Assembly (NCBI GenBank): GCA_039638295.1 | Contig: JBDIWJ010000002.1 | Coordinates: 12,415 to 76,414, forward strand | Length of the DNA stretch: 64,000 nucleotides | Source of the DNA: Candidatus Phoenicimicrobium oleiphilum | Lineage (GTDB): Bacteria > Atribacterota > Phoenicimicrobiia > Phoenicimicrobiales > Phoenicimicrobiaceae | Direction: 5' to 3' | In this document: in pieces, positions 1-64,000 of the stretch | Layout: every line of letters begins with the position of its first letter | Position numbering within the stretch: the first letter of the stretch is position 1 | Notes under the pieces: model-generated | What the model was told of the DNA's origin: nothing | The model's input: only the letters and a program-made list of their open reading frames with translations | The model's database searches: none | Made by a program: the position numbers and the translations under genes

Positions 1-757
1 AACGATGCCACTCTACCTCTCCTTCTCTAAGATCATCTGGTTTATAATAATCCCATTCTGTTTTTAGCCCTCTTACCTCTGTAATCTTTTTACCTGTCCT
101 ATTATCATAGCCCATAGACAAACATTTCATAACACGATCTGCTTCGAACATTACCATGCCCACGTGAGTGTCTTCTACATCACCACCATAATATACAATT
201 CCATATTTGTCCCAGTCTGCTTGATTGGGAGGAGGGTCAATGGTCTGCCAAATACAAAAATCTTCACTTTGGTAAATACCTCGTAGAATTATATAAATAT
301 CTTCCGGGAAATTGTGGAAGTCAATCTTTCTTTTCTCAACTACCGCATATATTTTACCATTATCAATAAATATACCTTTAAGATCTCCCTGGTTTCGAAT
401 ATTTTTGATTCTATTAAAAAAGAGTGAAGTTTCTCTTCTACCAGAAACAGGATCATATTCAATAAAATTACCCTTGATATCTCCGATTATTATTTTAAGT
501 TTAGGAAAGTGGTCTTCAGTATGTTTTGCTTCTCTCTTGTTTATATATTTTTCCAGCCATTCTTTATATGTAATATCTTCATTAGTAGAAATAAAATCAA
601 TAGGCTTATTTTCTATATATATTTTTGAATCTTGTGCAAAAATATTCAGATACAGAGATCCCAATAAAATATATACTACCAAAAAAAATACAACCTTCTT
701 TAAATTTGCCACCAAAACACCCCCTAAATAACAAGAATTGTAAAATTTATTATTCAT
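1..757 (-). CDS. hypothetical secreted protein (3' end beyond window start; N-terminal signal peptide)
   Basis: Reverse-strand reading from ATG at 757 gives MNNKFYNSCYLGGVLVANLKKVVFFLVVYILLGSLYLNIFAQDS... continuing to the window edge. It is absent from the ORF track because it is truncated. The hydrophobic N-terminus looks like a signal peptide. Confidence 0.55.
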   Translation of the reverse strand, partial: MNNKFYNSCYLGGVLVANLKKVVFFLVVYILLGSLYLNIFAQDSKIYIENKPIDFISTNEDITYKEWLEKYINKREAKHTEDHFPKLKIIIGDIKGNFIEYDPVSGRRETSLFFNRIKNIRNQGDLKGIFIDNGKIYAVVEKRKIDFHNFPEDIYIILRGIYQSEDFCIWQTIDPPPNQADWDKYGIVYYGGDVEDTHVGMVMFEADRVMKCLSMGYDNRTGKKITEVRGLKTEWDYYKPDDLREGEVEWHR

Positions 758-780
758 TATAAAAATTACTTTTTATCATA

Positions 781-1731
781 TTATGACCGAACAATAATTA
801 TTCTTGTTATAGTAGTCTTTGCGCCTTCATTATCTATTATTGCAAGCTCAACGTTATAAGTACCACTTGAATAAAAAGTATGTTTTACAATCTTCCCAGC
901 ATCTTTGTTCCCGTCTTTAAAATCCCACTGGTAAGTTTCAATTCTTCCATCAGGGTCATAAGATTCTGAGGCATCAAAGAAAACCTCTAAAGGCGCTTCT
1001 CCAGTTCTTGGGTCAGCAACAAATTTCGCAATAGGAAGTTGGTTAATATATTTCTCTGTCGGTGGTACTTCACTTTTAGATAAAGTACTTTTTTCTTGTA
1101 TTTCTGTCGAATTAAGTACGAGCATTTTTTCTTTTTTTAGTTCAGCAACTATTTTTTTTGCAAGTGAATTAGCTAAATTCCCATAATCCGCAAATGCATT
1201 ACCACTTGTAGTTGACGATACAAGCCATGCAACTTGTCCTGATTGCCTATCAAATAGGCGAGTTTCAAAACTAACATGAGGCTTAGAAACATAATATCCC
1301 CCATACTCTTGTGTATAACTTCTATAGTAAAGAGAATTTCCGTATAAACTTGCACTACCATGGGTTGAAGAACTTCTGGGTACATATGATTTCGTAGTCC
1401 AAAAATCCTTTAAAGCAACTGTCAGAATTCCATCTATTCTGTTTTGATCTAATATATTGAGTAATTCCTGATCAGTATATTCTTTTATCGGTGGAATTAA
1501 TTCTAGACTAGAGACCGCAGTCATATCAGCAGAAGCAAACTTTGAAACAAAAACATTTTCAGTCTGCCTTCTGAGTCCAATATCAGTAAATGGCGCAACA
1601 ATTAATATCTTTTCAAATTTTATGTGAGATAATTCTGGATTTTTAACAGTGTCAAGCTTTGTTTTTGCACATCCTATTAACCAAAGTGTAATTATAAGAA
1701 TTAAAATTAAAACAAAATATTTTCTTTTCAT
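781..1731 (-). CDS. lipoprotein with C-terminal PKD domain
   Basis: Signal peptide plus lipobox (LIGC). C-terminal segment FVADPRTGEAPLEVFFDASESYDPDGRIETYQWDFKDGN...GTYNVELAIIDNEGA is a typical PKD fold signature. Confidence 0.75.
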   Translation of the reverse strand: MKRKYFVLILILIITLWLIGCAKTKLDTVKNPELSHIKFEKILIVAPFTDIGLRRQTENVFVSKFASADMTAVSSLELIPPIKEYTDQELLNILDQNRIDGILTVALKDFWTTKSYVPRSSSTHGSASLYGNSLYYRSYTQEYGGYYVSKPHVSFETRLFDRQSGQVAWLVSSTTSGNAFADYGNLANSLAKKIVAELKKEKMLVLNSTEIQEKSTLSKSEVPPTEKYINQLPIAKFVADPRTGEAPLEVFFDASESYDPDGRIETYQWDFKDGNKDAGKIVKHTFYSSGTYNVELAIIDNEGAKTTITRIIIVRS

Positions 1732-1812
1732 TTTTATAAACTCCTTTAATTTTAATTTTTACTTTTTTATTAATCTAATGTGCCTTCAATGTCACACAAA
1801 ACTGCAGGTTAT

Positions 1813-2178
1813 CTATTGGTTTAGGCCTCTTGGTTTATTATAATCATATTTGACATTTCTTAATAATAATGTCAAATGTTGAGACATGAACCCTAGCCTT
1901 CCTTCTTTAAAAAAGGCTGATATTTGAACTTTTGGAGTCCTATCTCTTAATTCCTGAATTGTTATTTGTTTATTAAAATCATCTGTAGTCAGCCTCTTAT
2001 TTTTATCACTAAAAATAAGAGATAGTGCTTTTATTAAGTTATATTTTCCACTGTTATTAGCACCTATTATTATATTTATTCCCTCATGAAATTCAACAAT
2101 AACTGGATCTTTAAATCCCCTAAAATTACTTATCTGAATTTTAGATATATACATTTTTATTTCTCTCCCAAAATCCAT
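1813..2178 (-). pseudogene. N-terminal fragment of an OLD/AAA_15/AAA_21-type ATPase (truncated after about 120 aa)
   Basis: IQISNFRGFKD...IIIGANNSGKYNLIKAL is the Walker A / SMC-like N-terminus of OLD-family and abortive-infection ATPases. The protein stops far short of the usual 400-600 aa. Confidence 0.5.
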
Positions 2179-2184
2179 AATGAA

Positions 2185-2732
2185 TTAACCGAATGGCTTC
2201 TTTCCGGTGTTAATATGGTCATGGAGCCCTTGCAATTTTTTAGGTTTAATACAATACAATTGAATTGTTCCATAAGCCTCTAAAATAGAATAATCACCTA
2301 TCCATATTTCTAAAAATCCAGTTTCATTTATTTCTTTGATTATCTCATTGTCTAATAGTGACACTACATGGTCTATTGGAGAGTCCATTAATTGAAGTAG
2401 TAGTATAGTTTTATCTGGAAACTGCCAATTAGGTTTAGAAAGTTTTTTATCCTTATCGTAAATTAATTCTTGCAGATTCAAAGCACTCTCCAAAGGCTCA
2501 GCTTGTTCTTCACGATTGAGAACACGAGCCCAAAAAGCAGAATTTGGATCACGCATTATTTTAGTAAGCTCAATACCTAATTTCACGCCATCACTACGGT
2601 ACACAATAAAATCAGGGCGCTCAGCTGCATCAATGACATTAAACGATAAACCAGTAATTTGTTTATATTCCCTACTAAATAGTTCTAGGTCATTTTCTTC
2701 ATCCTTTTTTTACTAATTTCTTGATCTGACAT
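2185..2732 (-). pseudogene. hypothetical protein interrupted by a frameshift in a T7/A7 homopolymer
   Basis: ATG at 2732 with GGAGG RBS opens MSDQEISKK, then shifts frame at the A7 run (2705-2711). It continues as ...DEENDLELFSREYKQITGLSFNVIDAAERPDFIVYRSDGVKLGIELTK... to stop 2185. The ORF track only shows the GTG-started 139-aa piece. Confidence 0.4.
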
Positions 2733-3314
2733 TGAACTACCTCCATCACCAAATTTTCATAATGTCTTTACAATTTATCTATTTAACAACACCTTTTCCA
2801 AATTGTTAAACTAAATTTCATAGTCACTGGGATGTAGTAAATTAAATCAAAAGTATAGTAGATATAAATATCATCTCTAAAATCAGCTTCTTCATTAATT
2901 AAACCAATCGGATTGGTTTTTCTAAGTCACATATTTAACCTTTTAAAATGTTCTTTTGCTCATTTTTTCTTTTGCTCTGGTTGCTTCTTCCTGATCTTCT
3001 TCACTTTTTATTTCTACAATTTTTATCAGATTTTTTATGCCATGGTTCTATAAATCTTTTAATGCTTCTAATTCTTTTTATGTTATTTGGTTTTGTAATT
3101 TGTCCATATAATTCTGAATATTAATATTGATAAAGAAATTCAGATTAAAATTCCTTCTTATCCAATCTTTCTTTTTTAAGTGAGTTCATAGAACTTTACC
3201 CTGTATATTTATAAAACCTATAAATCTTTTTTACCTAAAGTGTAAACAGTACTCGAAAATGGTACACATAAATATAATTAAGGAAACTATTCCTTTTAGT
3301 TTTAGTTATATAAC

Positions 3315-4211
3315 TTATATCCACGGAAGTTCGTTAATCCTATTTTTTAGACCTTCAGAAAGTTTAATAAATCTTTCTAGTGAACCATCAAACATTCCTA
3401 ATTGCAATGGAGGCCATTTGTCTTTTCTTTTCTTGGCTTCTTCTGCCAACCTATTAATTGGTCCATTTTTTCTCTCCTGCCTGTACTTGTATCCAAATCT
3501 ACCTATGGGGTAATATTCACTTTTTGTAAAATCAGTATAAACGAGAGCATTGTATACTTCAAAATCATCAAAAAATCGCTCATAATCCCTACCCACAAAT
3601 AGAATTTCCTGAAATAATGGTTCTAAAATTTCAAAGAGATGTTCGCTTCGTGGAACATATTTTTGTTCTTGTCCAGGTATCCATTTAAACTCTTCGTTTA
3701 TACTAACAAGATTTTCATTTGCGGAAACTATAATTGGAAAATATTCATTCTTTATTGAAGAAGTTGGGATATTAGCAGAAGTTGTTAATGTTATTTTTAA
3801 CGCATAATAATTTTCAACAGATAAAGCAGCGATGCCTGATGAATACATAAGAACTTGAATGGGATACCACCTAAGGTTAGCCCAAAGACTTGATCCATAT
3901 GACCCGTTTTCTATTTCCGCTAAACGTGTAAATATCTTTTTAAGTAATAACAGTTGTTCATTATTACCCCATCGAGCAAGAAGTATAACAATTTTCTGAA
4001 AGTCTTTTAAAATTTCTTCATATCTTTGTAATCGATCTAAAAATTCATCTTTTTGTGTATTTGTATCCTGAACTGGAAATTTTTCCAAAGAAGTTTTATT
4101 TATAAATTTTTTTAATTGTTCTGTAACAAAATCATCTAATGTAATTCTATTTTTAGAGTCAGCTAGTAATCCTTTCGTCTTTTCTATAATAATAATTTTA
4201 GATTTTTCCAT
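3315..4211 (-). CDS. hypothetical protein (299 aa), downstream partner of the TIR-domain gene
   Basis: Start MEKSKIIII with AGGAGG RBS 6 nt upstream. Own TTGAAT..TATAAA promoter-like sequence in the 97-bp gap after the TIR gene. No recognisable domain. Confidence 0.7.
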   Translation of the reverse strand: MEKSKIIIIEKTKGLLADSKNRITLDDFVTEQLKKFINKTSLEKFPVQDTNTQKDEFLDRLQRYEEILKDFQKIVILLARWGNNEQLLLLKKIFTRLAEIENGSYGSSLWANLRWYPIQVLMYSSGIAALSVENYYALKITLTTSANIPTSSIKNEYFPIIVSANENLVSINEEFKWIPGQEQKYVPRSEHLFEILEPLFQEILFVGRDYERFFDDFEVYNALVYTDFTKSEYYPIGRFGYKYRQERKNGPINRLAEEAKKRKDKWPPLQLGMFDGSLERFIKLSEGLKNRINELPWI

Positions 4212-4314
4212 TATCAACCTCCTAACTTATTTAGGAGTATATTTTAATATAACCTCTATAAATATTTTTATAATCGACTCCTCTAATTCAAAAAAATATC
4301 ATATTTATATTTTT

Positions 4315-5262
4315 TTATCTCTTACAATATAAATTATTTGTAAAACGAATCCATAAATATTTTGCTGCTTCTTCAGAAGTTAGGATTTTATCCTCTTGAA
4401 ATTCTTTAATATACATTGAAGAAAATCCAAATGGTTTTAACCCCAAATTAAATCCATCATCATTCACAGTAAGCCAATCATTATATGAACCATCATTTCC
4501 ATAACTGAAATCGCCTTCACTATAAGAAATTCCAATGTCAGAAATTGGGCTACCAACCCAAATCTTACATTTATTAAGCAACCCCCCACTTTTATAAACT
4601 GCACAAATAAATTTAAACTTATCTATATCATCAATATCAAATTCTATTTCTTGATAACGAATCTTTAATTTATTTAAGGCATTTCTGAAATACTGCTTTA
4701 CAATACTGAAAGTATTTTTTATAAATCGATCTTTATCTAATTGTGAAAATTCTTTAGGTATTTTAGGTATTGGAATATCTAAATTTGATTCGCTATTATC
4801 CAAATTTTTATGCTCTATTTTTTTATTGCTCCTTCCAAGACATCTTTTTAATTCTTCAACTATTTTTTTAACATCTTTCTCCCAAATTATATATCGCTTA
4901 TCATTAAGAATTGGATATTGTAGCAAAATCTTATCCCTAACTTCCTTATTTCCAACAATCAAAGGGAGAACTTTTACCTCTCCAGCTGAAGACTCTATAT
5001 TTAATGCAGAGGTTAATTCTTTTTGTGGCCAGTTTTTTGATAAGAAAACATTACTAAGCACAACAATCACATAACGAGATATTCTCAAACCTTCATTGAT
5101 TTTATTAGGGATACTTTCTCCCCATTTAATTTCAGCCTCATCATACCAATAAGAAATACTTTCTTTATCCAAGGTCTCCAGTAATGGTTTAACAACGGAT
5201 TCTTTATCTTCACTTGCGTGACAGATAAAAATATCTTTTAACTTAACCATAAATAAACACAT
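4315..5262 (-). CDS. TIR-domain protein with unknown C-terminal domain of about 170 aa
   Basis: N-terminus DIFICHASEDKESVVKPLLETLDKESISYWYDEAEIKWGESI...VIVVLSNVFLSKNWPQKELTSAL is a canonical bacterial TIR (NADase) motif set including the conserved Glu. Confidence 0.8.
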   Translation of the reverse strand: MCLFMVKLKDIFICHASEDKESVVKPLLETLDKESISYWYDEAEIKWGESIPNKINEGLRISRYVIVVLSNVFLSKNWPQKELTSALNIESSAGEVKVLPLIVGNKEVRDKILLQYPILNDKRYIIWEKDVKKIVEELKRCLGRSNKKIEHKNLDNSESNLDIPIPKIPKEFSQLDKDRFIKNTFSIVKQYFRNALNKLKIRYQEIEFDIDDIDKFKFICAVYKSGGLLNKCKIWVGSPISDIGISYSEGDFSYGNDGSYNDWLTVNDDGFNLGLKPFGFSSMYIKEFQEDKILTSEEAAKYLWIRFTNNLYCKR

Positions 5263-5323
5263 CCTTAAAATTCATTTCTTTTTTTAATACTAATTACTTT
5301 TATTTTAACAATTTATTTATCTT

Positions 5324-8300
5324 TCATGCGAATGTGCCTTCATATATACTCTTCCCAGCACCGAAGTAAGAATCATAGATATGCTGATAGACCTGCTGGC
5401 ATTTTTCTTGGAAAATATCTTTGCTGTAGCTTATTGGCAAGTATTTATCCAATATCTCTTCTATAGTTACCTTTACACTTGCCCTGGCTTGTTGTTTTTT
5501 GCGCCATTCTAAAACTAATTTCTCTTGCTTTAATTTAGATAGTAATTCTTTAGATGCCTGTTTCACTTGCTTCTCCTCTTTTTTGCTGAGATCAGGTTTA
5601 TTCAATAAATCAAAAATAGCTAACTCTTCTTCAGTAAAACCCTCCCTGATATGCCTTTTATCCTCTTCATCTAATTGTTTAGCAAAATCTATCAGCTCTT
5701 TAAAAAGTATCTCTATATTTATAGCTCCGGAATTATATTCTTCAATCAACTTTTGAAACTTTTCCAAGAGATCCTTTCTTGATTTATTTAACATAACCAA
5801 TAAATTTATCTTTCTGCTTATTGCATTCTTCAATCTTTCTACTTCAATATGTTTGTTTCCCTCAAAGAATTTCTTTTTTATTCTTTCAAAATCTATCTTG
5901 CTTAAATCAATCTTATTCTTATAATATTTTTCTTTTTCCTTATTTATGTCCACTACACCTACGGATTCATCAAGTAAATTTTCTAATTTCCCCTTTATCT
6001 CTGAAATATCTACCTCGGGATTTAAAGAATAAATTTTCTCCTGAATTGCCCTAAATAGATCATGATAAATATGAAATTTATCTGCCTGAATATCTGGTAA
6101 TATGGCTTTATAGTTCTTTCTAATCTCATTTGCTAAAGACATATATTGATTTTTAACTTCATCACTAATTAGTACCTTATCAACTGCTTCATCAAGGTTT
6201 TTAACTCTTTCAAAACCCTGGCTGTCTAAAATACTCTGGATATTAATATTCTGTTCATGGCAAAAATTTAACATCTGATCTATAATGTCTTTCAGTTTTT
6301 TAATTAACTTTTCCTTGGGCACCACCGGATAATCAATTGCTTCATCTCCCGGGGTGTAAATAGCCAGAGCATTCTTTAAATTTCTAAAAATACCTATATA
6401 ATCTACTATTAATCCGTTCGGTTTATCTTTAAACACTCTATTAGCTCTAGCAATTGCCTGCATCAGAGTGTGATTTTTCATCGGTTTATCTAAATAAATT
6501 GTAGATAAACTTGCTACGTCAAAACCAGTGAGCCACATAGCACAGACAAAAACTAATCGAAAAGGATTCTTAGGATCCTTAAATTTATCATCTAAATTTT
6601 CTTTATTCATCCTTTCCCGATGTTTCTGAATGTCCAATCCCATTTTATTAAATTTTTTAATTTCGTTCTGTTCACCACTCACTACAACTGCCATATCTGT
6701 TTCTTTCATATAATTAATCTTTTTCTCTATCATTTCCCTTTCAAAATCATCTTCGCAATGCTCTAATTTCTTTTTTAAACTTTCAATATATCGATTCCAG
6801 TACTTTTGGACTTTATCATACATCCTAACAGTCGTAGGTTTATCAATAGAAACCACCATTCCTTTGCCTTGATACCCCCTGCTGACAAAATGCAAAACTA
6901 TATCTTCTGCTATTTTCTCCAACCTATCTTCTCTGGTTATAATTTGATATTCTTTGCTAAATTCACGACTCAGTTTTTCTTCTTGCCTGGCATCCAACAT
7001 CGCCTCATCCAGTAAATCTTCTAACCCTTCTGAAAATTTTTCTACATCCAGCTCAACTTCGGGAATCCTATTTTCATAATAAAGAGGGACAGTGGCTTTA
7101 TCATCAGTGGACTGTTTATAGCTATATATACTGACATAATCCCCAAAGGTTTCTTTGGTACGTTCTTCTCCAACGATTAAAGGAGTGGCAGTGAAGGCGA
7201 TAAAGGAAGCATTGGGTAAAGCTTTTCTCATATTTAAAGCAAGGGTATCATATTGAGTTCGATGAGCTTCATCGGTAATTACGATAATATCGTCACGTTC
7301 ATTAATCGGATAAATATTATCTTCATCTGAGCTAAACTTATGAATCAAAGTAAATATATTTCGATGGTCCTCTTTTAAAAGTTGCCTTAAATGACGACAA
7401 CTTTTAGCATGCACTTCATCTTCGGTAACCGCACCAACACTTAAAAAATTTTTGTATATCTGATCATCCAATGCTACACGGTCGGTAACAATTAAAAAAG
7501 TATAATTCCCGCTAAACTTTCTTAAGATCTTTTGGGAGAAAAATATCATGGAAAAACTTTTTCCACTTCCCTGAGTATGCCAGAAGACTCCCAGTTTTTT
7601 ATTTTCCTTAGATTTACTTCTAAGTTCCCTGAATTTTTCAATGGCTTGGTTAACCCCTAGAAATTGATGATTTTTTGCCATGATTTTTATCATTGAGCCA
7701 TCCATATTTTGATATAGAATGAAATTTTCCAGGATATCCAGAAACTTTCTCTTTTCACAAACTCCCTTTATCAGGGTATCCAGAGAAACAATTCCTTGCT
7801 CACCTTCTGAATTTATCTTTTTCCATTCAGTAAAATGTTCCCATTCTGAGGTAATTGTACCAACCTTTGCTTCTGAGGTATTGGATAAGATAATAAATGT
7901 ATTAAACCAGAATAGTTGTGGAATGGTATCTTTATAATCAGAGAGATTTTGATAGAAGGCATTTTCCAATTTTTTATGTGCAGTTTTTAATTCTATAAAT
8001 ATTAAAGGCAATCCGTTTACAAACCCTATCAGGTCAGCCCTTCTTTTATACATTTGTCCTGTTATCCAAAATTGGGAAGCAAGTAAAAAATCATTATTCT
8101 CAGGCTGTTCAAAATCAATAACCTTGATATTTTCAATTTCCAGCTCTCCATTATCTCTTCTAACTACAATATTGATACCTTTTACTAACATATTGTATAT
8201 TTCTTTGTTTGCCATAACCGGATTTAGATTGCTCAAATCCATAGTAATTTTTTCTATTGCCTGATCAATAATTTCAGGTAGGGTTTCTGGATTAAGAGAA

Positions 8301-8485
8301 ATTAATGCAGACCTTAAGCGAGGGATTAATACTACTTCCATAGATGTTTTTCTGCCCAGAGTTGCCAAGTCTGGATCTTCATTAAAAACTTCGTGATAGC
8401 AATTCAAGTATTCATAACCAAGAGATTGGAATGTTTCTATGGCAGGGATTTCTGCCAATTCCAATTCGGAATAACTTGAACTCAT
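5324..8485 (-). CDS. hsdR: Type I restriction enzyme R subunit
   Basis: 1053 aa, SF2 helicase motifs and HsdR N-terminal nuclease region. Overlaps hsdS by 4 nt. Confidence 0.9.
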   Translation of the reverse strand: MSSSYSELELAEIPAIETFQSLGYEYLNCYHEVFNEDPDLATLGRKTSMEVVLIPRLRSALISLNPETLPEIIDQAIEKITMDLSNLNPVMANKEIYNMLVKGINIVVRRDNGELEIENIKVIDFEQPENNDFLLASQFWITGQMYKRRADLIGFVNGLPLIFIELKTAHKKLENAFYQNLSDYKDTIPQLFWFNTFIILSNTSEAKVGTITSEWEHFTEWKKINSEGEQGIVSLDTLIKGVCEKRKFLDILENFILYQNMDGSMIKIMAKNHQFLGVNQAIEKFRELRSKSKENKKLGVFWHTQGSGKSFSMIFFSQKILRKFSGNYTFLIVTDRVALDDQIYKNFLSVGAVTEDEVHAKSCRHLRQLLKEDHRNIFTLIHKFSSDEDNIYPINERDDIIVITDEAHRTQYDTLALNMRKALPNASFIAFTATPLIVGEERTKETFGDYVSIYSYKQSTDDKATVPLYYENRIPEVELDVEKFSEGLEDLLDEAMLDARQEEKLSREFSKEYQIITREDRLEKIAEDIVLHFVSRGYQGKGMVVSIDKPTTVRMYDKVQKYWNRYIESLKKKLEHCEDDFEREMIEKKINYMKETDMAVVVSGEQNEIKKFNKMGLDIQKHRERMNKENLDDKFKDPKNPFRLVFVCAMWLTGFDVASLSTIYLDKPMKNHTLMQAIARANRVFKDKPNGLIVDYIGIFRNLKNALAIYTPGDEAIDYPVVPKEKLIKKLKDIIDQMLNFCHEQNINIQSILDSQGFERVKNLDEAVDKVLISDEVKNQYMSLANEIRKNYKAILPDIQADKFHIYHDLFRAIQEKIYSLNPEVDISEIKGKLENLLDESVGVVDINKEKEKYYKNKIDLSKIDFERIKKKFFEGNKHIEVERLKNAISRKINLLVMLNKSRKDLLEKFQKLIEEYNSGAINIEILFKELIDFAKQLDEEDKRHIREGFTEEELAIFDLLNKPDLSKKEEKQVKQASKELLSKLKQEKLVLEWRKKQQARASVKVTIEEILDKYLPISYSKDIFQEKCQQVYQHIYDSYFGAGKSIYEGTFA

Positions 8486-9651
8486 TTTATCTCCTCTGTT
8501 TTAATATCTAAATCTGACACATCGATAGTGCCGGAAATAAGTTTCGGGAGTAGGTAATCTCGATTTATTCTTAAAAAATCATTCTTTTCTTCCAAAATTA
8601 ACTTTAGCTGAAGGAGGGTAGAAACACATTTTTCAAAATCATAAACAATTTCTTTTCTTGGTATTAAAAATTTCATATATTTTCTTGAAAAACCTGCATG
8701 AATTATCGTGGTACCTGATGAATATGCTTTAATTGTTTCCTGAATTTGCTCAGATTTTAATAGAAAATAAAGATATGCCCACGTTATTTTTTTATCTTTA
8801 ATAACAACTTTTTGTATTCCACTGGAATATGCACCATGATTACCAATTTTAACAATTCCAGGTGTTCCATCTAAAGTAAGAGCTATATCCTTTTTATTTA
8901 GTATTCTATCTTTAGCAATATTTTTGTATATCCATATTTGTGATCGACGATCATTTAGATCTCCGACTCTTAAAAAAGGTATAGTATTTGGCATTTTTTT
9001 ATCTAGGTAATTTTTTGTTCCTGGCTCAAATCCTTTTATAAAATCTACAAAATCTTCAAGCTTTCTTACTTCCCATCCTTCGGGGATTTTACCTAATTCT
9101 GAATCAACCATTTTGACCTTTTCATGGCCGGGAAATCGAAAATGAACAAACCATTCTCGATAAATAAGCTGCGCCATTTCTTCAAGGATTTTTATCCGTC
9201 GGGTGTTGTTTTCAATGAGGTCGTCGTAAGCGGAGAGAATGGAGGAGATTTTGTTCTGAATATTAAGAGAGGGTAAAGAAATTTTTTGCTGATATGCAAC
9301 ATTTCTATTTAAACCAGGAACAGCTGCATCAGAATTTAATCTATACAAGCCTAAATCCAGTAATAAATAATACAAGAATCTAATATCATATACTTCTTTA
9401 TTTTCCGTTATATAGAATACTGTGTCGATTGGGAAAAAATTCTTTTTTTCAAAATACACACTTCCAATTGTTCCTTTCCTGCCAACTATTATTCCAGGAC
9501 CTTTTATGTAATATTCTTTGTTATAATCCACTATACCACCTGACCCATAAACAGGGTATATTCCATGTATCCGTTTTCGTTTAGGTAACCCTTTTCCATA
9601 ATTAAACTTGCAAATGTCACCTAATTCTGTGGTTTTCCACTTATTTTTCAT
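8482..9651 (-). CDS. hsdS: Type I restriction-modification specificity subunit
   Basis: Two target-recognition domains separated by conserved spacer helices. Typical HsdS architecture. Confidence 0.85.
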   Translation of the reverse strand: MKNKWKTTELGDICKFNYGKGLPKRKRIHGIYPVYGSGGIVDYNKEYYIKGPGIIVGRKGTIGSVYFEKKNFFPIDTVFYITENKEVYDIRFLYYLLLDLGLYRLNSDAAVPGLNRNVAYQQKISLPSLNIQNKISSILSAYDDLIENNTRRIKILEEMAQLIYREWFVHFRFPGHEKVKMVDSELGKIPEGWEVRKLEDFVDFIKGFEPGTKNYLDKKMPNTIPFLRVGDLNDRRSQIWIYKNIAKDRILNKKDIALTLDGTPGIVKIGNHGAYSSGIQKVVIKDKKITWAYLYFLLKSEQIQETIKAYSSGTTIIHAGFSRKYMKFLIPRKEIVYDFEKCVSTLLQLKLILEEKNDFLRINRDYLLPKLISGTIDVSDLDIKTEEIK

Positions 9652-9738
9652 TTATACTTTTTCCTCTTATATATTATCTCCCTGCTTTCCTTGCCGCTGC
9701 TTCAATCCAATCGCTAATATTATCCTACCCTCCACCTA

Positions 9739-10080
9739 CTATCTACCAAATTCCTCCAAAATCTTTGCAACATTTTCTGATACAATTTCTCCACAATTCG
9801 GGCAATGAAATATTTTGCCATTTTTCATTTCTTTAAACTTTAAGCCGGTACCTTTGTTTGGTGATTTCTTAAAAACAGTAAACAACCTGCCATAAGAATC
9901 TATATCTTCCATAAGTCCACATTTTGGACACTCAATTAATTCTCGGTCATCAACAAATATTCCAAGTGACCTGGCTTCTTCTTTTATTTTTATAAGTTGT
10001 TTAGTTGCTTTAAAAAGTTTGTCTGGAATAATGGTTCTTTTATCTGATATTTTCTTATTCATCTTTTGCTTTTTTATCAA
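9739..10080 (-). CDS. small zinc-ribbon protein (CPKC...CPNC) embedded in the Type I R-M operon
   Basis: 113 aa with two CxxC pairs (CPKCG, CPNCG). Overlaps upstream gene by 26 nt. Confidence 0.5.
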   Translation of the reverse strand: MIKKQKMNKKISDKRTIIPDKLFKATKQLIKIKEEARSLGIFVDDRELIECPKCGLMEDIDSYGRLFTVFKKSPNKGTGLKFKEMKNGKIFHCPNCGEIVSENVAKILEEFGR

Positions 10081-11518
10081 CTTTCCTCAATTTAGAGCCG
10101 TTTGTGAGCCCTTTATGAGCCATTTGAGCCGTTTGTGAGCCCTTTATCCGATAAAAGGTTCCCTTCCCAGTCATCCCGATTTGCTCAAATAGTAATAAAT
10201 TTACGAGTTGAGAAAGATGGCGAGTTGCTGTTGGTTTGGAAACACCTGCTAACTTTTGATATTCTTCATTAGTAATCTTACCTTTTTCTTTTACATACAT
10301 CACTGCTTTTATTTGTCTCTCATTTAATCCCATTTTTTCAAGATTCTTTTCAGTCCATTTATCCTTATAAAATATAACATTCATCGTGCCAAATTCTTCT
10401 ATAAAATCTGGCTCAGGGAGTTCTTGTTCTACACAATTTTCAACAATCTTGATTGTTCCTCTACCCCAGCTCTCTATAAAACCAGCAAAATAGAATACTT
10501 CAGCAAGTAATGTATTTCTTGGTTTGGAAAGATGTTTTGTTTTTAATTTCTCTACAGGAACTTCAGGAGGAAGTTTTCCTTCATTCATAATAATGAGTTT
10601 GTCTGAATAAACTCTTATTTGAATATTGGAAGTGCCAAGATAATCTCTGTGAATCAATGCATTGATGATTGCTTCTCTCAAGGATTCATAAGGATATTCA
10701 AGAATATCCCTTCGGTGAATACCTTCATATTTAATCTCACTTATAAGATACTTTGTCCTGAGTGTTTCAAGTGTCTTTTCTAATTGTTCAAATAAATTTC
10801 CTCTTATTAAATCTGAACTTAAAATTTCTGTTTCAGTTAAAAATTTACCTATTTTTACAATAGCAGGAATATAAAACTTTTGAGGATTTTTACCAAAAAG
10901 AAGTATCGCAGCTCTTTTCAGTCTATCGTTTTCTATAAGACCTAATTTATTAATCAGAGTTTTAATATTTGTTTCCTTGACAATTGATGGAATTCTATCA
11001 ACAGCATATTTTTTAAACTGTTGGACAGTTTCTATATCTATGTCATCAAAACTTGCCTGGGCTTCAATAAATTCATCCCATGTTTTTCCCGATTTTCTTA
11101 TCAAAAAATCAGTCAGTTGTTGCCCTTGTAATTGTTGAGTTGTACTTCCGCTCCTCATATAGTATCTTCCATCGTAAGATATTGGTACAGAAGATAATTC
11201 TGTTTTCACTATAATTATTTCTTTGCCTTTCTTTTTCTCTATCTTCACGGCAGGAATAATTCCAAGCTTGTCTTTTATTTTATTTGGCAAGTCAACGAGT
11301 AATTTTCTGGCGTTAATTATGCCCGATATATTTTTATTATCATCTACACCAATAATCAATTCACCACCCTTGGTATTAGCAAAAGCAGAAATAACTTTTA
11401 AGTAATCATCATTCCAATTTGACTTATATTCTATATTTTCTGACTCAGAATGCCTTAATCTCAACCCGGATTTAAACGGATTTGGTTTAATCATTTTTAA
11501 TCTCCAATATTTTCGCAA
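10055..11518 (-). CDS. AlbA_2 (Schlafen-like divergent AAA) / HATPase_c_4 domain protein with C-terminal wHTH
   Basis: [41 protein letters not shown] is the AlbA_2 signature. This class of gene is frequently inserted between hsdM and hsdS. Confidence 0.7.
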
Positions 11519-13051
11519 CGTTTTTTGATATTTGATCCTCTAACTCTTTTGCTTCTGCATTCAACATTTCCAGTTCCTCATTCAATTCTTCAAGCCGCTC
11601 TTTGAAATCAAACTCATCCTGTTCTTCTTCTGCAACGCCAACATACCTTCCAGGGTTTAAACTCCAACCATGCTCCTCAATCTCCTTTAATGTCGCCACC
11701 TTACATAAACCTGCAACATCCTGATATTCTCCTTGAGGAAAAGTTTCTTTCATAAGTTTTTCACTACCATGCACTATCTCAATATCCTCTCCACGATATA
11801 GTCGGACAATGTTTGCGATAAACTCTTCTGTTCTGGCGAAAATTCATTGTGAGCACGATCAACTGGTGTATATATATCTCGGGCATCAATAAAGAGTACT
11901 TGATTTTCTCTTTTCGTGTTCTTTTTACCACGATCAAAAAACCATAGTGTACAAGGCAGACTTACTGTATAGAAAAAATTCGGTCCAACTGCAATTATAA
12001 TATCTACTACTTTATCCTCAATAATTTTCTTTCTTATTTCTAGCTCAGAATATCCTGCATCAGCTGCAGAATTAGCCATAACAAAGCCAGCTCTGCCTTT
12101 TTCATTTAGAGAGTTTAAAAAGATTTGTATCCAAAGGTAATTGGCATTATCTGCTCTAGGTATGCCATAAGAAAATCTTGGATCATTTTTTAGCTTTTCT
12201 TTGTTAACTCCACTTACATTAAAGGGGGGATTGGACATCACATAATCAAAACGATAAAGAGAATGGTGAGTATCTTCATAAAAAGTATTCCCCTGCCTGA
12301 TATCCCCTTCCAGTCCCCTAACTACTAAATTCATTTTGCATAACTGGATAGTGGAGGCTACTTTTTCCTGCCCAAAAATAGCAATTTCATCAATGGGTTT
12401 TTTATGGTGGCGTTCTACAAACTTTGCACTTTGCACAAACATTCCTGCCGAACCACAAGCTGGGTCATACACCCTGCCATGATATGGCTCAATAATCTCT
12501 GTTATCAGTTTTACAATTGAAGTTGGAGTAAAAAACTCACCGCCTCGCTGACCCTCAGACATAGCAAAATTTCCTAAGAAGTATTCATATATCTTACCAA
12601 AGATATCGCCATCTATATCCATAGGAATTTCGGAAAAAAGCTTAAGAACTGCAATTAAGGTATCGTCATTTAAGCGATCATAACTTTTGGGTAAGACACC
12701 TTTGAGGTTATCATTTTGAGATTCTATCATCCTCATTGCTTCATTGATTGTTTTACCGATATTGGAACCTTCTGGAAGATTCAAAATAGCTGAATATCTA
12801 GCCTGTTCGGGAATATAGAGCATATTTAGAGCCTGATAATCTTCTTTTTTAATGGAAATTCGTCCTAAGCCCTGAGTTATTTTCTTTTTTAATTCTAATT
12901 CCGCTAATTGAAATTTATAATCAGAATATCTTAAGAAGATCAGACCTAATACCGGGATATAAAACTCATTAGGTCTCAAGGCAGTATTTGCCCTCAACTT
13001 ATCGGCAACATTCCACAATCTCTTTTCAATTTCATTATGATTATTTGCCAT
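11487..13051 (-). pseudogene. hsdM: Type I R-M N6-adenine methyltransferase, interrupted by a 1-nt frameshift near 11830
   Basis: The 425-aa ORF (11774..13051) carries the HsdM N-terminal and catalytic NPPF region. The canonical C-terminus ...[65 protein letters not shown] continues in another frame (95-aa ORF 11487..11774). Removing one nt in CCAGAACAGAAGAG restores ...[11 protein letters not shown]. Confidence 0.8.
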
Positions 13052-13072
13052 TTAACCCTCCTGAAATTATCT

Positions 13073-13774
13073 TTATAACATACCTTTATCTGCAAAACTA
13101 AAATAATCATTATCCCCAATAATTATATGGTCTAAAACTTCAATATTGAGAATATGCCCGCCTTGTTTTAACTCTGAAGTAAATTTTTTATCACGACTAC
13201 TCGGAGTGGGATTACCTGATGGATGATTATGAATACATATAATAGAAGATGCGTAATATTTAAGGCACTGATGGAATATTTCTCGCATAATAGGATTTGC
13301 CTGATCTACAGTGCCTTTTTCAATCTCTATGATATCAATCATTTTATTCTTTGAATTAAGAAGTATGGCTTTAAACACTTCTTTTTTCAAATCTCGCATC
13401 CTGGGCATCATAAGTTCTGCCACATCTCGCGATGATTCAATACTGGAATTCTCTTCTAATTTTTCATCTTCCCTAAATCTTCTACCAATTTCGATAGCAG
13501 ATTTAATCTGAGCAATTTTAGCAATGCCCATTCCTTTAATTTCTTTCCATTGTGAAATATCAGAATGGCTCATATTCCGAAAGGTTTTAAACTTATGTAG
13601 AATTCTCCTGGCTAAATCAATAGCACTTTCCCCTTTGCTACCATTTCTCACCAGAATTGCTAATAATTCAGAATTACTTAAAGTATGTTCGCCATTTCTA
13701 AGTAATTTTTCTCTTGGACGGTCGGTAGAAGGCCAATCTTTAATATGAGTGCTATATTTTTTTATTTTAGGCAT
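13073..13774 (-). CDS. radC: RadC-like JAB/MPN domain protein
   Basis: UPF0758 signature with HNHPSGNPTPSSRD (JAMM motif) and N-terminal HhH region. Confidence 0.8.
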   Translation of the reverse strand: MPKIKKYSTHIKDWPSTDRPREKLLRNGEHTLSNSELLAILVRNGSKGESAIDLARRILHKFKTFRNMSHSDISQWKEIKGMGIAKIAQIKSAIEIGRRFREDEKLEENSSIESSRDVAELMMPRMRDLKKEVFKAILLNSKNKMIDIIEIEKGTVDQANPIMREIFHQCLKYYASSIICIHNHPSGNPTPSSRDKKFTSELKQGGHILNIEVLDHIIIGDNDYFSFADKGML

Positions 13775-14811
13775 CTATTGAATATATCCTCATTATCTTA
13801 GTTAACCCATAATCATCAAAGATGTGTCATATTAAAATTAGAAATAATGGTTAATGAACAAAAATTATCCAGTTGTAATACTTCTATTTTCAAAATTTTT
13901 GCCTTATTTCATGTAAAAAAGAGTATTGGATTGCTTCGTATTTGCTGTGGAACAGGTTTTCTTATTTCTTTATAACTTTTTTAATTCTAACATATTTAGT
14001 AATTGATTTCTATAAGTCAGTGGTTGGTTTTCGGTTTTTACTTATAGTAAATAGAACATTTAGCCTATTTACCTTTTTGATTAGTTAAATTTTTAATCAA
14101 ATATTAAGGAAAAACAGATTTCAGGCTCTTAAATTTTACATGTAATATAAGGTAATACCTTTTATCATATAGGGGGATAGATTTTAGTTTTTGTGCTACA
14201 AAATATTCTTTAAAATAAAAATATATCATTTTATTTTACTTAACTATAATAGACCAGTCTCTAGATTGCTACTTCTCCCCTTTCTTCTCAGCAATCCCCT
14301 CTACAGTTTAATCTCTTAATGTATTTTAAAGCGATCCATAGGCTTCTCGATATTCAATTATCTTCTGAGTAATTACCAACTTACCCCTAGAGGATATTCA
14401 ATACTTCTAAAGCAACAGTGATAATATGGATAATTTTTTTTTCTACAATAAAATGATGGGTGCTTAAATTTTATTTATTATAGCAATATATTTTGGCAAT
14501 TAGCCGTCAGGAATATAAAAAAATTTTTTAATTTTTTATTCTAGTAGATTAGTCATCTGGTAGTACAAAAATAATAGCGGTTGGTATTACTTCAATGAGT
14601 GCGAAAACTATTTATATTATAACATAAGGAATGAAAATAATGAAGATTTTTTAGTTGTCAGTCTTCCGTTTTCAGTTCACAGAGAGATAAAGAAAAACAT
14701 AAATGCCAATTGACTGAATTTCATAACCAACTAATAAGTTATTAAACATTTTTTTCTTATTTTTGCTTTTATTCCGTTAATGTACTATTTTGTTTTCTGG
14801 ACAAAATTAGT

Positions 14812-15099
14812 TTATTGTATCTTAATTTGTCTTTTGTAGAATAAATTCAGGAGATAACAATATTTTTTGTGAATTTTCGGGATTAAATAAAAATTGTTTT
14901 CATATTCTACTAATTTCTTAAAATTCAATTCTTTGCAATTTGTTAATAACATAGTGGTGATTTCTTTTAAATAATCCTGAAATTTTAATCCTATCTTTTC
15001 TTTTAAATAACGATAATTTGGCTTTGCCCTGACAAACAAAAAGATAACATCATAGAAATCCCTGCCTATAGGTCGAGGTCTTTTTAAAATAGCTAACAA
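14812..15099 (-). pseudogene. C-terminal remnant of an AbiEii/DUF1814-type nucleotidyltransferase toxin
   Basis: ILKRPRPIGRDFYDVIFL matches the conserved GRDxYDl motif of the AbiEii C-terminal region. The upstream in-frame sequence has no start and hits a stop. It sits in a 2-kb stretch without other ORFs. Confidence 0.4.
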
Positions 15100-15387
15100 C
15101 TCTTTAGCTAATAGTATATCCGGTGGAATACTTTTTATTTTTAAGAGGAGTCAAATTTATTGAGAAAATAAGTGTCTGTCCCTATTATTAATATATAATT
15201 ATATCACAGGGGTTTGACTACAGTATGGCAACAATTGGTGAAAGTTTTTTTAAAAAATTAAAAATTATTATTTTTTTGTTATTTTTCTATTATTATATGA
15301 TTATAAATTAAAAAACCTTAAAAATATTTAAAAACTATTATATGTTGTAAGGGCACAATGAATTGTGACACTATATTGGAAAAAAAT

Positions 15388-15625
15388 AGAGATTGCCGCG
15401 CCCTGATAAACCAGGGCTCGCAATGACAATATATGCAGACGGGATGCTTGTCCTATGTGATTATTAGAGATTGCCACGCCCTGATAAACCAGGGCTCGCA
15501 ATGACAATATATACAGGCGGAATGCTTGTCTTATATGATTGTTAGAGATTGCCGCGTCGCTACGCTCCTCGCAATGACGAAATAGCCATTGTGGGCACGA
15601 TGCATCGTAAACCTATATTATTAAA
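15388..15625. repeat. three tandem copies (78-bp period) of a palindromic repeat unit GATTGCC(G/A)CGCCCTGATAAACCAGGGCTCGCAATGAC, plus a partial GGGCACGATGCATCG palindrome
   Basis: Direct inspection shows unit starts at 15388, 15466 and 15544. The inter-unit sequences are nearly identical (so not CRISPR spacers). Confidence 0.8.
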
Positions 15626-15787
15626 GATTGTTGAAAAAATTATTTAAAATAGTATAATCATAAATGTGTCTTCTGAAAAAATTATATATATTTTTTATTT
15701 AACCGGTCACTTAATTTTCCATTAATTCACTTAAGGAGATAATCTTGGTATTTAGTTGTAGAAAGACATAAAGAAAGGAATGTAGTA

Positions 15788-18736
15788 ATGTCTAAACTAA
15801 TGAAGATTAAAAACTTGAAGAATTATGGTATCCCCTCTTATATTTTAGATATCTGGAAAAAACATTATTCCCCTTATTTGCTACCAGTACAGGAGGAGGC
15901 GGTAAAAAATTTTGGGGTATTGGATTCCCGCTTCCGCGAGAATGATAGACATAAAAACCTTTTAGTGATCGCTCCCACCTCTTCAGGAAAGACCTTCATC
16001 GGAGAAATGGCGGCAGTGTATCAGGTAATCCATCAGAAAAAGACCATCTTTATAGTCCCCTCAAGAGCTTTGGCCAGGGAAAAATACTGGCATTTTAAAA
16101 ACCTTTATGAGTGCTGCGGATTAGAAACAGTCCTCTTCAGTCGAGACCGCAAGGAAGATGATTACCGCCTAATTATAGGTGACTATAAATTAGCGGTAAT
16201 GTCCTACGAAAAATTTTATTATTTCCTCTTGAAATTCCCCGAATTTCTAACTAGTGTCTCCTTGATAGTAATGAATGAAGTACAGATGATTGATAACCCC
16301 AGATGGGGACCTATCCTGAAAGAGGTGATAGACCTGCTGCGGGGAAAGTATATGCCAAATCTCAGGATTATCGCTCTTTCTACCTTAATAGAAAATCAAA
16401 AAGCCCTCTTAAAATGGTTTCCCGCTCATCCCTTCATTTCTCATCAGCACCCGCAAGAGATACGCAAAGGGATAGTAAGAAAGGGAGTTTTTAAGTATAT
16501 CACCTCAAATAAGAAGAAGACTTTCAAAAAAGAAATATTCTTTAAACCAAATGCCGTCCGGGATAATTGTTTTAAAGATTATCTTCTGGAAACAGTAAGA
16601 TACTTTGTAAATAAAGATGAGCCGACTCTGGTCTTCTTTACTACCTCAGCTGAGACCCGAAAGTGGGCCAAATGGCTAGCTTCTCAATTAGAAACCCCTG
16701 CTGCCTCTTCTGCCCTAAGGGAACTTGCGGAAATGGAAGAGACCCTATCCCGGGAGGAATTGTCTGAGCTATTAAAAAAGGGGATTGCCTATTATAGTCA
16801 GGACCTTTCCTGGGAAGAGAAAAATTTAGTCGAGACTTACCTCAAAAAGGGAGAGATAAAATTGGTCTGTTCTACTATTACCCTATCAACCGGGGTTCAT
16901 ATGCCTTTTAAGAATGTCATAGTTCCTCAAGATATGTTGAATAATTTTGATGAAAATTGTCCCCATAATTATCGAAGAGGTCTTACCTTTTTCGATATAG
17001 AAAATATGAGTGGAAGTGCCAGGGTATCAGGATTTGGTCGAGTAATCTTTTTAGCCTATTCTCTCCTCACTGAGACCATCTTTCATAATCTCTATTTCAA
17101 TTATAATCATAATTATAATCATTATAGGACTTCAAAAACTCAAATAAAAAAGGTAGATGACCTGCTCACTTTCTTGTTGTACTTACTGTCTAAATATAAC
17201 TGCCAACCAGAGAAGATAAAAAATTATTTAAGGGAAGGAAAATTTATCTTTCCCGGAAATCAGAATAAATCTGCTGAAAAAGAAGACTGCTTCTGTGGTT
17301 ACTGGCAGTTTAGCTTTAACCAGGATAATTTAGAGGAAAAGATAGATAATTATCTGAATATTTTAAAAGAGAATAAATTGATTAGAGAGAACAGAGACGG
17401 TATCTTATCTCCTACTATCAATGGTACTCTAATTACTGCTAAGAATATCAAGGTAGAAACTTATCTTTTTTTAAAAAACTGGATGAAACATAGTAAGAAG
17501 GGGGAAATCAGTGATCTGGAGATACTCCTTCTTTTAGCCTTTAGTCCGAATGGTATGGAAATTTTCCTCCCCTGCTCTTCTTCTTGCCGAGATACTTATA
17601 AAAAAGAAAGATATAATCTCGACTGGACAGGGAATTACTGGAACAAACTCCTACAACTGGTCTTTGAACAGGATGAAGAGGATAAGAAGATTTATCAGGA
17701 CATACTTATATTGAAGAAAGAAAAGGAAGAGAAGTTGGAATGGAAGGATTATCTAGCTTTTAAGAAGACTCATTTACTGTATGACTGGATAAAGGAGAGT
17801 AAGGATATTAAAACCCTGGAACAGGAGTATGACCTCTATGGAGGGACTATTCGGAGATTGGTAGATAATTTTTCCTGGCTGACTGATAGTTTGGCAGAAA
17901 TAGCAGAAAGCGAAGGCTGGGGTAAGGATAGAAAAGATGATTTAAATAAGATAAAGAGGCTATCCAAAAGATTGATTGATGGTGTAGAAGAAGATGGTCT
18001 GAATTTATCTCAGTTATATATCCCTGGATTAAGCCGATATTATATAAGAAAATTGGTAGAAGCAGGGTATAGTGATAAGAAATGTTTTAAGGAGACCTCG
18101 GAGGAAAAATTAAGGAAGGTACTGCCCGAGAGATTGGTTAAAAGGATTCAAAAGATGATAAAGGAAGAAAAAGAGATTTTGAAGGGTAAAAGACAAAAGA
18201 TGATGGTTGAGGTTAGAAAATTAGAAGATAGGAAGAGGGAATTAGAAACTAATAAACTTACACCTGAAGCTGGGAAACTAGAACCTGAATTTTATTCTTT
18301 AAAATCTGAAACTGAAAATTATAAATCCAGGCTAATAGCTGAAGACCAAGATGTTGCAATTCGTCAACCCCTGCCCAAAAAGAAAAACTATGAGCCAAAG
18401 ATTATCCTGGAAATTGATCAGCACCGCCCGGATAGGATTATTTTTGAGGAGAAAGAAATAAAACTCACCCCCTTAGCCTTTTCTCTTATCTATTTATTAG
18501 CACAAAACCGAGGAAAGGTATTGTCTTATAATTATATCTCGGATACTCTGTGGAAGGAAGACAAAGATGCTACATACCATCGTCTCTGGTATCATCTATC
18601 TAATGCAAAAAATAATATTATAAAAAGAATCGGTAAAAATAAAAAAAATCAAAATAAAATCAAAAATCTCCTTAAAGTAATTAGAGGAAGAGGCTTGATA
18701 TTGAATATTGAGGAAAAGCAATTAAAAATTCTATAA
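15788..18736 (+). CDS. Hel308/Ski2-like SF2 helicase with degenerate motif II, fused to coiled-coil and C-terminal OmpR/PhoB-type winged-helix DNA-binding domain
   Basis: Walker A APTSSGKT and motif Ia PSRALAREK are present. Motif II reads NEVQ instead of DEVH and motif III reads LST instead of SAT. RecA2 motifs (TLSTGVHMP) are retained and there is a Hel308-type HhH near 730. The C-terminal residues about 860-982 (KLTPLAFSLIYLLAQNRGKVLSYNYISDTLW...) are a trans_reg_C-like winged helix. Confidence 0.8.
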   Translation: MSKLMKIKNLKNYGIPSYILDIWKKHYSPYLLPVQEEAVKNFGVLDSRFRENDRHKNLLVIAPTSSGKTFIGEMAAVYQVIHQKKTIFIVPSRALAREKYWHFKNLYECCGLETVLFSRDRKEDDYRLIIGDYKLAVMSYEKFYYFLLKFPEFLTSVSLIVMNEVQMIDNPRWGPILKEVIDLLRGKYMPNLRIIALSTLIENQKALLKWFPAHPFISHQHPQEIRKGIVRKGVFKYITSNKKKTFKKEIFFKPNAVRDNCFKDYLLETVRYFVNKDEPTLVFFTTSAETRKWAKWLASQLETPAASSALRELAEMEETLSREELSELLKKGIAYYSQDLSWEEKNLVETYLKKGEIKLVCSTITLSTGVHMPFKNVIVPQDMLNNFDENCPHNYRRGLTFFDIENMSGSARVSGFGRVIFLAYSLLTETIFHNLYFNYNHNYNHYRTSKTQIKKVDDLLTFLLYLLSKYNCQPEKIKNYLREGKFIFPGNQNKSAEKEDCFCGYWQFSFNQDNLEEKIDNYLNILKENKLIRENRDGILSPTINGTLITAKNIKVETYLFLKNWMKHSKKGEISDLEILLLLAFSPNGMEIFLPCSSSCRDTYKKERYNLDWTGNYWNKLLQLVFEQDEEDKKIYQDILILKKEKEEKLEWKDYLAFKKTHLLYDWIKESKDIKTLEQEYDLYGGTIRRLVDNFSWLTDSLAEIAESEGWGKDRKDDLNKIKRLSKRLIDGVEEDGLNLSQLYIPGLSRYYIRKLVEAGYSDKKCFKETSEEKLRKVLPERLVKRIQKMIKEEKEILKGKRQKMMVEVRKLEDRKRELETNKLTPEAGKLEPEFYSLKSETENYKSRLIAEDQDVAIRQPLPKKKNYEPKIILEIDQHRPDRIIFEEKEIKLTPLAFSLIYLLAQNRGKVLSYNYISDTLWKEDKDATYHRLWYHLSNAKNNIIKRIGKNKKNQNKIKNLLKVIRGRGLILNIEEKQLKIL

Positions 18737-19084
18737 GGCAAAATTTATGTATCTATAATTTTTAACATTATTTCCAATTTTCTCTCTCATTTAAATTTAA
18801 TTTCACCCTTTTTTCAATCTTATCTTAATCCTCACTTTTAAATCATTCATTATTTTTAAAATCATAAATTTCTTGACTTTTCTTCTTCATTTTTTTTCAA
18901 AAAAACCATCCAAAATTACAAAAAATATTCAAAATAATTAATAATTTTTTTAATAGCTTACGATTAGGATTGAAAATAAAGGCTTACAAAAATATTTTTT
19001 ATCGAATGAAATTAGACTAAAATTTTAACAAAATTAGACTGAAATTAGACTACAAATCAGGGTCTTTTATGTTCTAATAAAAAG

Positions 19085-19440
19085 GGTTAGCCAAAATAGT
19101 CGTTAGTCGTTAGTAGGGCAGGCTCACCTGTCTAGGTAACTGTAGGGCTACGATGTATCTGCCCACATAATTGCTCAATGTCATTGCGAGCGACTATAGG
19201 GAGCGTGGCAATTTCAAATGTAGGGGTTCGATTCATCGAACCCGTTTCGGGGCAGATAAATTAGACCCCTACTTTAAATGTCATTGCGAGCCCTGATTTA
19301 TCAGGGCGTGGCAATCTCATAAGTGTAGGGGCACGATGCATCGTGCCCAGGAAAAACAAATGACCATAAAACAGGGAGGGCACAATTCATTGTGCCCCTA
19401 CAATAATCTCATCTCAAGCTAACCAAAACTTCTAACAGAA
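19085..19440. repeat. cluster of concatenated palindromic repeat units (all four core types)
   Basis: Contains GTCATTGCGAGCGACTATAGGGAGCGTGGCAAT, GTAGGGGTTCGATTCATCGAACCC, GTCATTGCGAGCCCTGATTTATCAGGGCGTGGCAATCTC and GTAGGGGCACGATGCATCGTGCCC...GGGCACAATTCATTGTGCCCCTACAA. Confidence 0.8.
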
Positions 19441-19451
19441 AGGGAAGATAT

Positions 19452-20432
19452 ATGGAAAAAGAAAGACCAAATATTAAAACTAAATTATCTGAAGAAGGTT
19501 ATGTTATTATACCAGCTTATTTTTTAAATAATTGGACCGAAGTATTAGGAACCGGGCCAAGTATGCTGTATATTCAATTACTTAATTACTGTTATAAGGG
19601 AAAGGATATAGCCTGGCCTACTTTGACTACCTTAAGTAAGAAGATGCAACTTACTCCCAAGACTATAACCAGATACCAGAAGGTATTAACCAAATATGGC
19701 TTGATTAAAAAGATAGTCAAGAGAAAGACTTCTTTAGGAAGTTGTAGGAGAAATATTTACCAAGTTACTCCCTTAGATAAGGTAAAAAATTCCCCCCTTA
19801 TGAGTAATTTTTTCCCCTATATAGAGGAAAAAATTACCCCTAATATAGGGAAAAATTTACCCCTAAAGCATAACAATATAAACAATACCAATACAACAAC
19901 AACAAAAGCTGCTGTTGCTGATTTTAAAAAAAGAAAAGGAGAAGAAAAGATGAAAACCCTAAGAGAACAACTACAGGATTTAGATTTTAAAGAAAGCTTT
20001 ATCGAGAAATTACTGAAAGATTTTGACCTTAAGAAGATTGAGGAGAAATTAGATCTGTTATTGGTAAGGAGGAATATCCAGAACCCTACCGGCTGGCTCT
20101 ATGCTGCCTTAAAGAATGATTATCAGGACCCCCAATCCTCTCTGTCCTTCCCGCCATCCCCTTTGTCATTCCCGCGAAAGCGGGAATCCATTAAATCTCC
20201 CCACCAGGAGTCTATGAAGCAAGGTAGGGGCACGATGCATCGTGCCCAGGAAAAACAAATAACCATAAAACAGGGAGGGCACAATTCATTGTGCCCCTAC
20301 AAAATCATAAGTAATGGCAATCTCAGAGAAAATCCTCCCGAACCAGCCTCCCGCCAGAAAGCCCTAAAGGCTATAAGACTCATCCGAAAGAATCTCTCTT
20401 CCCTCTCCCCGGGAGGGAGAGGACCAGGCTGA
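19452..20432 (+). CDS. HTH_36-type helix-turn-helix protein (phage/plasmid replication-organizer-like); C-terminal about 90 codons read through repeat elements
   Basis: N-terminus YVIIPAYFLNNWTEVLGTGPSMLYIQLLNYCYKGKDIAWPTLTTLSKKMQLTPKTITRYQKVLTKYGLIKK matches the HTH_36 pattern. After about residue 235 the frame runs into the repeat cluster at 20140-20430 without a stop. Confidence 0.55.
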   Translation: MEKERPNIKTKLSEEGYVIIPAYFLNNWTEVLGTGPSMLYIQLLNYCYKGKDIAWPTLTTLSKKMQLTPKTITRYQKVLTKYGLIKKIVKRKTSLGSCRRNIYQVTPLDKVKNSPLMSNFFPYIEEKITPNIGKNLPLKHNNINNTNTTTTKAAVADFKKRKGEEKMKTLREQLQDLDFKESFIEKLLKDFDLKKIEEKLDLLLVRRNIQNPTGWLYAALKNDYQDPQSSLSFPPSPLSFPRKRESIKSPHQESMKQGRGTMHRAQEKQITIKQGGHNSLCPYKIISNGNLRENPPEPASRQKALKAIRLIRKNLSSLSPGGRGPG

Positions 20433-20625
20433 GGATAGAATATATGAGTTTGATTCATCGAACCCGGTAATCGTAGGACAGGCGTCTCGCCTGTTTAGGC
20501 AAATGTAGGGGTACGATGTATCGTGCCCCCATAACAGCAATAGTGTCATTGCGAGCCCTGATTTATCAGGGCGTGGCAATCTCAAATGTAGGGGCTTTAT
20601 TTATCAAGCCCCCCAGAAAGGAGAA
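20140..20625. repeat. about 500-bp array of palindromic repeat units ending in an AGAAAGGAGAAGATTA ribosome-binding sequence
   Basis: GTCATTCCCGCGAAAGCGGGAATC, GTAGGGGCACGATGCATCGTGCCC...GGGCACAATTCATTGTGCCCCTACAA, CCTCTCCCCGGGAGGGAGAGG, GTAGGACAGGCGTCTCGCCTGT and GTCATTGCGAGCCCTGATTTATCAGGGCGTGGCAATCTC, followed by the GAAAGGAG RBS. Confidence 0.8.
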
Positions 20626-20631
20626 GATTAG

Positions 20632-20955
20632 ATGTCTGAACTAAAAGAACTAATTTTACAGGCCAAACAGAAAGACGTAAAGGCAATGGAGGAATTATTT
20701 CTAAAATTTAGACCCTTACTAAAATCCCAAGCCAAAAGGTATGCCAGAGCAGGATTAGAATATGAGGAGGTCTTCCAACAGGCCTCCTTACTCTTTATCC
20801 TGGCAGTCTATGACTACCAGGAAAAGGAAAGTATTCCCTTTGCCGGCTATGTTAAAAAGAGAATCAATTGGGGGCTGTGGATGTACTATCGGAAATATCT
20901 TAAACAAAGAATAGAGATCTCCTCTGGCCTAAAACCAGAAGAACTGAACCAGTAG
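20632..20955 (+). CDS. sigma-70 region 2-only protein (RsoA/co-sigma-like half of a split sigma factor)
   Basis: FLKFRPLLKSQAKRYARAGLEYEEVFQQASLLFILAVYDYQEKESIPFAGYVKKRINWGLWMYYRKY resembles sigma-70 region 2.1-2.4 (group 4/5 sigma). The stop codon TAG is supplied by the first bases of the inserted repeat. Confidence 0.65.
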   Translation: MSELKELILQAKQKDVKAMEELFLKFRPLLKSQAKRYARAGLEYEEVFQQASLLFILAVYDYQEKESIPFAGYVKKRINWGLWMYYRKYLKQRIEISSGLKPEELNQ

Positions 20956-21095
20956 GACAAGCATCTTGCCTGTCCAGGCAAATGTAGGGGCACGATGTAT
21001 CGTGCCCCCATAATGGCAATAATGTCATTGCGAGCGACTATAGGGAGCGTGGCAATCTCAACCGTAGGGACCTGTTTCATCAAACCCATAGAAAG
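20953..21095. repeat. palindromic repeat element inserted between the sigma region-2 and region-4 ORFs, carrying the AGAAAGGAGAAGATTA RBS at its 3' end
   Basis: GTAGGACAAGCATCTTGCCTGTCC, GTAGGGGCACGATGTATCGTGCCCCC, GTCATTGCGAGCGACTATAGGGAGCGTGGCAATCTC, then AGAAAGGAGAAGATTA. The same 16-mer precedes the ORF at 20632. Confidence 0.8.
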
Positions 21096-21105
21096 GAGAA
21101 GATTA

Positions 21106-21306
21106 TTGGATAGATTAGAACATATCTTAATAAAAATCGATCTAAAAGAAGCTTATAAACGACTAACCGAAAGAGAAAAGAAGATTATCACTCTTTATTA
21201 TCTGGAAGGATATAAAGATGAAGAGATAGCCAGATTATATGGAATCAATCGTCAAAATGTAAATCGTCAACGTAAACGAGGAATATCAAAATTAAAAATA
21301 TTTTAA
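21106..21306 (+). CDS. sigma-70 region 4-only protein (SigO-like half of split sigma factor), TTG start
   Basis: LDRLEHILIKIDLKEAYKRLTEREKKIITLYYLEGYKDEEIARLYGINRQNVNRQRKRGISKLK is a sigma region 4.2 HTH. The TTG start lies 8 nt after the GAAAGGAG RBS. The listed 103-aa ORF has a repeat-derived N-terminus. Confidence 0.6.
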   Translation: MDRLEHILIKIDLKEAYKRLTEREKKIITLYYLEGYKDEEIARLYGINRQNVNRQRKRGISKLKIF

Positions 21307-21393
21307 TTTTTTTTAAATAACTGTAGCGAAATCACCCCTTTTTTGCATCTATATAAATAGAGGGAGTTTTTAGTCAAACTAAAAACAGTAACC

Positions 21394-21464
21394 AGTAATG
21401 AGTAATAAGTAAAAGCCATAAAGATACAAAATTACCTTGTTTATCACTTATTACTCGTTACTTA
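21394..21464 (+). other. long imperfect inverted repeat (about 19-nt arms, 30-nt loop) between the sigma gene and DUF1659 gene; candidate terminator/attenuator
   Basis: AGTAATGAGTAATAAGTAA ... TCACTTATTACTCGTTACT. Confidence 0.35.
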
Positions 21465-21469
21465 TTACC

Positions 21470-21493
21470 CTAATTGACCTATAGGTCAATTAG
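21470..21493. promoter_or_regulatory. perfect 24-bp palindrome CTAATTGACCTATAGGTCAATTAG, candidate operator
   Basis: Perfect dyad 20 nt upstream of the DUF1659 gene RBS. It shares the GGTCAATT core with downstream AATTGGT iterons. Confidence 0.4.
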
Positions 21494-21514
21494 GCAGAAG
21501 GGAGGTGATTAATA

Positions 21515-21742
21515 ATGGCCACAGTCGTCATAGTTCCCCGAGATTCATCTTTACAACTAAGACTGGTAGCTGGCACTAATCCTACTACCGGAGCACCTAT
21601 CATTCAAGCCAAGACTTTTAATAAAATAAAGTCCAGTGCAATCGACCAGGATATCTATGATGTAGCTACTGCCTTGGTAGGGCTACAGAAGTACCCGGTA
21701 GATGAGATCAGACTGGAAAAAGAATCCCAATTAACTGAATAG
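21515..21742 (+). CDS. small protein, DUF1659-like
   Basis: 75 aa with GGAGGTG RBS. Resembles the Firmicutes DUF1659 family, which pairs with DUF2922. Confidence 0.45.
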   Translation: MATVVIVPRDSSLQLRLVAGTNPTTGAPIIQAKTFNKIKSSAIDQDIYDVATALVGLQKYPVDEIRLEKESQLTE

Positions 21743-21825
21743 TCGTTAGCTCAAAAGAAAGTAAATATTTAAAAATAAATCAATCAATCAACCTTCCCTA
21801 ATTGGCAATGGTCAACCATATTTAT

Positions 21826-21863
21826 GAATTGGTCAATTGGTGGATTGGTGAATTGGTCAATTG
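21826..21863 (+). promoter_or_regulatory. five direct AATTGGT iterons (GAATTGGTCAATTGGTGGATTGGTGAATTGGTCAATTG) immediately upstream of RBS
   Basis: Direct inspection. A similar triple iteron lies at 22919-22946. Confidence 0.35.
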
Positions 21864-21881
21864 ATAAGGAGGTGAAAACAG

Positions 21882-22154
21882 ATGGCTACCACTTTAGGAC
21901 AAGTAACCACATATAAGAGATTGTATATGCAGTTTAGAGATAGTGCAGGAAAATCGGTAAACCTTACCCTAAATAACCCTAAGACTGTAGAGGATGGAGA
22001 TTATGTGGATTTTGCAGCCCAGGATACCGCTATTGAGGGGGTAATGGATACCATCATTGCCAAGAACATCTTCCATAATAATGGTAATGACTTAGTAGCT
22101 AAAGTCAATGCTCGAATCCTTGATTACAAGTCTACTGATGTTATGGATGTATAG
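21882..22154 (+). CDS. small protein, DUF2922-like
   Basis: 90 aa with AAGGAGGTG RBS. Pattern ...LTLNNPKTVEDGDYVDFAAQD..IIAKNIF...LVAKVNARI resembles DUF2922. Confidence 0.45.
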   Translation: MATTLGQVTTYKRLYMQFRDSAGKSVNLTLNNPKTVEDGDYVDFAAQDTAIEGVMDTIIAKNIFHNNGNDLVAKVNARILDYKSTDVMDV

Positions 22155-22189
22155 CTCAGGGGCTACCACCCCTTGGCGGTTAGCTGGTT

Positions 22190-22345
22190 AGCTAGTTTAC
22201 CAGTTAAGTTCCTGGGGGAGGTAACTCCCTCAGGAACAGATATGTAGGGGTCTGATTCATCAGACCCGAACAATAATGGGTCGGATAAATCCGCCCCCCT
22301 ACCCTAAAAGTCATTGCGAGCGACTGAAAGGAGCGTGGCAATCTC
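22190..22345. repeat. palindromic repeat units (GTAGGGGTCTGATTCATCAGACCC, GGGTCGGATAAATCCGCCCCCCTACC, GTCATTGCGAGCGACTGAAAGGAGCGTGGCAATCTC)
   Basis: Direct inspection. Confidence 0.75.
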
Positions 22346-22380
22346 TTAAAAACTATTTTCGACTGAAAGGAGAAAATTAT

Positions 22381-22761
22381 ATGTTAGAAACAATTTTAAG
22401 TAAATATCTATTAAATGCCTTACTTATTGCTATCGTCTCTCTCGGTTATGGTCTCTTAAAAAACAGATTAGGAGAAGAGAGAGCTAACACCATTAAAGAG
22501 GCCATTCTCTCGGCTATGCTCTGGGCAGAAGAGGAATTGGGTATAGGCAATGGGAGTAAGAAATGGGAGATAGCCTGGCAAAAGCTTATAGAGATATTAG
22601 CCGAGAAGAATATCAGCCTGAGAAAGTCAGAGGAGAAAGCGGTAAAGACGATGATGAAAGCCAATATTGGGAAGATTAACCGACAGACCTATGATGTCTT
22701 ATTGAAGAAAAAACTTTTGAAAGACAAAGGTCCTGTTCAGCAGGCAATCCCCCTAAACTAG
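22381..22761 (+). CDS. phage holin, LL-H (Phage_holin_6_1)-like
   Basis: ATG at 22381 after CGACTGAAAGGAG RBS. N-terminal TM helix, then ...IKEAILSAMLWAEEELGIGNGSKKWEIAWQKLIEIL typical of LL-H holins. Confidence 0.5.
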   Translation: MLETILSKYLLNALLIAIVSLGYGLLKNRLGEERANTIKEAILSAMLWAEEELGIGNGSKKWEIAWQKLIEILAEKNISLRKSEEKAVKTMMKANIGKINRQTYDVLLKKKLLKDKGPVQQAIPLN

Positions 22762-22774
22762 CCATTGTTTAATA

Positions 22775-22900
22775 ATTGTCGGTTGGATAGGCGTCTCGCC
22801 TGTCTACAATGTCATTGCGAGCCCTGTTTTATCAGGGTGGTACAATCTCTACTGTAGGGAATCGATTCATCTAACCTGTCTTTTTGAGTCGGATAAATCC
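22775..22900. repeat. palindromic repeat units (GGATAGGCGTCTCGCCTGTCTACA, GTCATTGCGAGCCCTGTTTTATCAGGGTGGTACAATCTC, GAGTCGGATAAATCCGTCCCCTACA)
   Basis: Direct inspection. Confidence 0.75.
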
Positions 22901-22975
22901 GTCCCCTACATAATTAGACAATTGGTAGATTGGAGAATTGGTAAATTAACTAACGACTGAAAGGAGTTAGTTCTT

Positions 22976-23356
22976 ATGCAGATGTTAAATGAAGTAAATA
23001 ACATCGATATTGCTCCTTACTTTAAATTATCTGAATTTGCCTGCCCCTGTTGCCGACAGGTGATCTTACACCCTCTACTCTTAAAGAAACTCAGTAAGTT
23101 AAGAGAAACAGTTAATAGACCTCTCTACATTACCTCTGGCTATCGCTGTCTCGGGTATAATCGGAAAGTAGGTGGGATAAAGACCAGTTATCACCTTCTG
23201 GGTCTGGCCGCAGATGTTAGGGCAAAAGGGATGTCTGCCCTTGACCTTTTAGAATATGCGGAGATTATCAATTTTTCGGGAATCGGTTTTTACGAGAAGA
23301 GGAATTTCCTGCATCTGGATGTCCGACCTACTAAACAGAGCCGCTGGAGGGGATAA
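22976..23356 (+). CDS. peptidase M15A family (YcbK/DUF882-like L,D-peptidase; endolysin-type)
   Basis: SEFACPCC...ITSGYRCLGYNRKVGGIKTSYHLLGLAADV...LHLDVR carries the H-x6-D ... H zinc-binding pattern of M15 peptidases. Confidence 0.8.
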   Translation: MQMLNEVNNIDIAPYFKLSEFACPCCRQVILHPLLLKKLSKLRETVNRPLYITSGYRCLGYNRKVGGIKTSYHLLGLAADVRAKGMSALDLLEYAEIINFSGIGFYEKRNFLHLDVRPTKQSRWRG

Positions 23357-23384
23357 AATAGTCGTTAGTAGGAAAGAAGTTAAG

Positions 23385-23590
23385 ATAAGAGACGTAGGGG
23401 CACGATGTATCGTGCCCAGGATAAACAAATGACGATAAAGCAGAGAGGGCACAATTCATTGTGCCCCTACAAAATCATAATAAACAATAATGTCATTGCG
23501 AGCGACTATAGGGAGCGTGGCAATCTCATAATTTATTAGATTGCTTCGTCGTTACACTCCTCGCATTGACATTTTGAGATTGGTATATTG
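23385..23590. repeat. palindromic repeat units including an inverted pair of GTCATTGCGAGC...GCGTGGCAATCTC units
   Basis: GTAGGGGCACGATGTATCGTGCCC...GGGCACAATTCATTGTGCCCCTACAA then GTCATTGCGAGCGACTATAGGGAGCGTGGCAATCTC and a diverged reverse copy GATTGCTTCGTCGTTACACTCCTCGCATTGACATT. Confidence 0.75.
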
Positions 23591-23608
23591 AATTAAAGGA
23601 GGGAATAT

Positions 23609-23878
23609 ATGGATATAAAGACATGGTTAGATATAATTGCTAACCAGGGCTTCCCTATTGCCTTATCAATACTCTTAATTTTTCGTATCGACAGATTTAT
23701 GCAGGAGATAGTGACTGCCCAGAAAGAAGGCTATCGGCAAGTCCTGGAAAACACCAAGGAGATACACAATACTATCACTACTTTAAATCAGCAGAACCGG
23801 GAATATTATTCCTTGCGCTTCTCAGAAGTACAGAAGGAACTCTCTGGAATGAAGGTAGAACTGGGGAAAATTGAATAA
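23609..23878 (+). CDS. BhlA/UviB-family holin-like protein
   Basis: MDIKTWLDIIANQGFPIALSILLIFRIDRFMQE... has an N-terminal TM followed by a coiled coil, like BhlA/UviB bacteriocin-release holins. Confidence 0.55.
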   Translation: MDIKTWLDIIANQGFPIALSILLIFRIDRFMQEIVTAQKEGYRQVLENTKEIHNTITTLNQQNREYYSLRFSEVQKELSGMKVELGKIE

Positions 23879-23892
23879 TTTGGGGTAATAAT

Positions 23893-23940
23893 AAGAGCCA
23901 GGTCTTTTAAATATCAATAGATCTGGCTCTTATTATTTAA
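23893..23940. terminator. bidirectional rho-independent terminator between convergent genes
   Basis: AATAAGAGCCAGGTC...AGATCTGGCTCTTATT hairpin followed by a T-run. Confidence 0.6.
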
Positions 23941-23993
23941 AACACTATTTCTCTTCTATTTTTCTATGTTCTATTTAAATATTTTTGACTCAA

Positions 23994-25253
23994 TCATTCT
24001 GGAAGAGATTCTGGTATTTTCGATAATGGTACATCTATGTATGTTATTTCGCCTGCTGTTACTACAATTTCATATTCCTCAGAGTCAAGATAACCTTCTG
24101 CTGACACATTGAGTGTATATGTTCCAACTGGAAGCTGGTCGAAAGAAAATAGACCATCTTCATCAGTTATTATGGAGCTTTCGAAAGTATATATATTACT
24201 GTATAGACTAACAGTTACATTTGCTTCGTTAATTGGTAAACCACTTTCTAAATCTAACACGCTCCCTGATATTGCCCCAGTTTCTTCAAATAATAGTATT
24301 ACATTAACTTCTGTATCCTTATCTGCTGCCACTTCAATGCTTTCTGAATACTCATTAAAGCCATCAGCATATACATTTAAAATATAGTTGCCTTCTGGAA
24401 CATTATCTAAACTGAATGTTCCTTCTGAGCCTGGTTCTTCCGAAGTTGAAGTAGTATTATTAAAGATGTATTCTCCACTAGAAAGAATTACGCTCGCACC
24501 ACCTATTCCTATAAACCCCAAATCTCCTCCATCATAAGACACAGTTCCAGAAACTGAACCTGAACTCTCGGGAAGCTCTTCTTCTGAATAAGTTTCAACT
24601 ACCATACTAATAACCGGTTTTAATTTATATTTTCCATTACCTGTTTTTATTACAGATTTTTTAGCATCAAAATCTATAGTTAACTTAGTAATCATACCTG
24701 CAATAATTTCAAAAGGATGATTTAATTTTATTCCCGTTTGATAAACACTGGGGATTTCAAGAGGTTCTGTTGATGTTGGCTTTTCTGATCCTTCTGATCC
24801 TTCTGATCCTTCTATTACTATCCAAGCATCTTCTTCCTCACCAACCTTTAAATAAAGTCTGAGTTGAGTATATTTATTCGGTTCAAGTTCTAATGATGCT
24901 AATAGTATAGAAACATCCTCTAATTTTATAAGGTCAACCAACAGACCTTCATCCCATTCCTTCAATATTATCCAAGACCCTTCTCCTTCTTCTCCTTCTT
25001 CTTCCCCTTCTTCGCCATCAACAGCTATATGCCCTTCTATTTTAGAAATTTTTATATTTATTTCTGAATAATCTCCCGGTGCATCAGTAAGATAAATTTT
25101 TAGTGTTCCCTTTCCTGCTGTCACTCCATCCGTTTGAGTTGGAGAAGTTGAATCATTTTCAGTCCCCGGAGTCACCAAATCACTTGCACATCCTGAAAGA
25201 AAAATAATAGCCAGCACTAAAAATAATGTTAAACCAAAATACTTTTTCATCAT
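23994..25253 (-). CDS. secreted lipoprotein, DUF4382-like N-domain plus two carboxypeptidase-regulatory-like (CarboxypepD_reg) domains
   Basis: Lipobox LSGCASD and acidic GEEGEEEGEEGEG linker. Two repeats of the G(S/T)VxD...G...NV pattern with DGxF..D.LP.GxY.LNV.A.GY. Confidence 0.7.
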   Translation of the reverse strand: MMKKYFGLTLFLVLAIIFLSGCASDLVTPGTENDSTSPTQTDGVTAGKGTLKIYLTDAPGDYSEINIKISKIEGHIAVDGEEGEEEGEEGEGSWIILKEWDEGLLVDLIKLEDVSILLASLELEPNKYTQLRLYLKVGEEEDAWIVIEGSEGSEGSEKPTSTEPLEIPSVYQTGIKLNHPFEIIAGMITKLTIDFDAKKSVIKTGNGKYKLKPVISMVVETYSEEELPESSGSVSGTVSYDGGDLGFIGIGGASVILSSGEYIFNNTTSTSEEPGSEGTFSLDNVPEGNYILNVYADGFNEYSESIEVAADKDTEVNVILLFEETGAISGSVLDLESGLPINEANVTVSLYSNIYTFESSIITDEDGLFSFDQLPVGTYTLNVSAEGYLDSEEYEIVVTAGEITYIDVPLSKIPESLPE

Positions 25254-25929
25254 TCTTTCCTCCTATTTTATTTAATATTTTTTAAAAAATAAAAAAAGTC
25301 GGCAGTCTGGCGGTCATAGCAATAAATTGCCTTAGACCCATAACTTTGCGTCCTACCTTTTCAGATAGTTTGCCTTTATCAACTTTTTAAAGCTAATTAT
25401 TCAATTTTTATACTATTTAATAATATACTACACTTATTTTAAAAATCCTTCTTTTTTTAAAATAATTTTGAAATTTTTATTGATATAGGAGTAAGGTCTT
25501 CACATTTGACATTTCTTAATTTTTTAATAGAAACAAAGATGTCCTCTGTCTTATAAAATTAAATGAAATGAAAAGATAGAACTTATCCCTATCATTTTTT
25601 ATAAGCCCTTATACTTATATCGCAAATATATAAGTTCTTAGCCTTATAAAATAGGTTAATATTAATTAATGTATGCAGAATAAAAGAAGCCTACTATAAA
25701 CGAGATTTTTTATTGAACTTTTATAAGTGTGGTAATATATCTAAATTATAGTCGCATTTACTGAACGCAGTGCGAACCTATTTTGAGACATCAATAACAA
25801 ATATTTAATCTTTCCGATTCGGCTTTCGTCTGCCTTCCTGCCTGCACGGCAGGAAGGCATCCTTGCGTCCTCAACCTCGTAAAAAATCTTTTTTTATTTA
25901 AGAGCGTGCCGAACATTTTTTTAATTTTT

Positions 25930-26350
25930 AAAAAGGAATTATTTTTGCTCGGTCTCGTCCGCCTTTACCCTTAATCAAAGAAGCAAATATTTCTGTCGGG
26001 CAGAGAAACCGAATCTTCTCCCCACCCTCCTGCAGTCTCGGTGCTCGGACTTCATCCCGACTTTGTCGGGATTCCGTTGCCTGTGCTCCGAGCCTGCTCC
26101 CCCTTTTTGGGCGAAGCAGGAAGAAAAAACAAAATTCTTCTTTCCGCCACCTTCTTTTTTGGGCAAATTTTGGGTGGGGGCAAAATTTGCCTATCAGTTC
26201 TAAACTTGGTATCAAAAAACTACTTTCCCCAAAAATTCATACTCCTAACGTTCCCATCATATACGAGGTTTCAGCGTAGACGAAATTTGGTTGAACGAAG
26301 TGAGCCGTATATATTGTGTTATCTGCTGTTGCGGGCATTTCCACTCTCAA
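25930..26350. other. GC-rich non-coding segment with multiple perfect hairpins (possible structured RNA or decayed element)
   Basis: Local GC is far above the window mean. Hairpins include ATCCCGAC-TTTG-GTCGGGAT, GGCAAATTTTG-GGTGGGG-CAAAATTTGCC and CCTGC...GCAGG. The ORFs on both strands here are low-complexity, Arg/Gly-rich junk. Confidence 0.3.
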
Positions 26351-26363
26351 TACTATTACTTTA

Positions 26364-27137
26364 TTACTTGAATTTTGAAAAATACGCATCAATTTCTGGT
26401 CTTAATTCTATACCTACTCTTTCAAAACAATTTAATAATTCTTCATAAGCACCATCATTCCCGAGAAAGTCCCACAACTCTTCTGCAACTTTCAATTCAT
26501 TATCCAAATCTAACATACCTTTCAATGTCCATCTTTCATAAGGTCTTGGTTCGTATGGATTATAAGGAATTGCGATATATGACTTTACCTTTGCACTTGG
26601 ATTTTTCGCTAGAAAAATTGCTACCCATTCTAACAATGTTCTTTTGAAATCTTTAAAATTGCTGATATTTGGTTTTGTTGTTTTCAAGTCAAACAAATAG
26701 ACTGTTCCATCCGCTCTTTGGACAAACAAATCCACTTTTACAGTTTTTAATTTGTTCATTGTACCCTTGCTGCAAACTTTTCTTATTCTTTCAATTTCTT
26801 CCGTCTTATTTGGATTTTTCCCAATTGTAAGTTCGTTCATAATATGTTGAATTTCAGACTGAGCTTGTTCACTAATAGTATCACCGACCACATACTGTTT
26901 TTGTGCAAATTTAAAGTTCAGACTTGCTATCGTTTCAGCCACAGGTTCAAAAATAGATGTTCCAAAAGTAGTATTTAAAGAATGAATAAAAGAGAATAAT
27001 GCCATTCTATCCCTACCAAGTAAACGATAATGAAAAGGCATATTTTTTGTTTCTGGATTGTATGTTTGAAACTTTTTCCGTAGGCTATCTTTGATGGTAT
27101 TCTCGATTAATCTTATTTGTTCCTTTGTAAGTGACAT
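26364..27137 (-). CDS. putative Type II restriction endonuclease (PD-(D/E)xK)
   Basis: Co-oriented with, and 1 nt from, the DNA methyltransferase. Candidate catalytic VDLFVQRADGTVYLFDLK motif. Confidence 0.45.
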   Translation of the reverse strand: MSLTKEQIRLIENTIKDSLRKKFQTYNPETKNMPFHYRLLGRDRMALFSFIHSLNTTFGTSIFEPVAETIASLNFKFAQKQYVVGDTISEQAQSEIQHIMNELTIGKNPNKTEEIERIRKVCSKGTMNKLKTVKVDLFVQRADGTVYLFDLKTTKPNISNFKDFKRTLLEWVAIFLAKNPSAKVKSYIAIPYNPYEPRPYERWTLKGMLDLDNELKVAEELWDFLGNDGAYEELLNCFERVGIELRPEIDAYFSKFK

Positions 27138-27138
27138 T

Positions 27139-28743
27139 CTATCTCTCCTTTAGATGGAATATTGTTTCTGCATAGGCATTAGATCTATCTTTTTCCACTC
27201 TATTTAACACAGGACGCATAAATCTATTAATAATCTTCATCTCGGCTAGCTGAGCAATATCAGGATAAAGATTATATTTGTCATTGGCTACTAAAAAAAT
27301 GTCATAATCTTTTTGAAGATATTTTTTACAATTTCTTAAAGATTCTGCTATACCTTTAACATAGGCATCCCTTGCTTTTTTCCCTTGGCCTTTAGAAAGA
27401 GGACCGATTTCTAATTCATCTTTTCGTGTGAATCCAAATATTTCATATGCATATGCATGCTGTTCGTGATAATCAATAAGTCCAACATAAGGTGGACTTG
27501 AGAAAATACCTTTAATCTTTTGTTTCAGCAAAATTTTAGCAAACTCTGGATTCCTTTTTTTGATTTCTTCATAAATATTTAAGGTTCTGCTATCCCCTGT
27601 CAAACAGACTTGAAATGTTTCGGTTCTTAATTTATCAAATTGTTTAAAGCGATTTAATGTGTCTATAGTATATCTTTGCCACCACCCTTTAATGGAAAAA
27701 ATCGGTTTGCATATTTTTCCGTGTTTCTTGCAGTAATATGTAGTTGTGACAGGCTCTTTTAAGGTTGCTAAATCAGCATGAGTAGTTGCTCTGCAAGAGC
27801 GAACGGTTCTGCTTAAGATTATTGCTAATATTTTTTTAATATCCTTATTATCTATTTTTTTCAGTTCCTTAAATACAAAATCGATTTCTTCTCTTACTGG
27901 AAATAAGAACCACTTATCTAAGAAGGAACCATCTTTATCTTGTTTAATTTTAATTTTATATTTTTCCACTAAATCATAATAAATACTTAGAAAATTTTGT
28001 TCTTTATCTTTTGCATATTCTTTTTCGTTAATCTCTCCTTTTCTTACTTTCCTTTTATATTCTGGCGATGGGAAATATTTGTAATTAAATTTTGCAAGTT
28101 CTGAAAGTAGATATTCTTCAAAAGCAATATTATTTCTTGTTTTCTGAAAGTCTTCCAAGTTTAATGTGATATTGCGAATAGCTTCCCTAATCTCTGGGAT
28201 ATTATGTCTTTCAACTTTAGCGTTACTAATCATTGCATTAAACGCAGAAATGTCTACACCAATGGCATGCATTCCTAATTCATTTGCTTGAACTAATGTT
28301 GTTCCACTTCCACAAAATGGATCAAGTACTATATCACCTTTATTAAAATATATTTTTTGCTTGAATTCATCGGTATGAGAATCAAGAAAATATTCTACTA
28401 ATTGAGGAATAAATTTACCTTTGTAAGGATGCAATCTGTGAACGTGCTTTGTTCTTTCTGATTCTTTGTACTCTACAAAGGATAAATGCCAATTAAGGTC
28501 ATCACCTAATTTCTTTTTCCATTGCTTTTCTTTGTCATAAGAGTCGTAATAATCTTTAAGTTCTTTAATATTTATCAAAGGATTACCATTACTCCCATAC
28601 TTTTTTATTCTTCCGTATTGGAGTAAATATGAAATATTTGATATTGTAACTTTGCGATTTAAATATTGTGAAGCCCATTCGCTGGCTTCTTTTAGATTGT
28701 TTAGTTTTTTTTCTTCTTTTCCAAAAAGTGTTAGTTGATTCAT
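27139..28743 (-). CDS. DNA methyltransferase (N4-cytosine/N6-adenine class, motif order I...IV)
   Basis: SAM-binding DPFCGSGTT and catalytic SSPPY motifs (SPPY suggests N4-cytosine specificity). Confidence 0.85.
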   Translation of the reverse strand: MNQLTLFGKEEKKLNNLKEASEWASQYLNRKVTISNISYLLQYGRIKKYGSNGNPLINIKELKDYYDSYDKEKQWKKKLGDDLNWHLSFVEYKESERTKHVHRLHPYKGKFIPQLVEYFLDSHTDEFKQKIYFNKGDIVLDPFCGSGTTLVQANELGMHAIGVDISAFNAMISNAKVERHNIPEIREAIRNITLNLEDFQKTRNNIAFEEYLLSELAKFNYKYFPSPEYKRKVRKGEINEKEYAKDKEQNFLSIYYDLVEKYKIKIKQDKDGSFLDKWFLFPVREEIDFVFKELKKIDNKDIKKILAIILSRTVRSCRATTHADLATLKEPVTTTYYCKKHGKICKPIFSIKGWWQRYTIDTLNRFKQFDKLRTETFQVCLTGDSRTLNIYEEIKKRNPEFAKILLKQKIKGIFSSPPYVGLIDYHEQHAYAYEIFGFTRKDELEIGPLSKGQGKKARDAYVKGIAESLRNCKKYLQKDYDIFLVANDKYNLYPDIAQLAEMKIINRFMRPVLNRVEKDRSNAYAETIFHLKER

Positions 28744-28915
28744 ATCTGATTACCTTCAATTAGTTTTTATGTATAACATACCTTAATATTTGATTTTTTT
28801 CCCTTGCCCGCAATTGCAGATAACGTGTCCAGCATAAAAGAATTTTTTGCGAAGCAAAAATTTGGGTGAGTGCCGTAAGGCACGAACCTTTTATGCTTTG
28901 TTAGCTGAAGTTGGC

Positions 28916-29956
28916 TCATCTTTGCTTGAACTCAGTCAAATTTGCTAAGAATTTTTCAATTTGTTTTTCTTCTCTAAAAAATCCTCCACCGAATTCCCCC
29001 GCCCATTCCTCATACTCTGCTTTTTTCTCGTATGAGGGCAGGGCATCCATTGCGACCCTCTTTTCGATGTGAAAATAATCTGCGAACCTATCAATATAGA
29101 CCGTAAATCGCACACCTTTTTCTGAATCGCTCTCTTTAGGCAAAATACTAAAAATTGTATTTCTCGATTTTCTTTCACCCATGATACCGATGAATGCAAT
29201 ACTGCTCATCGTTGTGACGCTTTGATCGAAACATTTTGACAATTCTACAACAATTCTTTTGTAACTATCGCCAATGCCGTTCTTTTCAGCTATCTCTTGT
29301 AGCTCCTCGTAAGACAATGGCGGCTTTCTTTTCGAAGTGGATTTTGTCTGTATTCTGTATTCGGCTTCGCTCGGCTCAATCAAAAATACTTTTGCTAAAA
29401 ATTCTCTTCCTTCTTCATTCTGAAAGTACTGAAAAGTAATTGCGTTTATCCCAACGCCGTAAGAGTCCGAAAGATATTTGATTATCCTCTCGGAACTGCT
29501 ATCTATTTCGGAAGCTACAACCAGCATTTTGTGATGTTCGTTCAAAATCTCCGGGATTTCTGTGCCAAACTTTCTCTTGAAGGCTTCTTCAAGAGGACCT
29601 TTATCACCAAGATATCTATTGGCAATTTCAGTTATTTTCTCGTTTGACAAATCTTTTGTCCAAGATGCGTAATCTAATACTTGTGCAGTTATTTCTCTTG
29701 GAGTCTTATCACGTTTCAATTCAACGATGAGAATATCACCATTGTATTCAATGCACAAAAGGTCAATGATTCCCCCAAATCCTGTTTCTACCTGCCTGCC
29801 AATCACTAATAAGTCATTGGAAATTATTGAAATATCTTTTTCCAGCCAATCCTCTAATCGCTCTTCTAGATCAAGCTTTGATTTGCTGATTTCCTTTAAT
29901 GTGTCCCTATCAATGATTTCCCATACTTTTACATCTTGTGGCATTGTATCCTCCAA
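28916..29956 (-). CDS. NucS/DUF91-like PD-(D/E)xK nuclease-domain protein
   Basis: LEERLEDWLEKDISIISNDLLVIGRQVETGFGGIIDLLCIEYNGDILIVELKRDKTPREITAQVLDYASW is the conserved GxIDLL...ELKR...Q core shared by NucS/DUF91 and Shedu DUF4263 nucleases. Confidence 0.55.
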   Translation of the reverse strand: MEDTMPQDVKVWEIIDRDTLKEISKSKLDLEERLEDWLEKDISIISNDLLVIGRQVETGFGGIIDLLCIEYNGDILIVELKRDKTPREITAQVLDYASWTKDLSNEKITEIANRYLGDKGPLEEAFKRKFGTEIPEILNEHHKMLVVASEIDSSSERIIKYLSDSYGVGINAITFQYFQNEEGREFLAKVFLIEPSEAEYRIQTKSTSKRKPPLSYEELQEIAEKNGIGDSYKRIVVELSKCFDQSVTTMSSIAFIGIMGERKSRNTIFSILPKESDSEKGVRFTVYIDRFADYFHIEKRVAMDALPSYEKKAEYEEWAGEFGGGFFREEKQIEKFLANLTEFKQR

Positions 29957-29994
29957 TTCTTATGATGAGCCAATTTCTGCTAACTTAAAATAAC

Positions 29995-30052
29995 CGAAAT
30001 ACTTCGTTTATGCTCCAAAATTGGCATATTTTGCGAAATACTTCGTTTATGC
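29995..30052 (+). repeat. two direct copies of CGAAATACTTCGTTTATGC 39 bp apart, next to the integrase remnant
   Basis: Direct inspection. The position fits arm-type recombinase binding sites or an operator. Confidence 0.5.
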
Positions 30053-30132
30053 ACGACTCTAGGTGAAGCCTCAAGTTGTAACTTTTTGCTGTTTTCATTT
30101 CTTTCCAAAATCCAAAGGGCTTTTAATCCGTC

Positions 30133-30675
30133 CTATATCCCGCTGGCTAACGTAAGTATAAATTTCTGTTGTTTTTGAACTCTTATGGCCAAGTAACTCT
30201 TGAATATACCGTAAATCTGTACCACCTTCCAAAAGATGGGTAGCAAAACTATGGCGCAATGAAGCATATAATCTCTGATATGTTTTTCATCAAGCTCTTT
30301 TGGGTCTTTTGCAAAGTAGTTAATGTATCGTTCAATATGGTGTAGATATGCTTTTTGGGTTTTCTGGCTATATCCCTTTAATTTGAGCTCCTTCTTTACT
30401 ACCTCTGTAATCCTGGCTTGGTTTGGTACTTGTTTATCAGATTTTTGTTCAAAAGGAACTTGCAAGGTAGAGTTTACATAGATATTTTCATTCTTAAAAA
30501 CCGACAAAATCTTTTTTAAAATATCTTCCGAATGGGGAAAACTCCAATACTTTTTATCCGGGTGCCATCTATGGCCCTCAATGGATTTAACCATAGCAAC
30601 AAATTTAGGGTCATACGAAAAAGTAACGATAATTTTGCCTTCCTTTATATCTTTACTGATTCTTACGCTTGCCAT
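30133..30675 (-). pseudogene. int: tyrosine recombinase/integrase with large internal deletion and frameshift
   Basis: Intact N-terminal arm/core-binding region (RWHPDKKYWSFP...QKAYLHHIERYINYF). After DYMLH a +1 frame reads [39 protein letters not shown], which is box II with catalytic H/R/Y. The whole central catalytic domain is missing. Confidence 0.75.
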
Positions 30676-30679
30676 AAGT

Positions 30680-30871
30680 TTATTTTATTAAGTCCTCTAT
30701 ACTTATACCTAACGCTCTAGCAATCTTTGCTACTGTCTGAACAGAAGGTTTTTTAACAACATTGGACTCTAATTTTGTTAAGGTAGTGTAAGGAATACCA
30801 GCCTTCCTTGCAAGACCATCTTGTGTCAAGCCTTTCTTCTTTCTAAATTTCTTTACATTATCGCCAATCAT
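30680..30871 (-). CDS. XRE-family HTH transcriptional regulator
   Basis: 63 aa, GLTQDGLARKAGIPYTTLTKLES is a classic Cro/C1 HTH. Confidence 0.7.
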   Translation of the reverse strand: MIGDNVKKFRKKKGLTQDGLARKAGIPYTTLTKLESNVVKKPSVQTVAKIARALGISIEDLIK

Positions 30872-31243
30872 ATTTTATCCTCGACTTTGTTTCCATATAT
30901 TGATAGCATAGTTAGAGTAACCCTCTTTTACATTCAATATTATACTAAATCTAAAATAATTTTGCAATAAAATTTTGTGCGTTGTCCAGGAAATACTATA
31001 CAATTTTTAAATTATGGCTATTCTCAGTATATCAAAAAAGTATTAGAATTAGTAGAAATAAATCCTGATAAGATAGAATGGAAATTATATGAAGACTGGA
31101 CAGAAAAAATGCTTGCTCAGGTTTATGTGTGGGAAAAAGAACAAAGTCAGTCTTCGCAGTCTTTTGCTTATGAAGAGCGAAGCCGAGCGGAAGCGAGACT
31201 GAGCGAGCCTCAATTTTCCGCAAGAAAATCGCCAAGTTTCGTT

Positions 31244-31320
31244 TGGTCGGGGCGAGAGGACTTGAACCTCCGACCCCCTGAACCCCATTCAGGTGCGCTT
31301 CCAAACTGCGCCACGCCCCG
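31244..31320 (-). tRNA. tRNA-Pro (anticodon GGG), CCA encoded
   Basis: Manual fold of the reverse complement: acceptor CGGGGCG/CGCCCCG, D arm GCGC-AGUUUGGAA-GCGC, anticodon arm CCUGA-AUGGGGU-UCAGG, variable loop GGGUC, T arm GGAGG-UUCAAGU-CCUCU, discriminator A, CCA. Confidence 0.85.
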
Positions 31321-31430
31321 ACTTTATACATTATACTAAATAGTTATTATTATGGCAATAATTTTTTATCCGCATTATTAGATTATTTATTGGGAAAGTT
31401 GTCTTAATTATATTCGGGATATCTGTCCTA

Positions 31431-31560
31431 CTTTTGTAGGGGGCGGATTTATCCACCCCGGAATAAGCGGGTTCGATGAATCAAACCCCCTACAGTTGAG
31501 ATTACCACGCCCTGATAAATCAGGAGAGTGGGCGCGATGTATCGTGTATATATTAATGAC
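31431..31560. repeat. palindromic repeat units downstream of dprA
   Basis: GGCGGATTTATCCACCCC, GGGTTCGATGAATCAAACCCCCTACAGTTGAGATTACCACGCCCTGATAAATCAGG and GGGCGCGATGTATCGTG. Confidence 0.75.
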
Positions 31561-31583
31561 ATTGAATGATGCTGGTTGATAAA

Positions 31584-32726
31584 CTATAGTTTGATGAATT
31601 TTTTCCCTTCGATTTCTTTTATTAAATCTTTTAGTTCAAGGTTTAGCAATATTTCGCTAACTTTACTGGCAGATAGTTTACTTGCCTCAATAATTTCGTC
31701 TATTTGAACAGGTTCATTATTAATTATTTTATAGACAGTTTTTTCTTCTTCTGATAGAGAATATTGATTTATATTTATCTTCTCACCTTCTGGTTTTTGA
31801 TTCAATATAATAGAAAGTTCTTCTAAAATATCCTGAAAATTATTCACTAATTTTGCTCCTTGTTTTATCAGGTTATGGGTACCTTTTGATAAAGCAGAGG
31901 TTATATTCCCGGGAACCGCAAATACTTCCCTGCCCTGTTCAAGGGCAAAATCAGCAGTTATTAAAGCGCCACTCTTCTCTGCTGCCTCTACCACTACAGT
32001 CCCCCGGCTTAATCCACTGATAATACGATTCCTGCGGGGGAAATTCTGCCTTTCTGGTAGAGTAGAAAAAGAGAACTCAGTTATTACTGCACCTGATTCC
32101 TCAATCTCTCTTGCCAGTCTTCTATTCTCAGGTGGGTATATATGGTCAATTCCGCAACCCAATACCGCTATTGTTCTGCCCTTTACGGACAATGCTCCTC
32201 GGTGAGCAGCTGTATCAATTCCTCGAGCCATTCCACTAATTATAGTTAACCCAACTGAGGCTAAATCTTTACTTAAATTTTCAGCGACCATTTTTCCATA
32301 ATAGGTAGCTTTTCTTGAACCTACAATAGAAATAGAATTTTTATCATCCTTTATGATGTTTCCTTTGAAGTATAATAAAGGGGGCGGATCATGGATTTCC
32401 TTTAGATTTTCTGGATATAAGTCGTCTTCTATAGTCAAAACTTTGGTCTTGTATCTGTCTAATAAATCTAATTCTCTATTTAAGTTAATATTACTTTTCT
32501 TTTCGAAGATTCTTGAGGATATTTTAGGGCTTAAATTAAGAACTTTTGATATTTCTTCTGATTTTGCCTTCCAGGCATTTTCAGCAGTACCAAAATGTTT
32601 TATTAATTGGTAAAATCTTTTTGGGCCTATATCGGACATTTTGTTCCAGGCCAGCCAATATTTTAATTGTTGTTCATTCACCTGATATTCCTCCTCGATT
32701 ATTGGCGGGTTCGATAAATCGAACAC
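31584..32726 (-). CDS. dprA: DNA processing protein DprA/Smf
   Basis: Rossmann-like DprA core (SIVGSRKATYYG...GMARGIDTAAHRGAL) and C-terminal wHTH. Confidence 0.9.
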   Translation of the reverse strand: MFDLSNPPIIEEEYQVNEQQLKYWLAWNKMSDIGPKRFYQLIKHFGTAENAWKAKSEEISKVLNLSPKISSRIFEKKSNINLNRELDLLDRYKTKVLTIEDDLYPENLKEIHDPPPLLYFKGNIIKDDKNSISIVGSRKATYYGKMVAENLSKDLASVGLTIISGMARGIDTAAHRGALSVKGRTIAVLGCGIDHIYPPENRRLAREIEESGAVITEFSFSTLPERQNFPRRNRIISGLSRGTVVVEAAEKSGALITADFALEQGREVFAVPGNITSALSKGTHNLIKQGAKLVNNFQDILEELSIILNQKPEGEKININQYSLSEEEKTVYKIINNEPVQIDEIIEASKLSASKVSEILLNLELKDLIKEIEGKKFIKL

Positions 32727-32795
32727 CTACAGTTGAGATTGCTACACCTTGATAAATCAGTAAGGAGGGCACGATGCATCGTGCCCCTACAATTG
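32701..32795. repeat. palindromic repeat units upstream of dprA
   Basis: GGGTTCGATAAATCGAACACCTACAGTTGAGATTGCTACACCTTGATAAATCAG and GGGCACGATGCATCGTGCCCCTACAA. Confidence 0.75.
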
Positions 32796-32847
32796 AATCT
32801 TATTTCCTTTACGCAATACGCAATATTCTATACGCAATACAAGAATA

Positions 32848-33393
32848 CTAGTAAGTTCCTTTGCTGACCAACAAATTTACCGTTTTATCATTTATAGTTA
32901 CCTTCCCTGGCTCAGGCATCTGAGCAATTACTTTATCTTTAGGTATGGAAAAATGAGAAGCATAAGTAATCTTACCCAAAGTTAATCCATTTTTTTCAAT
33001 AATGGCGATAGCCTCTTTCAAATCTTTATTTCTGAGATCGGGGATATTAATCGTAAATAATTTACCCCCTTTACTCACTACTATATTTACTTCCCTCTGT
33101 TCTTTGACTTTGGAACCTGCAGCTGGGTCTTGTTTAATGATACAGTTCTTCGGAACTCTCTCATTAAATTCTTCACCAGAGATATATATCTTTAATCCAG
33201 CATTATATAATTTCTCCTGCGCAACTTCCAATTCATCACCAACCACTTCGGGAACAATAGTATCAGGAACATAGAATACATTTTGAAACACAAGAAAAGC
33301 ACATACTATCCCTGCTCCTACTATAAATATTATAAAAATTATAGTCGCAAAGGTTTTAAAAATATAATTAAATATTCTCCCTATCCAGTTCAT
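32848..33393 (-). CDS. PASTA domain membrane protein
   Basis: N-terminal TM plus two PASTA-like repeats (VPEVVGDELEVAQEKLYNAGLKI..., IPDLRNKDLKEAIAIIEKNGLTLG...). Confidence 0.7.
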   Translation of the reverse strand: MNWIGRIFNYIFKTFATIIFIIFIVGAGIVCAFLVFQNVFYVPDTIVPEVVGDELEVAQEKLYNAGLKIYISGEEFNERVPKNCIIKQDPAAGSKVKEQREVNIVVSKGGKLFTINIPDLRNKDLKEAIAIIEKNGLTLGKITYASHFSIPKDKVIAQMPEPGKVTINDKTVNLLVSKGTY

Positions 33394-33401
33394 CGATTGA
33401 C

Positions 33402-34784
33402 CTACTCTTTTCTCATCATTTTTGCCATAAAGAATCCGTCTAAATCTGAATTAGAAAGCCCAGGATATATCTGTAAAAATTTCTTCTGGTCTGATTTATA
33501 AACTTTTAATCCTCTTTCCTTAATAAAATCAGTCAAATCTTCTAATTCAAAATTAGGATTTTTGGCTAAAAATTTCTGGACTATCTCTTCATTTTCTTCT
33601 GGCTCAGTACTACAAGTGGAATATATTAACTTTCCACCAATTTTTACGTATTTTGAGGCAGTAGATAATATTTGTAACTGTAACCGGGATAATTTTTGAA
33701 ATCTATCTGTATTGAAGGATTGCCATTTTAAATCTGGCTTTCTCCGTAAAACTCCCAACCCTGAACAGGGAACATCTGCTAAAACTTTATCTGCTTTTCC
33801 TAAAAAATCTAAATTTAATTTAGTAACATCATTTTGTAAGGTTTTTACTATATCAATCCCCAATCTTTGACAATTTTCATCCACCATTGATAATCTTTCC
33901 TGGTTAGCATCAAGAGCTAAAATTGTACCTTGGTTATTCATTAATTGGGCAAGATGGGTAGTCTTCCCTCCTGGAGCACTGCACACATCGATTACCAACT
34001 CTTCAGGTAAAGGATTTACTAAGTAAGAGACTAACATTGAAGCTTCATCCTGGATTTGAAATAACCCTTCCTGATAAGCAGGAAATTTGGTAATATTCGG
34101 AAGGCCTTTGATATATAATGCCTCTTGGGCAAAAATACCTTCTTTCACCGATATATTTTTTTCTTCTAAAGCCTTTTTTAAATCAGAACGAGATATCTTC
34201 AAGGTATTAGTCCTGATTACCAGTGGGGGTATCTTATTATTTGCTTCACAAATTTTAATAGTATTCTTAAATCCGAATCTTTCCAGCCAACGCTTAATTA
34301 TCCAATAAGGATGGGAATAGACTATGGATATATATAATGCAGGTTCTTTATCTTTGTCTGGCCAGTAAATACTATCTTTGTTTTGGTTTATGTTTCTTAA
34401 AATACCATTTACGAATTTAGCTAATTTAGAATTTCCATATTTCTTTGCCAGTTGGACTGATTCATTGCCAACCGCATAATCAGGAATCCTCTCTAAAAAT
34501 AATAACTGATAGACTCCCATTCTCAAGATATTCTTTATCCAAACTGGTGTTCTATCAAAATCTTTTTTAGTAAATTGGGATATTATCCAGTCTAATTTAT
34601 TCCTGTTTCTTACCACTCCATAAGTTATTTCATTGATTAAAGCTGCATCCCTTATATCAACCTTTTCTTTTTCTAAAATTTCGTTTAGTATAATATTAAT
34701 ATAGCCCTTTTTACGGTGGATTTTTACTAAAATATTTAAGGCAATTTCTCTTATCTGGTCAACTTTTACTTTGCCTATGTCCAT
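33402..34784 (-). CDS. rsmB: 16S rRNA (cytosine967-C5)-methyltransferase
   Basis: N-terminal NusB-like domain and DVCSAPGGKT SAM-binding motif. Confidence 0.9.
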   Translation of the reverse strand: MDIGKVKVDQIREIALNILVKIHRKKGYINIILNEILEKEKVDIRDAALINEITYGVVRNRNKLDWIISQFTKKDFDRTPVWIKNILRMGVYQLLFLERIPDYAVGNESVQLAKKYGNSKLAKFVNGILRNINQNKDSIYWPDKDKEPALYISIVYSHPYWIIKRWLERFGFKNTIKICEANNKIPPLVIRTNTLKISRSDLKKALEEKNISVKEGIFAQEALYIKGLPNITKFPAYQEGLFQIQDEASMLVSYLVNPLPEELVIDVCSAPGGKTTHLAQLMNNQGTILALDANQERLSMVDENCQRLGIDIVKTLQNDVTKLNLDFLGKADKVLADVPCSGLGVLRRKPDLKWQSFNTDRFQKLSRLQLQILSTASKYVKIGGKLIYSTCSTEPEENEEIVQKFLAKNPNFELEDLTDFIKERGLKVYKSDQKKFLQIYPGLSNSDLDGFFMAKMMRKE

Positions 34785-34799
34785 TAGTTTAATCTATTT

Positions 34800-35513
34800 T
34801 TAACTCCTTCTATCTCTTAATACTATAAGTCTTAACAGTTGCAATACCGCAACTGCCGCAGCAGCCACATAAGTTAAAGCAGCAGCATTCAGGACCTTTT
34901 TAACAGAATTTATTTCTGCTTCAGAGATAATATTTCCTTTAACTAACAGAGTAACTGCCCTCTTGCTGGCATTAAATTCAATCGGTAAAGTAACTATTTG
35001 AAATAAAACTGCCAAAGAAAAGGCAATAATGCCGATATCCATTAAACTGGGGATACTAAATAGAAATCCCAGCAGGAACAGAGGTACAGCCATACGTGAG
35101 CCAATATTAGCAACAGGTATCAGATTGCTACGAAGAGCAAGGGGAAAATATCCTGCGGAATCCTGAATAGCATGGCCTATTTCATGAGCTACAATCCCCT
35201 GAGCCGCCAATGACCTACCATAATAAATATCTTTGGATAAACCCAATTTTTTCTGTCGAGGGTCATAGTGGTCAGAAAGACGTCCCTCTATCGGTTCAAT
35301 CTTAATATTTTCTAAATTGCTTTTCATCAACAGCTCCTCGGCTACTTCCCTTCCGCTTAATCCGTTTTTGGCTGATATTTTTGAATATTTTGCATAGGCA
35401 GTTTGTACTTTATATTGAGCATAAAGAGTTAGAATTATAGCTGGTATTAAGATAATCATTGTGCTGTCGAAAAAAAACATAAAATCCCTCCTATTTTTAC
35501 CATTATAATACAT
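34800..35513 (-). CDS. membrane zinc metallopeptidase (Zn_peptidase_2 family)
   Basis: HEIGH zinc motif with flanking TM segments. Confidence 0.75.
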   Translation of the reverse strand: MYYNGKNRRDFMFFFDSTMIILIPAIILTLYAQYKVQTAYAKYSKISAKNGLSGREVAEELLMKSNLENIKIEPIEGRLSDHYDPRQKKLGLSKDIYYGRSLAAQGIVAHEIGHAIQDSAGYFPLALRSNLIPVANIGSRMAVPLFLLGFLFSIPSLMDIGIIAFSLAVLFQIVTLPIEFNASKRAVTLLVKGNIISEAEINSVKKVLNAAALTYVAAAAVAVLQLLRLIVLRDRRS

Positions 35514-35540
35514 CGTGCGCCCGTTTTCACATATACTATT

Positions 35541-36494
35541 TTACGTACCCAATACTTCTCCCACTTTGATTTTATATCCATTGACAAATTGGTTCGCCGT
35601 CATTTCTTTTGAACCTGCAGGAATCAGCTTTAATATTTTTATAATCCCTTTATCACCGGTAGAAATTAGCAAGCTATCTTTTTCTATTTTAATTACACTA
35701 CCAGGAATTGAGGAACTTGCTTCGAGGCTATCGGGATAATTTTCTAAAAACCCTGCCCTGGTAATCTTGAGCTTCTTCCTTTTATAACTGGTAAAGGCAC
35801 CAGGGTAAGGAGTAGTTCCTCTTATTAAACTATATACTTTTTCTCCCTTATTGTTCCAGGTTATTTCTCCATCCTGCTTACTCATCTTCCTCGCATAAGT
35901 CGCTAATTGATTATCCTGGGGAATTCGTTTTATCTTCCCCTTCTTTATTTCTTCTAAAAATTCATTAATTACTTCTCCACTTAAGTTAGATAATCTTTCC
36001 CTGAGTTCACCATAGGTTTCATCTGGCAAAATGGTTATTTTTCTTTGATAGATAATATCACCTGCATCTACCTTTTCGCTCATAAACATAAAGGTAATTC
36101 CAGTCTCTTTTTCGCCATTAATAATTGACCAATTAATAGGAGATGCTCCTCGATATTTAGGTAGTAACGAGGCGTGAATATTTATACAACCTATCCTGGG
36201 GATATCCAAAATATCTTTAGAGAGAATTTGTCCATATGCAACTACTAAAATAATATCAGGATTAAATTTTATTATCTTTTTTATAGATTCCTCATCATTA
36301 ATATTTTCGGGCTGAAATACTTCTACCCCCCTATCCAGGGCTATTTTTTTAATGGGGGTGGGTAATATCTTTCTGCCCCGCCCCTGGGGACGATCCGGCT
36401 GAGTAATTACTTCTACTATATTTTCTTTACTGTCTAATAGTCTCTCTAAAACTGGCACCCCAAATTCTGCAGTTCCTATGAATATAATTTTCAA
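35541..36494 (-). CDS. fmt: methionyl-tRNA formyltransferase (TTG start)
   Basis: LKIIFIGTAEFGVPVLERL N-terminus with GAGGTGA RBS 8 nt upstream of TTG. The listed ORF extends spuriously into an upstream repeat. Confidence 0.9.
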   Translation of the reverse strand: MKIIFIGTAEFGVPVLERLLDSKENIVEVITQPDRPQGRGRKILPTPIKKIALDRGVEVFQPENINDEESIKKIIKFNPDIILVVAYGQILSKDILDIPRIGCINIHASLLPKYRGASPINWSIINGEKETGITFMFMSEKVDAGDIIYQRKITILPDETYGELRERLSNLSGEVINEFLEEIKKGKIKRIPQDNQLATYARKMSKQDGEITWNNKGEKVYSLIRGTTPYPGAFTSYKRKKLKITRAGFLENYPDSLEASSSIPGSVIKIEKDSLLISTGDKGIIKILKLIPAGSKEMTANQFVNGYKIKVGEVLGT

Positions 36495-36661
36495 AATGAA
36501 GATCACCTCTTCTTTTTTAATTTTTAATATTGAATTTTCTTTGCAATTCCAATGCTCTAAAAAGTAATGTAAGGGCACGATTCATCGTGCCCCTACAACC
36601 CAATTATAAATAACAATTCTAAAATTACTATAAAATAACTTGCGATACACCATATATTATA

Positions 36662-37186
36662 TTATGTTTTTGAGTATTTTTTAGCTTTTTGGGAAATAAC
36701 CATATTCTTTTTTGCTAATTGGTTTAGCAGCAACTGTCTTTTTGTCCTTCCTATCCTATCGATAAATAAAGTTCCTTCTAAATGGTCAATTTCATGTTGT
36801 AAAGCTCTGGCTATCAAATCTTCTTTAGTGATTTTAATCTGCTCCCCATCCAGATCTAAAGCTTCTACTGTTACTTTGGAAGAACGCTTAACATTGGCAT
36901 ATATATCAGGAAGACTTAAACAACCTTCCTCAGCAATACTCTCTCCCTCTTTATCCACAATTTTAGGATTTATTAAAGCTATTACTCCTTCTTCTCCACC
37001 ATCAACAATAATTATTCTTTTTAACACTCCTACTTGTGGTGCAGCAAGACCTACCCCTGAGGCAGCATACATCGTCTCTGTCATATCCTTTATAATATTT
37101 AATATTTCTGGAGTTATCTTTTCAACTGGTTGTGATTTTTCTCTTAAAACCGGGTCTCCATATACTTTAATTTCTAATATTGCCAT
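36662..37186 (-). CDS. def: peptide deformylase
   Basis: GVGLAAPQ, EGCLS and QHEIDHL motifs. Confidence 0.95.
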   Translation of the reverse strand: MAILEIKVYGDPVLREKSQPVEKITPEILNIIKDMTETMYAASGVGLAAPQVGVLKRIIIVDGGEEGVIALINPKIVDKEGESIAEEGCLSLPDIYANVKRSSKVTVEALDLDGEQIKITKEDLIARALQHEIDHLEGTLFIDRIGRTKRQLLLNQLAKKNMVISQKAKKYSKT

Positions 37187-37196
37187 CTTTTTCCTC

Positions 37197-39236
37197 CTAT
37201 AACATCTTTATGGGGTCCACATCTATAGTCAATCTATTTTCTTTATCAAAATAATTGGATACTATTTTATCAAGGCTTTTCTTAATGATTTTATTAAATT
37301 TTTCTAATTCTTTTACTTTTATTATGACCTGTGCACCAAAAATATTTCTGAATTTCCAGGCCTGTATATTTTTTGAACCTAACAATTTAAACTCCGGTGT
37401 TTCTTCATTTTCACATATTGAATCCAAGTAATCAATTAAAAGTTTCATCTTCTGTTCAACTTGTTCCTTTTCCTTACCCTTAACCTCAATTTTAATAAGA
37501 TGGGTAAACGGAGGATAATCCAGTTCCTTTCTTAAAGCAATTTCTCTCTGATAAAAATAATCGTAATTCTGTTCTTTCAGAGCAATTATACTATGATGGT
37601 CGGGATTAAAAGTTTGGATTATTACCTCTATGGGCGATTCTATCTTTTTAAAAGATGAAATAACCTCATATAATAATTGAAAATTTTTTTCACTTGAACG
37701 GTAATCCGGTAAATTCAACAAAGTATCAGCAGAGACAATCCCCACCAAATCTACATTTCTAAAATCAACTTCTTTTATTACCATTTGAGTTCCTATTAAT
37801 ATATCAATTTCTCCTGCTTTAAAATCTTTTAAAAGCTTGGTGTATTGCTCTTTTTGGGCTATTGTATCCTGATCTATACGCTTTATCTTGGATCGCGGAA
37901 ACATTTTTTTAATTTCGCTTTCCAATCTTTGAGTGCCTACCCCTAATGGTTTAATATCCTCACTGCCACATCGGGAGCAAATTTTTAACATTCTTATCCT
38001 TTTTCCACAACTATGACAAACCAATTGAGCTGTATTAAAAAAGTCTAAATGGTAAGAAAGAGTATGATTACAATCAGAACATTTAGGGACAAATCCACAT
38101 TTACGACAGATTACGAAATTCGAGAAACCCCTTCTGTTTAAAAAAAGAACAACTTGTTTCCTCTTCTTTAAACTTTTTGAAATAGATTCCTGGAGTTCAT
38201 AGCTTATTAACTTTTTCTTTGATTTTTCCTTATTCATATCTATTAATTTATTTTTTAATAAGCTATTCTCTTTTTTATCTGATATTAAATTTAGCTTTAG
38301 ATAATTGTTTTTTAGGGTATTCCAATAAGATTCCAGGGAAGGTGTTTCACTGCTTAATATTATCGGAACTTTTTCTAATTCCGCCCTCTTCAGGGCAACT
38401 TTTCGGGCATTATATCGGGGAGCTCTTTCCTCTTTGTATAAACCATTATGTTCCTGGTCAACTATGACCAGACCTAATTTATCAAAGGGTACAAATATGG
38501 TCGATCTCATTCCCAGAGCAATATCGATTTGTGAATTTCTTATTTTAAGCCATTTTATATATTTGTTCTTTTGACTGATATTCTCATCAAAGACTGCAAT
38601 TCTATCTCCAAATCTTCCTCTAAATATTTTAGCCAATACCGAAAGATGAGACTCTGAAGGGGTTAAAATAATTATTTGTTTGCCCTCTTCTAAGATTTTT
38701 TGAATAAATTTAAAATAAACTTCTATTCTTTCATCAAAATTTTCGGAACAAAAAAGTATGGGCTGATATTTTTTACTTTTTTTAATAAGTTTTTCTATAT
38801 CGGGAGAAATACATCTTTCTGCACTTTTTAAGGAAATATTTTTATCAACAAAAATATCATTATCTTCTATTTCTGCTTTTTCCAAACTTGAAAAACTGGA
38901 AATCCCTTTCCCTTTACTTTTAGGTATTACGTAATTTAATACCTTTCTCCAGGAACATAAATAATAATCTGAAATCCACTGAGTTAATTTTATAATATCA
39001 GGAGTAAGCAGGGGTTTAACATCTACCAATTGCGAAATATCCTTCAAGTTTTTGATAGCAGTTTTTTGAAGAAATCCTACTACACATCCGGTTACCACTT
39101 TATTTTTAAATGGTACAAGTACTCGGGCTCCCCAAGAAATGTCTCTTCTTAAATTTTCAGGTATATGGTAATGAAATATTTTATCAAGATTTACCTCTAA
39201 TAATACTATTTCCGCATATTTCTTTTCACCATACAT
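37197..39236 (-). CDS. priA: primosomal protein N' (replication restart helicase)
   Basis: SF2 helicase motifs plus Cys-rich zinc-binding insertion (CRKCGFVPKCSDC...CHSCG). Confidence 0.9.
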   Translation of the reverse strand: MYGEKKYAEIVLLEVNLDKIFHYHIPENLRRDISWGARVLVPFKNKVVTGCVVGFLQKTAIKNLKDISQLVDVKPLLTPDIIKLTQWISDYYLCSWRKVLNYVIPKSKGKGISSFSSLEKAEIEDNDIFVDKNISLKSAERCISPDIEKLIKKSKKYQPILFCSENFDERIEVYFKFIQKILEEGKQIIILTPSESHLSVLAKIFRGRFGDRIAVFDENISQKNKYIKWLKIRNSQIDIALGMRSTIFVPFDKLGLVIVDQEHNGLYKEERAPRYNARKVALKRAELEKVPIILSSETPSLESYWNTLKNNYLKLNLISDKKENSLLKNKLIDMNKEKSKKKLISYELQESISKSLKKRKQVVLFLNRRGFSNFVICRKCGFVPKCSDCNHTLSYHLDFFNTAQLVCHSCGKRIRMLKICSRCGSEDIKPLGVGTQRLESEIKKMFPRSKIKRIDQDTIAQKEQYTKLLKDFKAGEIDILIGTQMVIKEVDFRNVDLVGIVSADTLLNLPDYRSSEKNFQLLYEVISSFKKIESPIEVIIQTFNPDHHSIIALKEQNYDYFYQREIALRKELDYPPFTHLIKIEVKGKEKEQVEQKMKLLIDYLDSICENEETPEFKLLGSKNIQAWKFRNIFGAQVIIKVKELEKFNKIIKKSLDKIVSNYFDKENRLTIDVDPIKML

Positions 39237-39262
39237 ATTATCAAACTCATTAATTTATTTTT

Positions 39263-40459
39263 TTACTTTATCTTTAAAATCTCATCTAAGATTTTCTCAG
39301 CCATCTCCGTCTTGGGCATAAGAGGTAGTTCTTTATATACAATTCCTTCTTTATTTATAATCTTGGCTATATTTTTATCTGACCCAAATCCCGCATCTTT
39401 CGCTGATAAATCATTAGCAATAATCATATCTAATTTTTTCTCTCTTAATTTTTTACAGGCATTCTGGATTAAATTTTCAGTTTCTGCAGCAAACCCTACT
39501 AATATTTTATCCCCTTTCTTCTTCCCCAACTCAAATAGAATATCCGGATTTCTTTCCAATTCAATAGTCATCTTTTCAGTTTCTTCTTTTTTAATTTTTC
39601 CTGAAACTTTTTCTTTTGGCCGAAAATCAGCTACTGCTGCGGCGGAAATTACAATATCTGCTTCCTCAAAATATTTAAATACTTCACTTTTCATCTCCTC
39701 AGCAGTATTTACAGAAATTGTATTAATCCCACTTATAGCCGACAAACTGGTGGGCCCGGTAATTAGAATAACCTTTGCCCCTCTGGCCTGAGCTATTTTA
39801 GCTAAGGCAAAACCCATTTTACCTGTAGAATAGTTGGAAATAAATCTGACATCATCAATAGGTTCTCTGGTGCAGGAAGCAGTAATTAATACGGTCTTAT
39901 TTTTATAATCTTTTTTAAAATACAAGGTATTTTCTACCTTAGCGACAATTTCTTCTATATCTGCCAATCTGCCTTCCCCTACTTCTCCACAGGCTAAAGG
40001 ACCATATTCTGAATCTATAAATTCATAACCTAAGACAGCAAGCTTTTTAACATTTTCCTGGTAAATAGGATTTGATATCATATTTTTATTCATTGCCGGG
40101 GCAAAAATTACTTTGGATTTAAACGCCATTATAGTAGTAGTCAACATATCATCAGCAATACCATTGGCGATTTTCCCGACAATATTTGCCGTTGCAGGAG
40201 CAACTAATATCAAGTCAGCCCATTTAGAAAGAGAGATATGTTTTACCTCTATCTTGTCATTTGAAGAAAATAGATTAGTTATAACCGGGTGACCAGATAG
40301 AGTTGAAAAGGTTAAAGGTTGAACAAATTTTGTGGCAGATTCAGTCATAATTACAAAAACATCTGCCCCTTTTTTCTTTAATAAACTTAATATCTCAGCT
40401 GCCTTATAAGCAGCTATACTACCAGTAACCCCCAGTATAATCTTCTTCCCTTTTAACAT
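39263..40459 (-). CDS. coaBC: bifunctional phosphopantothenoylcysteine decarboxylase/phosphopantothenate-cysteine ligase
   Basis: Flavoprotein N-domain (GVTGSIAAYKA) and CoaB C-domain. Confidence 0.9.
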   Translation of the reverse strand: MLKGKKIILGVTGSIAAYKAAEILSLLKKKGADVFVIMTESATKFVQPLTFSTLSGHPVITNLFSSNDKIEVKHISLSKWADLILVAPATANIVGKIANGIADDMLTTTIMAFKSKVIFAPAMNKNMISNPIYQENVKKLAVLGYEFIDSEYGPLACGEVGEGRLADIEEIVAKVENTLYFKKDYKNKTVLITASCTREPIDDVRFISNYSTGKMGFALAKIAQARGAKVILITGPTSLSAISGINTISVNTAEEMKSEVFKYFEEADIVISAAAVADFRPKEKVSGKIKKEETEKMTIELERNPDILFELGKKKGDKILVGFAAETENLIQNACKKLREKKLDMIIANDLSAKDAGFGSDKNIAKIINKEGIVYKELPLMPKTEMAEKILDEILKIK

Positions 40460-40509
40460 CTTTTATCTCACCTTTCTCATATTAGGTAATACAATGCATA
40501 GGAAATGCT

Positions 40510-40761
40510 CTAAACACTGTTTTCTTTAAATAATTCCTCGGTTGTCTTGATTTCTTCTTTCTTTTTATGTTTTTCAGATTTTTCCAATGATGAAGTATTT
40601 TTTAGATATACCTTTCCCTCGTTAATCTCTTGCAAAGCAATTAATACAGCCTTTTTATGTTTAGGTTTTACCAAAGCTTTAGCACCATTTTGTAGTTGTT
40701 TCGCTCTTTTGGCAACCATCATAGCCAATAGATATTTATTTTCTTCCATATTCCCTTTCAC
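40510..40761 (-). CDS. rpoZ: DNA-directed RNA polymerase subunit omega
   Basis: YLLAMMVAKRAKQL core. Conserved position between gmk and coaBC. Confidence 0.8.
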   Translation of the reverse strand: MKGNMEENKYLLAMMVAKRAKQLQNGAKALVKPKHKKAVLIALQEINEGKVYLKNTSSLEKSEKHKKKEEIKTTEELFKENSV

Positions 40762-40779
40762 TCCTTTAATATATTGTCA

Positions 40780-41000
40780 TTTTTCTTTTATAGCCATTTC
40801 CCAGAAAGCCAAAATATTTTCCATAGCAAACGAGATATATATGGTACATTATCAAAATTTTATAACAAATTATGATTTTTTGGTTATAATTGTGTTGTAG
40901 GGGCACAATGAAGGACACGATGCATTATGCCCCCACATTTATAATGCATTATGCCTTATATTATCATTTTAGTCGCTTTTTGGGTTATAATTACATAATT
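40780..41000. repeat. composite about 200-bp repeat element (GGTTATTTCCC..AAAGC.AAAATA... TTTTGGTTATAATTGTGTTGTAGGGGCACAATGAAGGACACGATGCATTATGCCCCCACATT ... TTTTGGGTTATAATTACA)
   Basis: Shares left arm, central palindrome and right arm with copies at 59440-59700, 59745-59950 and 63285-63545. Confidence 0.8.
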
Positions 41001-41008
41001 ACTATCAA

Positions 41009-41650
41009 CTATCTTATTCTGCATCTTTCTGCAATTATTATAGATTCTATTTTTTTTACCGCATCCTCTATATTATCATTTACTACCAGATAATCATAAT
41101 TTTTCGCATACTTCATTTCATTAAATGCATCTTTTAATCTTCTTTCCAGGTCCTTTTCTGTTTCTGTTCTTCTCCCTCGTAATCTTTCTTCTAAATCTTT
41201 CCAGGAAGGAGGGGCGATAAAAATAAAAATCCCTTCTGGGAATTTATTCTTTATCTGAGCAGCTCCCTGAACATCTATCTCCAGCAATACATCTTCCCCT
41301 TTTTGTCTTTGCTCTATTAAAAAATCTAAAGGAGTCCCTTTATATTCTCCGTGGACAAGTGCCCATTCGGCAAATTTATTTTCCTCTATCATCTTTTTAA
41401 ATTCATCTTTAGATATAAAATAATAATCAATCCCGTTTCTCTCTCCTTTTCGAAGAGGCCGAGTAGTTACAGACACCGAGTATTTTAAATCTGGAAAAAC
41501 TTCAAATATCTTTTCCCTTATAGTTCCTTTCCCTACTCCAGAGGGACCAGAGACAACAAATAGTAAACCTCTCTTCTTTCTCTTATCTTCTATCTCGTAT
41601 CTCATATCTAATTTAGAGATAAAAGATAAAAAGTCTTTATCAGTACTCAT
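41009..41650 (-). CDS. gmk: guanylate kinase
   Basis: P-loop LLFVVSGPSGVGKGT and GMP-binding motifs. Confidence 0.9.
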   Translation of the reverse strand: MSTDKDFLSFISKLDMRYEIEDKRKKRGLLFVVSGPSGVGKGTIREKIFEVFPDLKYSVSVTTRPLRKGERNGIDYYFISKDEFKKMIEENKFAEWALVHGEYKGTPLDFLIEQRQKGEDVLLEIDVQGAAQIKNKFPEGIFIFIAPPSWKDLEERLRGRRTETEKDLERRLKDAFNEMKYAKNYDYLVVNDNIEDAVKKIESIIIAERCRIR

Positions 41651-41662
41651 TTTTAAAATTAC

Positions 41663-41944
41663 CTACTTTGTAATATTTTCTTTTGATTCTGGAACTTGAA
41701 GGGTAAGTCCAGTAAATCTTTGGGCTATGGTTTCGGGCTGGATAGATGATAAAATTATGTGATCACTGTCGGTAATTATTATCGCCCTTGTTCTCCTACC
41801 ATAAGTAGCATCAATCAACCTCTTTTGGACCTTTGCCTCTTCTTTTATCCTTTTCAAGGGTGCTGAATCTGGACTTAATATAGAAATAACCCTTGTAGAA
41901 TTTACAAAATTACCAAAACCAATATTTACTAAACTATTTATCAT
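41663..41944 (-). CDS. remA: RemA/YlzA (DUF370) family protein
   Basis: [17 protein letters not shown] signature. Conserved position between yicC and gmk. Confidence 0.8.
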
Positions 41945-41962
41945 TCTTATTTCCTCCTCGTG

Positions 41963-42844
41963 TTATTCAATATTGCGAGCCTGTTCTCTTATCTTTTCTA
42001 ATTCACTTTTCACAGCTATAACCAGAGAAGCTATCTTTAAATTATTATTCTTGGAGCCGATAGTGTTTGCTTCCCGGTTGATCTCTTGAATTATAAAATC
42101 CATTTTCCTGCCCATCGGTTCATCTGAACTCATCAAATCACTAAGTTGAGTTAAATGGCTTCTTGCCCTGATAATTTCTTCAGTTATATCGGTCTTTTCG
42201 GCAAATATGGCTGCCTCTAATTCAATTCTTCCTTCATCCACATTTAAACCATCAGTTAGATTTTTTATCTTTTTTAAAAATTCATCCTTATAGTCAGTTA
42301 AAGACAATTTTGAACATTTCTCAATCTTATCCAGTAACTTTATTATCTTTTTTGTCCTTTTCTTTATATCATTGGCAAGGACCTTGCCTTCTTTTTCCCT
42401 CATTCTTAATAATGATTCTAAAGCTTTATTTACGCTTTCCTCTATCAAGGGCCACATCTTATCAGTTTCTTCTTCTCTTACTACCTGAAAAATATCCTTG
42501 AATTTAATTATGGAATCCATATTTATTTCATCTTTGAATTTATATTTATCTTTTAAATTCTTTAGGGATCTATAGTAAGAATCACACAACTCTTCGTTTA
42601 TTATTACCTTCTCTTCCTCAGGACCATACTTATTTAATTTTATTAATACATTTACTTTTCCCCTGGATATCTTTTCCTTTATAAGTTTTTCGATTTTTTG
42701 TTCAATTTCTAAAGACTGGACAGAATTTTTTATAATAACATCACAATATTTGTTATTTAATGTTTTTATTTCTACCAAACATTCCTGGTCTGCTTTTTTA
42801 ATCTTTCCCACTCCATAGCCGGTCATACTTCTAACCAATTTCAT
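41963..42844 (-). CDS. yicC: YicC/YloC family stress-induced protein
   Basis: MKLVRSMTGYG N-terminus and YicC C-terminal domain. Confidence 0.8.
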   Translation of the reverse strand: MKLVRSMTGYGVGKIKKADQECLVEIKTLNNKYCDVIIKNSVQSLEIEQKIEKLIKEKISRGKVNVLIKLNKYGPEEEKVIINEELCDSYYRSLKNLKDKYKFKDEINMDSIIKFKDIFQVVREEETDKMWPLIEESVNKALESLLRMREKEGKVLANDIKKRTKKIIKLLDKIEKCSKLSLTDYKDEFLKKIKNLTDGLNVDEGRIELEAAIFAEKTDITEEIIRARSHLTQLSDLMSSDEPMGRKMDFIIQEINREANTIGSKNNNLKIASLVIAVKSELEKIREQARNIE

Positions 42845-43054
42845 TTCCCCTTTACACAATAGTTATTTTCCAAAAATAAAAAAATATTTCCCACAGGTTA
42901 TGTATCTGGTATATTATAGAGGCACAATGAATTGTGCCCTCTTATATTATTGCCTAATTTCTAAAATTATAAACTTCACATTAATTTTATGGTAATAGTC
43001 AAGGTATGTCAAATAATATTGTATAAAACCAGTATCAGACATATATTATCACAT

Positions 43055-43275
43055 AACCGTAGGACAGACGTCTTGCCTGTCAGGGTAGGGGTTCGATTCA
43101 TCGAACCCGAAAAAGTTACGATGTATCGTGCCCTTCTTTTATTTTCTTGATTATATTCCTCTAATAGATTATATTTATTATACAGGAAAATTTCTCTCCT
43201 GTAATCCTAATTAGCCTATAGGCAAGAGTACTAAATCAGGTAACGGGTCGGATAAATCCGACCCCTACATCATAT
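43055..43275. repeat. palindromic repeat units upstream of rqcH
   Basis: GTAGGACAGACGTCTTGCCTGTC, GTAGGGGTTCGATTCATCGAACCC, GATGTATCGTGCCC, GGGTCGGATAAATCCGACCCCTACA. A GGGCACAATGAATTGTGCCC copy lies at 42910. Confidence 0.75.
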
Positions 43276-43373
43276 TTGTGAAGAAACATAATAAGTTGAT
43301 AACTGACAATTTGTATTTAATACTAACGACTATTTACTATTCACTAACGACTAATTTAAACAAGGAGCCTAAA

Positions 43374-45206
43374 ATGTCCTTAGATAGTATTAGTTTGGCA
43401 GCAATTAAAAAAGAACTTATCGATATGTTTAAAGATGCAAAGATAGTAAACATATTTCAAGTTAAAAAATACAAAATTATTTTCGAAGTAAAACCTGTCA
43501 GAGCTTTACCCTCTTATAATAGTGGCAGTATAGCTAAAAGTAGGAAATTATTTCATATTCATATTTCGACAGATCCCTCAAAGATGGAAATCTATTTTTC
43601 AGAGGCAGAAAATATCAAAGAAACTATTAGTTCTCCTTTTTTAGCTTTATTGCAAAGCCAGCTCATCGGGGGGAAGATTTTAGATATAAAACACCCCGAT
43701 TTTGACCGAATATTGCATTTCATTATCCAGCCTTATCTTAAATTTGGTGAAACCAAAAACGTAACCCTGATTGTAGAGTTTATGGGCAAACACAGTAATA
43801 TAATTCTGCTTAATGAAAATAATTTGATAGAAGGAAGCATCAAATCGATAACTTCAAAAATCAACAGATACAGAGAGGTAATTCCTGGTAAATTATACAT
43901 TCCCCCTCCCTCTCAAAATAAATTAAACCCCTTAGAAATAAGTAAAGAAAATTTCTTTAATATCTTTTATTCCTGTACTGATAAAGAACTTAGTCTCGGC
44001 CAGCTTTTGCAAAATAAACTCAAAGGGATAAACCCCCAGAGTGCAAAAGAAATAATTTTCCAGGCAAATTTACTTCCAGACAAGAAAATTTTGGAAGTAT
44101 CACCCGAGGAATTAGAATCTTTATGGTCTTCTTTAAACAGAATTGCAGAAGAGATTAAACATCACCACCTTAATCCCACCGTCTTTTTAGACCCTCTATC
44201 AAAAAAGATAAAGACTTATTCCCTAATTGGATCCAGGCAATTCCCCCGATATAGCAAATTATCATTTAATGATGCAAACTCCTGCTTAAAATATTTCTTT
44301 ACTGAATGGGAAAAAGAAAGAGAAATTATTTCTTTAAAGAATAAATTAGAAAACATAATTAATAAAAATATGGCCAAACTAAATGCTAAGATGCAGGTTT
44401 ATCAGAAGAAAATCGAAGAAGTAAAAAATTGTGAGAGATATAAATTGATGGGTGAATTGATAAAATCAAATCTTGGCCATATTAAACGGGGAGATACAGA
44501 AATTACTACTATTAATTATTACTCTCCTCAGCAAGAAGATATAACTATTCCCTTAAATAGCAGTCTAACTCCCTTACAGAATGCTCAGTCATATTTTAAA
44601 AAATATAGAAAAACAAAAGATAGTCTGAAAGTAATTTCTGAACAATTAAACAGCAACCAGGTAAAACTCTCCCAATTAGAAGAACTTCAAGAATTATATA
44701 AGCAGAACAGTGATTCTCTTTCCAATCTGCATCAAATTTATAATAACTTAGTAAAATTGGGATTAGTCAAGAAAGTAATTACCCCCGCTAAAAAGCAGAA
44801 AAAAGAAATAAATAAATTAAGACCGGCAAAATATATTTCTAAAGATGGTTGGGAAATTTATGTAGGCAAAAACAACCAACAGAATGATTTTTTAACTCTA
44901 AAGCTCGCCTCAGGAAATGATATCTGGCTACATACAAAAACTATTCAGGGCGCCCATGTAATTATTAAAAATAAAGGTGGTAACCAGACTCCGCCACTAA
45001 GCACCTTACTCCAAGCTGCCCAATTAGCTGCTTATTTTAGTAAGGCTAAAAATGAAAATAAAGTGATGGTTGATTACACTCTTAAAAAATATGTAAAAAA
45101 ACCTAAAAATGCCAAACCTGGTATGGTTACTTATTCTCACGAAAAAAGTCTCATAATCAAAATAAATCCTCAGGATATTAAAGATATAATTTCTCCGGTG
45201 AATTAA
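43374..45206 (+). CDS. rqcH: ribosome quality-control factor RqcH (NFACT/FbpA family)
   Basis: Start MSLDSISLAAIKKEL with AAGGAG RBS. NFACT-N, coiled coil and NFACT-R (DIWLHTKTIQGAHVII) domains. Confidence 0.85.
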   Translation: MSLDSISLAAIKKELIDMFKDAKIVNIFQVKKYKIIFEVKPVRALPSYNSGSIAKSRKLFHIHISTDPSKMEIYFSEAENIKETISSPFLALLQSQLIGGKILDIKHPDFDRILHFIIQPYLKFGETKNVTLIVEFMGKHSNIILLNENNLIEGSIKSITSKINRYREVIPGKLYIPPPSQNKLNPLEISKENFFNIFYSCTDKELSLGQLLQNKLKGINPQSAKEIIFQANLLPDKKILEVSPEELESLWSSLNRIAEEIKHHHLNPTVFLDPLSKKIKTYSLIGSRQFPRYSKLSFNDANSCLKYFFTEWEKEREIISLKNKLENIINKNMAKLNAKMQVYQKKIEEVKNCERYKLMGELIKSNLGHIKRGDTEITTINYYSPQQEDITIPLNSSLTPLQNAQSYFKKYRKTKDSLKVISEQLNSNQVKLSQLEELQELYKQNSDSLSNLHQIYNNLVKLGLVKKVITPAKKQKKEINKLRPAKYISKDGWEIYVGKNNQQNDFLTLKLASGNDIWLHTKTIQGAHVIIKNKGGNQTPPLSTLLQAAQLAAYFSKAKNENKVMVDYTLKKYVKKPKNAKPGMVTYSHEKSLIIKINPQDIKDIISPVN

Positions 45207-45244
45207 GAAAATAAATTTTTTCTTGAAATCCCTTTGGCTTACAA

Positions 45245-45375
45245 TAGCTGCTAGTTATTACTGTATTGTAGGGGCACAATGAATTGTGCCCTTATTGTTT
45301 ATTACCTACTGTCTCTTGTGGGCACGATGCATCGTGCCCCTACATTCCTGATAATCTTGTGTGCTCTTTGGGTTA
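45245..45375. repeat. palindromic repeat element (GTAGGGGCACAATGAATTGTGCCC ... GTGGGCACGATGCATCGTGCCCCTACA ... GGGTTACAATCATTGATCA)
   Basis: A near-identical copy lies at 46320-46425 on the other side of rluD. Confidence 0.8.
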
Positions 45376-45378
45376 CAA

Positions 45379-46305
45379 TCATTGATCATTTTTTCTTAAA
45401 TAACTAATCAGTTCCTGCATATCAGTAGGTAAAGGAGCACTAAATTCCATATGTGTTTTGGTAAAAGGATGGGCGAAACCTAAAATATATGAATGTAAGG
45501 CTTGTCTATTTATATTTAATTCCTGCTTTCTTCGGCTATATACTTTATCACCGACCACAGGATGACCGATGAAAGATAGGTGAACCCTTATCTGGTGAGT
45601 CCTACCAGTGTAGATCTCTACTTCAAGTAAAGTATAATTTAAAAATCTCTTTAATACTTTAAATTTAGTAAAGGCATCCCTGCTCTTCCCTTCAGTTACT
45701 GCCATTTTTTTTCGGTCTCTTAAACTTCTACCGATTGGGGCATCGATAATTCCAGACTCATTTTCTACCTCTCCATAAACTAAAGCGAGGTATTTTTTAG
45801 TTATCTGACGATTTTTTATCTGGCAAGATAAATCAAGATGGGCAAAGTCATTTTTGGCAACCACCATTATACCTGAAGTATTTTTGTCTAGCCGATGAAC
45901 AATTCCCGGTCTAATTATCCCGCCTATCCCAGACAGTGAATCCTGGCAATGATATAATAAGGCATTAACCAGGGTACCAGAACGTACTTTCCCAGCTGGA
46001 TGAACTATCATTCCTGGCGGTTTGTTAACCACAATTAGATATTCATCTTCATAGATAATATCCAAGGGGATTGCTTCTGCTTTAATCTCTAATTCTTTCG
46101 CATCTGGAAGATATAAATCAATTTTATCTCCATTTTTTAATAGGTAACTTGGCTTCACAGAGTTATTATTTATTTTTATCTTGCCCTGGGTGATTAGATT
46201 CTGGACTTGGGACCTGGAGGGGAGTATTTCTTCTCTGGTTAAATAGGTATCGATTCTAATCCTATCTTCACCATCATAAAAGATAGTTTTTTCTTTTTCT
46301 TTCAT
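45379..46305 (-). CDS. rluD: 23S rRNA pseudouridine synthase, RluA/RluD family
   Basis: S4 domain N-terminus and HRLDKNTSG catalytic motif. Confidence 0.85.
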   Translation of the reverse strand: MKEKEKTIFYDGEDRIRIDTYLTREEILPSRSQVQNLITQGKIKINNNSVKPSYLLKNGDKIDLYLPDAKELEIKAEAIPLDIIYEDEYLIVVNKPPGMIVHPAGKVRSGTLVNALLYHCQDSLSGIGGIIRPGIVHRLDKNTSGIMVVAKNDFAHLDLSCQIKNRQITKKYLALVYGEVENESGIIDAPIGRSLRDRKKMAVTEGKSRDAFTKFKVLKRFLNYTLLEVEIYTGRTHQIRVHLSFIGHPVVGDKVYSRRKQELNINRQALHSYILGFAHPFTKTHMEFSAPLPTDMQELISYLRKNDQ

Positions 46306-46319
46306 CTATCAAAGACATC

Positions 46320-46425
46320 CTTTACATTGTAGGGGCACAATGAATTGTGCCCTTATTGTTTATTACCTACTGTCTCTTGTGGGCACGATGCATCGTGCCC
46401 CTACCTATTATAAATTACCTATTAC
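46320..46425. repeat. palindromic repeat element, near-identical to 45245-45375
   Basis: GTAGGGGCACAATGAATTGTGCCCTTATTGTTTATTACCTACTGTCTCTTGTGGGCACGATGCATCGTGCCCCTAC matches the other copy over more than 70 nt. Confidence 0.85.
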
Positions 46426-46431
46426 CTGTTA

Positions 46432-47259
46432 CTATTTTTCTATTATGTGCTCTTGAATATTTTGCTTTCTCTTCTTTAGAATATTCATAAAAATTAATGA
46501 ACAAAGGACAATAATAATGCAAATAGCTTGAGTAATAGTTAAATTAAAAAATATGTAATCATCTTCATAGAACCTAAAAAATTCTATGACAAAACGAGAT
46601 ATGGAATACAATATCAAGAAAGTCAAAAAAATGAATCCATCATATTTTTTATACTTTTTTATCCACAGAAGAATTATAAAAATTAAAAATCCATACAGGG
46701 AAGAATAAAGTTGAGTTGGAATTACCGGGAGAGTATGGGAGCTCCCAGAAGCAATCAATCCATCTTTTAAATGTTGCATATATACAGGAGGCATATTTAA
46801 AGCAGGAAACTTGATTCCACATTTTTCTGATACTATACCAAAACAACAACCATTTAAAAAACAACCTATTCTTGCAATTCCTAAGCCGAGAGCAATAGAT
46901 GGAGCTATAATGTCAGTATATTTCCAAAATGAAAGCTTACTCCTCTTAACATACCACGAACCAAGAATAAAGGCTAAAATAAAACCTCCAAAAAAGGCTA
47001 ATCCTCCTTGCCTGAAATAAAATATTTTCACAGGGTTTTTTAAATAATAATCAAGATAAAATATCACATAGCCTAATCTTCCCCCTATTAGAGCACCTAT
47101 AATAACATATAAACTTATATCTAAAATTCTCTCCGGGTCTTCTCCACACCTTTTTGCTTCTTTCATAGCTAATAATATTCCTGCTATAAAAGCTAAAGCA
47201 ATCATTACTCCATAAGAATAAATGGGAAATGAACCAATATTGAATAAAATTCTGTACAT
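46432..47259 (-). CDS. lgt: prolipoprotein diacylglyceryl transferase
   Basis: Multi-TM protein with IGGRLGYVIFY signature. Confidence 0.9.
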   Translation of the reverse strand: MYRILFNIGSFPIYSYGVMIALAFIAGILLAMKEAKRCGEDPERILDISLYVIIGALIGGRLGYVIFYLDYYLKNPVKIFYFRQGGLAFFGGFILAFILGSWYVKRSKLSFWKYTDIIAPSIALGLGIARIGCFLNGCCFGIVSEKCGIKFPALNMPPVYMQHLKDGLIASGSSHTLPVIPTQLYSSLYGFLIFIILLWIKKYKKYDGFIFLTFLILYSISRFVIEFFRFYEDDYIFFNLTITQAICIIIVLCSLIFMNILKKRKQNIQEHIIEK

Positions 47260-47265
47260 TATATT

Positions 47266-47739
47266 CTACTCCTTATTTTCTTCTTTGGTATAAAATAAAA
47301 AATAAACTAATAATATTAACATCCCGCATACTATTGCCGTATCGGCAAAGTTAAAAATTGGCCAAATTCGAAAATCTAAAAAATCTATTACCCTCCCAGT
47401 TCTCAGCCGGTCAATAAGATTCCCTACCGCCCCACCTAGAACGAGGGTTAAAGGAACATACATAATGGATTCTTTCTTAAAAACTATCTTTCTGGAAATT
47501 AGAATAGTCAAAATTACCGAGATTAAAATTGCTATTACCAAAAATATAGTTTGATATTGAAAAATTCCAAAGGCAGTTCGAGGATTTTCTATATAGGTAA
47601 TATGAAATATCCCTTTGATTATAGGTATAGATTCTCCGATTTTCATTTTTTGTTGAACAAGAAATTTGCTCCCTTGGTCGAATAGTATTACTAATATTGT
47701 CCAGACGATAAATTTCATTGTCCTTCCCTTTCTACTCAT
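47266..47739 (-). CDS. lspA: lipoprotein signal peptidase II
   Basis: IWPIFNFADTAIVCG motif. Confidence 0.85.
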   Translation of the reverse strand: MSRKGRTMKFIVWTILVILFDQGSKFLVQQKMKIGESIPIIKGIFHITYIENPRTAFGIFQYQTIFLVIAILISVILTILISRKIVFKKESIMYVPLTLVLGGAVGNLIDRLRTGRVIDFLDFRIWPIFNFADTAIVCGMLILLVYFLFYTKEENKE

Positions 47740-47740
47740 T

Positions 47741-50551
47741 TTACTTATTGAAGTGATTATGCATTACTCTGGCACACTTATGGCAAATAGTAGGATACTT
47801 TTGGTCTTTCCCTACTGTCTCACTATAGCACCAACATCTTTCACATTTATTACCTGGGGCTTTAGTCACTAATACTCTGATAACAGGCATTTCTTCTCCT
47901 TGATAGACATCGGATGCCAAATCTTTTTCTTCATAAAATAACTCTACTTTAGAGACAATAAAGATTGTTTCCAACTGTCCTTCAAAGGATTTCAAGTAGT
48001 CATATATTTCTCGATCTTCAGTATAGATATTTACTTTGGCTTCTAAAGAATTCCCTATATAACCTTGCTGTCTTTTTAGTTCTAATGCTTTTAATACATC
48101 TTTCCTGATCTTTAAAATATTATCCCATTTTTGCTCTAAATCTTTATCAATATATTTTTCGTTTATTTTAGGCCAGGAAGTAAGAAAAATACTTTCTTCA
48201 TCTTCTTTAATCTCTATTAAGTGTTGCCAGATCTCCTCTGCAGTAAAACTTAATATCGGAGCAATTAGTTTTACTAAATCATTTAATATCTGATACAAGA
48301 CCGTTTGGGCTGCTCGACGTTCTATAGAATTAGAAAAAGCAGTATATAATCTATCCTTAATTATATCTAAATAAAATGAACTAAGATTGATGGTACAAAA
48401 ATTATGAATTTCATGGTAAAGAGAGTGAAATTCAAATTTTTCATAATCTTCATTTACTCTTTTAATTAAACCTTGAAAATTACTCAAGACTAATCTATCT
48501 AATTCAGTTAATTTATCATAAGAAATTATATCGGTTTCAGGATTAAAGTCATATAGATTTCCCAAGATAAAGCGAGCAGTATTTCTAATTCTCCTATATA
48601 TTTCTACTAATTGATCTAATATTTTGTTAGAAATCCTGATGTCAGTCTGATAATCAGAGGAAGCAACCCATAATCTTAATATATCTGCTCCATATTTTTC
48701 AATAATCTCCTGGGGGGCAATAACATTTCCCAATGATTTGGACATTTTCTTGCCTTCGGCATCAACAATGAATCCATGAGTCAAAACAATTTTATAAGGA
48801 GCTTTTTCAAAAGCCGCCACTGAAGTTAAGAGAGAAGTTTGGAACCACCCTCTATGTTGATCTGTCCCTTCTAAATATAATTCTGCTGGCCAATGGAGTT
48901 CCTCTCTCTTCTTGAGTACTGCAGCATGACTACATCCCGAGTCAAACCAGACATCCATTATATCTTTTTCTTTCTCAAATTCCTGACTTTTACAGTGGGG
49001 ACATTGATAACCTTCGGGTAATATTTCTTTGGCAGACATAGCAAACCAGGAATTTGAACCCTTTTTTAAAAATAACTCTTTAACCTGATTAATAGTTTCG
49101 TTATTTACTATAATTTCTCTACATTTTTTACAGTAAAAAACAGGTAGAGGTACTCCCCATACCCTTTGGCGAGAAATACACCAATCGGTTCTATTTTCAA
49201 CCATACCATAAATTTTTTCTTCTCCCCACTTTGGAACCCATTGAACTTTTTTTATTTCTGATAAAGCTAAATCACGAAAAGCTTCTATTGATACAAACCA
49301 TTGTTCAGTAGCCCGAAACACTACCGGTTTTTTGCAACGCCAACAATGAGGGTAAGAATGAGTTATCTTTCCAACTTTTAATAAACTTCCGTTTTCTTTT
49401 AGTTCCTCTATTACAGCGGTATTCCCTTCCTGGTAAGTCAATCCCTCAAACTTTCCACCTTTCTGGTTAAATTTCCCCTGGCTATTAAGGGTGGTAAATA
49501 TCGGTATTTTATATTTAATTCCTATTTCATAATCTTCTTGTCCATGTCCAGGTGCAGTATGAACACAACCAGTCCCTTCTTCTAAAGTAGCATGTTCACC
49601 TAATATGATTACAGAATCTCTTTCAAAGATGGGGTGCTTACATTTTATACCTTCTAATAATTTACCTTTTTCTTTTCCAATAATCTGGTAATTCTTAACT
49701 CCAAATTCTTTCATCACTTTCTCTACTAAGGCAGAAGCTAATAAGAGATTTCCTTTTTCTGTCTTGACTAAACTGTATTCAATATCTGGATTAAGGGTAA
49801 TTGCCATATTCCCTGGAATAGTCCAGGGAGTAGTAGTCCAGATAACCACATAGTTTTCTCCCGAATTGCTCTCAGGAAATATTTTCTCCAGATTTTCCTT
49901 GACTAAGAATTTTACGTAAATAGAAAAAGATTCTTTATCGTGGTATTCAATTTCTGCAGCAGCTAAAGCGGTTTCGCAATCAGCACACCAATAAATGGGT
50001 TTTAACCCCTTATAGATATATCCTTTAGAATACATTTTTCCAAAAATATCTACCTGTTCTGCTTCATAAGCTGGATTAAAGGTTAAATAAGGATTGTCCC
50101 AATCACCCATTACTCCTAAACGTTTAAATTCTTCTCTCTGCACATTAATATAATGTTGGGCATATTCTTTACACTTTCTCCTTAATTCAACAGGGTCAAT
50201 CTCACTTAAGGATAATTTTTGATCTTTTATAACCTGGTATTCTATAGGTAATCCGTGGGTATCCCAACCAGGTACATAATGAGCATTATAATTATTCATT
50301 GATTTATATTTAGGAATTATGTCTTTCAATATTTTATTATAGGCAGTTCCTATATGGATATTACCATTAGCATAGGGAGGGCCATCATGTAAAATATATT
50401 TCTTTAGACCTTTCTTTTTTTTCAATATTTTTTTATATATTTCTTGTTCTTCCCAAAATTTTAGCATTTTGGGTTCTTCTTGAGCTAAATTAGCCTTCAT
50501 TTTAAATTTTGTTTTGGGTAAATTTAAAGTATCTTTATATTCTATTTCCAT
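47741..50551 (-). CDS. ileS: isoleucine--tRNA ligase
   Basis: HIGH (PYANGNIHIGTAYNK) and KMSKS motifs plus C-terminal zinc knuckles. ATG at 50551 with GGAGGG RBS. Confidence 0.95.
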   Translation of the reverse strand: MEIEYKDTLNLPKTKFKMKANLAQEEPKMLKFWEEQEIYKKILKKKKGLKKYILHDGPPYANGNIHIGTAYNKILKDIIPKYKSMNNYNAHYVPGWDTHGLPIEYQVIKDQKLSLSEIDPVELRRKCKEYAQHYINVQREEFKRLGVMGDWDNPYLTFNPAYEAEQVDIFGKMYSKGYIYKGLKPIYWCADCETALAAAEIEYHDKESFSIYVKFLVKENLEKIFPESNSGENYVVIWTTTPWTIPGNMAITLNPDIEYSLVKTEKGNLLLASALVEKVMKEFGVKNYQIIGKEKGKLLEGIKCKHPIFERDSVIILGEHATLEEGTGCVHTAPGHGQEDYEIGIKYKIPIFTTLNSQGKFNQKGGKFEGLTYQEGNTAVIEELKENGSLLKVGKITHSYPHCWRCKKPVVFRATEQWFVSIEAFRDLALSEIKKVQWVPKWGEEKIYGMVENRTDWCISRQRVWGVPLPVFYCKKCREIIVNNETINQVKELFLKKGSNSWFAMSAKEILPEGYQCPHCKSQEFEKEKDIMDVWFDSGCSHAAVLKKREELHWPAELYLEGTDQHRGWFQTSLLTSVAAFEKAPYKIVLTHGFIVDAEGKKMSKSLGNVIAPQEIIEKYGADILRLWVASSDYQTDIRISNKILDQLVEIYRRIRNTARFILGNLYDFNPETDIISYDKLTELDRLVLSNFQGLIKRVNEDYEKFEFHSLYHEIHNFCTINLSSFYLDIIKDRLYTAFSNSIERRAAQTVLYQILNDLVKLIAPILSFTAEEIWQHLIEIKEDEESIFLTSWPKINEKYIDKDLEQKWDNILKIRKDVLKALELKRQQGYIGNSLEAKVNIYTEDREIYDYLKSFEGQLETIFIVSKVELFYEEKDLASDVYQGEEMPVIRVLVTKAPGNKCERCWCYSETVGKDQKYPTICHKCARVMHNHFNK

Positions 50552-50574
50552 ATAAATCCCTCCTATAGACAGCA

Positions 50575-50700
50575 TTTAATTATACTACGGTTATTTCCCA
50601 AAAAGCTGTGATGGGCACGATGTATCGTGCCCCCGTTTTCACGGGGGCAGGCTCCTACATTACTATTTTGTGTACTTTCTGGGTTACAATCATAATATAT
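50575..50700. repeat. repeat element inserted between the T-box terminator and the ileS start
   Basis: GGTTATTTCCCAAAAAGCTGTGATGGGCACGATGTATCGTGCCCCCGTTTTCACGGGGGCAGG...GGGTTACAATCAT. Confidence 0.75.
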
Positions 50701-51000
50701 AATAAAACCCCTTGTCGCTCAAAAGGACAAGAGGTTTAAATTTCTTGTGGTACCACCTAATATTTTTCATTATCTCACGATAATGATCTCGAGGAGTAAA
50801 TATATTTAAATTTTTTAAATAAATTTTACTCCAAATTTTAACGATATTCACCGTTCTAATTTACTCTTTGATTAATTTCAATTAGAAATATGGAGAGGAT
50901 TTTCGATAGAAAAAAATTACAGGCTTGCACTATCCCTGCTCGCTATTAAATTATATCTACCTACTCTTTCTCTTAGAGAATAAACCAATATTTTTTATTT
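50700..51000 (-). promoter_or_regulatory. T-box leader (tRNA-Ile responsive) for ileS
   Basis: Minus strand has AUAUUAGGUGGUACCACAAG (T-box consensus AGGGUGGUACCGCG-like). It is followed by the terminator CCUCUUGUCC-UUUUGAGCG-ACAAGGGG plus a U-run. Confidence 0.6.
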
Positions 51001-51257
51001 TAAATCTACGTAATAATATCATATTAATTTAGCTTATGTCAATTATTCTCGCATTTCGTATATTGTACTTCATTCTGTCTCGTATTGCCTATTGTGTTCG
51101 GAATCTTTTTAAGAAAATAAAAAGTAGAGGTTAAATTCTTATTATTTAATTTGTGAATTGTATTTCACAAAGAAAAATTTGATGTAAGGGATTGGGTAAC
51201 AGGGCAACTGGTAAACAGAGCCCTATATATGATAATAATATCCTGACTCCTGAATTC

Positions 51258-51566
51258 TTAAACAATTTTTTCTATTTTATCTAAAAATTCTTTTGGGTTA
51301 ATATTGTTAATCCTAATAAGTTTGTTTTTGCTGTTTATTCCTGATATTATTTCAATCTTTGATTTTGCGATATCAAAGTATTTTGCTAAAAAAGATATAC
51401 ATTTTTTATTCGCTTTTCCTTCAACAGGTGGAGCGGCAATGGCAATCTTTAAAGCACTATTATGTATCCCTATAATTTTATCTTTAGATGAATTGGGAAT
51501 AATTTTCAATTTTATTATAATATTATTCCCAACTATTTTAAAAAAATCATTTGTGTTATCATTCAT
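51258..51566 (-). CDS. DUF167 (YggU) family protein
   Basis: AAPPVEGKANK motif. Confidence 0.8.
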   Translation of the reverse strand: MNDNTNDFFKIVGNNIIIKLKIIPNSSKDKIIGIHNSALKIAIAAPPVEGKANKKCISFLAKYFDIAKSKIEIISGINSKNKLIRINNINPKEFLDKIEKIV

Positions 51567-52128
51567 TTTCTGGTTCTTCTACATCAAGATCTTTTTCTGC
51601 TTTCACTTCATCTTCTACTTTCACTTCATCTATTTTTATATCATTAGTACTTTTCTTAGTAAACTCATAATCTCCCTGCGCTTCAAATTCTTCGGTTTCT
51701 ATCATATTTAGATACAGGTTCAACATTGACTTAATTCTTTCTTTAAAAATGAATTTATATCTTCTTAGATTATCAATTTCATTTTTTATTTCATCTCCTC
51801 TTTGGGTGGCCTGTTGTTTTATTGCTTCGGCTTCCATCTTTGCTTTTTCTATAATCATTTTAGCTTCATTTTCCACTTTTTCTTTCATTTCTTCGGCTGA
51901 TTTCTGGGCATTTAATAGGGCACTTCTTAAGGTTTCTTCAATATCTCTATACTCTTTCAGCCGTTCTTTCATTCTTTCAATTTCTTCATTAAGCCTGGCA
52001 TTTTCACTTATTAATTCCTCATAGTCTTTTACAATCTTATCTAAGAAATCATCTACTTCTTCCTCGTTGTATCCTCGAAAAGATCTACTAAACTCCTGCT
52101 GCTCAATATCTATTGGTGTAATCCTCAT
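51559..52128 (-). CDS. divIVA: DivIVA domain protein
   Basis: MRITPIDIEQQEFSRSFRGYNEEEVDDFLDKI N-terminus and coiled coil. Confidence 0.85.
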   Translation of the reverse strand: MRITPIDIEQQEFSRSFRGYNEEEVDDFLDKIVKDYEELISENARLNEEIERMKERLKEYRDIEETLRSALLNAQKSAEEMKEKVENEAKMIIEKAKMEAEAIKQQATQRGDEIKNEIDNLRRYKFIFKERIKSMLNLYLNMIETEEFEAQGDYEFTKKSTNDIKIDEVKVEDEVKAEKDLDVEEPENE

Positions 52129-52209
52129 TCAATTATCCCCCCTCATTTAATAATTCAACTCAACCCTAGCCCGTTTCCATAAACACAGGTATATTTTAAA
52201 GTATTTATG

Positions 52210-52479
52210 TTAAAGTACTAATCTAACAAGTATATTAATTACTGATCTATGAAGTAAATTCAGTAAAAAAAAGACAATTATCGGTGATAGGTCTAGCCCC
52301 ACGCTTCCCAAAGGTAAAATTATTCTAAAAGGTGCTAAAATAGGTTCTGTAATTCTATATATAAATTGTACTATTGGATTATAGCGATCCACTGGTATCC
52401 AGGATAAAAATATTCTTGCCAAAATTAAATAACCATATACTCTGAAAAGTGTATCGATTATCCGAATTAGTAAAAACAT
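52210..52479 (-). CDS. yggT: YggT/YlmG family membrane protein
   Basis: YGYLILARIFLSWIP motif. Confidence 0.8.
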   Translation of the reverse strand: MFLLIRIIDTLFRVYGYLILARIFLSWIPVDRYNPIVQFIYRITEPILAPFRIILPLGSVGLDLSPIIVFFLLNLLHRSVINILVRLVL

Positions 52480-52794
52480 AAAAAATATTCCTTCCGTTTA
52501 TTATTATTAAATTGATTAGCTGGTTTTCAAGTTAGCTAGTTAGCCAGTTTAATACTAATAAGTCATTAACCATTAATATGGTTGACAGATGAGCAAACTC
52601 CCCCTGAACCCCTTCTACTAACTTTTTTATTCCCTTTCGGTTTTATATAAATCTTTTCCTGACAATCTTGTTAAAATCCATTATTTTTATTTTAAACTTG
52701 TGCCCGTGAAACATGTACTCGTGAAAACGAGTAACGGGTATAAGAATTTATTTTGAAGCATCGGATTTTCTTTGAAATTCCAATTCACCACTAT

Positions 52795-52900
52795 ATCAAT
52801 TGTAGGGGCACGATGTATCGTGCCCATAGAAAATAATAGATAACAATTTACCGAGGGCACAATTCATTGTGCCCCTACATTCTGATTATAATCAAAAACT
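52795..52900. repeat. palindromic repeat element (GTAGGGGCACGATGTATCGTGCCC ... GGGCACAATTCATTGTGCCCCTACA)
   Basis: Direct inspection. Confidence 0.8.
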
Positions 52901-52961
52901 ATAAATCAATTAACAGCTGGATGATTAGTCAATGAATCAAATTAAAATTATAAATATTTTA

Positions 52962-53639
52962 CTAATGAAAACCAAATATTCCTCTGCCGATTCTAACCAT
53001 ATTAGAACCTTCCTCAATGGCGACTTCAAAATCATCTGTCATTCCCATCGAAAGGTATTCCATCTTTATATTTTTTATATTCATATTATTTATCTGTTTA
53101 CTTAATTCCCTAAGCTTCCTGAAATAAGGACGGACTTCTTCCTGGTTTTGGGCAATAGGTGCAATGGTCATTAACCCTTTTACTCTTATTCCAGAAAATC
53201 CAGATATTTCTCTTAAGAAAAGTTCCACCTCTTCAGGTTTAATTCCATATTTGGTTTCTTCACCAGATACATTTACTTCAACTAATATATCCGTAATTTT
53301 ATTAAATTGTAGGGACCGCCTATCTATTTCCTTAGCTAATTTTACACTATCTACAGAATGAATTAAATCAAACAATCCTACAGCGTATTTTGCCTTATTA
53401 GTTTGCAGGTGACCTACTAAGTGCCATTCTATATCATTAGTTAAAAGTTGATATTTTTTCTTCGCTTCCTGCACTTTATTTTCACCAATAATCTTTACTC
53501 CCGCATCTATTGCTTCTTTTATCTGGTCTATAGTGGCGGTTTTGGTAACTGCTACTAATTTTATTTCATCAGGATTTCTGTTTACTTTTAAAGCTGTTTC
53601 CTTTATCCTTTTGTTTATTATCTCAAGATTATCTTTAAC
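52962..53639 (-). CDS. yggS: YggS/YlmE family PLP-binding protein (apparently without a canonical start codon)
   Basis: The conserved N-terminal region (...VVKDNLEIINKRIKETALKVNRNPDEIKLVAVTKTATIDQIKEAIDAGVKIIGENKVQE, including the PLP lysine in AVTK) is in frame upstream of the listed GTG-started 170-aa ORF. There is no ATG/GTG/TTG before the upstream stop. ATT/ATA codons follow an AAGGA RBS-like sequence. Confidence 0.7.
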   Translation of the reverse strand, partial: VKDNLEIINKRIKETALKVNRNPDEIKLVAVTKTATIDQIKEAIDAGVKIIGENKVQEAKKKYQLLTNDIEWHLVGHLQTNKAKYAVGLFDLIHSVDSVKLAKEIDRRSLQFNKITDILVEVNVSGEETKYGIKPEEVELFLREISGFSGIRVKGLMTIAPIAQNQEEVRPYFRKLRELSKQINNMNIKNIKMEYLSMGMTDDFEVAIEEGSNMVRIGRGIFGFH

Positions 53640-53650
53640 TACCCCATAAA

Positions 53651-54352
53651 TTATAATTCCTTATTGCTATTTTTGAAGCATTTGTCTATTCTCTCTCCAT
53701 TAACGATGTATACTACTCGCTCAGCTAAATTTGTGGCATGATCAGCAATCCGTTCAATATTATCTGAAACAAAAATCAAATGAATTGCCCGGCTAATAGT
53801 ATGAGGGTCCTCCATCATAAAGGTTAATAGTTCTCGAAATATCTGTTCATTCAGGTTGTCAACTGTTTTATCTCTTAACCATACTTCCTTTGCCAGTGCC
53901 ACATCTCCATTAAAATACGCAGTTAAACCATCCCTTAACATATTTTGAGCAATTTCAGCCATTCGGGGAATATCTACTAAAGGTTTTACCATAGGTTTGG
54001 TAGACAAATATTGGCTCGCCTTAGCTATATTTACTGCGTGATCTGCAACTCTCTCTAAATCGGAAATAGTCTTAAATCCACATCCGATAATTCGCAAGGT
54101 CTTAGCAATGGGATGGCGTAGGGCAATCATCTGTAAACATTGTTCCTCGATATCAACCTCCATCTTATCAATTATATCATCATTTTGGATTACTTTTGCG
54201 GCTAAATCTAAATTTTGTTCAACTAAAGACCTTATTGACTTTTCAATTGCTTCTTCAACCAGATTTGACATCTTTATTAAATTTTCCTTTAAATCCACAA
54301 GCTCGTCATCAAAATATAATTTTTTATCTTTCGTACTCGTTTTTTTTATCAT
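53651..54352 (-). CDS. phoU: phosphate signalling complex protein PhoU
   Basis: Two PhoU repeats (ERVADHAVNIAK, ERIADHATNLAER). Confidence 0.8.
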   Translation of the reverse strand: MIKKTSTKDKKLYFDDELVDLKENLIKMSNLVEEAIEKSIRSLVEQNLDLAAKVIQNDDIIDKMEVDIEEQCLQMIALRHPIAKTLRIIGCGFKTISDLERVADHAVNIAKASQYLSTKPMVKPLVDIPRMAEIAQNMLRDGLTAYFNGDVALAKEVWLRDKTVDNLNEQIFRELLTFMMEDPHTISRAIHLIFVSDNIERIADHATNLAERVVYIVNGERIDKCFKNSNKEL

Positions 54353-54562
54353 AATTTGTCTATCCTTTGCATTATATTCGAAACTATCTCACCCTAATCC
54401 TCATACGAAATACTATATACTATTTTATGCTTAATATACCAAAAATATTAAAATTTTTCAATTATTTTAAAGAAAGTATCGAGTATATAATAAGTGCGGA
54501 GTTAAGAAAGAGAAAAAGATACAGACTTGTCCTTGCGAAAATGGGGTTATTAATTTTGTTCC

Positions 54563-55300
54563 TCATTTAATCTTTTTCAGGGCAGCGCCTCCCAAATAGG
54601 CCTCTTGAACTTTCTTGTTATTCTTTAATTCTGGGGATAGTCCGCTTATTGAAATATTTCCAGTTTCCAAAATATATCCTCTATGAGCTATACCAAGTGC
54701 TTTGCGGGCATTTTGTTCTACTAATAATATCGCAATACCCTGACTGTTGATTTCATAGATTATTTTAAAAATTTGTTTTACTAATAAGGGTGCTAATCCA
54801 AGAGAAGGCTCATCTAAAAGTAGCATCCGGGGATTACTCATTAAACCTCTTCCGATGGCTAACATTTGTTGTTCTCCACCAGAAAGTGTCCCTGATAATT
54901 GATTCTTTCTTTTTTCCAGAATTGGGAATAGATTATATACCCTTTCTTTCCTCTCACTAACTAATTTTGCATTTTTTCTATCGGTAAAAGCTCCTAAATT
55001 GAGATTTTCCTCTACAGTAAGAGTAGCAAATACTTTTCGACCTTCAGGGACATGGGAAATACCTCTCATAACTATTTCAAAGGCCGGAACATTATTAAGT
55101 TCTTTTTCTTCAAATTCTATTTTTCCCTTTTTAATAGGTAATAAACCAGAAATCGCCCTCAAAAGAGTACTTTTTCCTGCTCCATTTGCCCCCAAAACGG
55201 TCACTATTTCACCTTCGTTAACTTCCAGAGAAATACCTTTAAGTGCTTCGATAGAACCATAAAATATATGTAAATTATTAATTTTTAGTAGTGCACTCAT
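54563..55300 (-). CDS. livF: branched-chain amino acid ABC transporter ATP-binding protein
   Basis: Walker A GANGAGKST, LSGGEQQ signature and Walker B LLLDEPS. Confidence 0.85.
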   Translation of the reverse strand: MSALLKINNLHIFYGSIEALKGISLEVNEGEIVTVLGANGAGKSTLLRAISGLLPIKKGKIEFEEKELNNVPAFEIVMRGISHVPEGRKVFATLTVEENLNLGAFTDRKNAKLVSERKERVYNLFPILEKRKNQLSGTLSGGEQQMLAIGRGLMSNPRMLLLDEPSLGLAPLLVKQIFKIIYEINSQGIAILLVEQNARKALGIAHRGYILETGNISISGLSPELKNNKKVQEAYLGGAALKKIK

Positions 55301-55305
55301 ATCCT

Positions 55306-56157
55306 TTAGCTCTCCTCCTCTTCCTCTTTTCCAAGATATGCCTCAATTACAATTGGATTATGGTAAACTTCTTCTGGTTTACCTTCAGCAATTTTCTTTC
55401 CTTCGTCCATTACTGTTACCCAGTCAGAAATTCCCATAACCACATTCATATCATGCTCAATAAGCAAAATAGTTAGATTTTCTTTTAATAAATCTTTAAG
55501 AAATTTCACCAAATCTTCTGACTCTTTATCATTTAGGCCACTACTGGGTTCATCTAAAATCAATAAATCAGGATTAGAAGCTAAAGCGCGGGCAATTTCC
55601 AACAGCCTCTGATTACCATAAGCAATATTTTTAGCTAATTCATCTCGATATTTCCATAACCCTACCTGTTGAAGACGTCTTTTGGCAATTTCTCGAATTT
55701 CTGACTCTTCCTTCCTCTGAGAAGAAGTTCTAAAAATAGAAGACCTTACACCTTCTCTACTTCGACAGTGCTGACCAGCCATTACGTTTTCTAAACAAGT
55801 CATATTGTTAAATAATCTAATATTTTGAAAAGTACGGGCAATACCTTTTTCAATAATCTGGTGGGGTTTTTTCCCGGCAAGATCTTCCCCTTTAAAGATA
55901 ACTTTTCCCCCATCAGCCTGGTATATGCCGGTAACTACATTAAAAACAGTAGTTTTTCCCGCTCCATTAGGACCTATCAGACTACTAATTTCTCCCTTAT
56001 ATACTTTTAAATCAAAATTATTTACGGCGATTAAGCCACCAAATTTTTTGGTTAATTTTATGGTCTGCAAAACAACTTGATTAAGTTTATTGATTTCTTT
56101 AATTTCATTTTCAGTTTTGTTTATTATTTCAATATGACCATTGCTATCCTTAGACAT
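55306..56157 (-). CDS. livG: branched-chain amino acid ABC transporter ATP-binding protein
   Basis: GPNGAGKTT and LSYGNQRLLEIARAL motifs with LivG-type C-terminal extension. Start MSKDSNGH. Confidence 0.85.
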   Translation of the reverse strand: MSKDSNGHIEIINKTENEIKEINKLNQVVLQTIKLTKKFGGLIAVNNFDLKVYKGEISSLIGPNGAGKTTVFNVVTGIYQADGGKVIFKGEDLAGKKPHQIIEKGIARTFQNIRLFNNMTCLENVMAGQHCRSREGVRSSIFRTSSQRKEESEIREIAKRRLQQVGLWKYRDELAKNIAYGNQRLLEIARALASNPDLLILDEPSSGLNDKESEDLVKFLKDLLKENLTILLIEHDMNVVMGISDWVTVMDEGKKIAEGKPEEVYHNPIVIEAYLGKEEEEES

Positions 56158-57133
56158 TATCTTCTCCTGCCTTTGGTAAAAGTGATTTAAATTCAATTGC
56201 CCCCCTCTTCCTGGGCCAGATGCCACCAGGTCTAAAGATCATCATAACCACCATTGCTACTCCAAATATCAGCATTCGGTACTGGGCAAATGTACGAAAT
56301 ACTTCGGGGAAAAGACTGATAGCTGCAGAACCTATTAATACTCCAGGAATAGACCCCATTCCCCCGATAAGAACAATACAGAAAAGCATACAAGATTCCA
56401 TAAAAGTAAAACTCTCTGGAGATACAATCATTAATTTGCTGGCATATATATTGCCAGCTACTCCGGCTAAACCTGCACCTAGAACAAAAGCCAATAATTT
56501 ATAGTATCTGACATCAATCCCGGTCGATTCAGCAGCGATTTCATCTTCTCTAATACAATTCCAGGCTCGTCCAATCCGGGAACGCTGCAAATTAATAAGA
56601 CCGAGGATGCTCAATCCTACTATTATCCAAATTACAAAGTAAGATTCAATGGAAGTATCAATTACTAAAGGACCTCCAAAAGAAAGAAAATCTATTCCAA
56701 AAACTCCATTTGGTCCTCCAGTAATGCCAAAGGGATTATTGATAAGGGTCAATCTAACAATTTCTCCCATACCAATAGTAACAATACAGAGATAATCTCC
56801 TCGTAAATGAATGATAGGGGAACAGACTAACCAGGCAAAACCAGCTGCTGCCAGAGCACTAACTGGCATTAAAAAAATTATGGGAATACCAAAATGAGTA
56901 TTAAGAATTGCGGTAGTATAGGCACCAATAGCCATAAAACCCATATGCCCCAAATCGAATAACCCTACTTCACCTAAAACAATATTCAAACTTAAGCCTA
57001 AAAGAGCATAAATTCCAAAGAAAAAGAAGACATCAATCCAATAATTGTTCATCATAAAAGGGGACACTGCTAATAATGCTATCACTAAAAAAATAGGCCA
57101 GTTCTTTAAAATAGTATTTTCATTTAATTTCAT
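56150..57133 (-). CDS. livM: branched-chain amino acid ABC transporter permease
   Basis: Polytopic membrane protein of the LivM family. Confidence 0.8.
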   Translation of the reverse strand: MKLNENTILKNWPIFLVIALLAVSPFMMNNYWIDVFFFFGIYALLGLSLNIVLGEVGLFDLGHMGFMAIGAYTTAILNTHFGIPIIFLMPVSALAAAGFAWLVCSPIIHLRGDYLCIVTIGMGEIVRLTLINNPFGITGGPNGVFGIDFLSFGGPLVIDTSIESYFVIWIIVGLSILGLINLQRSRIGRAWNCIREDEIAAESTGIDVRYYKLLAFVLGAGLAGVAGNIYASKLMIVSPESFTFMESCMLFCIVLIGGMGSIPGVLIGSAAISLFPEVFRTFAQYRMLIFGVAMVVMMIFRPGGIWPRKRGAIEFKSLLPKAGEDNV

Positions 57134-57145
57134 TTGTTTACCCCT

Positions 57146-58057
57146 TTACACCTTTTCTGCAATTTTTTCACCCAAAAGACCTCTGGGACGAAAGATTAAG
57201 ACTAATATCAGGATTAAAAATACAAAAACATCTTTATAGGCTGTGGAAATATAGGCAGAGCCTAACATTTCAAAGATTCCTAAAAGAAGTCCTCCTACCA
57301 TTGCTCCTGGGATATTACCAATACCCCCTAAAATTGTGGCAGTAAAGGCTTTTAATCCATAGTTCCAGCCCATAGTAAAACTGATTTGACGATAATACAT
57401 TCCTACCATAACTCCTGCTGTTCCGCCTAAAGCAGGACCTAAAGCGAAAATAAAAAATATTACAGTATTTATATTTATCCCCATTAAGGCAGCAGTATCT
57501 CTATCTAGAGCTGACGCTCTGATAGCTGCCCCAAAAGTTGTCTTTTGAATTATGTAATATAAGAAAGCTAATAATATGAAAGACAGAATTAAAATAATTA
57601 TTTGAAGAAGAGTAATATGAATTCCACCTATTTCAAAACGTACTGTAGGTACAACATTTACAGGATAAGCCTGGTAACGTGGACCCCAGATTACCATAAT
57701 CATATTTTCCAAAAAAATTGATACACCTAAAGCAGAAACGACTGCAGGAAGCCGCCCTGCTGGATAAATCGGGCGATAGGCTATTCGCTCAACTAATATT
57801 CCAGCCATACCTATGCCGATTGCGGCTATTAACATAGCCGCAATCATTCCACCTGCTAAACCAAAGTTGGTGGTTACATAGGCATTTCCCCATACGAGGA
57901 GGGTAAATCCCAGGTAAGAACCCAGAGCAAATAAATCTCCATGAGCAAAATTAATTAGTTTCATTACTCCATATACCATAGAATACCCTAAGGCGATTAG
58001 AGCATAAAAAGACCCGATTGTTAGTCCATTTATCATCTGCTCTAAAAAAATTCTCAT
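57146..58057 (-). CDS. livH: branched-chain amino acid ABC transporter permease
   Basis: Polytopic membrane protein of the LivH family. Confidence 0.85.
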   Translation of the reverse strand: MRIFLEQMINGLTIGSFYALIALGYSMVYGVMKLINFAHGDLFALGSYLGFTLLVWGNAYVTTNFGLAGGMIAAMLIAAIGIGMAGILVERIAYRPIYPAGRLPAVVSALGVSIFLENMIMVIWGPRYQAYPVNVVPTVRFEIGGIHITLLQIIILILSFILLAFLYYIIQKTTFGAAIRASALDRDTAALMGININTVIFFIFALGPALGGTAGVMVGMYYRQISFTMGWNYGLKAFTATILGGIGNIPGAMVGGLLLGIFEMLGSAYISTAYKDVFVFLILILVLIFRPRGLLGEKIAEKV

Positions 58058-58075
58058 CTTTTACTCCTTACCCTT

Positions 58076-59242
58076 TTATTCTTCATAAATATCGAAGCCA
58101 CCTTCTTCGTTTACTACATACATCAGATACGGAACTCCTTCTCTATCTCCTTTTTCCGTAAAACCGATTGAACCAGTAATACCTGGAACACCATCAACTT
58201 CATTTCTAAGATACTCAGCTAAAATATCAGAATCGGTAGAACCAGTCTTATCGATGGCATAGGCAATAATATTTAAAGCATCAGCAGCATATACTGGCCA
58301 GGGACTGGAAGGAATTTCTCCGTATTTTGCTTTATAAGCTTCTAAGAATATCTTTGATTCTGGGTAAGGAAGTTCTGCCGGCATAGGTTCCTGAGTCATA
58401 AAACACCCTTTTGCCTTTTCTATTCCAGCAATCTTTACAAATTCATCATTGATAGCTGCATTACCACCTACGAAAGGACAATCGATACCTATGTCTCGTG
58501 CTTGAGATACTATTAATGCAGCTTCAGGGTAATAACCAGTAAAGTAGAGCACATCTGGATTGGTCTCCCGAACTTTAGTTAAAGGAACAGAGAAATCCTT
58601 CTCACCAGGAGTAATAGCATCATAATAAACTATCTCTACTTCCCCGGCATCAACCTTTGGTTGTAATGACTTTTTGGTCTCTTCGGCCACTCCCTTAGCA
58701 AAAGTAGTGTTATCATGCATAATAGCTATTCTTTTTGCTCCGAAAACCCGAGGTACATAATCCGCAAAGAAGATACCCTGAGCACTATCAATACCGCAAG
58801 TACGGAAAAAGTATTTCAATCCTCTTTCGGTTAAACGAACAGCGGTTGCCCCATAAGCAATATTAACTTTTTTGAATTTTTCATATAGATTAGAAGCAGG
58901 TTCACATACTGAGGAACCATACGTAGAAACAGAAGCCACTACATCCTTCTGAGAAATTAGCTTCATTGCTGCTAAGGCTCCTGCTTTGGGTTCACAAGCA
59001 TCATCAGCAACTCTAAGTTCAATCATTCTACCACCTAAAATACCACCCTTTTCATTAATTAATTGGGCTGCTATTTCACAAGATTGCTTTGCCATTTGCC
59101 CTTCATATGCCCAGGCTCCAGTTATTGGTCCCTGAAGTCCAATTACAACTGGTGGTTTCTCTGCTGCCATTACACCTGAATAAGTTACACCAAGAGCGAA
59201 TACTAATAAACTGATAATTAACAGATACTTGATACTTTTCAC
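58076..59242 (-). CDS. livK: branched-chain amino acid ABC transporter substrate-binding protein
   Basis: Signal peptide and periplasmic-binding-protein type I fold. Confidence 0.8.
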   Translation of the reverse strand: MKSIKYLLIISLLVFALGVTYSGVMAAEKPPVVIGLQGPITGAWAYEGQMAKQSCEIAAQLINEKGGILGGRMIELRVADDACEPKAGALAAMKLISQKDVVASVSTYGSSVCEPASNLYEKFKKVNIAYGATAVRLTERGLKYFFRTCGIDSAQGIFFADYVPRVFGAKRIAIMHDNTTFAKGVAEETKKSLQPKVDAGEVEIVYYDAITPGEKDFSVPLTKVRETNPDVLYFTGYYPEAALIVSQARDIGIDCPFVGGNAAINDEFVKIAGIEKAKGCFMTQEPMPAELPYPESKIFLEAYKAKYGEIPSSPWPVYAADALNIIAYAIDKTGSTDSDILAEYLRNEVDGVPGITGSIGFTEKGDREGVPYLMYVVNEEGGFDIYEE

Positions 59243-59439
59243 TTTTAATCCTCCTTTTATTTTTTTAAAATTAGAAAATTACTAAGACTTGTAGGCTTGA
59301 TAAGTTACCTTATAATCATATTTTCTTTTAATTTATTTTAGGTAAATACCTCACCTCCTTCTCATTTCCCAGTAGTTTCTTGCAAAATATTATTCCTTGT
59401 TAATTAATAGGTCTTCCCATAATGCAAGAAACTGTTTTT

Positions 59440-59700
59440 GGGCAACTTTCTATTGAAATCACCAATCTTATATTAAATATGGTTATTTCCCAAAAAGCTA
59501 AAAATACTTTCAATGGGTTATGTATATATTACGCCACAGCTAATTTTATAGCAAATTATGACTTTTTGGTTATAATTATGTTGTAGGGGCACAATGAATT
59601 GTGCCCTCGCTCTAATTGTTTAATTTCTCCTGTGGGCACGATACATCGTGCCCCTACCTTACAATTTTATCTACTTTTTGGGTTTCAATCAAATATATAA
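59440..59700. repeat. composite about 250-bp repeat element, copy A
   Basis: GGTTATTTCCCAAAAAGCTAAAAATACTTT...TTTTGGTTATAATTATGTTGTAGGGGCACAATGAATTGTGCCC...GTGGGCACGATACATCGTGCCCCTAC...TTTTTGGGTTTCAATCA. Tandem with copy B. Confidence 0.85.
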
Positions 59701-59744
59701 TTCTATATAAAATTAAAAAATCCTTCTTTTTGCTTATATTATAA

Positions 59745-59950
59745 TTGGTTATTTCCCAAAAAGCCAAAAATATTTTTAACGCATTATATTGATAGTATAT
59801 TTTAGATAATTTTATAATAAATTACAACTTTTTTGGTTATAATTAGGTAGTAGGGGCACAATGAATTGTGCCCTTGCCATATTGTTGCCTAATTTCTCCT
59901 GTGGGCACGATGCATCGTGCCCCTACTACATTACTATTTTGTGTGCTTTT
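59745..59950. repeat. composite about 200-bp repeat element, copy B (tandem to copy A)
   Basis: GGTTATTTCCCAAAAAGCCAAAAATATTTT...TTTTTGGTTATAATTAGGTAGTAGGGGCACAATGAATTGTGCCC...GTGGGCACGATGCATCGTGCCCCTAC. Confidence 0.85.
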
Positions 59951-61103
59951 AAACTACCGAAGGTTCAAGAATTAGTTCTCCCCTTTCAAATCTTCCAACA
60001 TCTAATTTATCTTCTATGGATAGAGAAGTCCTACCGGTTAATATTAATTCTGCAATTAATTTGCTGGTTACCGGGGCTAACATAAATCCATGTCCGCTAA
60101 ACCCTATTGCCATATAAAAACCGCTCATCTTGGGATGTTCCCCCAAGATTGGTTGGGCATCAGGACTCACATTATATAGACCAGCCCATTGTCTTACCAT
60201 ACTCACCTCTTTTAATAAAGGTACTACCGCAGTAATTTTTTGAGCCATCTCTCGAGCGAACTGCCAGCTTGAGCCCATATCATACCCTTTAGGTTCATTC
60301 GGGTCACCAAAGCCCATTATTATACTCCCATGAGGAGTCTGTTGACAATAGAAATTGTGAGAAAAAGACATTAGCATTGGCCGAAATAAAGGATCGACTG
60401 GTTCAGTAATTAAAATTTGATGTCGTTGAGAATAGACAGGTAAATCCAACCCTGCCATTTTTCCAATCACTCCCGAATATCCTCCGGCTGCATTTACTAC
60501 AATGGAAGTAAATATCTTCCCTTTATCTGTATTAACTGCCACTATTCTGTTGTTTTTTGTTTCAATCTCTTTTACTTCAGTAAAAGTATATATCTTTACT
60601 CCCAACCTTTTAGCTGCTTCCGCATAGGCAAAGTTTGTTTTAAAGGGATCTGCGTGACCATCGGTAGGACAAAAAGTTGCAGCTAATACACCTTCTGTAT
60701 TTAAAGGTGGAACAATCTCTTTGGCCTCTTTAACCGTGATAAATCTGGAATCAATACCTAAAGATTGTTGCAGAGCCACATTTTTCTTAAATTGATTAAC
60801 TTCTCTTTCGGTATAAGCCAGGATTAGATAGCCACCTTGATTAAGTTCGATCTCATAATCCAGTTCTTCACTTAAATTCTCAAAAATCTTAATACTCTCT
60901 CGGGCCAGGATACAGTTCATCTCAGTACCAAACTGCTGTCTGATTCCTGCTCCACATCTACCGGTTGAACCACTGGCTAAAGTATTCTTTTCTAATAATA
61001 CTATATCTTCAGCCCCTAATTTAGCTAAGTTATAGGCGATGCTGCAACCGATTACTCCCCCACCAATTATAACTATATCAGCATTTTTGATCATCATTAT
61101 CAC
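59949..61103 (-). CDS. FAD-dependent oxidoreductase (sarcosine oxidase beta / proline dehydrogenase beta-like)
   Basis: N-terminal FAD fold IVIIGGGVIGCSIAYNLA. DAO family. Confidence 0.8.
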   Translation of the reverse strand: MIMMIKNADIVIIGGGVIGCSIAYNLAKLGAEDIVLLEKNTLASGSTGRCGAGIRQQFGTEMNCILARESIKIFENLSEELDYEIELNQGGYLILAYTEREVNQFKKNVALQQSLGIDSRFITVKEAKEIVPPLNTEGVLAATFCPTDGHADPFKTNFAYAEAAKRLGVKIYTFTEVKEIETKNNRIVAVNTDKGKIFTSIVVNAAGGYSGVIGKMAGLDLPVYSQRHQILITEPVDPLFRPMLMSFSHNFYCQQTPHGSIIMGFGDPNEPKGYDMGSSWQFAREMAQKITAVVPLLKEVSMVRQWAGLYNVSPDAQPILGEHPKMSGFYMAIGFSGHGFMLAPVTSKLIAELILTGRTSLSIEDKLDVGRFERGELILEPSVV

Positions 61104-61359
61104 CTGCCAGGGTTCCTAATTTCACTGGTTTAGTGGGAGGTCTAAAGGTAGATATAGGCAGTTCGTCTATTTTCTTACGACAGAACCTGGCAATTTCATT
61201 AAGTATGATCCTCTGACAAGTTTTACCCTGACACCTTCCCATCCCAGCGCGAGTAATTCTTTTTATTTCATCGAGAGTAGTATAACCTTTTTCTAATGCT
61301 TTTCTTATATCCCCCCAGGTTATATCTTCACATCGACAAATTATGACCTCATCTTTCAT
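61078..61359 (-). CDS. BFD-like [2Fe-2S]-binding protein
   Basis: CRCEDIT...GRCQGKTC cysteine pattern. Confidence 0.7.
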   Translation of the reverse strand: MKDEVIICRCEDITWGDIRKALEKGYTTLDEIKRITRAGMGRCQGKTCQRIILNEIARFCRKKIDELPISTFRPPTKPVKLGTLAGDNDDQKC

Positions 61360-61852
61360 TTTTTTTGCCCTCCACTTTTATACTCCTAACTGTCATTGAC
61401 ATATTTTTGGGAACTAATATAGAAATTATGTTAGTCTTATTTTTAATCTTTTGAACCTTTACTACTTTAACCTTATCAACTACTTCCCCGGCTCTATCTA
61501 AGGCATAAACCTCTTCTCCCTTTTGGGGTAAGGGTAACATTTCATAAGGCAATTTAATTAAAGCTTCTTTATCTGAATAATTTTCATCTATCACAAATAT
61601 GGCAAGACCAGGACAAGAACTAATGCAGATTCCGCAACCAGTGCACTTATCAAAATCAACCTGGGGCAAATCATTAATGTCTTCAAATGGTTTTATTGCC
61701 CCAAATTTACAGGATATGGCACAAGGGTTACAGGGTATCTTCTGGAAACATTCCACAATAACTACCGGCCCTTTTGCCAATCTTTCTTTATCTGGGGTAA
61801 CTTTTTTTAAATCATCCTCAGTAGGAATACCAGTTCTTTCTAACATTATCAA
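61349..61852 (-). CDS. 4Fe-4S ferredoxin-domain protein
   Basis: CTGCGICISSCP and CNPCAISC cluster motifs. Confidence 0.7.
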   Translation of the reverse strand: MIMLERTGIPTEDDLKKVTPDKERLAKGPVVIVECFQKIPCNPCAISCKFGAIKPFEDINDLPQVDFDKCTGCGICISSCPGLAIFVIDENYSDKEALIKLPYEMLPLPQKGEEVYALDRAGEVVDKVKVVKVQKIKNKTNIISILVPKNMSMTVRSIKVEGKKNER

Positions 61853-62949
61853 TCCCCCTCCCCCTTAATTAAAACTTTTTTTATTCCTACCTTTACCTTC
61901 TTGCTTAAAGGGTTAGCGCGCAATTCTTTTAATTCTTCCTTTAATTTTCTATTTTGCTCTGGGTAATTAGCACATTTTAATCCTAAGCTAACAGCTGCAT
62001 TTAAGCCAGCAATTTGCCCTTCTAACATAGCACTACTGGCTTCTTCGATACCAGCTACATCACCGGCAATATAAATGTTATCTTTGGTTGTTTTCATATT
62101 CTCATCCCTTAGAGCAACATAACCACCGAGTTCAGGAATATATTTCATCTGACAACCAGCCTGCCAGAGGAGATCAGAAAGCGGAGATAGTCCCACAGCC
62201 AGGCAGATAGTGTCCACTTCGAGCTCTTTCTCTGTTCCCGGTATAAATTCAAAATTTTGATTAATTTCAGAAATTACTGCTTTTTCTACACAATCTGTAC
62301 CATACACTTCTTTTAAGGTATGAGAAGTATAGATAGGTACGCCTAAACGTCTAATTTTGGAGGCATGAACCAGATAACCACCTATCCTGGGGAGAGCCTC
62401 CACAATTGCTGCCACTTTAATACCTGCTTGCAAAAGTTGATAACTAACAATTAAACCTATATTGCCTGCTCCTATCATCAAAACATTATTACCCGGGACT
62501 ACTCCATAAAGATTCATTAGAGTTTGGACAGCTCCAGCTCCATAGACTCCTGGCAAATCATTATTTACAAAAGGCAGCATATTTTCTGAGGCACCAGTAG
62601 CTATAATAATTCTTTTAGCTTTTAGTTTTTTAAATATCTTACCATCAATTCCCTGGACAATGGTAATAACTTCATCTTCGTAATATCCAGTGACAGTTGC
62701 ATTGGTGATCAGTTCAATATTCTTGTATTTTTCGATTTCCTGAATCAATTTCTTAGCAATCTCTATTCCCCTAATCCCTGCAAATTGCGCCTCTGAACCA
62801 AAAAATTTGTGAGTTTGCTTGATCAATTGACCACCTAATTCTAAACCATCATCAATTAAGGTTATTTTTGCTCTTAAGGAGGCAGCATAAACTGCTGCTG
62901 ATAATCCTGCTGGGCCTCCTCCAATAATTGCTATATCAGTCTCTCTCAA
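61849..62949 (-). CDS. NAD(P)/FAD-dependent oxidoreductase (sarcosine oxidase alpha-like)
   Basis: DIAIIGGGPAGLSAAVYAA and a second GAGNIGL dinucleotide-binding motif. Confidence 0.8.
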   Translation of the reverse strand: MRETDIAIIGGGPAGLSAAVYAASLRAKITLIDDGLELGGQLIKQTHKFFGSEAQFAGIRGIEIAKKLIQEIEKYKNIELITNATVTGYYEDEVITIVQGIDGKIFKKLKAKRIIIATGASENMLPFVNNDLPGVYGAGAVQTLMNLYGVVPGNNVLMIGAGNIGLIVSYQLLQAGIKVAAIVEALPRIGGYLVHASKIRRLGVPIYTSHTLKEVYGTDCVEKAVISEINQNFEFIPGTEKELEVDTICLAVGLSPLSDLLWQAGCQMKYIPELGGYVALRDENMKTTKDNIYIAGDVAGIEEASSAMLEGQIAGLNAAVSLGLKCANYPEQNRKLKEELKELRANPLSKKVKVGIKKVLIKGEGD

Positions 62950-63251
62950 TTGAAATCACCTTTCCCTTTTTGAGTTTCAATCTTCATCCCTTCTTCCAAT
63001 TTAGTTACGCAGGTCCTTACATTAGGGATGCCATTTACTTTCATCAGACAGGATGAACATTTGCCTATGGCACAAAAGAATCCTCGAGGTCGATGATACT
63101 TAATACTCCTGCTTAATACCTTTACTCCTGCGGCAACTATGGCAGAAGCAATTGGTTCTCCTTCGTAGCCCTCCATCTCTTTTCCGTCTAAATAAAATCT
63201 TATTTTTTTACCTGGATAAAATTCTAAGATAGGATGTTCTTTTATCCGCAT
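62946..63251 (-). CDS. (2Fe-2S)-binding protein (Fer2_4)
   Basis: YHRPRGFFCAIGKCSSCLMKVNGIPNVRTC motif. Confidence 0.75.
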   Translation of the reverse strand: MRIKEHPILEFYPGKKIRFYLDGKEMEGYEGEPIASAIVAAGVKVLSRSIKYHRPRGFFCAIGKCSSCLMKVNGIPNVRTCVTKLEEGMKIETQKGKGDFN

Positions 63252-63284
63252 ACTATCCCTCCTAATTTTTTATAACATTTCATA

Positions 63285-63545
63285 ATATCGTAAAATATTA
63301 TATATGGTGTATTTCTAACAAATTTATAACAAATTTTGATTTTTTGCTTATAATTATATTGTGGGGGCACAATGAATTGTACCCTTCTTATTTTAATGCC
63401 CAGTCTCTCCTGTGGGCACGATACATCGTGCCCTACATTTATGATACATCGTGCCCTACATTTACAATGTCTCTGGCCCCGACATTTACAATGTCTCTTG
63501 CCTTTACATTACGGTTTTGTTTATTTTTTTGATTACAACCATTTT
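63285..63545. repeat. composite repeat element with internally triplicated half-palindromes
   Basis: TTTTTGCTTATAATTATATTGTGGGGGCACAATGAATTGTACCC...GTGGGCACGATACATCGTGCCCTACATTTATGATACATCGTGCCCTACATTTACAATGTCTCTGGCCCCGACATTTACAATGTCTCTTGCC...GATTACAACCATT. Confidence 0.8.
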
Positions 63546-63546
63546 A

Positions 63547-64000
63547 TTATTTCAACATAAAAATAGCAGCCATACGGCCTGTCTTCCCCTTATCTCTTCG
63601 GTAGGAAAAGAAAAGTTCAGGGCAATCAGCCGTGCAAATTTCATTAATAAAAATATTCTTTTTTTCTATTCCGCCTTTGATTAGCTGAAGATAGTTTGCT
63701 TTTTTTAAATCAAGACTTCGTTCATTTTCGTTTTGTATAGAGAATATTTTATGACTAAAATTATTTTTATTTGTCCAATAATCGTTAATTTGATTTTGAT
63801 TTTTAATCTTATAACAACACGGACCAATGGAAGGAAAAATAGCAGCTAAGCAGGATTGAGGATTTGTACCAAATATCTTTTGCATCTTATCCAAAGCCTT
63901 TGAAGTTATTTGCAGTTCCGTTCCTCTCCCCCCACTATGAATTAATCCAATTGCTTTCTTAACGGGGTCTAAAATAAAAATTGGCACACAATCAGCATAA
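63547..64000 (-). CDS. pgeF: peptidoglycan editing factor PgeF / YfiH (DUF152, laccase-domain) protein, 5' part beyond window end
   Basis: C-terminal half CTADCPELFFSYRRDKGKTGRMAAI matches the YfiH family. The N-terminal half must lie beyond 64000. Confidence 0.7.
   Translation of the reverse strand, partial: YADCVPIFILDPVKKAIGLIHSGGRGTELQITSKALDKMQKIFGTNPQSCLAAIFPSIGPCCYKIKNQNQINDYWTNKNNFSHKIFSIQNENERSLDLKKANYLQLIKGGIEKKNIFINEICTADCPELFFSYRRDKGKTGRMAAIFMLK

Follow-up and report, generated by a model that had tools for sequence, protein, structure and literature searches.

GTAG-tagged REPINs, TGTC/CGTC-tagged hairpins and a REPIN-carrying MITE interleaved in an Atribacterota contig

Do the many palindromic repeats in a 64,000-nucleotide stretch of Candidatus Phoenicimicrobium oleiphilum DNA (the window) belong to one modular family, and which enzyme would have moved them? 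A preliminary description had proposed a single REP/BIME- or MITE-like family built from four cores, some copies of which might donate promoters and ribosome-binding sites. The repeats themselves are real. A head-plus-stem scan of the window yielded 44 hairpins with a GTAG head compared to 4–15 in Markov shuffles, and about 33 of these 44 are GC-rich 'GTAGG' units, against approximately 8 by chance; in addition there are 11 full and 2 truncated hairpins of core 2 (GTCATTGCGAG…GCAATCTC, mismatches allowed) and several longer composites. Cores 1 (GGGCACRATGMATYGTGCCC; ~27 sites, 0 expected), 3 (4 matches) and 4 (~10 sites) were recovered in the window, whereas core 2 in the proposed form with an N15 spacer had no match there because its true spacing is 11–14 nt; with a variable gap 8 exact copies (0 expected) were found. 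Core 2 is nearly restricted to 15.3–23.6 kb. The left-arm composites were described correctly, as they contain both the outer arm GGTTATTTCCCAAAAAGC and, inverted, its partner CTTTTTGGGTTACAATC.

The repeats do not form a single family but fall into at least three nested kinds that differ in their mobilisation signatures. These are (1) GTAG-tagged REPs, many of them arranged as head-out doublets (REPINs) with a linker of 27–29 nt that form one long hairpin, (2) TGTC/CGTC-tagged hairpins, nearly restricted to a phage-like island at 15.3–24 kb, and (3) a ~215-bp MITE with 19-bp TIRs, 5–6-bp TSDs and a REPIN inside. Our reading, to which we assign a probability of about 0.85, is that the GTAG REPs and REPINs are non-autonomous partners of a subclass 2.4 RAYT and that the TGTC/CGTC hairpins and the TIR/TSD MITE are interleaved with them.

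GTAG-tagged REPs, REPINs and their probable transposase

Each REP consists of a GTAG head, a 9–10-bp stem and a 2–4-nt loop. Stem variants are compensatory: in a covariation set partly picked by eye among hairpin-forming copies, 94% of the cells are paired and 4 pairs are changed on both sides, a pairing reached in 0/500 shuffles and compared to 30–45% in slid controls. Hairpins are also predicted by folding of the units, with the class-I doublet forming one long hairpin (−19.9 kcal/mol, z −6.9). The window contains nine class-I doublets, and the linker is 29 nt long in 50 of 71 non-redundant metagenome REPIN copies. The doublets and derived forms are:

19325–19401 (+), class-I REPIN doublet (GTAGGGGCACGATGCATCGTGCCC, 29-nt linker, GGGCACAATTCATTGTGCCCCTAC) in the phage-like island; long hairpin −19.1 kcal/mol, z −5.0
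20224–20300 (+), class-I REPIN doublet inside the repeat-derived 3' tail of ORF 19452–20432, within a 102-bp block missing from a related island (L242)
23394–23470 (+), class-I REPIN doublet
45268–45343 (−), class-I REPIN doublet between the convergent NFACT gene and rluD
46329–46404 (−), class-I REPIN doublet, sole element of the lgt–rluD spacer (46306–46431)
52802–52878 (+), class-I REPIN doublet, the only one facing against local transcription
59583–59657 (−), class-I REPIN doublet within MITE copy 1
59850–59926 (−), class-I REPIN doublet within MITE copy 2
63361–63436 (−), degenerate class-I REPIN with GTGG head, followed by 23–24-bp tandem duplications of its 3' part to 63510
40897–40936 (+), collapsed REPIN, two REPs joined by internal deletion, between rpoZ and gmk
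19220–19272 (+), class-II doublet with unlike stems (GTTCGAT.. / ..GGCAGAT) and 5-nt linker
22244–22302 (+), class-II doublet, stems GTCTGAT.. / GTCGGAT.., 10-nt linker
22854–22909 (+), class-II doublet, partly degenerate
31436–31493 (+), class-II doublet downstream of dprA, adjoining tRNA-Pro
43085–43133 (+), hybrid doublet of a class-II REP and a truncated class-I REP

Single REPs and small groups are:

15351–15370 (+), degenerate class-I REP at the island's left edge; a second degenerate one at 15593–15613
20473–20495 (+), GTAGGACAGGCGTCTCGCCTGT-type REP, −7.6 kcal/mol, z −5.0; further ones at 19113–19136, 20952–20975, 22782–22807 (head on −) and 43059–43081
20505–20529 (+), GTAG REP in mosaic 20473–20630
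20588–20612 (+), GTAG REP, stem GCTTTAT..ATCAAGC, immediately upstream of the RBS of ORF 20632
20984–21008 (+), GTAG REP in mosaic 20952–21105, −11.4 kcal/mol, z −6.4
21064–21087 (+), degenerate GTAG REP
32707–32790 (−), group upstream of dprA: class-II REP (32707–32730), truncated TGTC hairpin (32735–32760), class-I REP (32767–32790)
36571–36596 (−), class-I REP between fmt and def
42920–42941 (+), headless class-I REP hairpin
43243–43268 (−), class-II REP directly upstream of the NFACT gene

The evidence for mobility is wholly comparative, at 70–95% identity: the REPIN copies at 45268–45343 and 46326–46404, two different loci, are 100% identical over 79 bp, and presence/absence differences to relatives were found at three places, namely the 63.3 kb site, where the syntenic site of L009 has no REPIN, the site downstream of rluD, where L244 has just 10 bp, and the 102-bp block mentioned above. 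REPINs occur in >119 low-GC metagenome stretches with at least 70 distinct flanking contexts, and the 24-nt REP core occurs in >118 stretches from many bacterial phyla compared to ~0.3 expected by our own estimate from collection size and pattern degeneracy. This rules out a confinement to the window and shows that the elements are dispersed, as had been proposed. The doublets do resemble a repeat-spacer-repeat arrangement and tandem copies exist at 15387–15553 and 59480–59950, as a local duplication, an assembly artefact or a degenerate CRISPR-like array would have them. However, the same contig sequence has been assembled independently from several samples with 100% identity, the elements are spread across 48 kb among unrelated genes and recur in more than a hundred further contigs, the repeats within each doublet are inverted and systematically different, and no cas genes are present among the annotated ORFs of the window. 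An origin of this sort is therefore extremely improbable, and a duplication or artefact confined to the contig is refuted by the independent assemblies, the dispersal and the core shared by many phyla.

No RAYT is encoded in the window, as noted before, and the window moreover holds the RAYT-less counterpart of a REPtron (RAYT-plus-REP) site of its relatives. In several related low-GC (Atribacterota-like) genomes (L244, L245, L247 and L248) a RAYT gene lies between lgt and rluD, with the same REPIN on both sides (two directly oriented copies without MITE arms) and a REP inside its own reading frame; the window's spacer contains just one REPIN, which is oriented likewise. Judged from its sequence, the relatives' enzyme is a single-copy Y1/HUH tyrosine transposase assigned to TnpA_Y1 subclass 2.4 (Quentin et al. 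2018, PMC6006769), which equals RAYT group 4 of Bertels (PMC5581495). It matches PF01797 above the gathering score and remains below the equivalog cut-off of NCBIfam REP_Tyr_transpos (64–73 bits vs 80). Its motifs PNHFH, WQRNYYEH and YI(L/Q)ENP agree with the definition of subclass 2.4 in PMC6006769, and so do the 'double-foot' REPs and the REPs within the gene. A second conserved RAYT site is located upstream of ligA. None of the 120 best RAYT homologues was assignable to the host genome, and the only cluster with both the NCBI and JGI source labels expected for the host population belongs to another organism. As no RAYT is present in the window and none is tied to the host genome, the host's REP elements could be orphans.

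The single REPIN between lgt and rluD would be the expected leftover of a recombination between the two bracketing copies. Alternatively, the site could be ancestral and never occupied, and L236 likewise has no gene there. If it acts like E. coli TnpA-REP and IS608, the RAYT would bind the folded hairpin on single-stranded DNA, read the 5' GTAG and then cleave and rejoin, so that REP and REPIN units would be copied to new, mostly intergenic sites without target duplication.

TGTC/CGTC-tagged hairpins, mosaics and gene context

The TGTC/CGTC-tagged hairpins combine a conserved foot with a free inner hairpin. Viral contigs commonly contain them, at positions 10–20 nt upstream of RBSs. To our knowledge, no transposase is known for them. 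In the window they are present, partly within mosaics, as follows:

15387–15578 (−), array of three TGTC-tagged hairpins (15389–15427, 15467–15505, 15545–15578), the first two being a 78-bp tandem repeat
19180–19318 (+), two TGTC-tagged hairpins (19180–19215, 19280–19318) on both sides of a class-II doublet
20164–20190 (+), canonical CGTC-type REP (TGTC, ATTCCCGC, GAAA, GCGGGAAT, CCA), fitting the CGTC-1 definition in PMC3733652
20545–20583 (+), TGTC-tagged hairpin (GTCATTGCGAGC-CCTGATTTATCAGG-GCGTGGCAATCTC), −10.4 kcal/mol, z −4.6
21024–21059 (+), TGTC-tagged hairpin, inner variant GACTATAGGGA
22310–22345 (+), TGTC-tagged hairpin, inner variant GACTGAAAGGA
22811–22849 (+), TGTC-tagged hairpin, 3' foot degenerate
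23492–23570, two mutually inverted TGTC-tagged hairpins (23492–23527 on +, 23538–23570 on −)
20952–21105 (+), ~155-bp head-to-tail mosaic of 3 GTAG REPs, 1 TGTC hairpin and AGAAAGGAGAAGATTA, 83% identical to 20473–20630

The last mosaic separates sigma region 2 from sigma region 4 and lies in frame with them. As to a donation of RBSs by the repeats, carriage of an RBS was seen in this one ~155-bp mosaic only, which was duplicated along with AGAAAGGAGAAGATTA, and the other GGAG motifs are ordinary RBSs adjoining repeats. Promoter donation through TATAAT-like motifs is not supported because promoter-like sites are at chance level (80 vs 79.7 in shuffles). The genes around the repeats had been named correctly: the identity of dprA (31584–32726) and the rluD, gmk/rpoZ and ileS context were confirmed, and the T-box (50720–50986, −) scores 66.8 bits (E = 3.5e-14 over the full model), below the Rfam gathering score of 93.

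The repeats are biased in orientation with transcription (25 vs 9, p = 0.009), which fits replication-strand targeting or RNA-level selection alike, and at 19.1–23.5 kb every GTAG head and TGTC hairpin is on the coding strand and between cistrons. Together with the compensatory stem changes, the RBS carried by one mosaic, T-rich tracts after some A-type REPs and the position of TGTC hairpins in viral contigs, this would agree with hairpins that serve as RNA or DNA signals and are kept by host selection for function and not by transposition; such signals could be terminators, protectors of mRNA 3' ends, modules for intercistronic processing or translational coupling, or BIME-like protein-binding sites. 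We regard this reading as unlikely, since copying and not conservation alone is needed to explain elements that are present or absent at orthologous sites and identical at unrelated ones, most REPs have no T tract, and terminator-like sites show no enrichment (15 vs 11.7 ± 4.7). A signal function is also compatible with transposition, as exaptation after insertion is expected for REPs, and hairpins at 3' ends could secondarily act as terminators or mRNA stabilisers.

A MITE with a REPIN inside

The longer composites represent copies and parts of the MITE:

59480–59691 (+), full copy, ~212 bp: left TIR TGGTTATTTCCCAAAAAG, REPIN, right TIR CTTTTTGGGTTTCAATCA, AATAT on both flanks
59746–59950 (+), second copy in tandem, right end truncated at the stop of gene 59949–61103
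50588–50692 (+), short derivative with a single REP enclosed by the left and right TIR, lying between the terminator of the T-box and the start of ileS
40792–40993 (+), degenerate copy with collapsed REPIN between rpoZ and gmk
45230–45381 (+), 3' portion: internal arm-like motif, REPIN, right TIR
63340–63541 (+), 3' portion: internal motif, REPIN, degenerate right TIR; L009 keeps the right arm alone
36684–36701 (−), solo left TIR

In the predicted fold of the full copy the arms pair (−29.8 kcal/mol, z −4.1). MITE copies have conserved ends and unrelated flanks, and target-site duplications, whose presence had been left to be checked, adjoin the ends as exact 5–6-bp direct repeats in 10 of 13 full copies. 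Thus 'MITE-like' applies to the ~215-bp composite with its TIRs and TSDs only and not to the other repeats. The MITE carries its REPIN as cargo, and its mover would have to be a different transposase, one that cuts in a staggered manner and is probably a DDE enzyme. The loci examined contained no autonomous partner.

The TIRs and TSDs of this composite could also suggest that all repeats form a single MITE family with a conventional DDE transposase as its mover, the GTAG hairpins being internal structure of the MITE and no RAYT being involved. The MITE-type linker indeed co-segregates with the arms (21/24), and roughly every second A-type REPIN of the metagenome loci has this linker or the arms. 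However, 33 of 70 REPINs have neither, REPs also occur singly, as class-II doublets and in head-to-tail mosaics, all without TIRs, the RAYT genes with their internal REPs are bracketed by REPINs without MITE arms, and the same REP is found alone in many phyla, making such a single family very unlikely. For the hairpin cores the label 'REP/BIME-like' is apt, given their 5' GTAG tag, their 9–10-bp stems with compensatory variants and their head-out doublets, and it is also backed by the cognate RAYT flanked by the same doublets in relatives.

Comparison with known systems

E. coli BIMEs are mosaics of Y and Z REPs with fixed linkers. They share with the repeats described here two inverted REP variants in mosaic combinations, constrained linker lengths and a location between co-directional or convergent genes, but show no sequence relation to the REPs of the window. 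In addition, the RAYT of E. coli is a subclass 2.2 enzyme, whose REPs are long and bulged (PMC6006769).

Closer is the GTAG-tagged REP superfamily (Di Nocera, De Gregorio & Rocco 2013, PMC3733652) with its 5' GTAG tag, 6–13-bp stem, 2–4-nt loop, sub-families with complementary stem changes, head-head dimers 20–100 bp apart, clusters, occasional copies within ORFs and association with RAYT genes. Differences are the host phylum (Atribacterota-like, 33% GC), which is not among the GTAG phyla listed there, the high density of ~0.5 REPs per kb in the window and the interleaving with TGTC hairpins in head-to-tail mosaics, rare according to that paper. The CGTC-tagged REPs of the same study (Neisseria dRS3, Rickettsia RPE-4/6) resemble 20164–20190 in the TGTC tag, the AT-first 8-bp stem, the 4-nt loop and the CCA tail, and the GTCATTGCGAG…GCAATCTC unit in its TGTC/CGTC tag and AT-first stem, with no associated transposase there or here. 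Unlike them, the GTCATTGCGAG unit has a second hypervariable hairpin of 11–25 nt in place of the 4–5-nt loop and a CTC/CCC tail, and viral contigs frequently contain it.

Bacterial MITEs (Nezha, RUP, Correia/NEMIS, ERIC) are similar to the composite described here, which is ~215 bp long, non-coding and intergenic, with imperfect 19-bp TIRs, short AT-rich TSDs and a long-hairpin fold, but differs from them by the complete REPIN from another mobilisation system inside.

Known REPIN–RAYT systems (Bertels & Rainey 2011, PMC3116915; PMC5581495; PMC6006769) share several features with ours: an inverted REP doublet folds into a long hairpin, the RAYT has its own REPINs on either side and contains in-frame REPs in its gene, its copy number is low and its chromosomal positions are conserved, the protein has NH[IFV]H / WQ / YIxNNP motifs, and the REPs are of the 'double-foot' kind. 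In contrast, the window's genome has no RAYT at the conserved site, some REPINs travel inside a TSD-forming MITE, and REPINs are abundant here whereas the flanking-16-mer abundance reported for group 4 is modest (~14 per replicon; PMC5581495). As the hairpins are of the REP/REPIN type and relatives carry a matching RAYT where this genome has a single repeat, this Atribacterota genome adds a new host lineage to a type of element already known.

GTAG-tagged REPs and REPINs of the window

By the published definitions the palindromic cores of the window are GTAG-tagged REPs, for which a 5′ GT[AG]G tag, a stem of 6–13 bp, a loop of mostly 2–4 nt and sub-families with complementary stem changes have been described (PMC3733652), and REPINs, which are head-out doublets of such REPs. 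Scanning the window for GTAG followed by a stem-loop gave 44 matches compared to 4–15 in Markov shuffles, and about 33 of them are GC-rich units starting with GTAGG. Their hairpins have an unpaired GT[AG]G foot, the exceptional heads being GTGG in unit 63361 and GTTG in unit 22782, and usually have the form (T)GTAGGGG-NNNN-(G/A)AT-NN-AT(C/T)-NNNN-CCC with stems of 9–10 bp. Variants of the central stem positions (GCAC, GTTC, GTCT, GTCG, GGCG, GCTT) are matched by compensating changes on the opposite side, forming complementary sub-families. In 15 distinct copies 94% of the cells are paired and four of the nine pairs are changed on both sides, a covariation that was reached by 0 of 500 shuffles, with slid registers pairing at 30–45%, although the test is somewhat lenient because the copy set was partly picked by eye.

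Nine class-I doublets are present in the window, all with the heads outward and consisting of a G-type REP (GATGCATC as top strand), a linker of 27–29 nt (modal length 29 nt among metagenome copies) and an A-type REP (AATGAATT as top strand). In these units the minimum-energy structure pairs both REPs into one long hairpin of −19 to −20 kcal/mol with z of −5 to −7. Five further doublets have other stems and linkers of 5–10 nt. The units are of high copy number and dispersed, with about 33 in 64 kb distributed over many separate intergenic regions and further ones in more than 119 other contigs.

The window has about 33% GC. Most of its genes are encoded on the minus strand; a block at 15.3–24 kb, with about 40% GC, is on the plus strand. 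Much of the preliminary description of its repeats could be reproduced. About 27 sites have core 1 (GGGCACRATGMATYGTGCCC), compared to none in shuffles, cores 3 and 4 were found far more often than by chance, and repeats are indeed located on both sides of dprA and of rluD, in the gmk–rpoZ interval and upstream of ileS. The T-box near ileS scores 66.8 bits, which is below the Rfam gathering score, but the match is full-length with E = 3.5e-14 and convincing as a genuine T-box. Core 2 is a repeat as well (eight exact copies with a variable gap; 11 full and two truncated copies with mismatches), but the N15 pattern proposed for it has no match because the actual spacing is 11–14 nt. Assignment of all cores to a single family had to be given up in favor of three nested kinds, namely GTAG hairpins, TGTC hairpins and a MITE of about 215 bp.

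None of the repeats is matched by a family in an Rfam search of the window, the only matches at the gathering threshold being a c-di-GMP-I riboswitch and one tRNA. Literature searches with sequence strings of the repeats returned chance primer matches only, and no paper joining Atribacter with REP, REPIN or RAYT was found in the library searched. A CRISPR array was rejected, as each doublet consists of inverted repeats that are unlike each other, the doublets are dispersed and no cas genes are among the annotated ORFs of the window. Other features observed there are the following.

Further features of the window
25298–25384, minus strand: c-di-GMP-I riboswitch (87 bits) upstream of a DUF4382/CarboxypepD_reg surface-type protein (23994–25253)
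28916–29956: NucS_C-like protein
30133–31320: tRNA-Pro(GGG) (31244–31320, minus strand) adjoining an ORF (30133–30675) with only the N-terminal SAM-like phage integrase domain; may be a decayed integration site
32810–32840, 19100–19112, 22170–22200 and 52520–52560: heptamer-like short tandem repeats (TACGCAA ×4.4, TAGTCGT, TTAGCTGG) adjoining REPs, as also seen in many metagenome loci
63420–63510: two overlapping tandem duplications of 23–24 bp (100% and 84% matches) repeating the 3′ half of a REP together with adjoining sequence; may be the footprint of slippage or aberrant REP processing

The window is 100% identical to DOTB01000031.1 (GCA_003513845.1) and to contigs of several JGI samples, one of them from an oil field; contigs L119–L124 are 100% identical to it. 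The sole apparent indel among the identical contigs, which could have been taken for strain polymorphism, is a scaffold gap of Ns in L122 (1721–1733) located precisely in the space between both REPs of one REPIN, an example of how GTAG hairpins disturb short-read and metagenome assembly. Among the loci compared, the nearest relative with a name is an Atribacterota MAG (L009), which is syntenic with 75–80% nucleotide identity, suggesting that the host is a member of Atribacterota or close to them. Using GTAGGGGCACRATNNATYGTGCCC as query against one genome per species, at least 118 stretches matched, compared to a chance expectation of about 0.3, as estimated by us from the size of the collection and the degeneracy of the pattern. 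The matches listed include Acidobacteriota, Chloroflexota, Thermodesulfobacteriota, Cyanobacteria, Verrucomicrobiota, Bacteroidota, Omnitrophota, Atribacterota and others, and the majority of them are a lone 'double-foot' palindrome GTAGGGGCACGATNNATCGTGCCCCTAC. The A-type 24-mer (GTAGGGGCACAATGAATTGTGCCC) was found in more than 119 metagenome stretches and is specific to low-GC lineages, since the matches listed all have 28–41% GC.

The cognate RAYT in relatives and the lgt–rluD site

That no RAYT is encoded in the window was borne out. In four loci from different phyla the hairpin lies within an ORF of about 180 aa directly after a PNH(M/V)H motif, and a RAYT profile built from three of these ORFs matched two low-GC metagenome loci (L169 and L228), in which a RAYT-like gene is bracketed by the class-I REPIN of the window on either side. 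Both are textbook REPtrons. A RAYT flanked by window-type REPINs is present in the relatives L169, L228, L244, L245, L247 and L248 and absent from the window. The enzymes pass Pfam Y1_Tnp (PF01797, 23.3–32.9 bits vs. a cut-off of 23) and some homologues carry the JGI annotation RayT. Against NCBIfam REP_Tyr_transpos they score 64.3–72.6 bits, below the curated cut-off of 80; the enzyme is related to that of E. coli but no equivalog. Hallmarks of TnpA_Y1 subclass 2.4 are the HuH motif NH[IFV]H, a WQ motif, the Y motif YIxNNP, 'double-foot' REPs and in-gene REPs (PMC6006769), and this subclass equals RAYT group 4 (PMC6006769, PMC5581495). The relatives' sequences read PNHFH, IWQRNYYEH and YI(L/Q)ENP, and their genes contain in frame one REP (L169) or a REPIN (L228, L245), as do loci from other phyla (L006, L017, L075, L087). 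By this definition the relatives' enzyme is a subclass-2.4 RAYT. The internal copies in L228 (1590–1690) and L245 (535–610) are oriented head-in (tail-tail), whereas the flanking REPINs are head-out. Judging from the E. coli and IS608 paradigms, the RAYT would recognise the GTAG hairpin on single-stranded DNA. These data extend abundant REPIN–RAYT systems to an uncultured, AT-rich, subsurface Atribacterota-like lineage, and RAYTs of group 4/subclass 2.4 had previously been tied to modest repeat numbers only.

In L244 (GCA_030588595.1), L245 (GCA_044240385.1), L247 and L248 the RAYT is located between lgt and rluD in the order lgt, REPIN, RAYT, REPIN, rluD, the two REPINs pointing the same way, and the rluD-proximal flank of L169 is this site, too. 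In rluD and lgt the relatives with a RAYT there are 70–76% identical to the window at the amino-acid level. The lgt–rluD spacer of the window (46306–46431) contains one REPIN in the relatives' orientation and nothing else, which is precisely what would remain after recombination of the two bracketing REPINs. We favor loss of a RAYT from this site over its absence from the start, even if the latter reading can point to L236, which likewise has no RAYT between lgt and rluD. Closely syntenic genomes with and without a RAYT at the lgt–rluD site can be used to test the fate of a REPIN population after RAYT loss.

The six RAYT clusters that we looked up are all from assemblies or samples other than the host's. 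A second group of RAYT paralogues or orthologues, 69–75% identical, was observed in several populations (L249, L250, L320–L327) between an HD/GAF-HD signalling protein and ligA–gatCAB, upstream of ligA. This location would fit RAYTs that are inherited vertically at fixed sites, and the host may have a RAYT at the ligA-upstream site.

Comparison of individual sites points to duplication or mobility as the source of REPIN copies in this lineage. Downstream of rluD there is a REPIN (45265–45343, 79 bp) that is 100% identical, linker included, to that of the lgt–rluD site, and L244 has just 10 bp at its position. At the 63.3-kb site the REPIN is present in L172, L198 and L205 and L009 has the right MITE arm only. 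In L242, a related island of phage-like character (95% identity over 1.1 kb), the 102-bp block holding REPIN 20224–20300 is lacking. Of 34 REPINs between co-directional genes, 25 have the G-type REP first and the A-type REP second in the direction of transcription (p = 0.009), as have 8/9 within the window, a bias that fits a replication-strand bias, as expected for HUH enzymes, and RNA-level selection alike because most genes are co-oriented with the GC skew. On other contigs many non-MITE REPINs are preceded by a conserved left flank …CGTATTGCGTTAAAGAAACCAGGATTCAAGT, and so the mobile unit may exceed the length of the doublet.

A MITE enclosing a REPIN

Alignment of 25 copies of the composite of about 215 bp from other contigs revealed sharp ends, TGGTTATTTCCCAAAAAG… and …CTTTTTGGGTTACAATCA, that are inverted repeats of each other (TIR), and flanks that are unrelated between copies. 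In 10 of 13 full copies an exact AT-rich direct repeat of 5–6 bp abuts both ends (TAATAT, TATTAT, TTTTAT, TAGTAT, CAACAT, TAAAAT), target-site duplications (TSD) of the kind that classically marks a MITE. With TIRs, TSD, no coding capacity, multiple copies and unrelated flanks the composite is a MITE, and it encloses a complete REPIN. The MITE-type REPIN linker co-segregates with the arms, occurring in 21/24 arm-bearing copies vs. 3/36 copies with other linkers, and therefore the REPIN propagates as cargo with the MITE.

Capture of a complete REPIN in a TIR/TSD element that is moved by another, probably DDE, transposase might provide the REPINs of this lineage with a second, RAYT-independent way to spread, which we consider unlikely, at perhaps one chance in five. 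No autonomous IS with the TIRs of the MITE was found among about 330 loci. Owing to such a capture REP populations could persist and multiply in genomes that have lost their RAYT, as that of the window may have. If true, this would represent cross-mobilisation between two unrelated transposition chemistries and a counter-example to the idea that loss of the RAYT is followed by decay of the REPIN population.

Repeats in the phage-like island and relation to known systems

The block at 15.3–24 kb is phage-like, encoding a DEAD-box helicase–Trans_reg_C fusion, a DnaD/HTH_36-like protein, a sigma factor, a DUF2922 protein, a holin-like protein and an M15 peptidase. In nearly all of its intercistronic gaps GTAG REPs and TGTC hairpins are arrayed head-to-tail on the coding strand.

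Repeat-associated features of the island
15923–15946, minus strand: CGTC-like hairpin (ATCATTCTCGCGGAAGCGGGAATC) within the helicase ORF (15788–18736), either an in-gene REP or a chance match
19452–20432: DnaD/HTH_36-like ORF continuing into a CGTC REP, a REPIN and other palindromes
20473–20630 and 20952–21105: mosaic of about 155 bp and its duplicate (83% identity), along with AGAAAGGAGAAGATTA
20632–21306: phage-type sigma factor split into region 2 (20632–20955) and region 4 (up to 21306) in one frame

The duplicated mosaic with AGAAAGGAGAAGATTA is the sole demonstrable case of a repeat carrying a ribosome-binding site, a property that had been suggested for several copies. Likewise, a donation of promoters found no support, as promoter-like sites are not enriched (80 in the window vs. 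79.7 in shuffles). The second mosaic copy separates sigma regions 2 and 4 by 153 bp in frame; the lone stop codon in this copy is provided by the TAG of a GTAG head, and its end is GGAG, followed by TTG at 21107. The same split arrangement is found in the related island L242. A functional gene with an in-frame REPIN was considered for ORF 19452–20432 and rejected, since the tail past the conserved ...NPTGWLYAALKNDY is repeat-derived and the L242 homologue ends upstream. There (L242, 176–898) blocks of 71 bp and 102 bp are missing and the ORF terminates inside the CGTC REP (…VIPAKAGIH-stop). The N-terminal halves of both ORFs are about 70% identical compared to 95–100% elsewhere in the island, suggesting a recombinant mosaic. 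Repeats of this kind make spurious or extended ORFs, recognizable by the peptides GRGTMHRAPT, VIPAKAGIH and LRATIGSVAIS, and can split genes as in the sigma factor, so that masking is advised for the annotation of MAGs. Locally, the high repeat density, the RAYT-less REPtron site, the REPIN as MITE cargo and the mosaic-split gene are the features of interest.

All 11 full TGTC hairpins of the window lie within 15.4–23.6 kb and have the form GTCATTGCGAG(C)-variable inner hairpin-(GCGT)GGCAATCTC. We found the same hairpin in 56 IMG/VR stretches of 34–62% GC, often 10–20 nt upstream of the ribosome-binding site, with an invariant foot and an inner hairpin that is hypervariable yet self-complementary. 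Many of these viral contigs are related phages with common structural genes, and no TGTC-linked enzyme recurs in them, the common gene families being phage structural proteins and no nuclease or transposase. To our knowledge no enzyme is known for the TGTC hairpin, which has a conserved foot and a free inner hairpin and is frequent in viral contigs.

In one IMG/VR contig (L295, 320–1891) a large phage ORF, whose family is common to 15 viral loci, includes a TGTC hairpin coding for the peptide …GIATSPRFIGAPRNDRK…, and this in-frame location is reminiscent of the RPEs of Rickettsia. To E. coli-type BIMEs, in which IHF, DNA gyrase or Pol I bind defined linker motifs, the repeats of the window show no sequence similarity. 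CGTC-tagged REPs have a CGTC/TGTC tag, a stem of 8–9 bp starting with AT, a loop of 4–5 nt and a CCA tail (PMC3733652), and the sole unit fully matching the CGTC-1 definition is that at 20164–20190, TGTC-ATTCCCGC-GAAA-GCGGGAAT-CCA. The GTCATTGCGAG…GCAATCTC unit shares the tag and the AT-first stem with CGTC REPs but differs in its loop, which is a nested hairpin of 11–25 nt, and in its CTC or CCC tail, and is best regarded as a CGTC-class variant working in the manner of a CGTC REP.

What the first reader, a model, noticed from the sequence alone, without database searches (positions are those of the whole stretch)
15788..18736. Standalone Hel308-like helicase with degenerate DExH (NEVQ) fused to an OmpR-type winged-helix DNA-binding domain
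The 982-aa protein has an intact Walker A (APTSSGKT), motif Ia, and RecA2 motifs IV-VI, plus a Hel308-type HhH domain. The catalytic motif II reads NEVQ instead of DEVH and motif III reads LST instead of SAT. Those changes predict ATP binding with little hydrolysis or unwinding. A coiled coil (residues about 745-850) then links to a C-terminal trans_reg_C-like winged helix (ILEIDQHRPDRIIFEEKEIKLTPLAFSLIYLLAQNRGKVLSYNYISDTLW...). I do not know of a described family combining a Ski2/Hel308 scaffold with an OmpR wHTH. Architecture suggests a nucleic-acid-sensing transcription regulator, or a single-gene defense protein (Hachiman HamB is Hel308-like but needs HamA, which is absent here). It is flanked by repeat clusters, between a decayed AbiEii locus and a phage-derived module.
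Basis: partly seen in the sequence, partly recalled or inferred. Interest (0 to 1): 0.7.

Follow-up and report, generated by a model that had tools for sequence, protein, structure and literature searches.

The report
Helicase that doubles as transcription factor
This Atribacterota gene fuses a Hel308-type DNA helicase to an OmpR/PhoB-type DNA-binding domain that appears to read a dedicated set of 11-bp repeats in front of the next operon, so a repair-type helicase seems to serve here as the input of a gene switch; this copy has also lost key ATPase residues.

Summary
The ORF, its Hel308 fold, its OmpR-type winged helix and the NEVQ/LST motifs are real. Three points of the reading change. (1) Q in motif II and the missing T in motif III are family traits (DE[LM][QE], LSA). 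Only N163, T199 and the loss of the motif VI arginine (S410) are private to this protein, which is the most deviant of 120 relatives. A canonical paralogue lies in another assembly that carries the identical protein. (2) The fusion is not rare: it occurs across Atribacterota, Hydrogenedentota, Armatimonadota and other phyla, named only "DEAD/DEAH box helicase". (3) It is not standalone. In Atribacterota it heads a conserved nine-gene cassette: DnaD-like HTH protein, split sigma factor, SroA/SroB-like proteins, holin-like protein, M15 peptidase, YvrJ-like protein.

New finding: in 68 cassettes an array of about four direct repeats with an exact 11-bp period abuts a conserved promoter-like block downstream of the helicase gene. 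The repeat core co-varies with the winged-helix domain (Mantel r about 0.6) and with no other cassette protein (r 0.12-0.16). The window keeps its array (19008-19051).

Best reading: a one-component regulator with a helicase as input. This copy is probably ATPase-dead but still DNA-binding. No experiment supports any step.

The parts
15631..15658 (+). Promoter-like site of the helicase gene (TTGAAA-16-TATAAT)
   Evidence: Best sigma-70-type match in 15100-24100, 11 of 12 positions. The same 'type A' promoter recurs upstream of the helicase in about 25 Atribacterota loci. Unlike 'type B' promoters it has no GAAC-N4-GTTC-like box.
15788..18736 (+). Gene for the 982-aa Hel308-like helicase with a C-terminal OmpR/PhoB-type winged helix
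   Evidence: ORF; domains; fold; more than 120 relatives at 50-61% identity with the same architecture.
16274..16285 (+). Motif II, NEVQ (residues 163-166)
   Evidence: Aligns with DELH of Hel308 2va8. The family has DEMQ/DELQ/DELE. This is the only member with N among 120 + 64 sequences.
17006..17026 (+). Motif VI remnant, MSGSARV (residues 407-413)
   Evidence: Aligns with MSGRAGR of 2va8. G-R-A-G-R is nearly universal in the family, and both arginines are invariant in distant relatives. Here the first arginine is serine.
18395..18733 (+). Winged-helix DNA-binding domain (residues 870-982)
   Evidence: Trans_reg_C above Pfam's cut-off. A profile of 50 such domains hits only OmpR/PhoB-family DNA-binding domains in the PDB (2hqn 7e-15, ArlR, SaeR, CpxR, PhoB 1gxp 8e-9). 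pLDDT is 85-90 in the full model.
19008..19051 (+). Array of four 11-bp direct repeats: GAAATTAGACT, AAAATTTTAAC (degenerate), AAAATTAGACT, GAAATTAGACT. Inferred binding site of the winged helix.
   Evidence: TRF: period 11, 4.4 copies; sequence. It is the only tandem cluster of this unit in the window. Homologous arrays occur in 68 cassettes, and the unit co-varies with the winged-helix domain. L142 and L169 have the same unit and share the recognition-helix class.
19049..19078 (+). Promoter-like block abutting the array (ACTACA, 18 nt, TG-T-TCTAAT)
   Evidence: The block [GA]ATACA-N17/18-TGnT[GCT]TAAT follows the array directly in nearly all cassettes. Its function is inferred.
19452..20432 (+). 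HTH_36 / DnaD-N-like protein (326 aa)
   Evidence: Pfam HTH_36. PHROG DnaD-like loader and replication-initiator families. Follows the helicase in every cassette with enough sequence. Its variable C-terminal tail carries a REP-derived segment.
20632..20955 (+). Sigma-70 region 2 protein (107 aa), first half of a split sigma factor
   Evidence: Pfam Sigma70_r2. Aligns only to the N-terminal part of SigF/G/H/E models. It is a separate gene in L001-L004 as well.
21106..21306 (+). Sigma-70 region 4 protein (66 aa from TTG 21106), second half of the split sigma factor
   Evidence: Pfam Sigma70_r4 / r4_2. Matches positions 103-162 of 165 in TIGR02937. RBS and TTG start. The longer ORF from 20995 begins inside a REP element.
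21515..21742 (+). DUF1659 protein (SroA-like, 75 aa)
   Evidence: Pfam DUF1659, 75.6 bits. 76-84% identical across cassettes.
21882..22154 (+). DUF2922 protein (SroB-like, 90 aa)
   Evidence: Pfam DUF2922, 63.2 bits. 85-93% identical across cassettes.
22390..22761 (+). Holin-like membrane protein (123 aa from ATG 22390)
   Evidence: PHROG holin, 4.5e-8. Pfam Phage_holin_6_1 just below its cut-off. Start taken from the alignment of upstream regions.
22976..23356 (+). Peptidase_M15_3, endolysin-like (126 aa)
   Evidence: Pfam, 81 bits. PHROG endolysin, 1.5e-36.
23609..23878 (+). Conserved 89-aa protein, weakly YvrJ-like; last gene of the cassette
   Evidence: 89-94% identical across cassettes. 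YvrJ 21 bits, below Pfam's cut-off.

Best explanation
The protein belongs to a large, unnamed bacterial family. In it a complete five-domain Hel308-type SF2 helicase is joined by a flexible linker to an OmpR/PhoB-type winged helix.

In Atribacterota the winged helix most likely binds head-to-tail to about four 11-bp direct repeats. Each repeat has a 6-7 bp specific core and an A-rich spacer, which is the layout of a pho box. The array lies just after the helicase gene and abuts the weak -35 of the promoter of the next operon. That operon encodes a DnaD-like HTH protein and a two-gene split sigma factor. It is followed by SroA/SroB-like proteins, a holin-like protein, an M15 peptidase and a YvrJ-like protein.

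The helicase-wHTH protein would thus be a one-component regulator, probably an activator, whose input module is a DNA helicase. Each paralogous cassette in a genome has its own matched pair of recognition helix and repeat.

The window's copy has lost the motif II aspartate and the first motif VI arginine, so it probably binds but does not hydrolyse ATP and does not translocate. It keeps its winged helix and three good repeat units, so it most likely still acts as a DNA-binding regulator. A canonical paralogue is found in another assembly that carries the identical protein.

Shown: the architecture, the cassette, the arrays and the covariation. Inferred: actual binding, the sign of regulation, loss of ATPase activity, and the signal (possibly ssDNA or DNA damage).
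For: Architecture and fold.

Family size and spread.

Cassette: the same nine genes in the same order in the window, L001-L004 and L025, and partly in every other Atribacterota locus long enough. L001 and L003 show an intrinsic terminator after the helicase gene, so the next operon needs its own promoter.

Arrays: in 68 loci the best 11-bp-period array scores well above periods 8-14. It usually has 3.9-4.5 copies and directly precedes the conserved block GATACA-N17/18-TGnTGTAAT.

Specificity: the table of recognition-helix class against repeat core is nearly one-to-one.
- Mantel r between repeat unit and wHTH domain is 0.58 (43 loci) and 0.61 (24 non-redundant cassettes), p = 5e-4.
- Against the helicase core r is 0.16, helicase domain 4/5 0.12, HTH36 N-terminus 0.12-0.16, sigma region 2 0.12, sigma region 4 0.15.
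- Partial r(unit, wHTH | core) = 0.56, while r(unit, core | wHTH) = -0.02.
- L142 has a helicase core only 45% identical to the window's, yet a wHTH 76% identical and the same TTAGACTGAAA array.
- L169 has the same array but a different type of HTH36.
- The array is the only local cluster of its core.

Degenerate ATPase. This protein deviates at 28 of 268 conserved columns, against a family median of 4.

Paralogy: assembly LDZT01 holds both this protein (P0269) and the canonical P0104. Single-cell genome AAA255-G05 holds two cassettes whose helicases are 55% identical.
Against: - There is no experiment. Binding is inferred from covariation. The wHTH coding region lies only 130-300 bp from the array, so shared recombination blocks could contribute. 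The HTH36 N-terminus, which lies at a similar distance on the other side, shows no such correlation.
- A-tracts phased at 11 bp can be plain curved DNA upstream of a promoter.
- The sign of regulation is unknown.
- Outside Atribacterota no such arrays were found next to the gene, except in L033, so the regulator role may be lineage-specific.
- The window protein's extra substitutions are spread over the whole protein and are not significantly concentrated in the motor (12% against 7% of conserved columns, p = 0.30). That also fits general decay.
- In one other sample, the contig that carries the same protein has a cassette that breaks off after the sigma genes (L085).
Confidence: 0.6

Rival explanations
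1. Origin-binding helicase of a cryptic replicon. The 11-bp repeats are iterons of a replication origin. The winged helix is an origin-binding domain, as in phage P4 alpha protein or viral initiator helicases. The DnaD-like protein is the loader, and the cassette is a remnant of an integrated element.
For: - Iteron-like arrays lie next to a gene whose product hits PHROG 'DnaD-like helicase loader / replication initiation protein' families.
- The lysis genes look phage-like.
- Several divergent cassettes occur per genome, each with its own matched repeat and binding domain, as with incompatibility groups.
- The sequence upstream of the array is AT-rich.
Against: - No integrase or structural genes occur in any cassette.
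- There are no relatives in 50,697 phage records, in IMG/VR, or (full-length) in 72,556 plasmids.
- The array sits at a fixed position against a conserved promoter-like block.
- Hel308-type helicases act as monomeric 3'-5' translocases, not ring-shaped replicative helicases (established knowledge).
- In other phyla the gene sits alone among ordinary chromosomal genes.
Confidence: 0.12
2. The window's gene is a decaying paralogue without function. After duplication of the cassette, one helicase copy lost selection and is on its way to becoming a pseudogene. The family-level function is as in the best explanation or in the repair rival.
For: - It is the most deviant of 120 family members, at 28 conserved columns against a median of 4, and the changes are spread over all regions.
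- Catalytic residues are lost.
- A canonical paralogue lies in another assembly that carries the identical protein.
- REP elements have invaded the cassette's spacers.
- One repeat unit is degenerate.
- A contig from another sample has a truncated cassette (L085).
Against: - The 2,949-bp reading frame is open in an AT-rich genome where stop codons arise easily.
- The identical sequence occurs in three assemblies.
- The recognition helix and three of four repeat units match L142 and L169 despite 35-55% divergence elsewhere in the protein.
- The second unit is also divergent (AAAATTCGACC) in L169, whose helicase has canonical motifs.
- The other cassette genes are 63-94% identical to orthologues.
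Confidence: 0.15
3. Plain DNA-repair helicase. The family is a damage-inducible Hel308-like repair or recombination enzyme. The winged helix is only a generic duplex-DNA handle, like the winged-helix domains of RecQ or Hel308 itself, and the arrays belong to another factor.
For: - Perfect GAAC-N4-GTTC boxes (the LexA site of many Gram-positive phyla) occur within 200 bp upstream of the gene in 5 loci against 0.33 expected. One-mismatch boxes occur 19 times against 6.8 expected.
- lexA lies directly upstream, in the same direction, in L036, L062 and L080.
- About 20 Atribacterota loci have a conserved AAACTTTTGTTC box after the -10.
- The motor motifs are intact in all other members.
Against: - A generic handle would not co-vary with a nearby repeat sequence.
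- The domain is the sequence-specific OmpR/PhoB type, not the helicase-type WH.
- The strict synteny with the sigma cassette would remain unexplained.
- Damage induction and a regulator role are compatible with each other.
Confidence: 0.08
4. Single-gene or Hachiman-like anti-phage defence protein in a defence island.
For: - PADLOC HamB models match the helicase core (best 88.6 bits, residues 51-379).
- In Atribacterota the upstream flank is rich in restriction-modification, AbiE, PLD-SNF2 and Schlafen/AlbA genes.
- A holin-endolysin output would fit abortive infection.
Against: - No HamA is present in the window or in the cassettes.
- The HamB match covers only the shared SF2 core, and the PDB HamB chain scores far below Hel308.
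- Outside Atribacterota the neighbours are ordinary genes with no defence enrichment.
- The cassette is conserved across the phylum rather than patchy.
Confidence: 0.05

Closest known systems
Archaeal Hel308/Hjm (PDB 2va8, 2p6r, 2zj8) and the helicase domain of human Pol theta
   Same: - The same five-domain layout: RecA1, RecA2, winged helix, ratchet, helix-hairpin-helix.
- It is the best sequence and fold match over about 800 residues.
   Different: - About 22% identity, and the score lies far below the NCBIfam equivalog cut-offs (220 against 887).
- Motif II is DExQ/DExE in the family, not DExH.
- There is an extra 180-residue linker plus OmpR-type winged helix.
- The family is bacterial.
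- This copy also lacks the motif II aspartate and a motif VI arginine.
PhoB and the OmpR/PhoB family of winged-helix effector domains (PhoB-pho box, PDB 1gxp)
   Same: - The C-terminal domain matches the family profile.
- The inferred sites are tandem direct repeats with an 11-bp period, a specific core and an A/T-rich spacer, placed against a weak -35. That is the pho-box layout (own knowledge of PhoB).
   Different: - There is no receiver domain and no cognate kinase. The domain hangs on a 790-residue helicase.
- Four repeats are typical rather than two.
ATPase-coupled one-component regulators with an OmpR-type domain (SARP/AfsR-type STAND regulators); also ToxR and CadC as non-receiver OmpR-type regulators
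   Same: An OmpR-type DNA-binding domain is driven by something other than a receiver domain. In AfsR-type proteins a large NTPase is fused to it (own knowledge; CadC and ToxR DNA-binding domains appear among the hits).
   Different: - The NTPase here is an SF2 DNA helicase, not a STAND or AAA+ module.
- The winged helix is C-terminal.
- No BTAD or TPR domains are present.
Initiator helicases with an origin-binding domain (phage P4 alpha, SV40 large T antigen)
   Same: A helicase is fused to a sequence-specific DNA-binding domain with a matched set of short direct repeats nearby (own knowledge for P4 and SV40; for this family).
   Different: - Those are SF3 ring helicases on mobile replicons.
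- This is an SF2 Hel308 type on chromosomes, absent from the phage, viral-contig and plasmid collections.
- Its repeats abut a promoter-like block.
[quoted passage not shown]
   Same: - Sigma region 2 and region 4 are encoded by two separate genes, as in RsoA/SigO (PMC8103513).
- DUF1659 and DUF2922 genes lie in tandem under a nearby alternative sigma factor, as with sroAB (bioRxiv 10.1101/2022.10.19.512975).
- The last gene is weakly YvrJ-like, and yvrJ is a SigO-RsoA target.
   Different: - Direct orthology to SigO/RsoA was not tested.
- The cassette also has a helicase-wHTH gene, a DnaD-like protein, a holin-like protein and an M15 peptidase.
- The phylum is different.
HamB of the Hachiman defence system
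   Same: A Ski2/Hel308-like SF2 core.
   Different: - No HamA partner.
- Only the core matches.
- A different C-terminus.
- Conserved chromosomal synteny instead of a two-gene defence operon.

Membership tests
Hel308 / Ski2-like SF2 helicases | Five-domain fold: RecA1, RecA2, winged helix, ratchet, helix-hairpin-helix | tested here: met
   Foldseek top hits are 2va8, 2zj8, 9b15 and 2p6r over about 800 columns, TM (normalised to the target) 0.65-0.73. Pfam Helicase_dom4_arc is found. The model has only moderate confidence (pLDDT 66.8).
Hel308 / Ski2-like SF2 helicases | Score above the curated Hel308 equivalog cut-off | tested here: not met
   NF002654 220 bits against 887; NF040935 198 against 1200. 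This is a relative, not an orthologue.
Hel308 / Ski2-like SF2 helicases | Catalytic motifs: Walker A GKT, motif II DExH, motif III SAT, motif VI QxxGRAGR | tested here: not met
   Walker A is intact. Motif II is NEVQ, motif III LST, motif VI MSGSARV. The family as a whole has DE[LM][QE], LSA and GRAGR.
Hel308 / Ski2-like SF2 helicases | DNA-stimulated ATPase and 3'-5' unwinding | not testable with these tools
   Needs a biochemical assay.
OmpR/PhoB-type winged-helix DNA-binding domain (Trans_reg_C) | Profile match above the curated cut-off | tested here: met
   Pfam 31.8 bits against 26.2. A profile of 50 family domains hits only OmpR/PhoB-type domains in the PDB, best 7e-15.
OmpR/PhoB-type winged-helix DNA-binding domain (Trans_reg_C) | Topology: N-terminal beta-sheet, three helices, C-terminal beta-hairpin wing | tested here: met
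   DSSP of the full model: strands 874-876, 883-886 and 889-892; helices 895-906, 914-921 and 930-948; wing strands 962-965 and 969-972; pLDDT 85-90. A single-sequence model of the domain alone was too poor to use (pLDDT 44).
OmpR/PhoB-type winged-helix DNA-binding domain (Trans_reg_C) | Binds tandem direct repeats spaced one helical turn apart, near a promoter | tested here: inconclusive
   Such arrays exist and co-vary with the domain. Binding itself has not been measured.
Two-component response regulators | N-terminal receiver domain with a phospho-acceptor aspartate | tested here: not met
   No Response_reg match. The N-terminal 800 residues are helicase.
Hachiman (HamA + HamB) | HamB helicase encoded next to a HamA (PF08878) nuclease | tested here: not met
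   No HamA among the window neighbours or in the cassettes. HamB models match residues 51-379 only.
Two-subunit sigma factor (SigO-RsoA type) | Sigma region 2 and region 4 on two separate adjacent genes | tested here: met
   20632-20955 matches region 2 only and 21106-21306 region 4 only. The split is conserved in L001-L004, so the REP element between the two genes did not cause it.
Two-subunit sigma factor (SigO-RsoA type) | Orthology to B. subtilis SigO and RsoA | not tested
   No SigO or RsoA model or sequence was compared. The resemblance rests on PMC8103513.
SroA/SroB pair (DUF1659 + DUF2922) | Tandem small genes with these two domains | tested here: met
   DUF1659 75.6 bits and DUF2922 63.2 bits, both above their cut-offs.
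Initiator helicase with origin-binding domain (P4 alpha type) | Ring-forming SF3/SF4 helicase on a mobile replicon with iterons | tested here: not met
   The fold is SF2 Hel308. No phage, viral-contig or full-length plasmid relatives were found. Iteron-like repeats are present.

The most novel reading that the evidence does not exclude
A Hel308-derived helicase has been recruited as the sensor module of a one-component transcription factor. Binding of ssDNA or branched DNA (from damage or foreign replication) to the helicase body, possibly together with oligomerisation, lets about four winged helices occupy a private pho-box-like array. This switches on a split-sigma cascade that ends in a holin-like protein and an M15 peptidase, giving programmed lysis or holin-dependent export.

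Paralogous cassettes in one cell are kept apart by co-evolved pairs of recognition helix and repeat. The window's copy is a pseudo-helicase that has kept only the sensing and binding functions.
Probability: 0.3. Interest if true: 0.9.

Novelty: new variant of a known kind. Interest (0 to 1): 0.78.

Why it matters
Hel308/HELQ-type helicases are known as repair and recombination enzymes, not as sequence-specific gene regulators. OmpR/PhoB-type domains are known with receiver, membrane-sensor or STAND inputs, not with a helicase.

If the inference holds, this family would be a direct link between DNA-structure sensing and promoter control. The link is found phylum-wide in Atribacterota, and the fusion itself occurs in several other phyla. 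It comes with a ready set of about a dozen natural, apparently orthogonal protein-operator pairs.

It would also give a first functional handle on a conserved cassette in Atribacterota, a phylum with very few cultured members. The parts of that cassette (split sigma factor, SroA/SroB, YvrJ) are poorly understood even in Firmicutes.

The window's ATPase-degenerate paralogue is a natural separation-of-function variant: it keeps the winged helix and its operator but has lost key ATPase residues.

Tried and rejected
- Enrichment of this protein's substitutions in the motor domains was not significant (21 of 172 against 7 of 96 conserved columns, p = 0.30), so I do not claim motor-specific relaxation.
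- The palindrome GGTTGGCCAACC upstream of HTH36 occurs in L001 and L002 only and not in the window, so I dropped it as an operator.
- Searches for relatives on phages (INPHARED), IMG/VR viral contigs and plasmids found nothing full-length.
- There is no conserved partner gene outside Atribacterota: LexA 3, response regulators 3 and WYL 2 of 92 upstream neighbours; Phosphodiest 6 of 73 downstream neighbours.
- A search for 10/11-bp arrays near the gene in other phyla found only L033.
- No secondary copies of each cassette's own repeat core were found elsewhere in the loci.
- The per-column mutual information between wHTH residues and repeat class was blurred, because A-rich units merged into one class. 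Positions 931 and 934 of the recognition helix rank high, but so do loop positions. I did not use it.
The single-sequence model was too poor for a fold search, so I used a profile search of PDB sequences instead.
- The promoter of lexA in L001 shows no GAAC-N4-GTTC box. The identity of the repressor that binds the AAACTTTTGTTC box in Atribacterota therefore stays open.
- I looked for promoters dependent on the split sigma factor upstream of the late cassette genes only by eye.

Full report
**1. The observation**

The window holds an ATG-to-stop ORF of 982 aa at 15788-18736 (+).
- Pfam finds DEAD (54-199), Helicase_dom4_arc (637-732) and Trans_reg_C (889-947; 31.8 bits, cut-off 26.2). Helicase_C is only weak.
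- NCBIfam Hel308-type models align over residues 5-809, but with 220 bits against a cut-off of 887.
- An AlphaFold model built on 46 relatives (mean pLDDT 66.8; the C-terminal domain 85-90) matches Hel308/Hjm chains over about 800 columns.
- A profile of 50 C-terminal domains hits only OmpR/PhoB-family DNA-binding domains in the PDB.
- The phmmer alignment to S. solfataricus Hel308 places NEVQ on DELH, LST on LSA(T), and MSGSARVSGF on MSGRAGRPGF.

Motif VI is also degenerate. The 'coiled coil' is a single helix (781-820) followed by a disordered linker (821-873).

**2. Family traits and private changes**

Among 120 relatives at 50-61% identity, motif II is DEMQ (or DELQ, DEAQ, DEMH), motif III is LSA and motif VI is GGRAG. 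Only this protein has N163, T199 and S410.

Across 64 sequences from several phyla the pattern is DE[LM][QE], LSA and GRAGR, with the same single exception. The missing histidine and threonine are thus family traits. Pfam's DEXQc_Suv3 model even matches many members.

The loss of the metal-binding aspartate and of a phosphate-contacting arginine is private to this protein. From established SF2 biochemistry these two changes should abolish hydrolysis while leaving the P-loop intact. This is an inference.

The protein deviates at 28 of 268 strongly conserved columns, against a median of 4 and a next-highest value of 17. The excess is not significantly concentrated in the motor.

The identical sequence occurs in three assemblies. 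One of them, LDZT01, also holds a canonical paralogue, P0104 (L004). A single-cell genome (AAA255-G05) likewise holds two cassettes whose helicases are 55% identical.

**3. Spread of the fusion**

- A pattern scan of one genome per GTDB species confirmed 468 relatives of the helicase. They lie in Atribacterota (40-60% identity) and, at 24-31%, in Hydrogenedentota, Armatimonadota, Zipacnadia, Myxococcota, Nitrospirota and others.
- Most complete ORFs among the non-Atribacterota loci fetched still end in the OmpR wing motif, such as PKRGFxLDL.
- A profile search of 1.84 billion cluster representatives gave 1,094 proteins at E <= 1e-30. The best are mostly 840-1070 aa long.
- 22 of 53 distant representatives hit Trans_reg_C at E <= 1e-3.
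- Sources name these proteins only 'DEAD/DEAH box helicase' or 'hypothetical'.
- Four literature searches found no description of the fusion.

**4. Genomic context**

In the window and in every Atribacterota locus with enough sequence, the helicase gene is followed, on the same strand, by:
- an HTH_36 / DnaD-N-like protein;
- a sigma region 2 protein and a separate sigma region 4 protein;
- DUF1659 and DUF2922 proteins;
- a holin-like protein;
- a Peptidase_M15_3;
- an 89-aa, weakly YvrJ-like protein.

The flanks differ from locus to locus. Upstream they are often restriction-modification, AbiE or PLD-SNF2 genes, and downstream metabolic genes. The small proteins are far more conserved (85-94% identity) than the helicase.

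The split sigma factor recalls SigO-RsoA, one of whose targets is yvrJ (PMC8103513). DUF1659 and DUF2922 are the SigS-induced SroA and SroB of S. aureus (bioRxiv 10.1101/2022.10.19.512975).

Outside Atribacterota there is no conserved neighbour. There is, however, a link to the SOS system:
- lexA lies directly upstream and co-directional in three loci.
- Perfect GAAC-N4-GTTC boxes lie within 200 bp upstream in five loci, against 0.33 expected.
- About 20 Atribacterota loci have a promoter TTGCAAT-17-TAAAAT followed by a conserved AAACTTTTGTTC box.

The window's gene has the other promoter type, TTGAAA-16-TATAAT at 15631-15658, without a box.

**5. The repeat arrays**

In L001 and L003 the helicase gene ends with an intrinsic terminator. 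In all ten cassettes first examined, an array of direct repeats with an exact 11-bp period follows. The array runs straight into a conserved block, GATACA-N17/18-TGnTGTAAT, which looks like a promoter with a weak -35 and an extended -10.

With 80 more loci from metagenomes, 68 loci show such an array. It usually has 3.9-4.5 copies and scores far above any other period. Each unit is a 6-7 bp core plus an A-rich spacer, which is the layout of a pho box (my own knowledge of PhoB).

The core differs between cassettes and follows the recognition helix of the winged helix almost one-to-one:

| Recognition helix | Repeat unit |
|---|---|
| YHRLWYHLSN | TTAGACTGAAA |
| YNRVSFHxSK | CTCAT[AC]GAAAA |
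| YTRINYHICK | TTCG[GT]T[AT]GAAA |
| YTRIIQHIxxF | CAAATCGAAAA |
| YVQIT[YFS]HLYK | TAAACAAAAAA |
| YSRVSYHFSK | CATAGAAAAAA |

Mantel tests of repeat-unit distance against protein distance:

| Protein part | r, 43 loci | r, 24 non-redundant cassettes |
|---|---|---|
| wHTH domain | 0.58 (p = 5e-4) | 0.61 (p = 5e-4) |
| Helicase core (residues 1-800) | 0.16 | not tested |
| HTH36 N-terminus | 0.155 | 0.12 |
| Helicase domains 4/5 | not tested | 0.12 |
| Sigma region 2 | not tested | 0.12 |
| Sigma region 4 | not tested | 0.15 |

The partial correlation with the wHTH, given the helicase core, is 0.56. The reverse, core given wHTH, is -0.02. The HTH36 N-terminus lies at a distance from the array similar to that of the wHTH coding segment, so linkage alone does not explain the pattern.

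Two cases make the point concrete.
- L142 has a helicase core only 45% identical to the window's, with canonical motifs. Its wHTH is 76% identical and it has the same array.
- L169, the closest relative, has the same array, including a weak second unit, but an HTH36 of another type.

The array is the only local cluster of its core.

**6. The window's array**

The units are GAAATTAGACT (19008-19018), AAAATTTTAAC (19019-19029, degenerate), AAAATTAGACT (19030-19040) and GAAATTAGACT (19041-19051). ACTACA follows, and after 18 nt comes TG-T-TCTAAT, ending at 19078. REP elements have been inserted into the long leader before the HTH36 start at 19452.

The degenerate-ATPase copy therefore keeps both its reading head and its operator.

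**7. Mechanism**

Most likely (0.6) the winged helix binds the array and controls the HTH36-sigma operon. The position against a weak -35 suggests activation of the PhoB type. The split sigma factor would then drive the late genes.

The helicase body would be the input. Its ligand is unknown. The SOS links and the biology of Hel308 point to ssDNA or branched DNA.

Four units might match a tetramer, since Pol theta helicase domains form tetramers (PDB entries). This is speculation.

The window's copy would be a regulator that no longer needs, or can no longer use, ATP turnover.

The rivals are:
- an origin-binding initiator helicase of a cryptic replicon (0.12);
- plain decay of this copy (0.15), which is compatible with the family-level model;
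- a repair helicase with a generic DNA handle (0.08);
- a defence protein (0.05).

**8. Novelty**

Both halves of the protein are known kinds. The combination is not described in the literature I could search. That combination is a Hel308-type helicase as the input of an OmpR-type one-component regulator, with matched private operators, at the head of a split-sigma and lysis-like cassette.

I rate it a new variant of a known kind, with high interest. All functional steps remain computational inferences.

Noticed in passing
window 25298-25384 (-): A c-di-GMP-I riboswitch (87 bits, gathering score 35) lies just upstream of the minus-strand gene 23994-25253. That gene encodes a DUF4382 / CarboxypepD_reg / PEGA-domain protein.
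   Followed up: no
window, 24 sites, e.g. 19329-19348, 20228-20247, 32767-32786, 59903-59922; also 15389-15428, 15467-15506, 19279-19318, 20544-20583: Two families of REP-like hairpin elements are scattered through the window: GGGCACGATGCATCGTGCCC and GAGATTGCC..GCCCTGATAAACCAGGGC..CAATGACA. They fill the spacers of the cassette. They are translated inside ORFs: the variable tail of HTH36, and the false 5' extensions of the sigma region 4 and holin ORFs. The 78-bp tandem duplication at 15387-15553 is made of them.
   Followed up: partly
window 21400-21514, 21760-21881, 22900-22975; the same positions in L001-L003, L090-L149: The leaders of the DUF1659, DUF2922, holin and M15 genes carry three conserved features. 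There are TTACTCATTAC-type repeats. A perfect palindrome such as TAATTGACCTATAGGTCAATTA lies right before the RBS. There are tandem 8-bp AATTGGTN arrays (e.g. 21827-21863). The sequences vary but the layout is conserved. They may be sigma-dependent promoters or RNA structures.
   Followed up: partly
L036 9273-9899, L062 3564-4235, L080 5520-6161; boxes in L045, L051, L052, L060, L066; Atribacterota L007, L009, L014, L017, L024, L025, L129, L137, L142 and others: lexA lies directly upstream of the helicase-wHTH gene in three non-Atribacterota loci. Perfect GAAC-N4-GTTC boxes are about 15-fold enriched upstream of the gene. A conserved AAACTTTTGTTC box follows the -10 in about 20 Atribacterota loci. 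Together these suggest SOS control of many family members.
   Followed up: partly
L085 15836-18493 (same helicase protein as the window, from another sample): In this contig the cassette stops after the sigma region 4 gene. It continues with a PemK toxin gene, a glycosyltransferase gene and DUF1670 genes instead of DUF1659, DUF2922, holin and M15. This is either a strain-level rearrangement or a REP-mediated misassembly.
   Followed up: no
window 10055-13774 (-) and 14812-15099 (-): Upstream of the cassette lie a Schlafen/AlbA_2-HATPase_c_4 protein, a type I HsdM methylase and RadC. HsdS and HsdR lie further on in L085. There is also a 95-aa ORF with only a faint AbiEii match (14.4 bits).
   Followed up: no
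alignment A3 (distant family representatives): One distant relative of the helicase carries a Sigma54_activat AAA+ domain (3.7e-61). This would be a second kind of fusion of this helicase with a transcription-regulator module, or it is a gene-call fusion.
   Followed up: no
L033 7378-7405: This is the only non-Atribacterota locus with an 11-bp array near the gene: TCGACGCTTTG x 2.5, 202 bp after the helicase stop in a Myxococcales MAG and about 280 bp before a plus-strand ORF (7685-8164).
   Followed up: no
window 31247-31320 (-): One tRNA gene (Rfam, 57.4 bits).
   Followed up: no
window 14000-24000: GC skew and coding strand flip in this stretch (positive skew, plus-strand genes) relative to the rest of the window (negative skew, minus-strand genes). 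This sets the cassette apart from its surroundings.
   Followed up: no

Follow-up and report, generated by a model that had tools for sequence, protein, structure and literature searches.

A conserved nine-gene chromosomal block of Atribacterota that joins a split sigma factor to a DUF1659/DUF2922 pair and holin, M15 peptidase and YvrJ genes

A region of the Candidatus Phoenicimicrobium oleiphilum chromosome raises the question of what phage-type regulatory and lysis genes are doing where no phage structural genes accompany them. The region lies in a 64,000-nucleotide stretch of contig JBDIWJ010000002.1 (the window) and contains eight ORFs, all on the forward strand at 19452–23878. A GGAG/GGAGG-type Shine-Dalgarno sequence can be read ahead of each ORF, in agreement with the earlier note's description of eight co-directional small genes with strong ribosome-binding sites. 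[quoted passage not shown] It is tentatively proposed here that the block is a cassette that came from a mobile element, is driven by a sigma factor of two subunits, exports a cell-wall hydrolase in the manner of a holin-endolysin system and uses the DUF pair as feedback regulators.

The nine-gene order is identical in the window and in loci L007, L009 and L010. L016 has the matching gene order from the sigma-2 gene onward, with the helicase absent, and L011, a JGI metagenome contig, repeats the L010 arrangement. The flanks of the block are unrelated among the five Atribacterota genomes; those in the window contain restriction-modification, TIR, Schlafen and RadC genes, followed by dprA, rsmB, fmt and priA. 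Purifying selection acts on all nine genes (dN/dS 0.06–0.25, dS >1), and no pseudogene is found among them in the genomes examined. The phage-type holin and endolysin genes, together with a sigma factor and a Rep-like gene typical of phage regulatory and replication modules, could mark the end of a decaying ordinary prophage, with the structural genes either lost or situated beyond the contig. However, no capsid, tail or terminase genes are present in the window (within 19 kb upstream and 40 kb downstream) or in four orthologous loci, which upholds the earlier statement that structural genes are missing, and the genomes examined retain these nine genes and no others, under the selection given above. 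A prophage remnant is contradicted by the window and the orthologous loci and is hardly tenable; it was rejected on the order kept in five genomes, the unrelated flanks and the lack of structural genes in the orthologous loci. The lipoprotein beside the block, described earlier as a PKD/CarboxypepD_reg protein and a possible cargo, contains DUF4382 and CarboxypepD_reg domains and has no Pfam match to PKD. It does not adjoin the block in the other genomes (L007, L009, L010) and was discarded as a cargo candidate for this reason.

The first gene of the block (15788–18736, +) encodes a helicase of 982 aa with DEAD, archaeal helicase domain 4 and C-terminal OmpR-type winged helix domains identified by Pfam. 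It is found at the matching position in L007, L009 and L010 (dN/dS 0.21), and its motor core resembles that of HamB (88 bits). This resemblance, and the location of the block among restriction-modification, TIR, Schlafen and toxin-antitoxin genes, would fit an abortive-infection defence in which the helicase as sensor and the sigma factor as switch trigger holin/endolysin suicide upon phage infection. Such a role is very improbable, however, as no HamA partner is present, none of the other block proteins has a match among the PADLOC models, and neither L016 nor any Bacillota cassette has the helicase.

The next gene, ORF1 (19452–20432, +), encodes a protein of 326 aa (dN/dS 0.25). Its earlier label of HTH_36 protein is supported by Pfam (30 bits) but describes it incompletely, since PHROGs groups it with DnaD-like helicase loader and replication initiation proteins (1e-10). 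The C-terminal motif GWLYAALKNDY resembles the C-terminus of one Rep3 plasmid initiator (pairwise comparison, E 2e-5), and from these features ORF1 looks like an initiator of the Rep/DnaD type with a DnaD_N-like domain. The AT-rich leader upstream of ORF1 contains direct repeats that resemble iterons, AAATTAGACT, at a spacing of 11 or 22 bp (19004–19055, +), and 11-bp-phased arrays occupy the equivalent place in L007, L009 and L010, with a repeat unit that varies by lineage. The membership of the helicase, and of ORF1 with its iterons, in the conserved block had been overlooked.

The sigma factor is encoded as two polypeptides, as had been claimed. The sigma-2 half (20632–20955, +; 107 aa) covers regions 2.1–2.4 and matches Sigma70_r2 at 23.9 bits against a cut-off of 24, HTH_16 at 22.7 bits and the PHROG sigma factor group at 2e-10. 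Five genomes encode it as an ORF of its own, 69–81% identical (dN/dS 0.11). The sigma-4 half (21103–21306, +; 67 aa) begins with a TTG start and matches Sigma70_r4_2 (42.4 bits), Sigma70_r4 (41.9 bits) and TIGR02937 (52.8 bits, above the cut-off of 42.9); it is kept as an ORF of 66–69 aa in five genomes. The two halves are separate genes in 5/5 Atribacterota genomes, each with its own ribosome-binding site and start codon, and are also separate at one Caldisericota locus; they align collinearly with single-chain sigma factors located just upstream of DUF1659 in Bacillota. Within L007 the spacer between them is 55 nt long, free of repeats, and provides the ribosome-binding site and TTG start. 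Division of the sigma factor into two genes is ancestral, and the repeats did not cause it.

Here sigma-2 precedes sigma-4, which is the reverse of the order in Bacillus subtilis, where sigO (sigma-4) is located before rsoA (sigma-2). SigO and RsoA supply these respective regions and both are required. The two-polypeptide sigma factor, together with a YvrJ-family last gene, supports the proposed link to the SigO/RsoA and YvrJ neighbourhood. Nothing points to a TcdR/UviA-type sigma factor, the best NCBIfam matches being to generic sigma-70/ECF superfamily and SigF/G/H/E models, and for this reason the parallels drawn with UviAB and with the TcdR/TcdE genes of the PaLoc are a functional analogy and not a membership. 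The same genomes contain extra five-gene cassettes that have a sigma-70-type promoter (TTGACT-17-TAATAT) but no sigma gene, so the dedicated sigma factor cannot be the sole driver.

The following two ORFs encode the SroA-like DUF1659 protein (21515–21742, +; 75 aa) and the SroB-like DUF2922 protein (21882–22154, +; 90 aa), both labels being borne out by Pfam (75.6 and 63.2 bits respectively). DUF1659 is 80–88% identical across >100 Atribacterota clusters (dN/dS 0.125), and DUF2922 has a dN/dS of 0.078. A conserved non-coding block upstream (21329–21390, +) reads AAATCACCyCTTTTTTGCwTCTATATAAGTAGAGG followed by a hairpin GTTTTTAG..CTAAAAAC; it is conserved in an alignment of five loci and occurs once in the window, where 0 matches are expected. 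Judged by sequence conservation alone, it is a candidate sigma-dependent promoter or operator for the cassette. The palindrome AATTGACC-N4-GGTCAATT (21472–21491, +) lies just 5' of the DUF1659 ribosome-binding site and is also present ahead of other block cistrons in L009, L010 and L016; it was not found outside block cistron leaders in the loci examined. A tandem 8-nt array of ATTGGTNA (21827–21864, +) lies upstream of DUF2922. In Staphylococcus aureus, a single preprint describes ~1000-fold induction of the DUF1659/DUF2922 pair sroAB by SigS, with SroA stabilising sigS mRNA and SroB opposing this. By analogy with this distant organism, the pair probably consists of SroA/SroB-type feedback regulators.

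The lysis genes begin with an LL-H-type holin-like protein (22381–22761, +; 126 aa) that matches Phage_holin_6_1 at 25.5 bits, barely above the cut-off of 24.9, and the PHROG holin group at 3e-8. It has one N-terminal hydrophobic segment at residues 4–22 (1.72 in a 19-residue Kyte-Doolittle window) and is 42% identical to a phage holin adjoining an M15 endolysin. The next gene encodes a Peptidase_M15_3 peptidoglycan peptidase (22976–23356, +; 126 aa; Pfam 81 bits, PHROG endolysin 1.5e-36) without a signal peptide or, by Kyte-Doolittle, a hydrophobic segment. Its columns H73, D80, H113 and D115 are invariant in eight orthologues, and 97 viral relatives were identified. Viral contigs encode relatives of the holin and M15 proteins that are 42–46% identical; these are adjacent in two such contigs, L087 and L088, the latter a confirmed tailed phage in which the pair follows the tail genes. 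The Pfam, PHROG and viral relatives uphold the naming of these two genes as an LL-H holin and an M15 endolysin-type peptidase.

The final gene (23609–23878, +) encodes an 89 aa membrane protein with an N-terminal hydrophobic segment (1.77 in the 19-residue window), a coiled-coil tail and a dN/dS of 0.064. It scores 21 bits against YvrJ, below the cut-off of 29.5; 23/23 aligned positional homologues match YvrJ (PF12841), and it shares the invariant G-F-P...L..R motif common to Bacillota YvrJ proteins. Neither the protein nor any of the 23 homologues matches BhlA, and the BhlA/UviB holin assignment was rejected in favour of YvrJ. Seven of the eight family labels given earlier thus hold.

The signal-less DUF pair could itself be an abundant cargo, released by holin- and peptidoglycan-hydrolase-dependent secretion of a T10SS-like kind with no general lysis. 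DUF1659 and DUF2922 have neither signal peptides nor hydrophobic segments, their ribosome-binding sites are the strongest (GGAGGTG), and no other part of the cassette is as well conserved; several genomes have the pair in multiple or tandemly duplicated copies, and it always lies directly upstream of membrane-protein and hydrolase genes. A precedent exists in ChiW/ChiX, where a holin and a signal-less L-Ala-D-Glu endopeptidase act in secretion. However, the sole experimental work on the DUF1659/DUF2922 family indicates an intracellular regulatory role, and models of the two proteins resemble no solved or viral structure, so their folds give no clue to function. Secretion of the pair is considered rather unlikely.

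The core of the block is also present in Bacillota and Caldisericota. The DUF1659-DUF2922-YvrJ trio is found again on chromosomes and plasmids of Bacillota, a wide distribution that had gone unremarked; often an unsplit sigma gene precedes it and a peptidoglycan hydrolase follows, whose family varies (M15, Amidase_2, Amidase_3). The upstream neighbour is most often a sigma-70-family gene (7/46 cassettes). In the 38 Bacillota cassettes whose downstream sequence is long enough, the neighbouring downstream genes include M15_3 in seven, Amidase_2 in two, Amidase_3 in one and Phage_holin_4_1 in one, and two further loci have Amidase_2; an adjacent hydrolase is found in only about a quarter of the trios. 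DUF2922 is present on 46 clostridial plasmids, and the pair is located immediately after a Rep3 initiator gene on plasmids of C. estertheticum, and after PolA and a D5-type primase-helicase in Acetobacterium. These contexts, the iterons and Rep-like gene, flanks with no relationship between genomes, many of them defence or variable islands, and a tRNA-Pro gene with an integrase fragment 7 kb from the block would suit an active, integrated minimal mobile element. Such a plasmid-like or capsid-less virus-like replicon would replicate by means of the block's helicase, Rep protein and iterons, switch on late genes by its sigma factor and exit by lysis, with DUF1659 and DUF2922 as packaging or structural proteins of a new kind. 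Against this, integrase, transposase and att sites are all absent from the block, many Bacillota chromosomes carry the DUF pair and YvrJ on their own, and no viral contig or phage record with DUF1659 or DUF2922 turned up in pattern-limited scans. Saturated dS with stable gene order is also compatible with long vertical retention. An element that is still active is quite improbable; the block probably has a plasmid- or phage-like element as its ancestor and is maintained today as a chromosomal unit.

Under the proposed regulated hydrolase cassette, both sigma halves would be needed and would assemble on RNA polymerase as an AND gate like that of B. subtilis SigO-RsoA, and the assembled factor would use the conserved non-coding block ahead of DUF1659 to transcribe the cassette. 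The holin and YvrJ, as two small membrane proteins, may give the cytoplasmic M15 peptidase access to the cell wall, with controlled wall cleavage leading to lysis of a subpopulation or to local wall opening. DUF1659 and DUF2922 would act as opposing feedback regulators on the sigma factor or cassette mRNA, like SroA and SroB in the case of SigS.

The genes had been described as separated by palindromic repeats, and such repeats do occupy 5/7 intergenic spacers and part of ORF1. They are not specific to the block, as 18 of the 27 matches in the window (0 expected) lie outside it, and they belong to a genome-wide REP-like family. Repeat scanning places clusters at 19100–19410, between ORF1 and the sigma-2 gene (20433–20612), in the spacer of the two sigma genes (20952–21090), and at 22160–22350, 22782–22944 (followed by a second 8-nt ATTGGTNA array) and 23387–23531. 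REP-derived sequence is also carried in frame inside ORF1 (20139–20322, +), with the conserved C-terminal motif ALKAIRLIR after it. As genome-wide passengers, the repeats sit in the spacers, where they may tune the stability of mRNA segments. The block ends in a perfect 19-bp hairpin between convergent genes (23887–23937; dG -27.1 kcal/mol, z -6.45), a likely terminator that agrees with the bidirectional terminator noted before and that a simple terminator scan missed because its loop is 13 nt long.

The conserved block begins with a helicase gene (15788–18736), followed by the eight ORFs that the earlier note had described (19452–23878), all on the forward strand and each preceded by a GGAG- or GGAGG-type ribosome-binding site. 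The first of the eight, ORF1 (19452–20432), matches HTH_36 in profile searches (30 bits), and its PHROG matches are to DnaD-like helicase loaders and replication initiators (1e-10). The next two ORFs encode a 107-aa protein (20632–20955) with Sigma70_r2 at 23.9 bits, which is at the cut-off of 24, and a PHROG sigma factor match of 2e-10, and a 67-aa protein (21103–21306) with Sigma70_r4 at 42 bits. These are followed by genes for a DUF1659 protein (21515–21742; Pfam 75.6 bits), a DUF2922 protein (21882–22154; Pfam 63.2 bits), a holin-like protein (22381–22761) identified by Phage_holin_6_1 (25.5 bits against a cut-off of 24.9) and a PHROG holin match (3e-8), and an M15 peptidase (22976–23356) identified by Peptidase_M15_3 (81 bits) and a PHROG endolysin match (1.5e-36). 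Most labels proposed from the sequence alone (HTH_36, both sigma regions, DUF1659, DUF2922, Phage_holin_6_1 and Peptidase_M15_3) were thus borne out by profile searches, with that of ORF1 needing correction and that of the last gene being wrong. This last gene (23609–23878) had been called BhlA/UviB (PF10960), an assignment ruled out by Pfam scans in which neither the protein itself (E up to 0.1) nor any of its 23 homologues (E up to 0.01) gave a match. Its product scores 21 bits against YvrJ (PF12841), below the curated cut-off of 29.5, and each of the 23 positional homologues in the alignment has a PF12841 match (E ≤ 0.01; best 1.8e-20). An invariant G-F-P...L..R motif is also common to this gene and the third gene of Bacillota DUF1659-DUF2922 clusters.

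The holin and YvrJ-like proteins each contain a single hydrophobic segment, the M15 peptidase lacks a hydrophobic N-terminus, and no signal peptide is present in the M15 peptidase or in the DUF1659 and DUF2922 proteins. The metal-binding and catalytic residues of the M15 peptidase are intact, with H73, D80, H113 and D115 invariant. A perfect 19-bp hairpin (23887–23937; dG -27.1 kcal/mol, z -6.45) closes the block, and a search of its spacers for known RNA families found none. Taken as a whole, the block joins a two-subunit sigma factor to a holin-endolysin cassette on the chromosome, and so varies two known kinds of system in a new way. The original observation is largely correct, and its interpretation is right in part.

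The block was compared with loci in four other Atribacterota genomes (L007, L009, L010 and L016), and the L010 arrangement recurs on a JGI metagenome contig (L011). The order helicase, HTH_36 protein, sigma-2, sigma-4, DUF1659, DUF2922, holin-like protein, M15 and YvrJ-like protein is shared by the window, L007, L009 and L010; L016 carries a transposase-like ORF, identified by eye only, in place of the first two genes. The DUF1659 protein is 100% identical to one from a Candidatus Atribacteria metagenome-assembled genome and shares 80–88% identity with over 100 protein clusters from Atribacterota. The flanks are unrelated between genomes on both sides of the block. The absence of structural genes noted earlier holds for capsid, tail and terminase genes in the window and the four orthologous loci. 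All nine genes have pairwise dS above 1 and dN/dS of 0.06–0.25, and as all are under selection and none is decaying, a reading of the block as a prophage's tail end is refuted. Phage lysis genes are thus under selection here without virion genes, in a phylum with few cultured members. The YvrJ-like gene of L016, the locus from the single-cell genome SCGC AAA255-G05, is broken after about 30 codons by an apparent inserted nucleotidyltransferase-type gene pair (L016:12293–13365), and an intact, inverted copy lies just downstream of the broken one.

Upstream of the block are a type I restriction-modification system and TIR, Schlafen/AlbA and RadC genes; downstream are a DUF4382/CarboxypepD_reg lipoprotein gene, a TdeIII restriction-modification system and an integrase fragment, then dprA, rsmB, fmt and priA. 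The integrase fragment is a 180-aa ORF that comprises only the N-terminal SAM-like domain of phage integrase and adjoins a tRNA-Pro (GGG) gene (30133–31320). The 30 kb to the left of this site form a patchwork of the defence genes listed here together with a NucS-like gene. The tRNA-Pro gene, the integrase fragment and the defence patchwork suggest a genomic island containing the block. The lipoprotein had been put forward as a cargo of the module, a candidate that was dropped since the gene is not syntenic with the block in the other genomes.

The phage ancestry proposed for the lysis genes is upheld by viral relatives of both proteins, which were found with alignments as queries; single-protein scans with M15, the holin and ORF1 gave none. 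The M15 peptidase has 97 viral relatives with up to 46% identity, and the holin-like protein has three that are 42–45% identical, two of which have an adjoining M15 gene. Neither DUF1659 nor DUF2922 gave a tblastn match in 50,697 phage records, and the 83 viral loci retrieved by searching with the holin or M15 contain neither of them. DUF1659 patterns recovered no relative in IMG/VR, in a pattern-based search that may miss relatives. Judged by these sequence comparisons, the block resembles a phage lysis cassette in its three 3' genes but not in its DUF pair or sigma factor. A close parallel is the tailed-phage contig L088 (IMG/VR 3300044799_000565), where the lysis genes come after those for the minor tail, tape measure and baseplate and encode, in order, a small membrane protein whose N-terminus bears a weak YvrJ-like motif, an M15 peptidase and a holin. 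The holin and M15 genes are adjacent in both, with a small YvrJ-motif membrane protein beside them, although the order is holin-M15-YvrJ in the block and small membrane protein-M15-holin in L088. The phage cassette also lacks the DUF pair and the sigma factor, and it follows tape-measure, baseplate and tail genes. The block has a holin of a recognised family, 42% identical to a phage-encoded homologue, and an adjacent signal-less muralytic enzyme, as a phage lysis cassette does, but it is not embedded in a phage or prophage with structural genes.

The sigma-2 ORF (104–107 aa) and the sigma-4 ORF (66–69 aa) are separate in all five genomes, and each half has its own ribosome-binding site and start codon. 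In alignments, the two halves together run end to end along single-chain sigma factors that several Bacillota encode directly upstream of DUF1659. In L007 the spacer between them is 55 nt long and free of repeats, with an AAAGGAG ribosome-binding site and a TTG start, so the split is older than the REP-like palindromic insertions in the spacer of the window, and these repeats are ruled out as its cause. A Caldisericota metagenome-assembled genome (L067:423–1476) encodes an 88-aa ORF and then a 71-aa sigma-4 ORF directly ahead of DUF1659 and DUF2922. The 88-aa product is sigma-2-like in alignment and has no Pfam match on its own. Natural split sigma factors, which the authors of the ECF reclassification called a group worth finding, are thereby added in two phyla other than Bacillota, namely Atribacterota and Caldisericota.

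The suggested link to SigO-RsoA, the two-protein sigma factor of Bacillus subtilis and the known precedent for the split, and to YvrJ is supported by the separate sigma-2 and sigma-4 ORFs and by the YvrJ-family gene that closes the cassette. Both systems encode sigma-2 and sigma-4 as separate polypeptides from adjacent genes with a YvrJ-family gene in the neighbourhood. They differ in that the sigma-2 gene comes first in the block, that the Atribacterota protein divides cleanly, in ECF-like fashion, into sigma-2 and sigma-4, and that a YvrL/RsiO-type anti-sigma factor and an oxdC gene are not seen here. In B. subtilis, the gene order is sigO and then rsoA. The Clostridium estertheticum plasmid pCF001-B also carries a sigma-70 gene followed by a YvrJ gene. 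One review gives SigO the sigma-2 and sigma-3 domains and RsoA sigma-4, and another source gives SigO sigma-4 and RsoA sigma-2 and states that the two proteins must cooperate. SigO-RsoA is tied to the acid-stress response and is also induced by cell-wall-targeting antibiotics.

The module had also been compared with the UviA/UviB and TcdR/TcdE release systems, with which it shares only the logic of an alternative sigma factor beside a holin-like release gene. Membership in either was not sustained, as there is no BhlA/UviB match, no TcdR signature and no toxin or bacteriocin gene here. The best NCBIfam matches of the sigma halves are to SigF/G, SigH, SigE and the ECF superfamily, generic or other sigma models that leave the group-5 identity of TcdR and UviA unsupported, and the window contains no toxin gene.

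For the DUF pair, the only work found to name both families, in literature searched by family names, is a preprint on the Staphylococcus aureus sigma factor SigS. According to this preprint, SigS induces sroAB approximately 1000-fold, SroA stabilises the sigS mRNA and SroB counteracts it. The staphylococcal genes are likewise a tandem of DUF1659 and then DUF2922 tied to an ECF-type sigma factor, and sequences are conserved at the family level only. The preprint describes no YvrJ, holin or hydrolase gene beside sroAB, whereas in the block the pair and the lysis genes are physically joined in one cassette. AlphaFold models (pLDDT 76 and 81.5) give both DUF proteins a strand-strand-helix-strand order, and the two proteins are not detectable paralogues (hhalign probability 0.2%). 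The models gave no significant match to solved or viral structures, and a PDB sequence search with the pair gave no matches.

In the proposed working of the module, the two sigma halves would assemble and drive the cassette, and the membrane proteins would give the M15 peptidase access to the cell wall. The DUF pair may then act as opposing feedback regulators, because SroA and SroB act in this way on the sigS mRNA of S. aureus. The main rival keeps the same machinery and, by analogy with ChiW/ChiX, makes the DUF pair the exported cargo of a Type 10-like secretion system. The block does contain a holin and a peptidoglycan hydrolase outside a phage. Serratia ChiWXYZ, TcdE/TcdL and Yersinia Tc toxin release likewise rely on a chromosomal holin with a signal-less peptidoglycan endopeptidase outside a phage. 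The holin families differ, with ChiW belonging to holin family 3, as do the organisms and probably the cell envelope; spanin-like genes are not seen here and there is no obvious large cargo. The DUF pair is a candidate Type 10 cargo only.

To look beyond Atribacterota, one genome per species was scanned, which yielded 69 loci. In Bacillota, a YvrJ gene follows DUF1659 and DUF2922 in Moorella, Desulfosporosinus, Romboutsia, Pelotomaculum, Sporotomaculum, Dehalobacter, Acetobacterium, Zhaonella and others. Among the genes adjoining 38 Bacillota cassettes, those for peptidoglycan hydrolases, from families unrelated to one another, are the commonest (M15_3 in seven, Amidase_2 in two and Amidase_3 in one, with a Phage_holin_4_1 holin in one), and Amidase_2 occurs in two further loci. 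This non-orthologous replacement of the adjacent hydrolase argues for a functional link of the trio of DUF1659, DUF2922 and YvrJ to wall cleavage. A sigma-70-family gene is the commonest upstream neighbour (7 of 46 cassettes). The conserved core spans three phyla, and the searched literature does not describe the trio, sigma factor and hydrolase as a system. SigO-RsoA, which controls yvrJ, and SigS, which controls sroAB, are both poorly understood and here become parts of one conserved gene set with a wall hydrolase, and this shared set gives a testable idea of what the two finally control. Two duplications were also observed: in a Peptococcaceae locus (L083:7001–8841) two tandem copies of the DUF pair precede YvrJ and an Amidase_2-SPOR hydrolase, and in Romboutsia timonensis (L026:9974–16506) the whole trio is duplicated 6 kb apart.

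Some Atribacterota genomes carry up to three extra compact copies composed of DUF1659, DUF2922, holin, M15 and a 67-aa YvrJ gene, without a sigma, Rep or helicase gene (L015:10001–11573, L019:7586–8646 and L018:3860–4840, and also at L012, L013, L014, L017 and L020). The promoter in front of these five-gene copies is conserved and of the sigma-70 type (TTGACT-17-TAATAT with a TG extension), and further upstream lies a hairpin, GGGGTCCTTC..GGAAGGATCCC, that is likewise conserved.

The 5' end of the block resembles a replicon. Direct repeats in 11-bp phase lie at the same position upstream of ORF1 in all four full-length loci, with the unit AAATTAGACT in the window, AAAxCTCAT in L007 and AAAyAAATyG in L009 and L010. 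Repeat units that differ between lineages are the pattern expected of iterons co-evolving with a putative binding protein. A C-terminal motif of ORF1 also occurs in the plasmid Rep3 protein encoded ahead of the DUF pair on pCF001-B. In combination with the helicase, the phased repeats and the Rep3 motif point to an origin of the block in a plasmid- or phage-like element. The trio is also found on plasmids elsewhere: DUF2922 matches occur in 46 plasmid records (clostridial plasmids), and the trio is annotated on Paraclostridium plasmids. The DUF pair directly follows the Rep3 initiator on pCF001-B (L086) and genes for PolA and a D5-type primase-helicase in element-like regions of Acetobacterium (L077 and L079). 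A PG_binding_1-M15 endolysin gene and a Phage_holin_4_1 holin gene come after the DUF pair in the two Acetobacterium loci, which have no visible structural genes within 10 kb.

A bolder rival holds that the block is an active capsid-less replicon, which, if true, would make it a new kind of mobile element. The phased direct repeats before a Rep-like gene and the shared C-terminal motif are features of Rep3-type iteron plasmids, but ORF1 has HTH_36/DnaD_N similarity without Rep3 domains, and evidence of autonomous replication was not found here. Wider still, and in our estimate unlikely, is the reading that the sigma factor, DUF1659, DUF2922, YvrJ and peptidoglycan hydrolase form a cassette that is widespread in anaerobic Bacillota, Atribacterota and Caldisericota, has so far gone unrecognised and rides small replicons. 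In Atribacterota it would amount to a minimal element that replicates itself and is competent for lysis but has no known capsid, the DUF pair would be a released or packaging component and not a mere regulator, and the SigO-to-yvrJ and SigS-to-sroAB connections would be fragments of one ancestral system.

The helicase has a Ski2/Hel308-like motor with a HamB-like core and a C-terminal OmpR-type winged-helix DNA-binding domain, which is an unusual fusion. A defence role for the block finds little support: the core resembles HamB of Hachiman (88 bits), no protein of the block matches the HamA (DUF1837) model, and this generic helicase core is the only match to a known defence system.

The palindromic repeats reported between the genes are real, with 27 matches to one REP-like module where none is expected. 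The family is genome-wide, with 18 of the 27 copies elsewhere in the window, so the repeats are enriched in the block without being specific to it. REP-like modules are also read in frame inside ORF1 (20139–20322), resembling the in-frame palindromic elements of Rickettsia. The C-terminal motif ALKAIRLIR is kept after this insert in all four orthologues, and the repeat-derived peptides there differ.

A conserved 60-nt element upstream of DUF1659 in the full block differs from the promoter of the five-gene copies and is a putative target of the split sigma factor. A palindrome, AATTRACC-N4-GGTYAATT, is located 5–20 nt before the ribosome-binding sites of several different cistrons in several genomes (window 21472–21491; L010:9611–9630, 9959–9978 and 10469–10488; L009:11321–11340; L016:11698–11717), has no further copy in the window or the 20-kb loci, and may serve as an operator or form a leader hairpin in the RNA. 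Tandem 8-nt arrays (ATTGGTNA) are found just before the DUF2922 and M15 genes (21827–21864 and 22920–22944), and the only other match in the 64-kb window is a weak one with three mismatches (52780–52801). Related arrays occupy the same spacers of L009 and L016, and other spacers contain heptamer arrays of TTACTYA, AGTCGTT and CTAAAAA.
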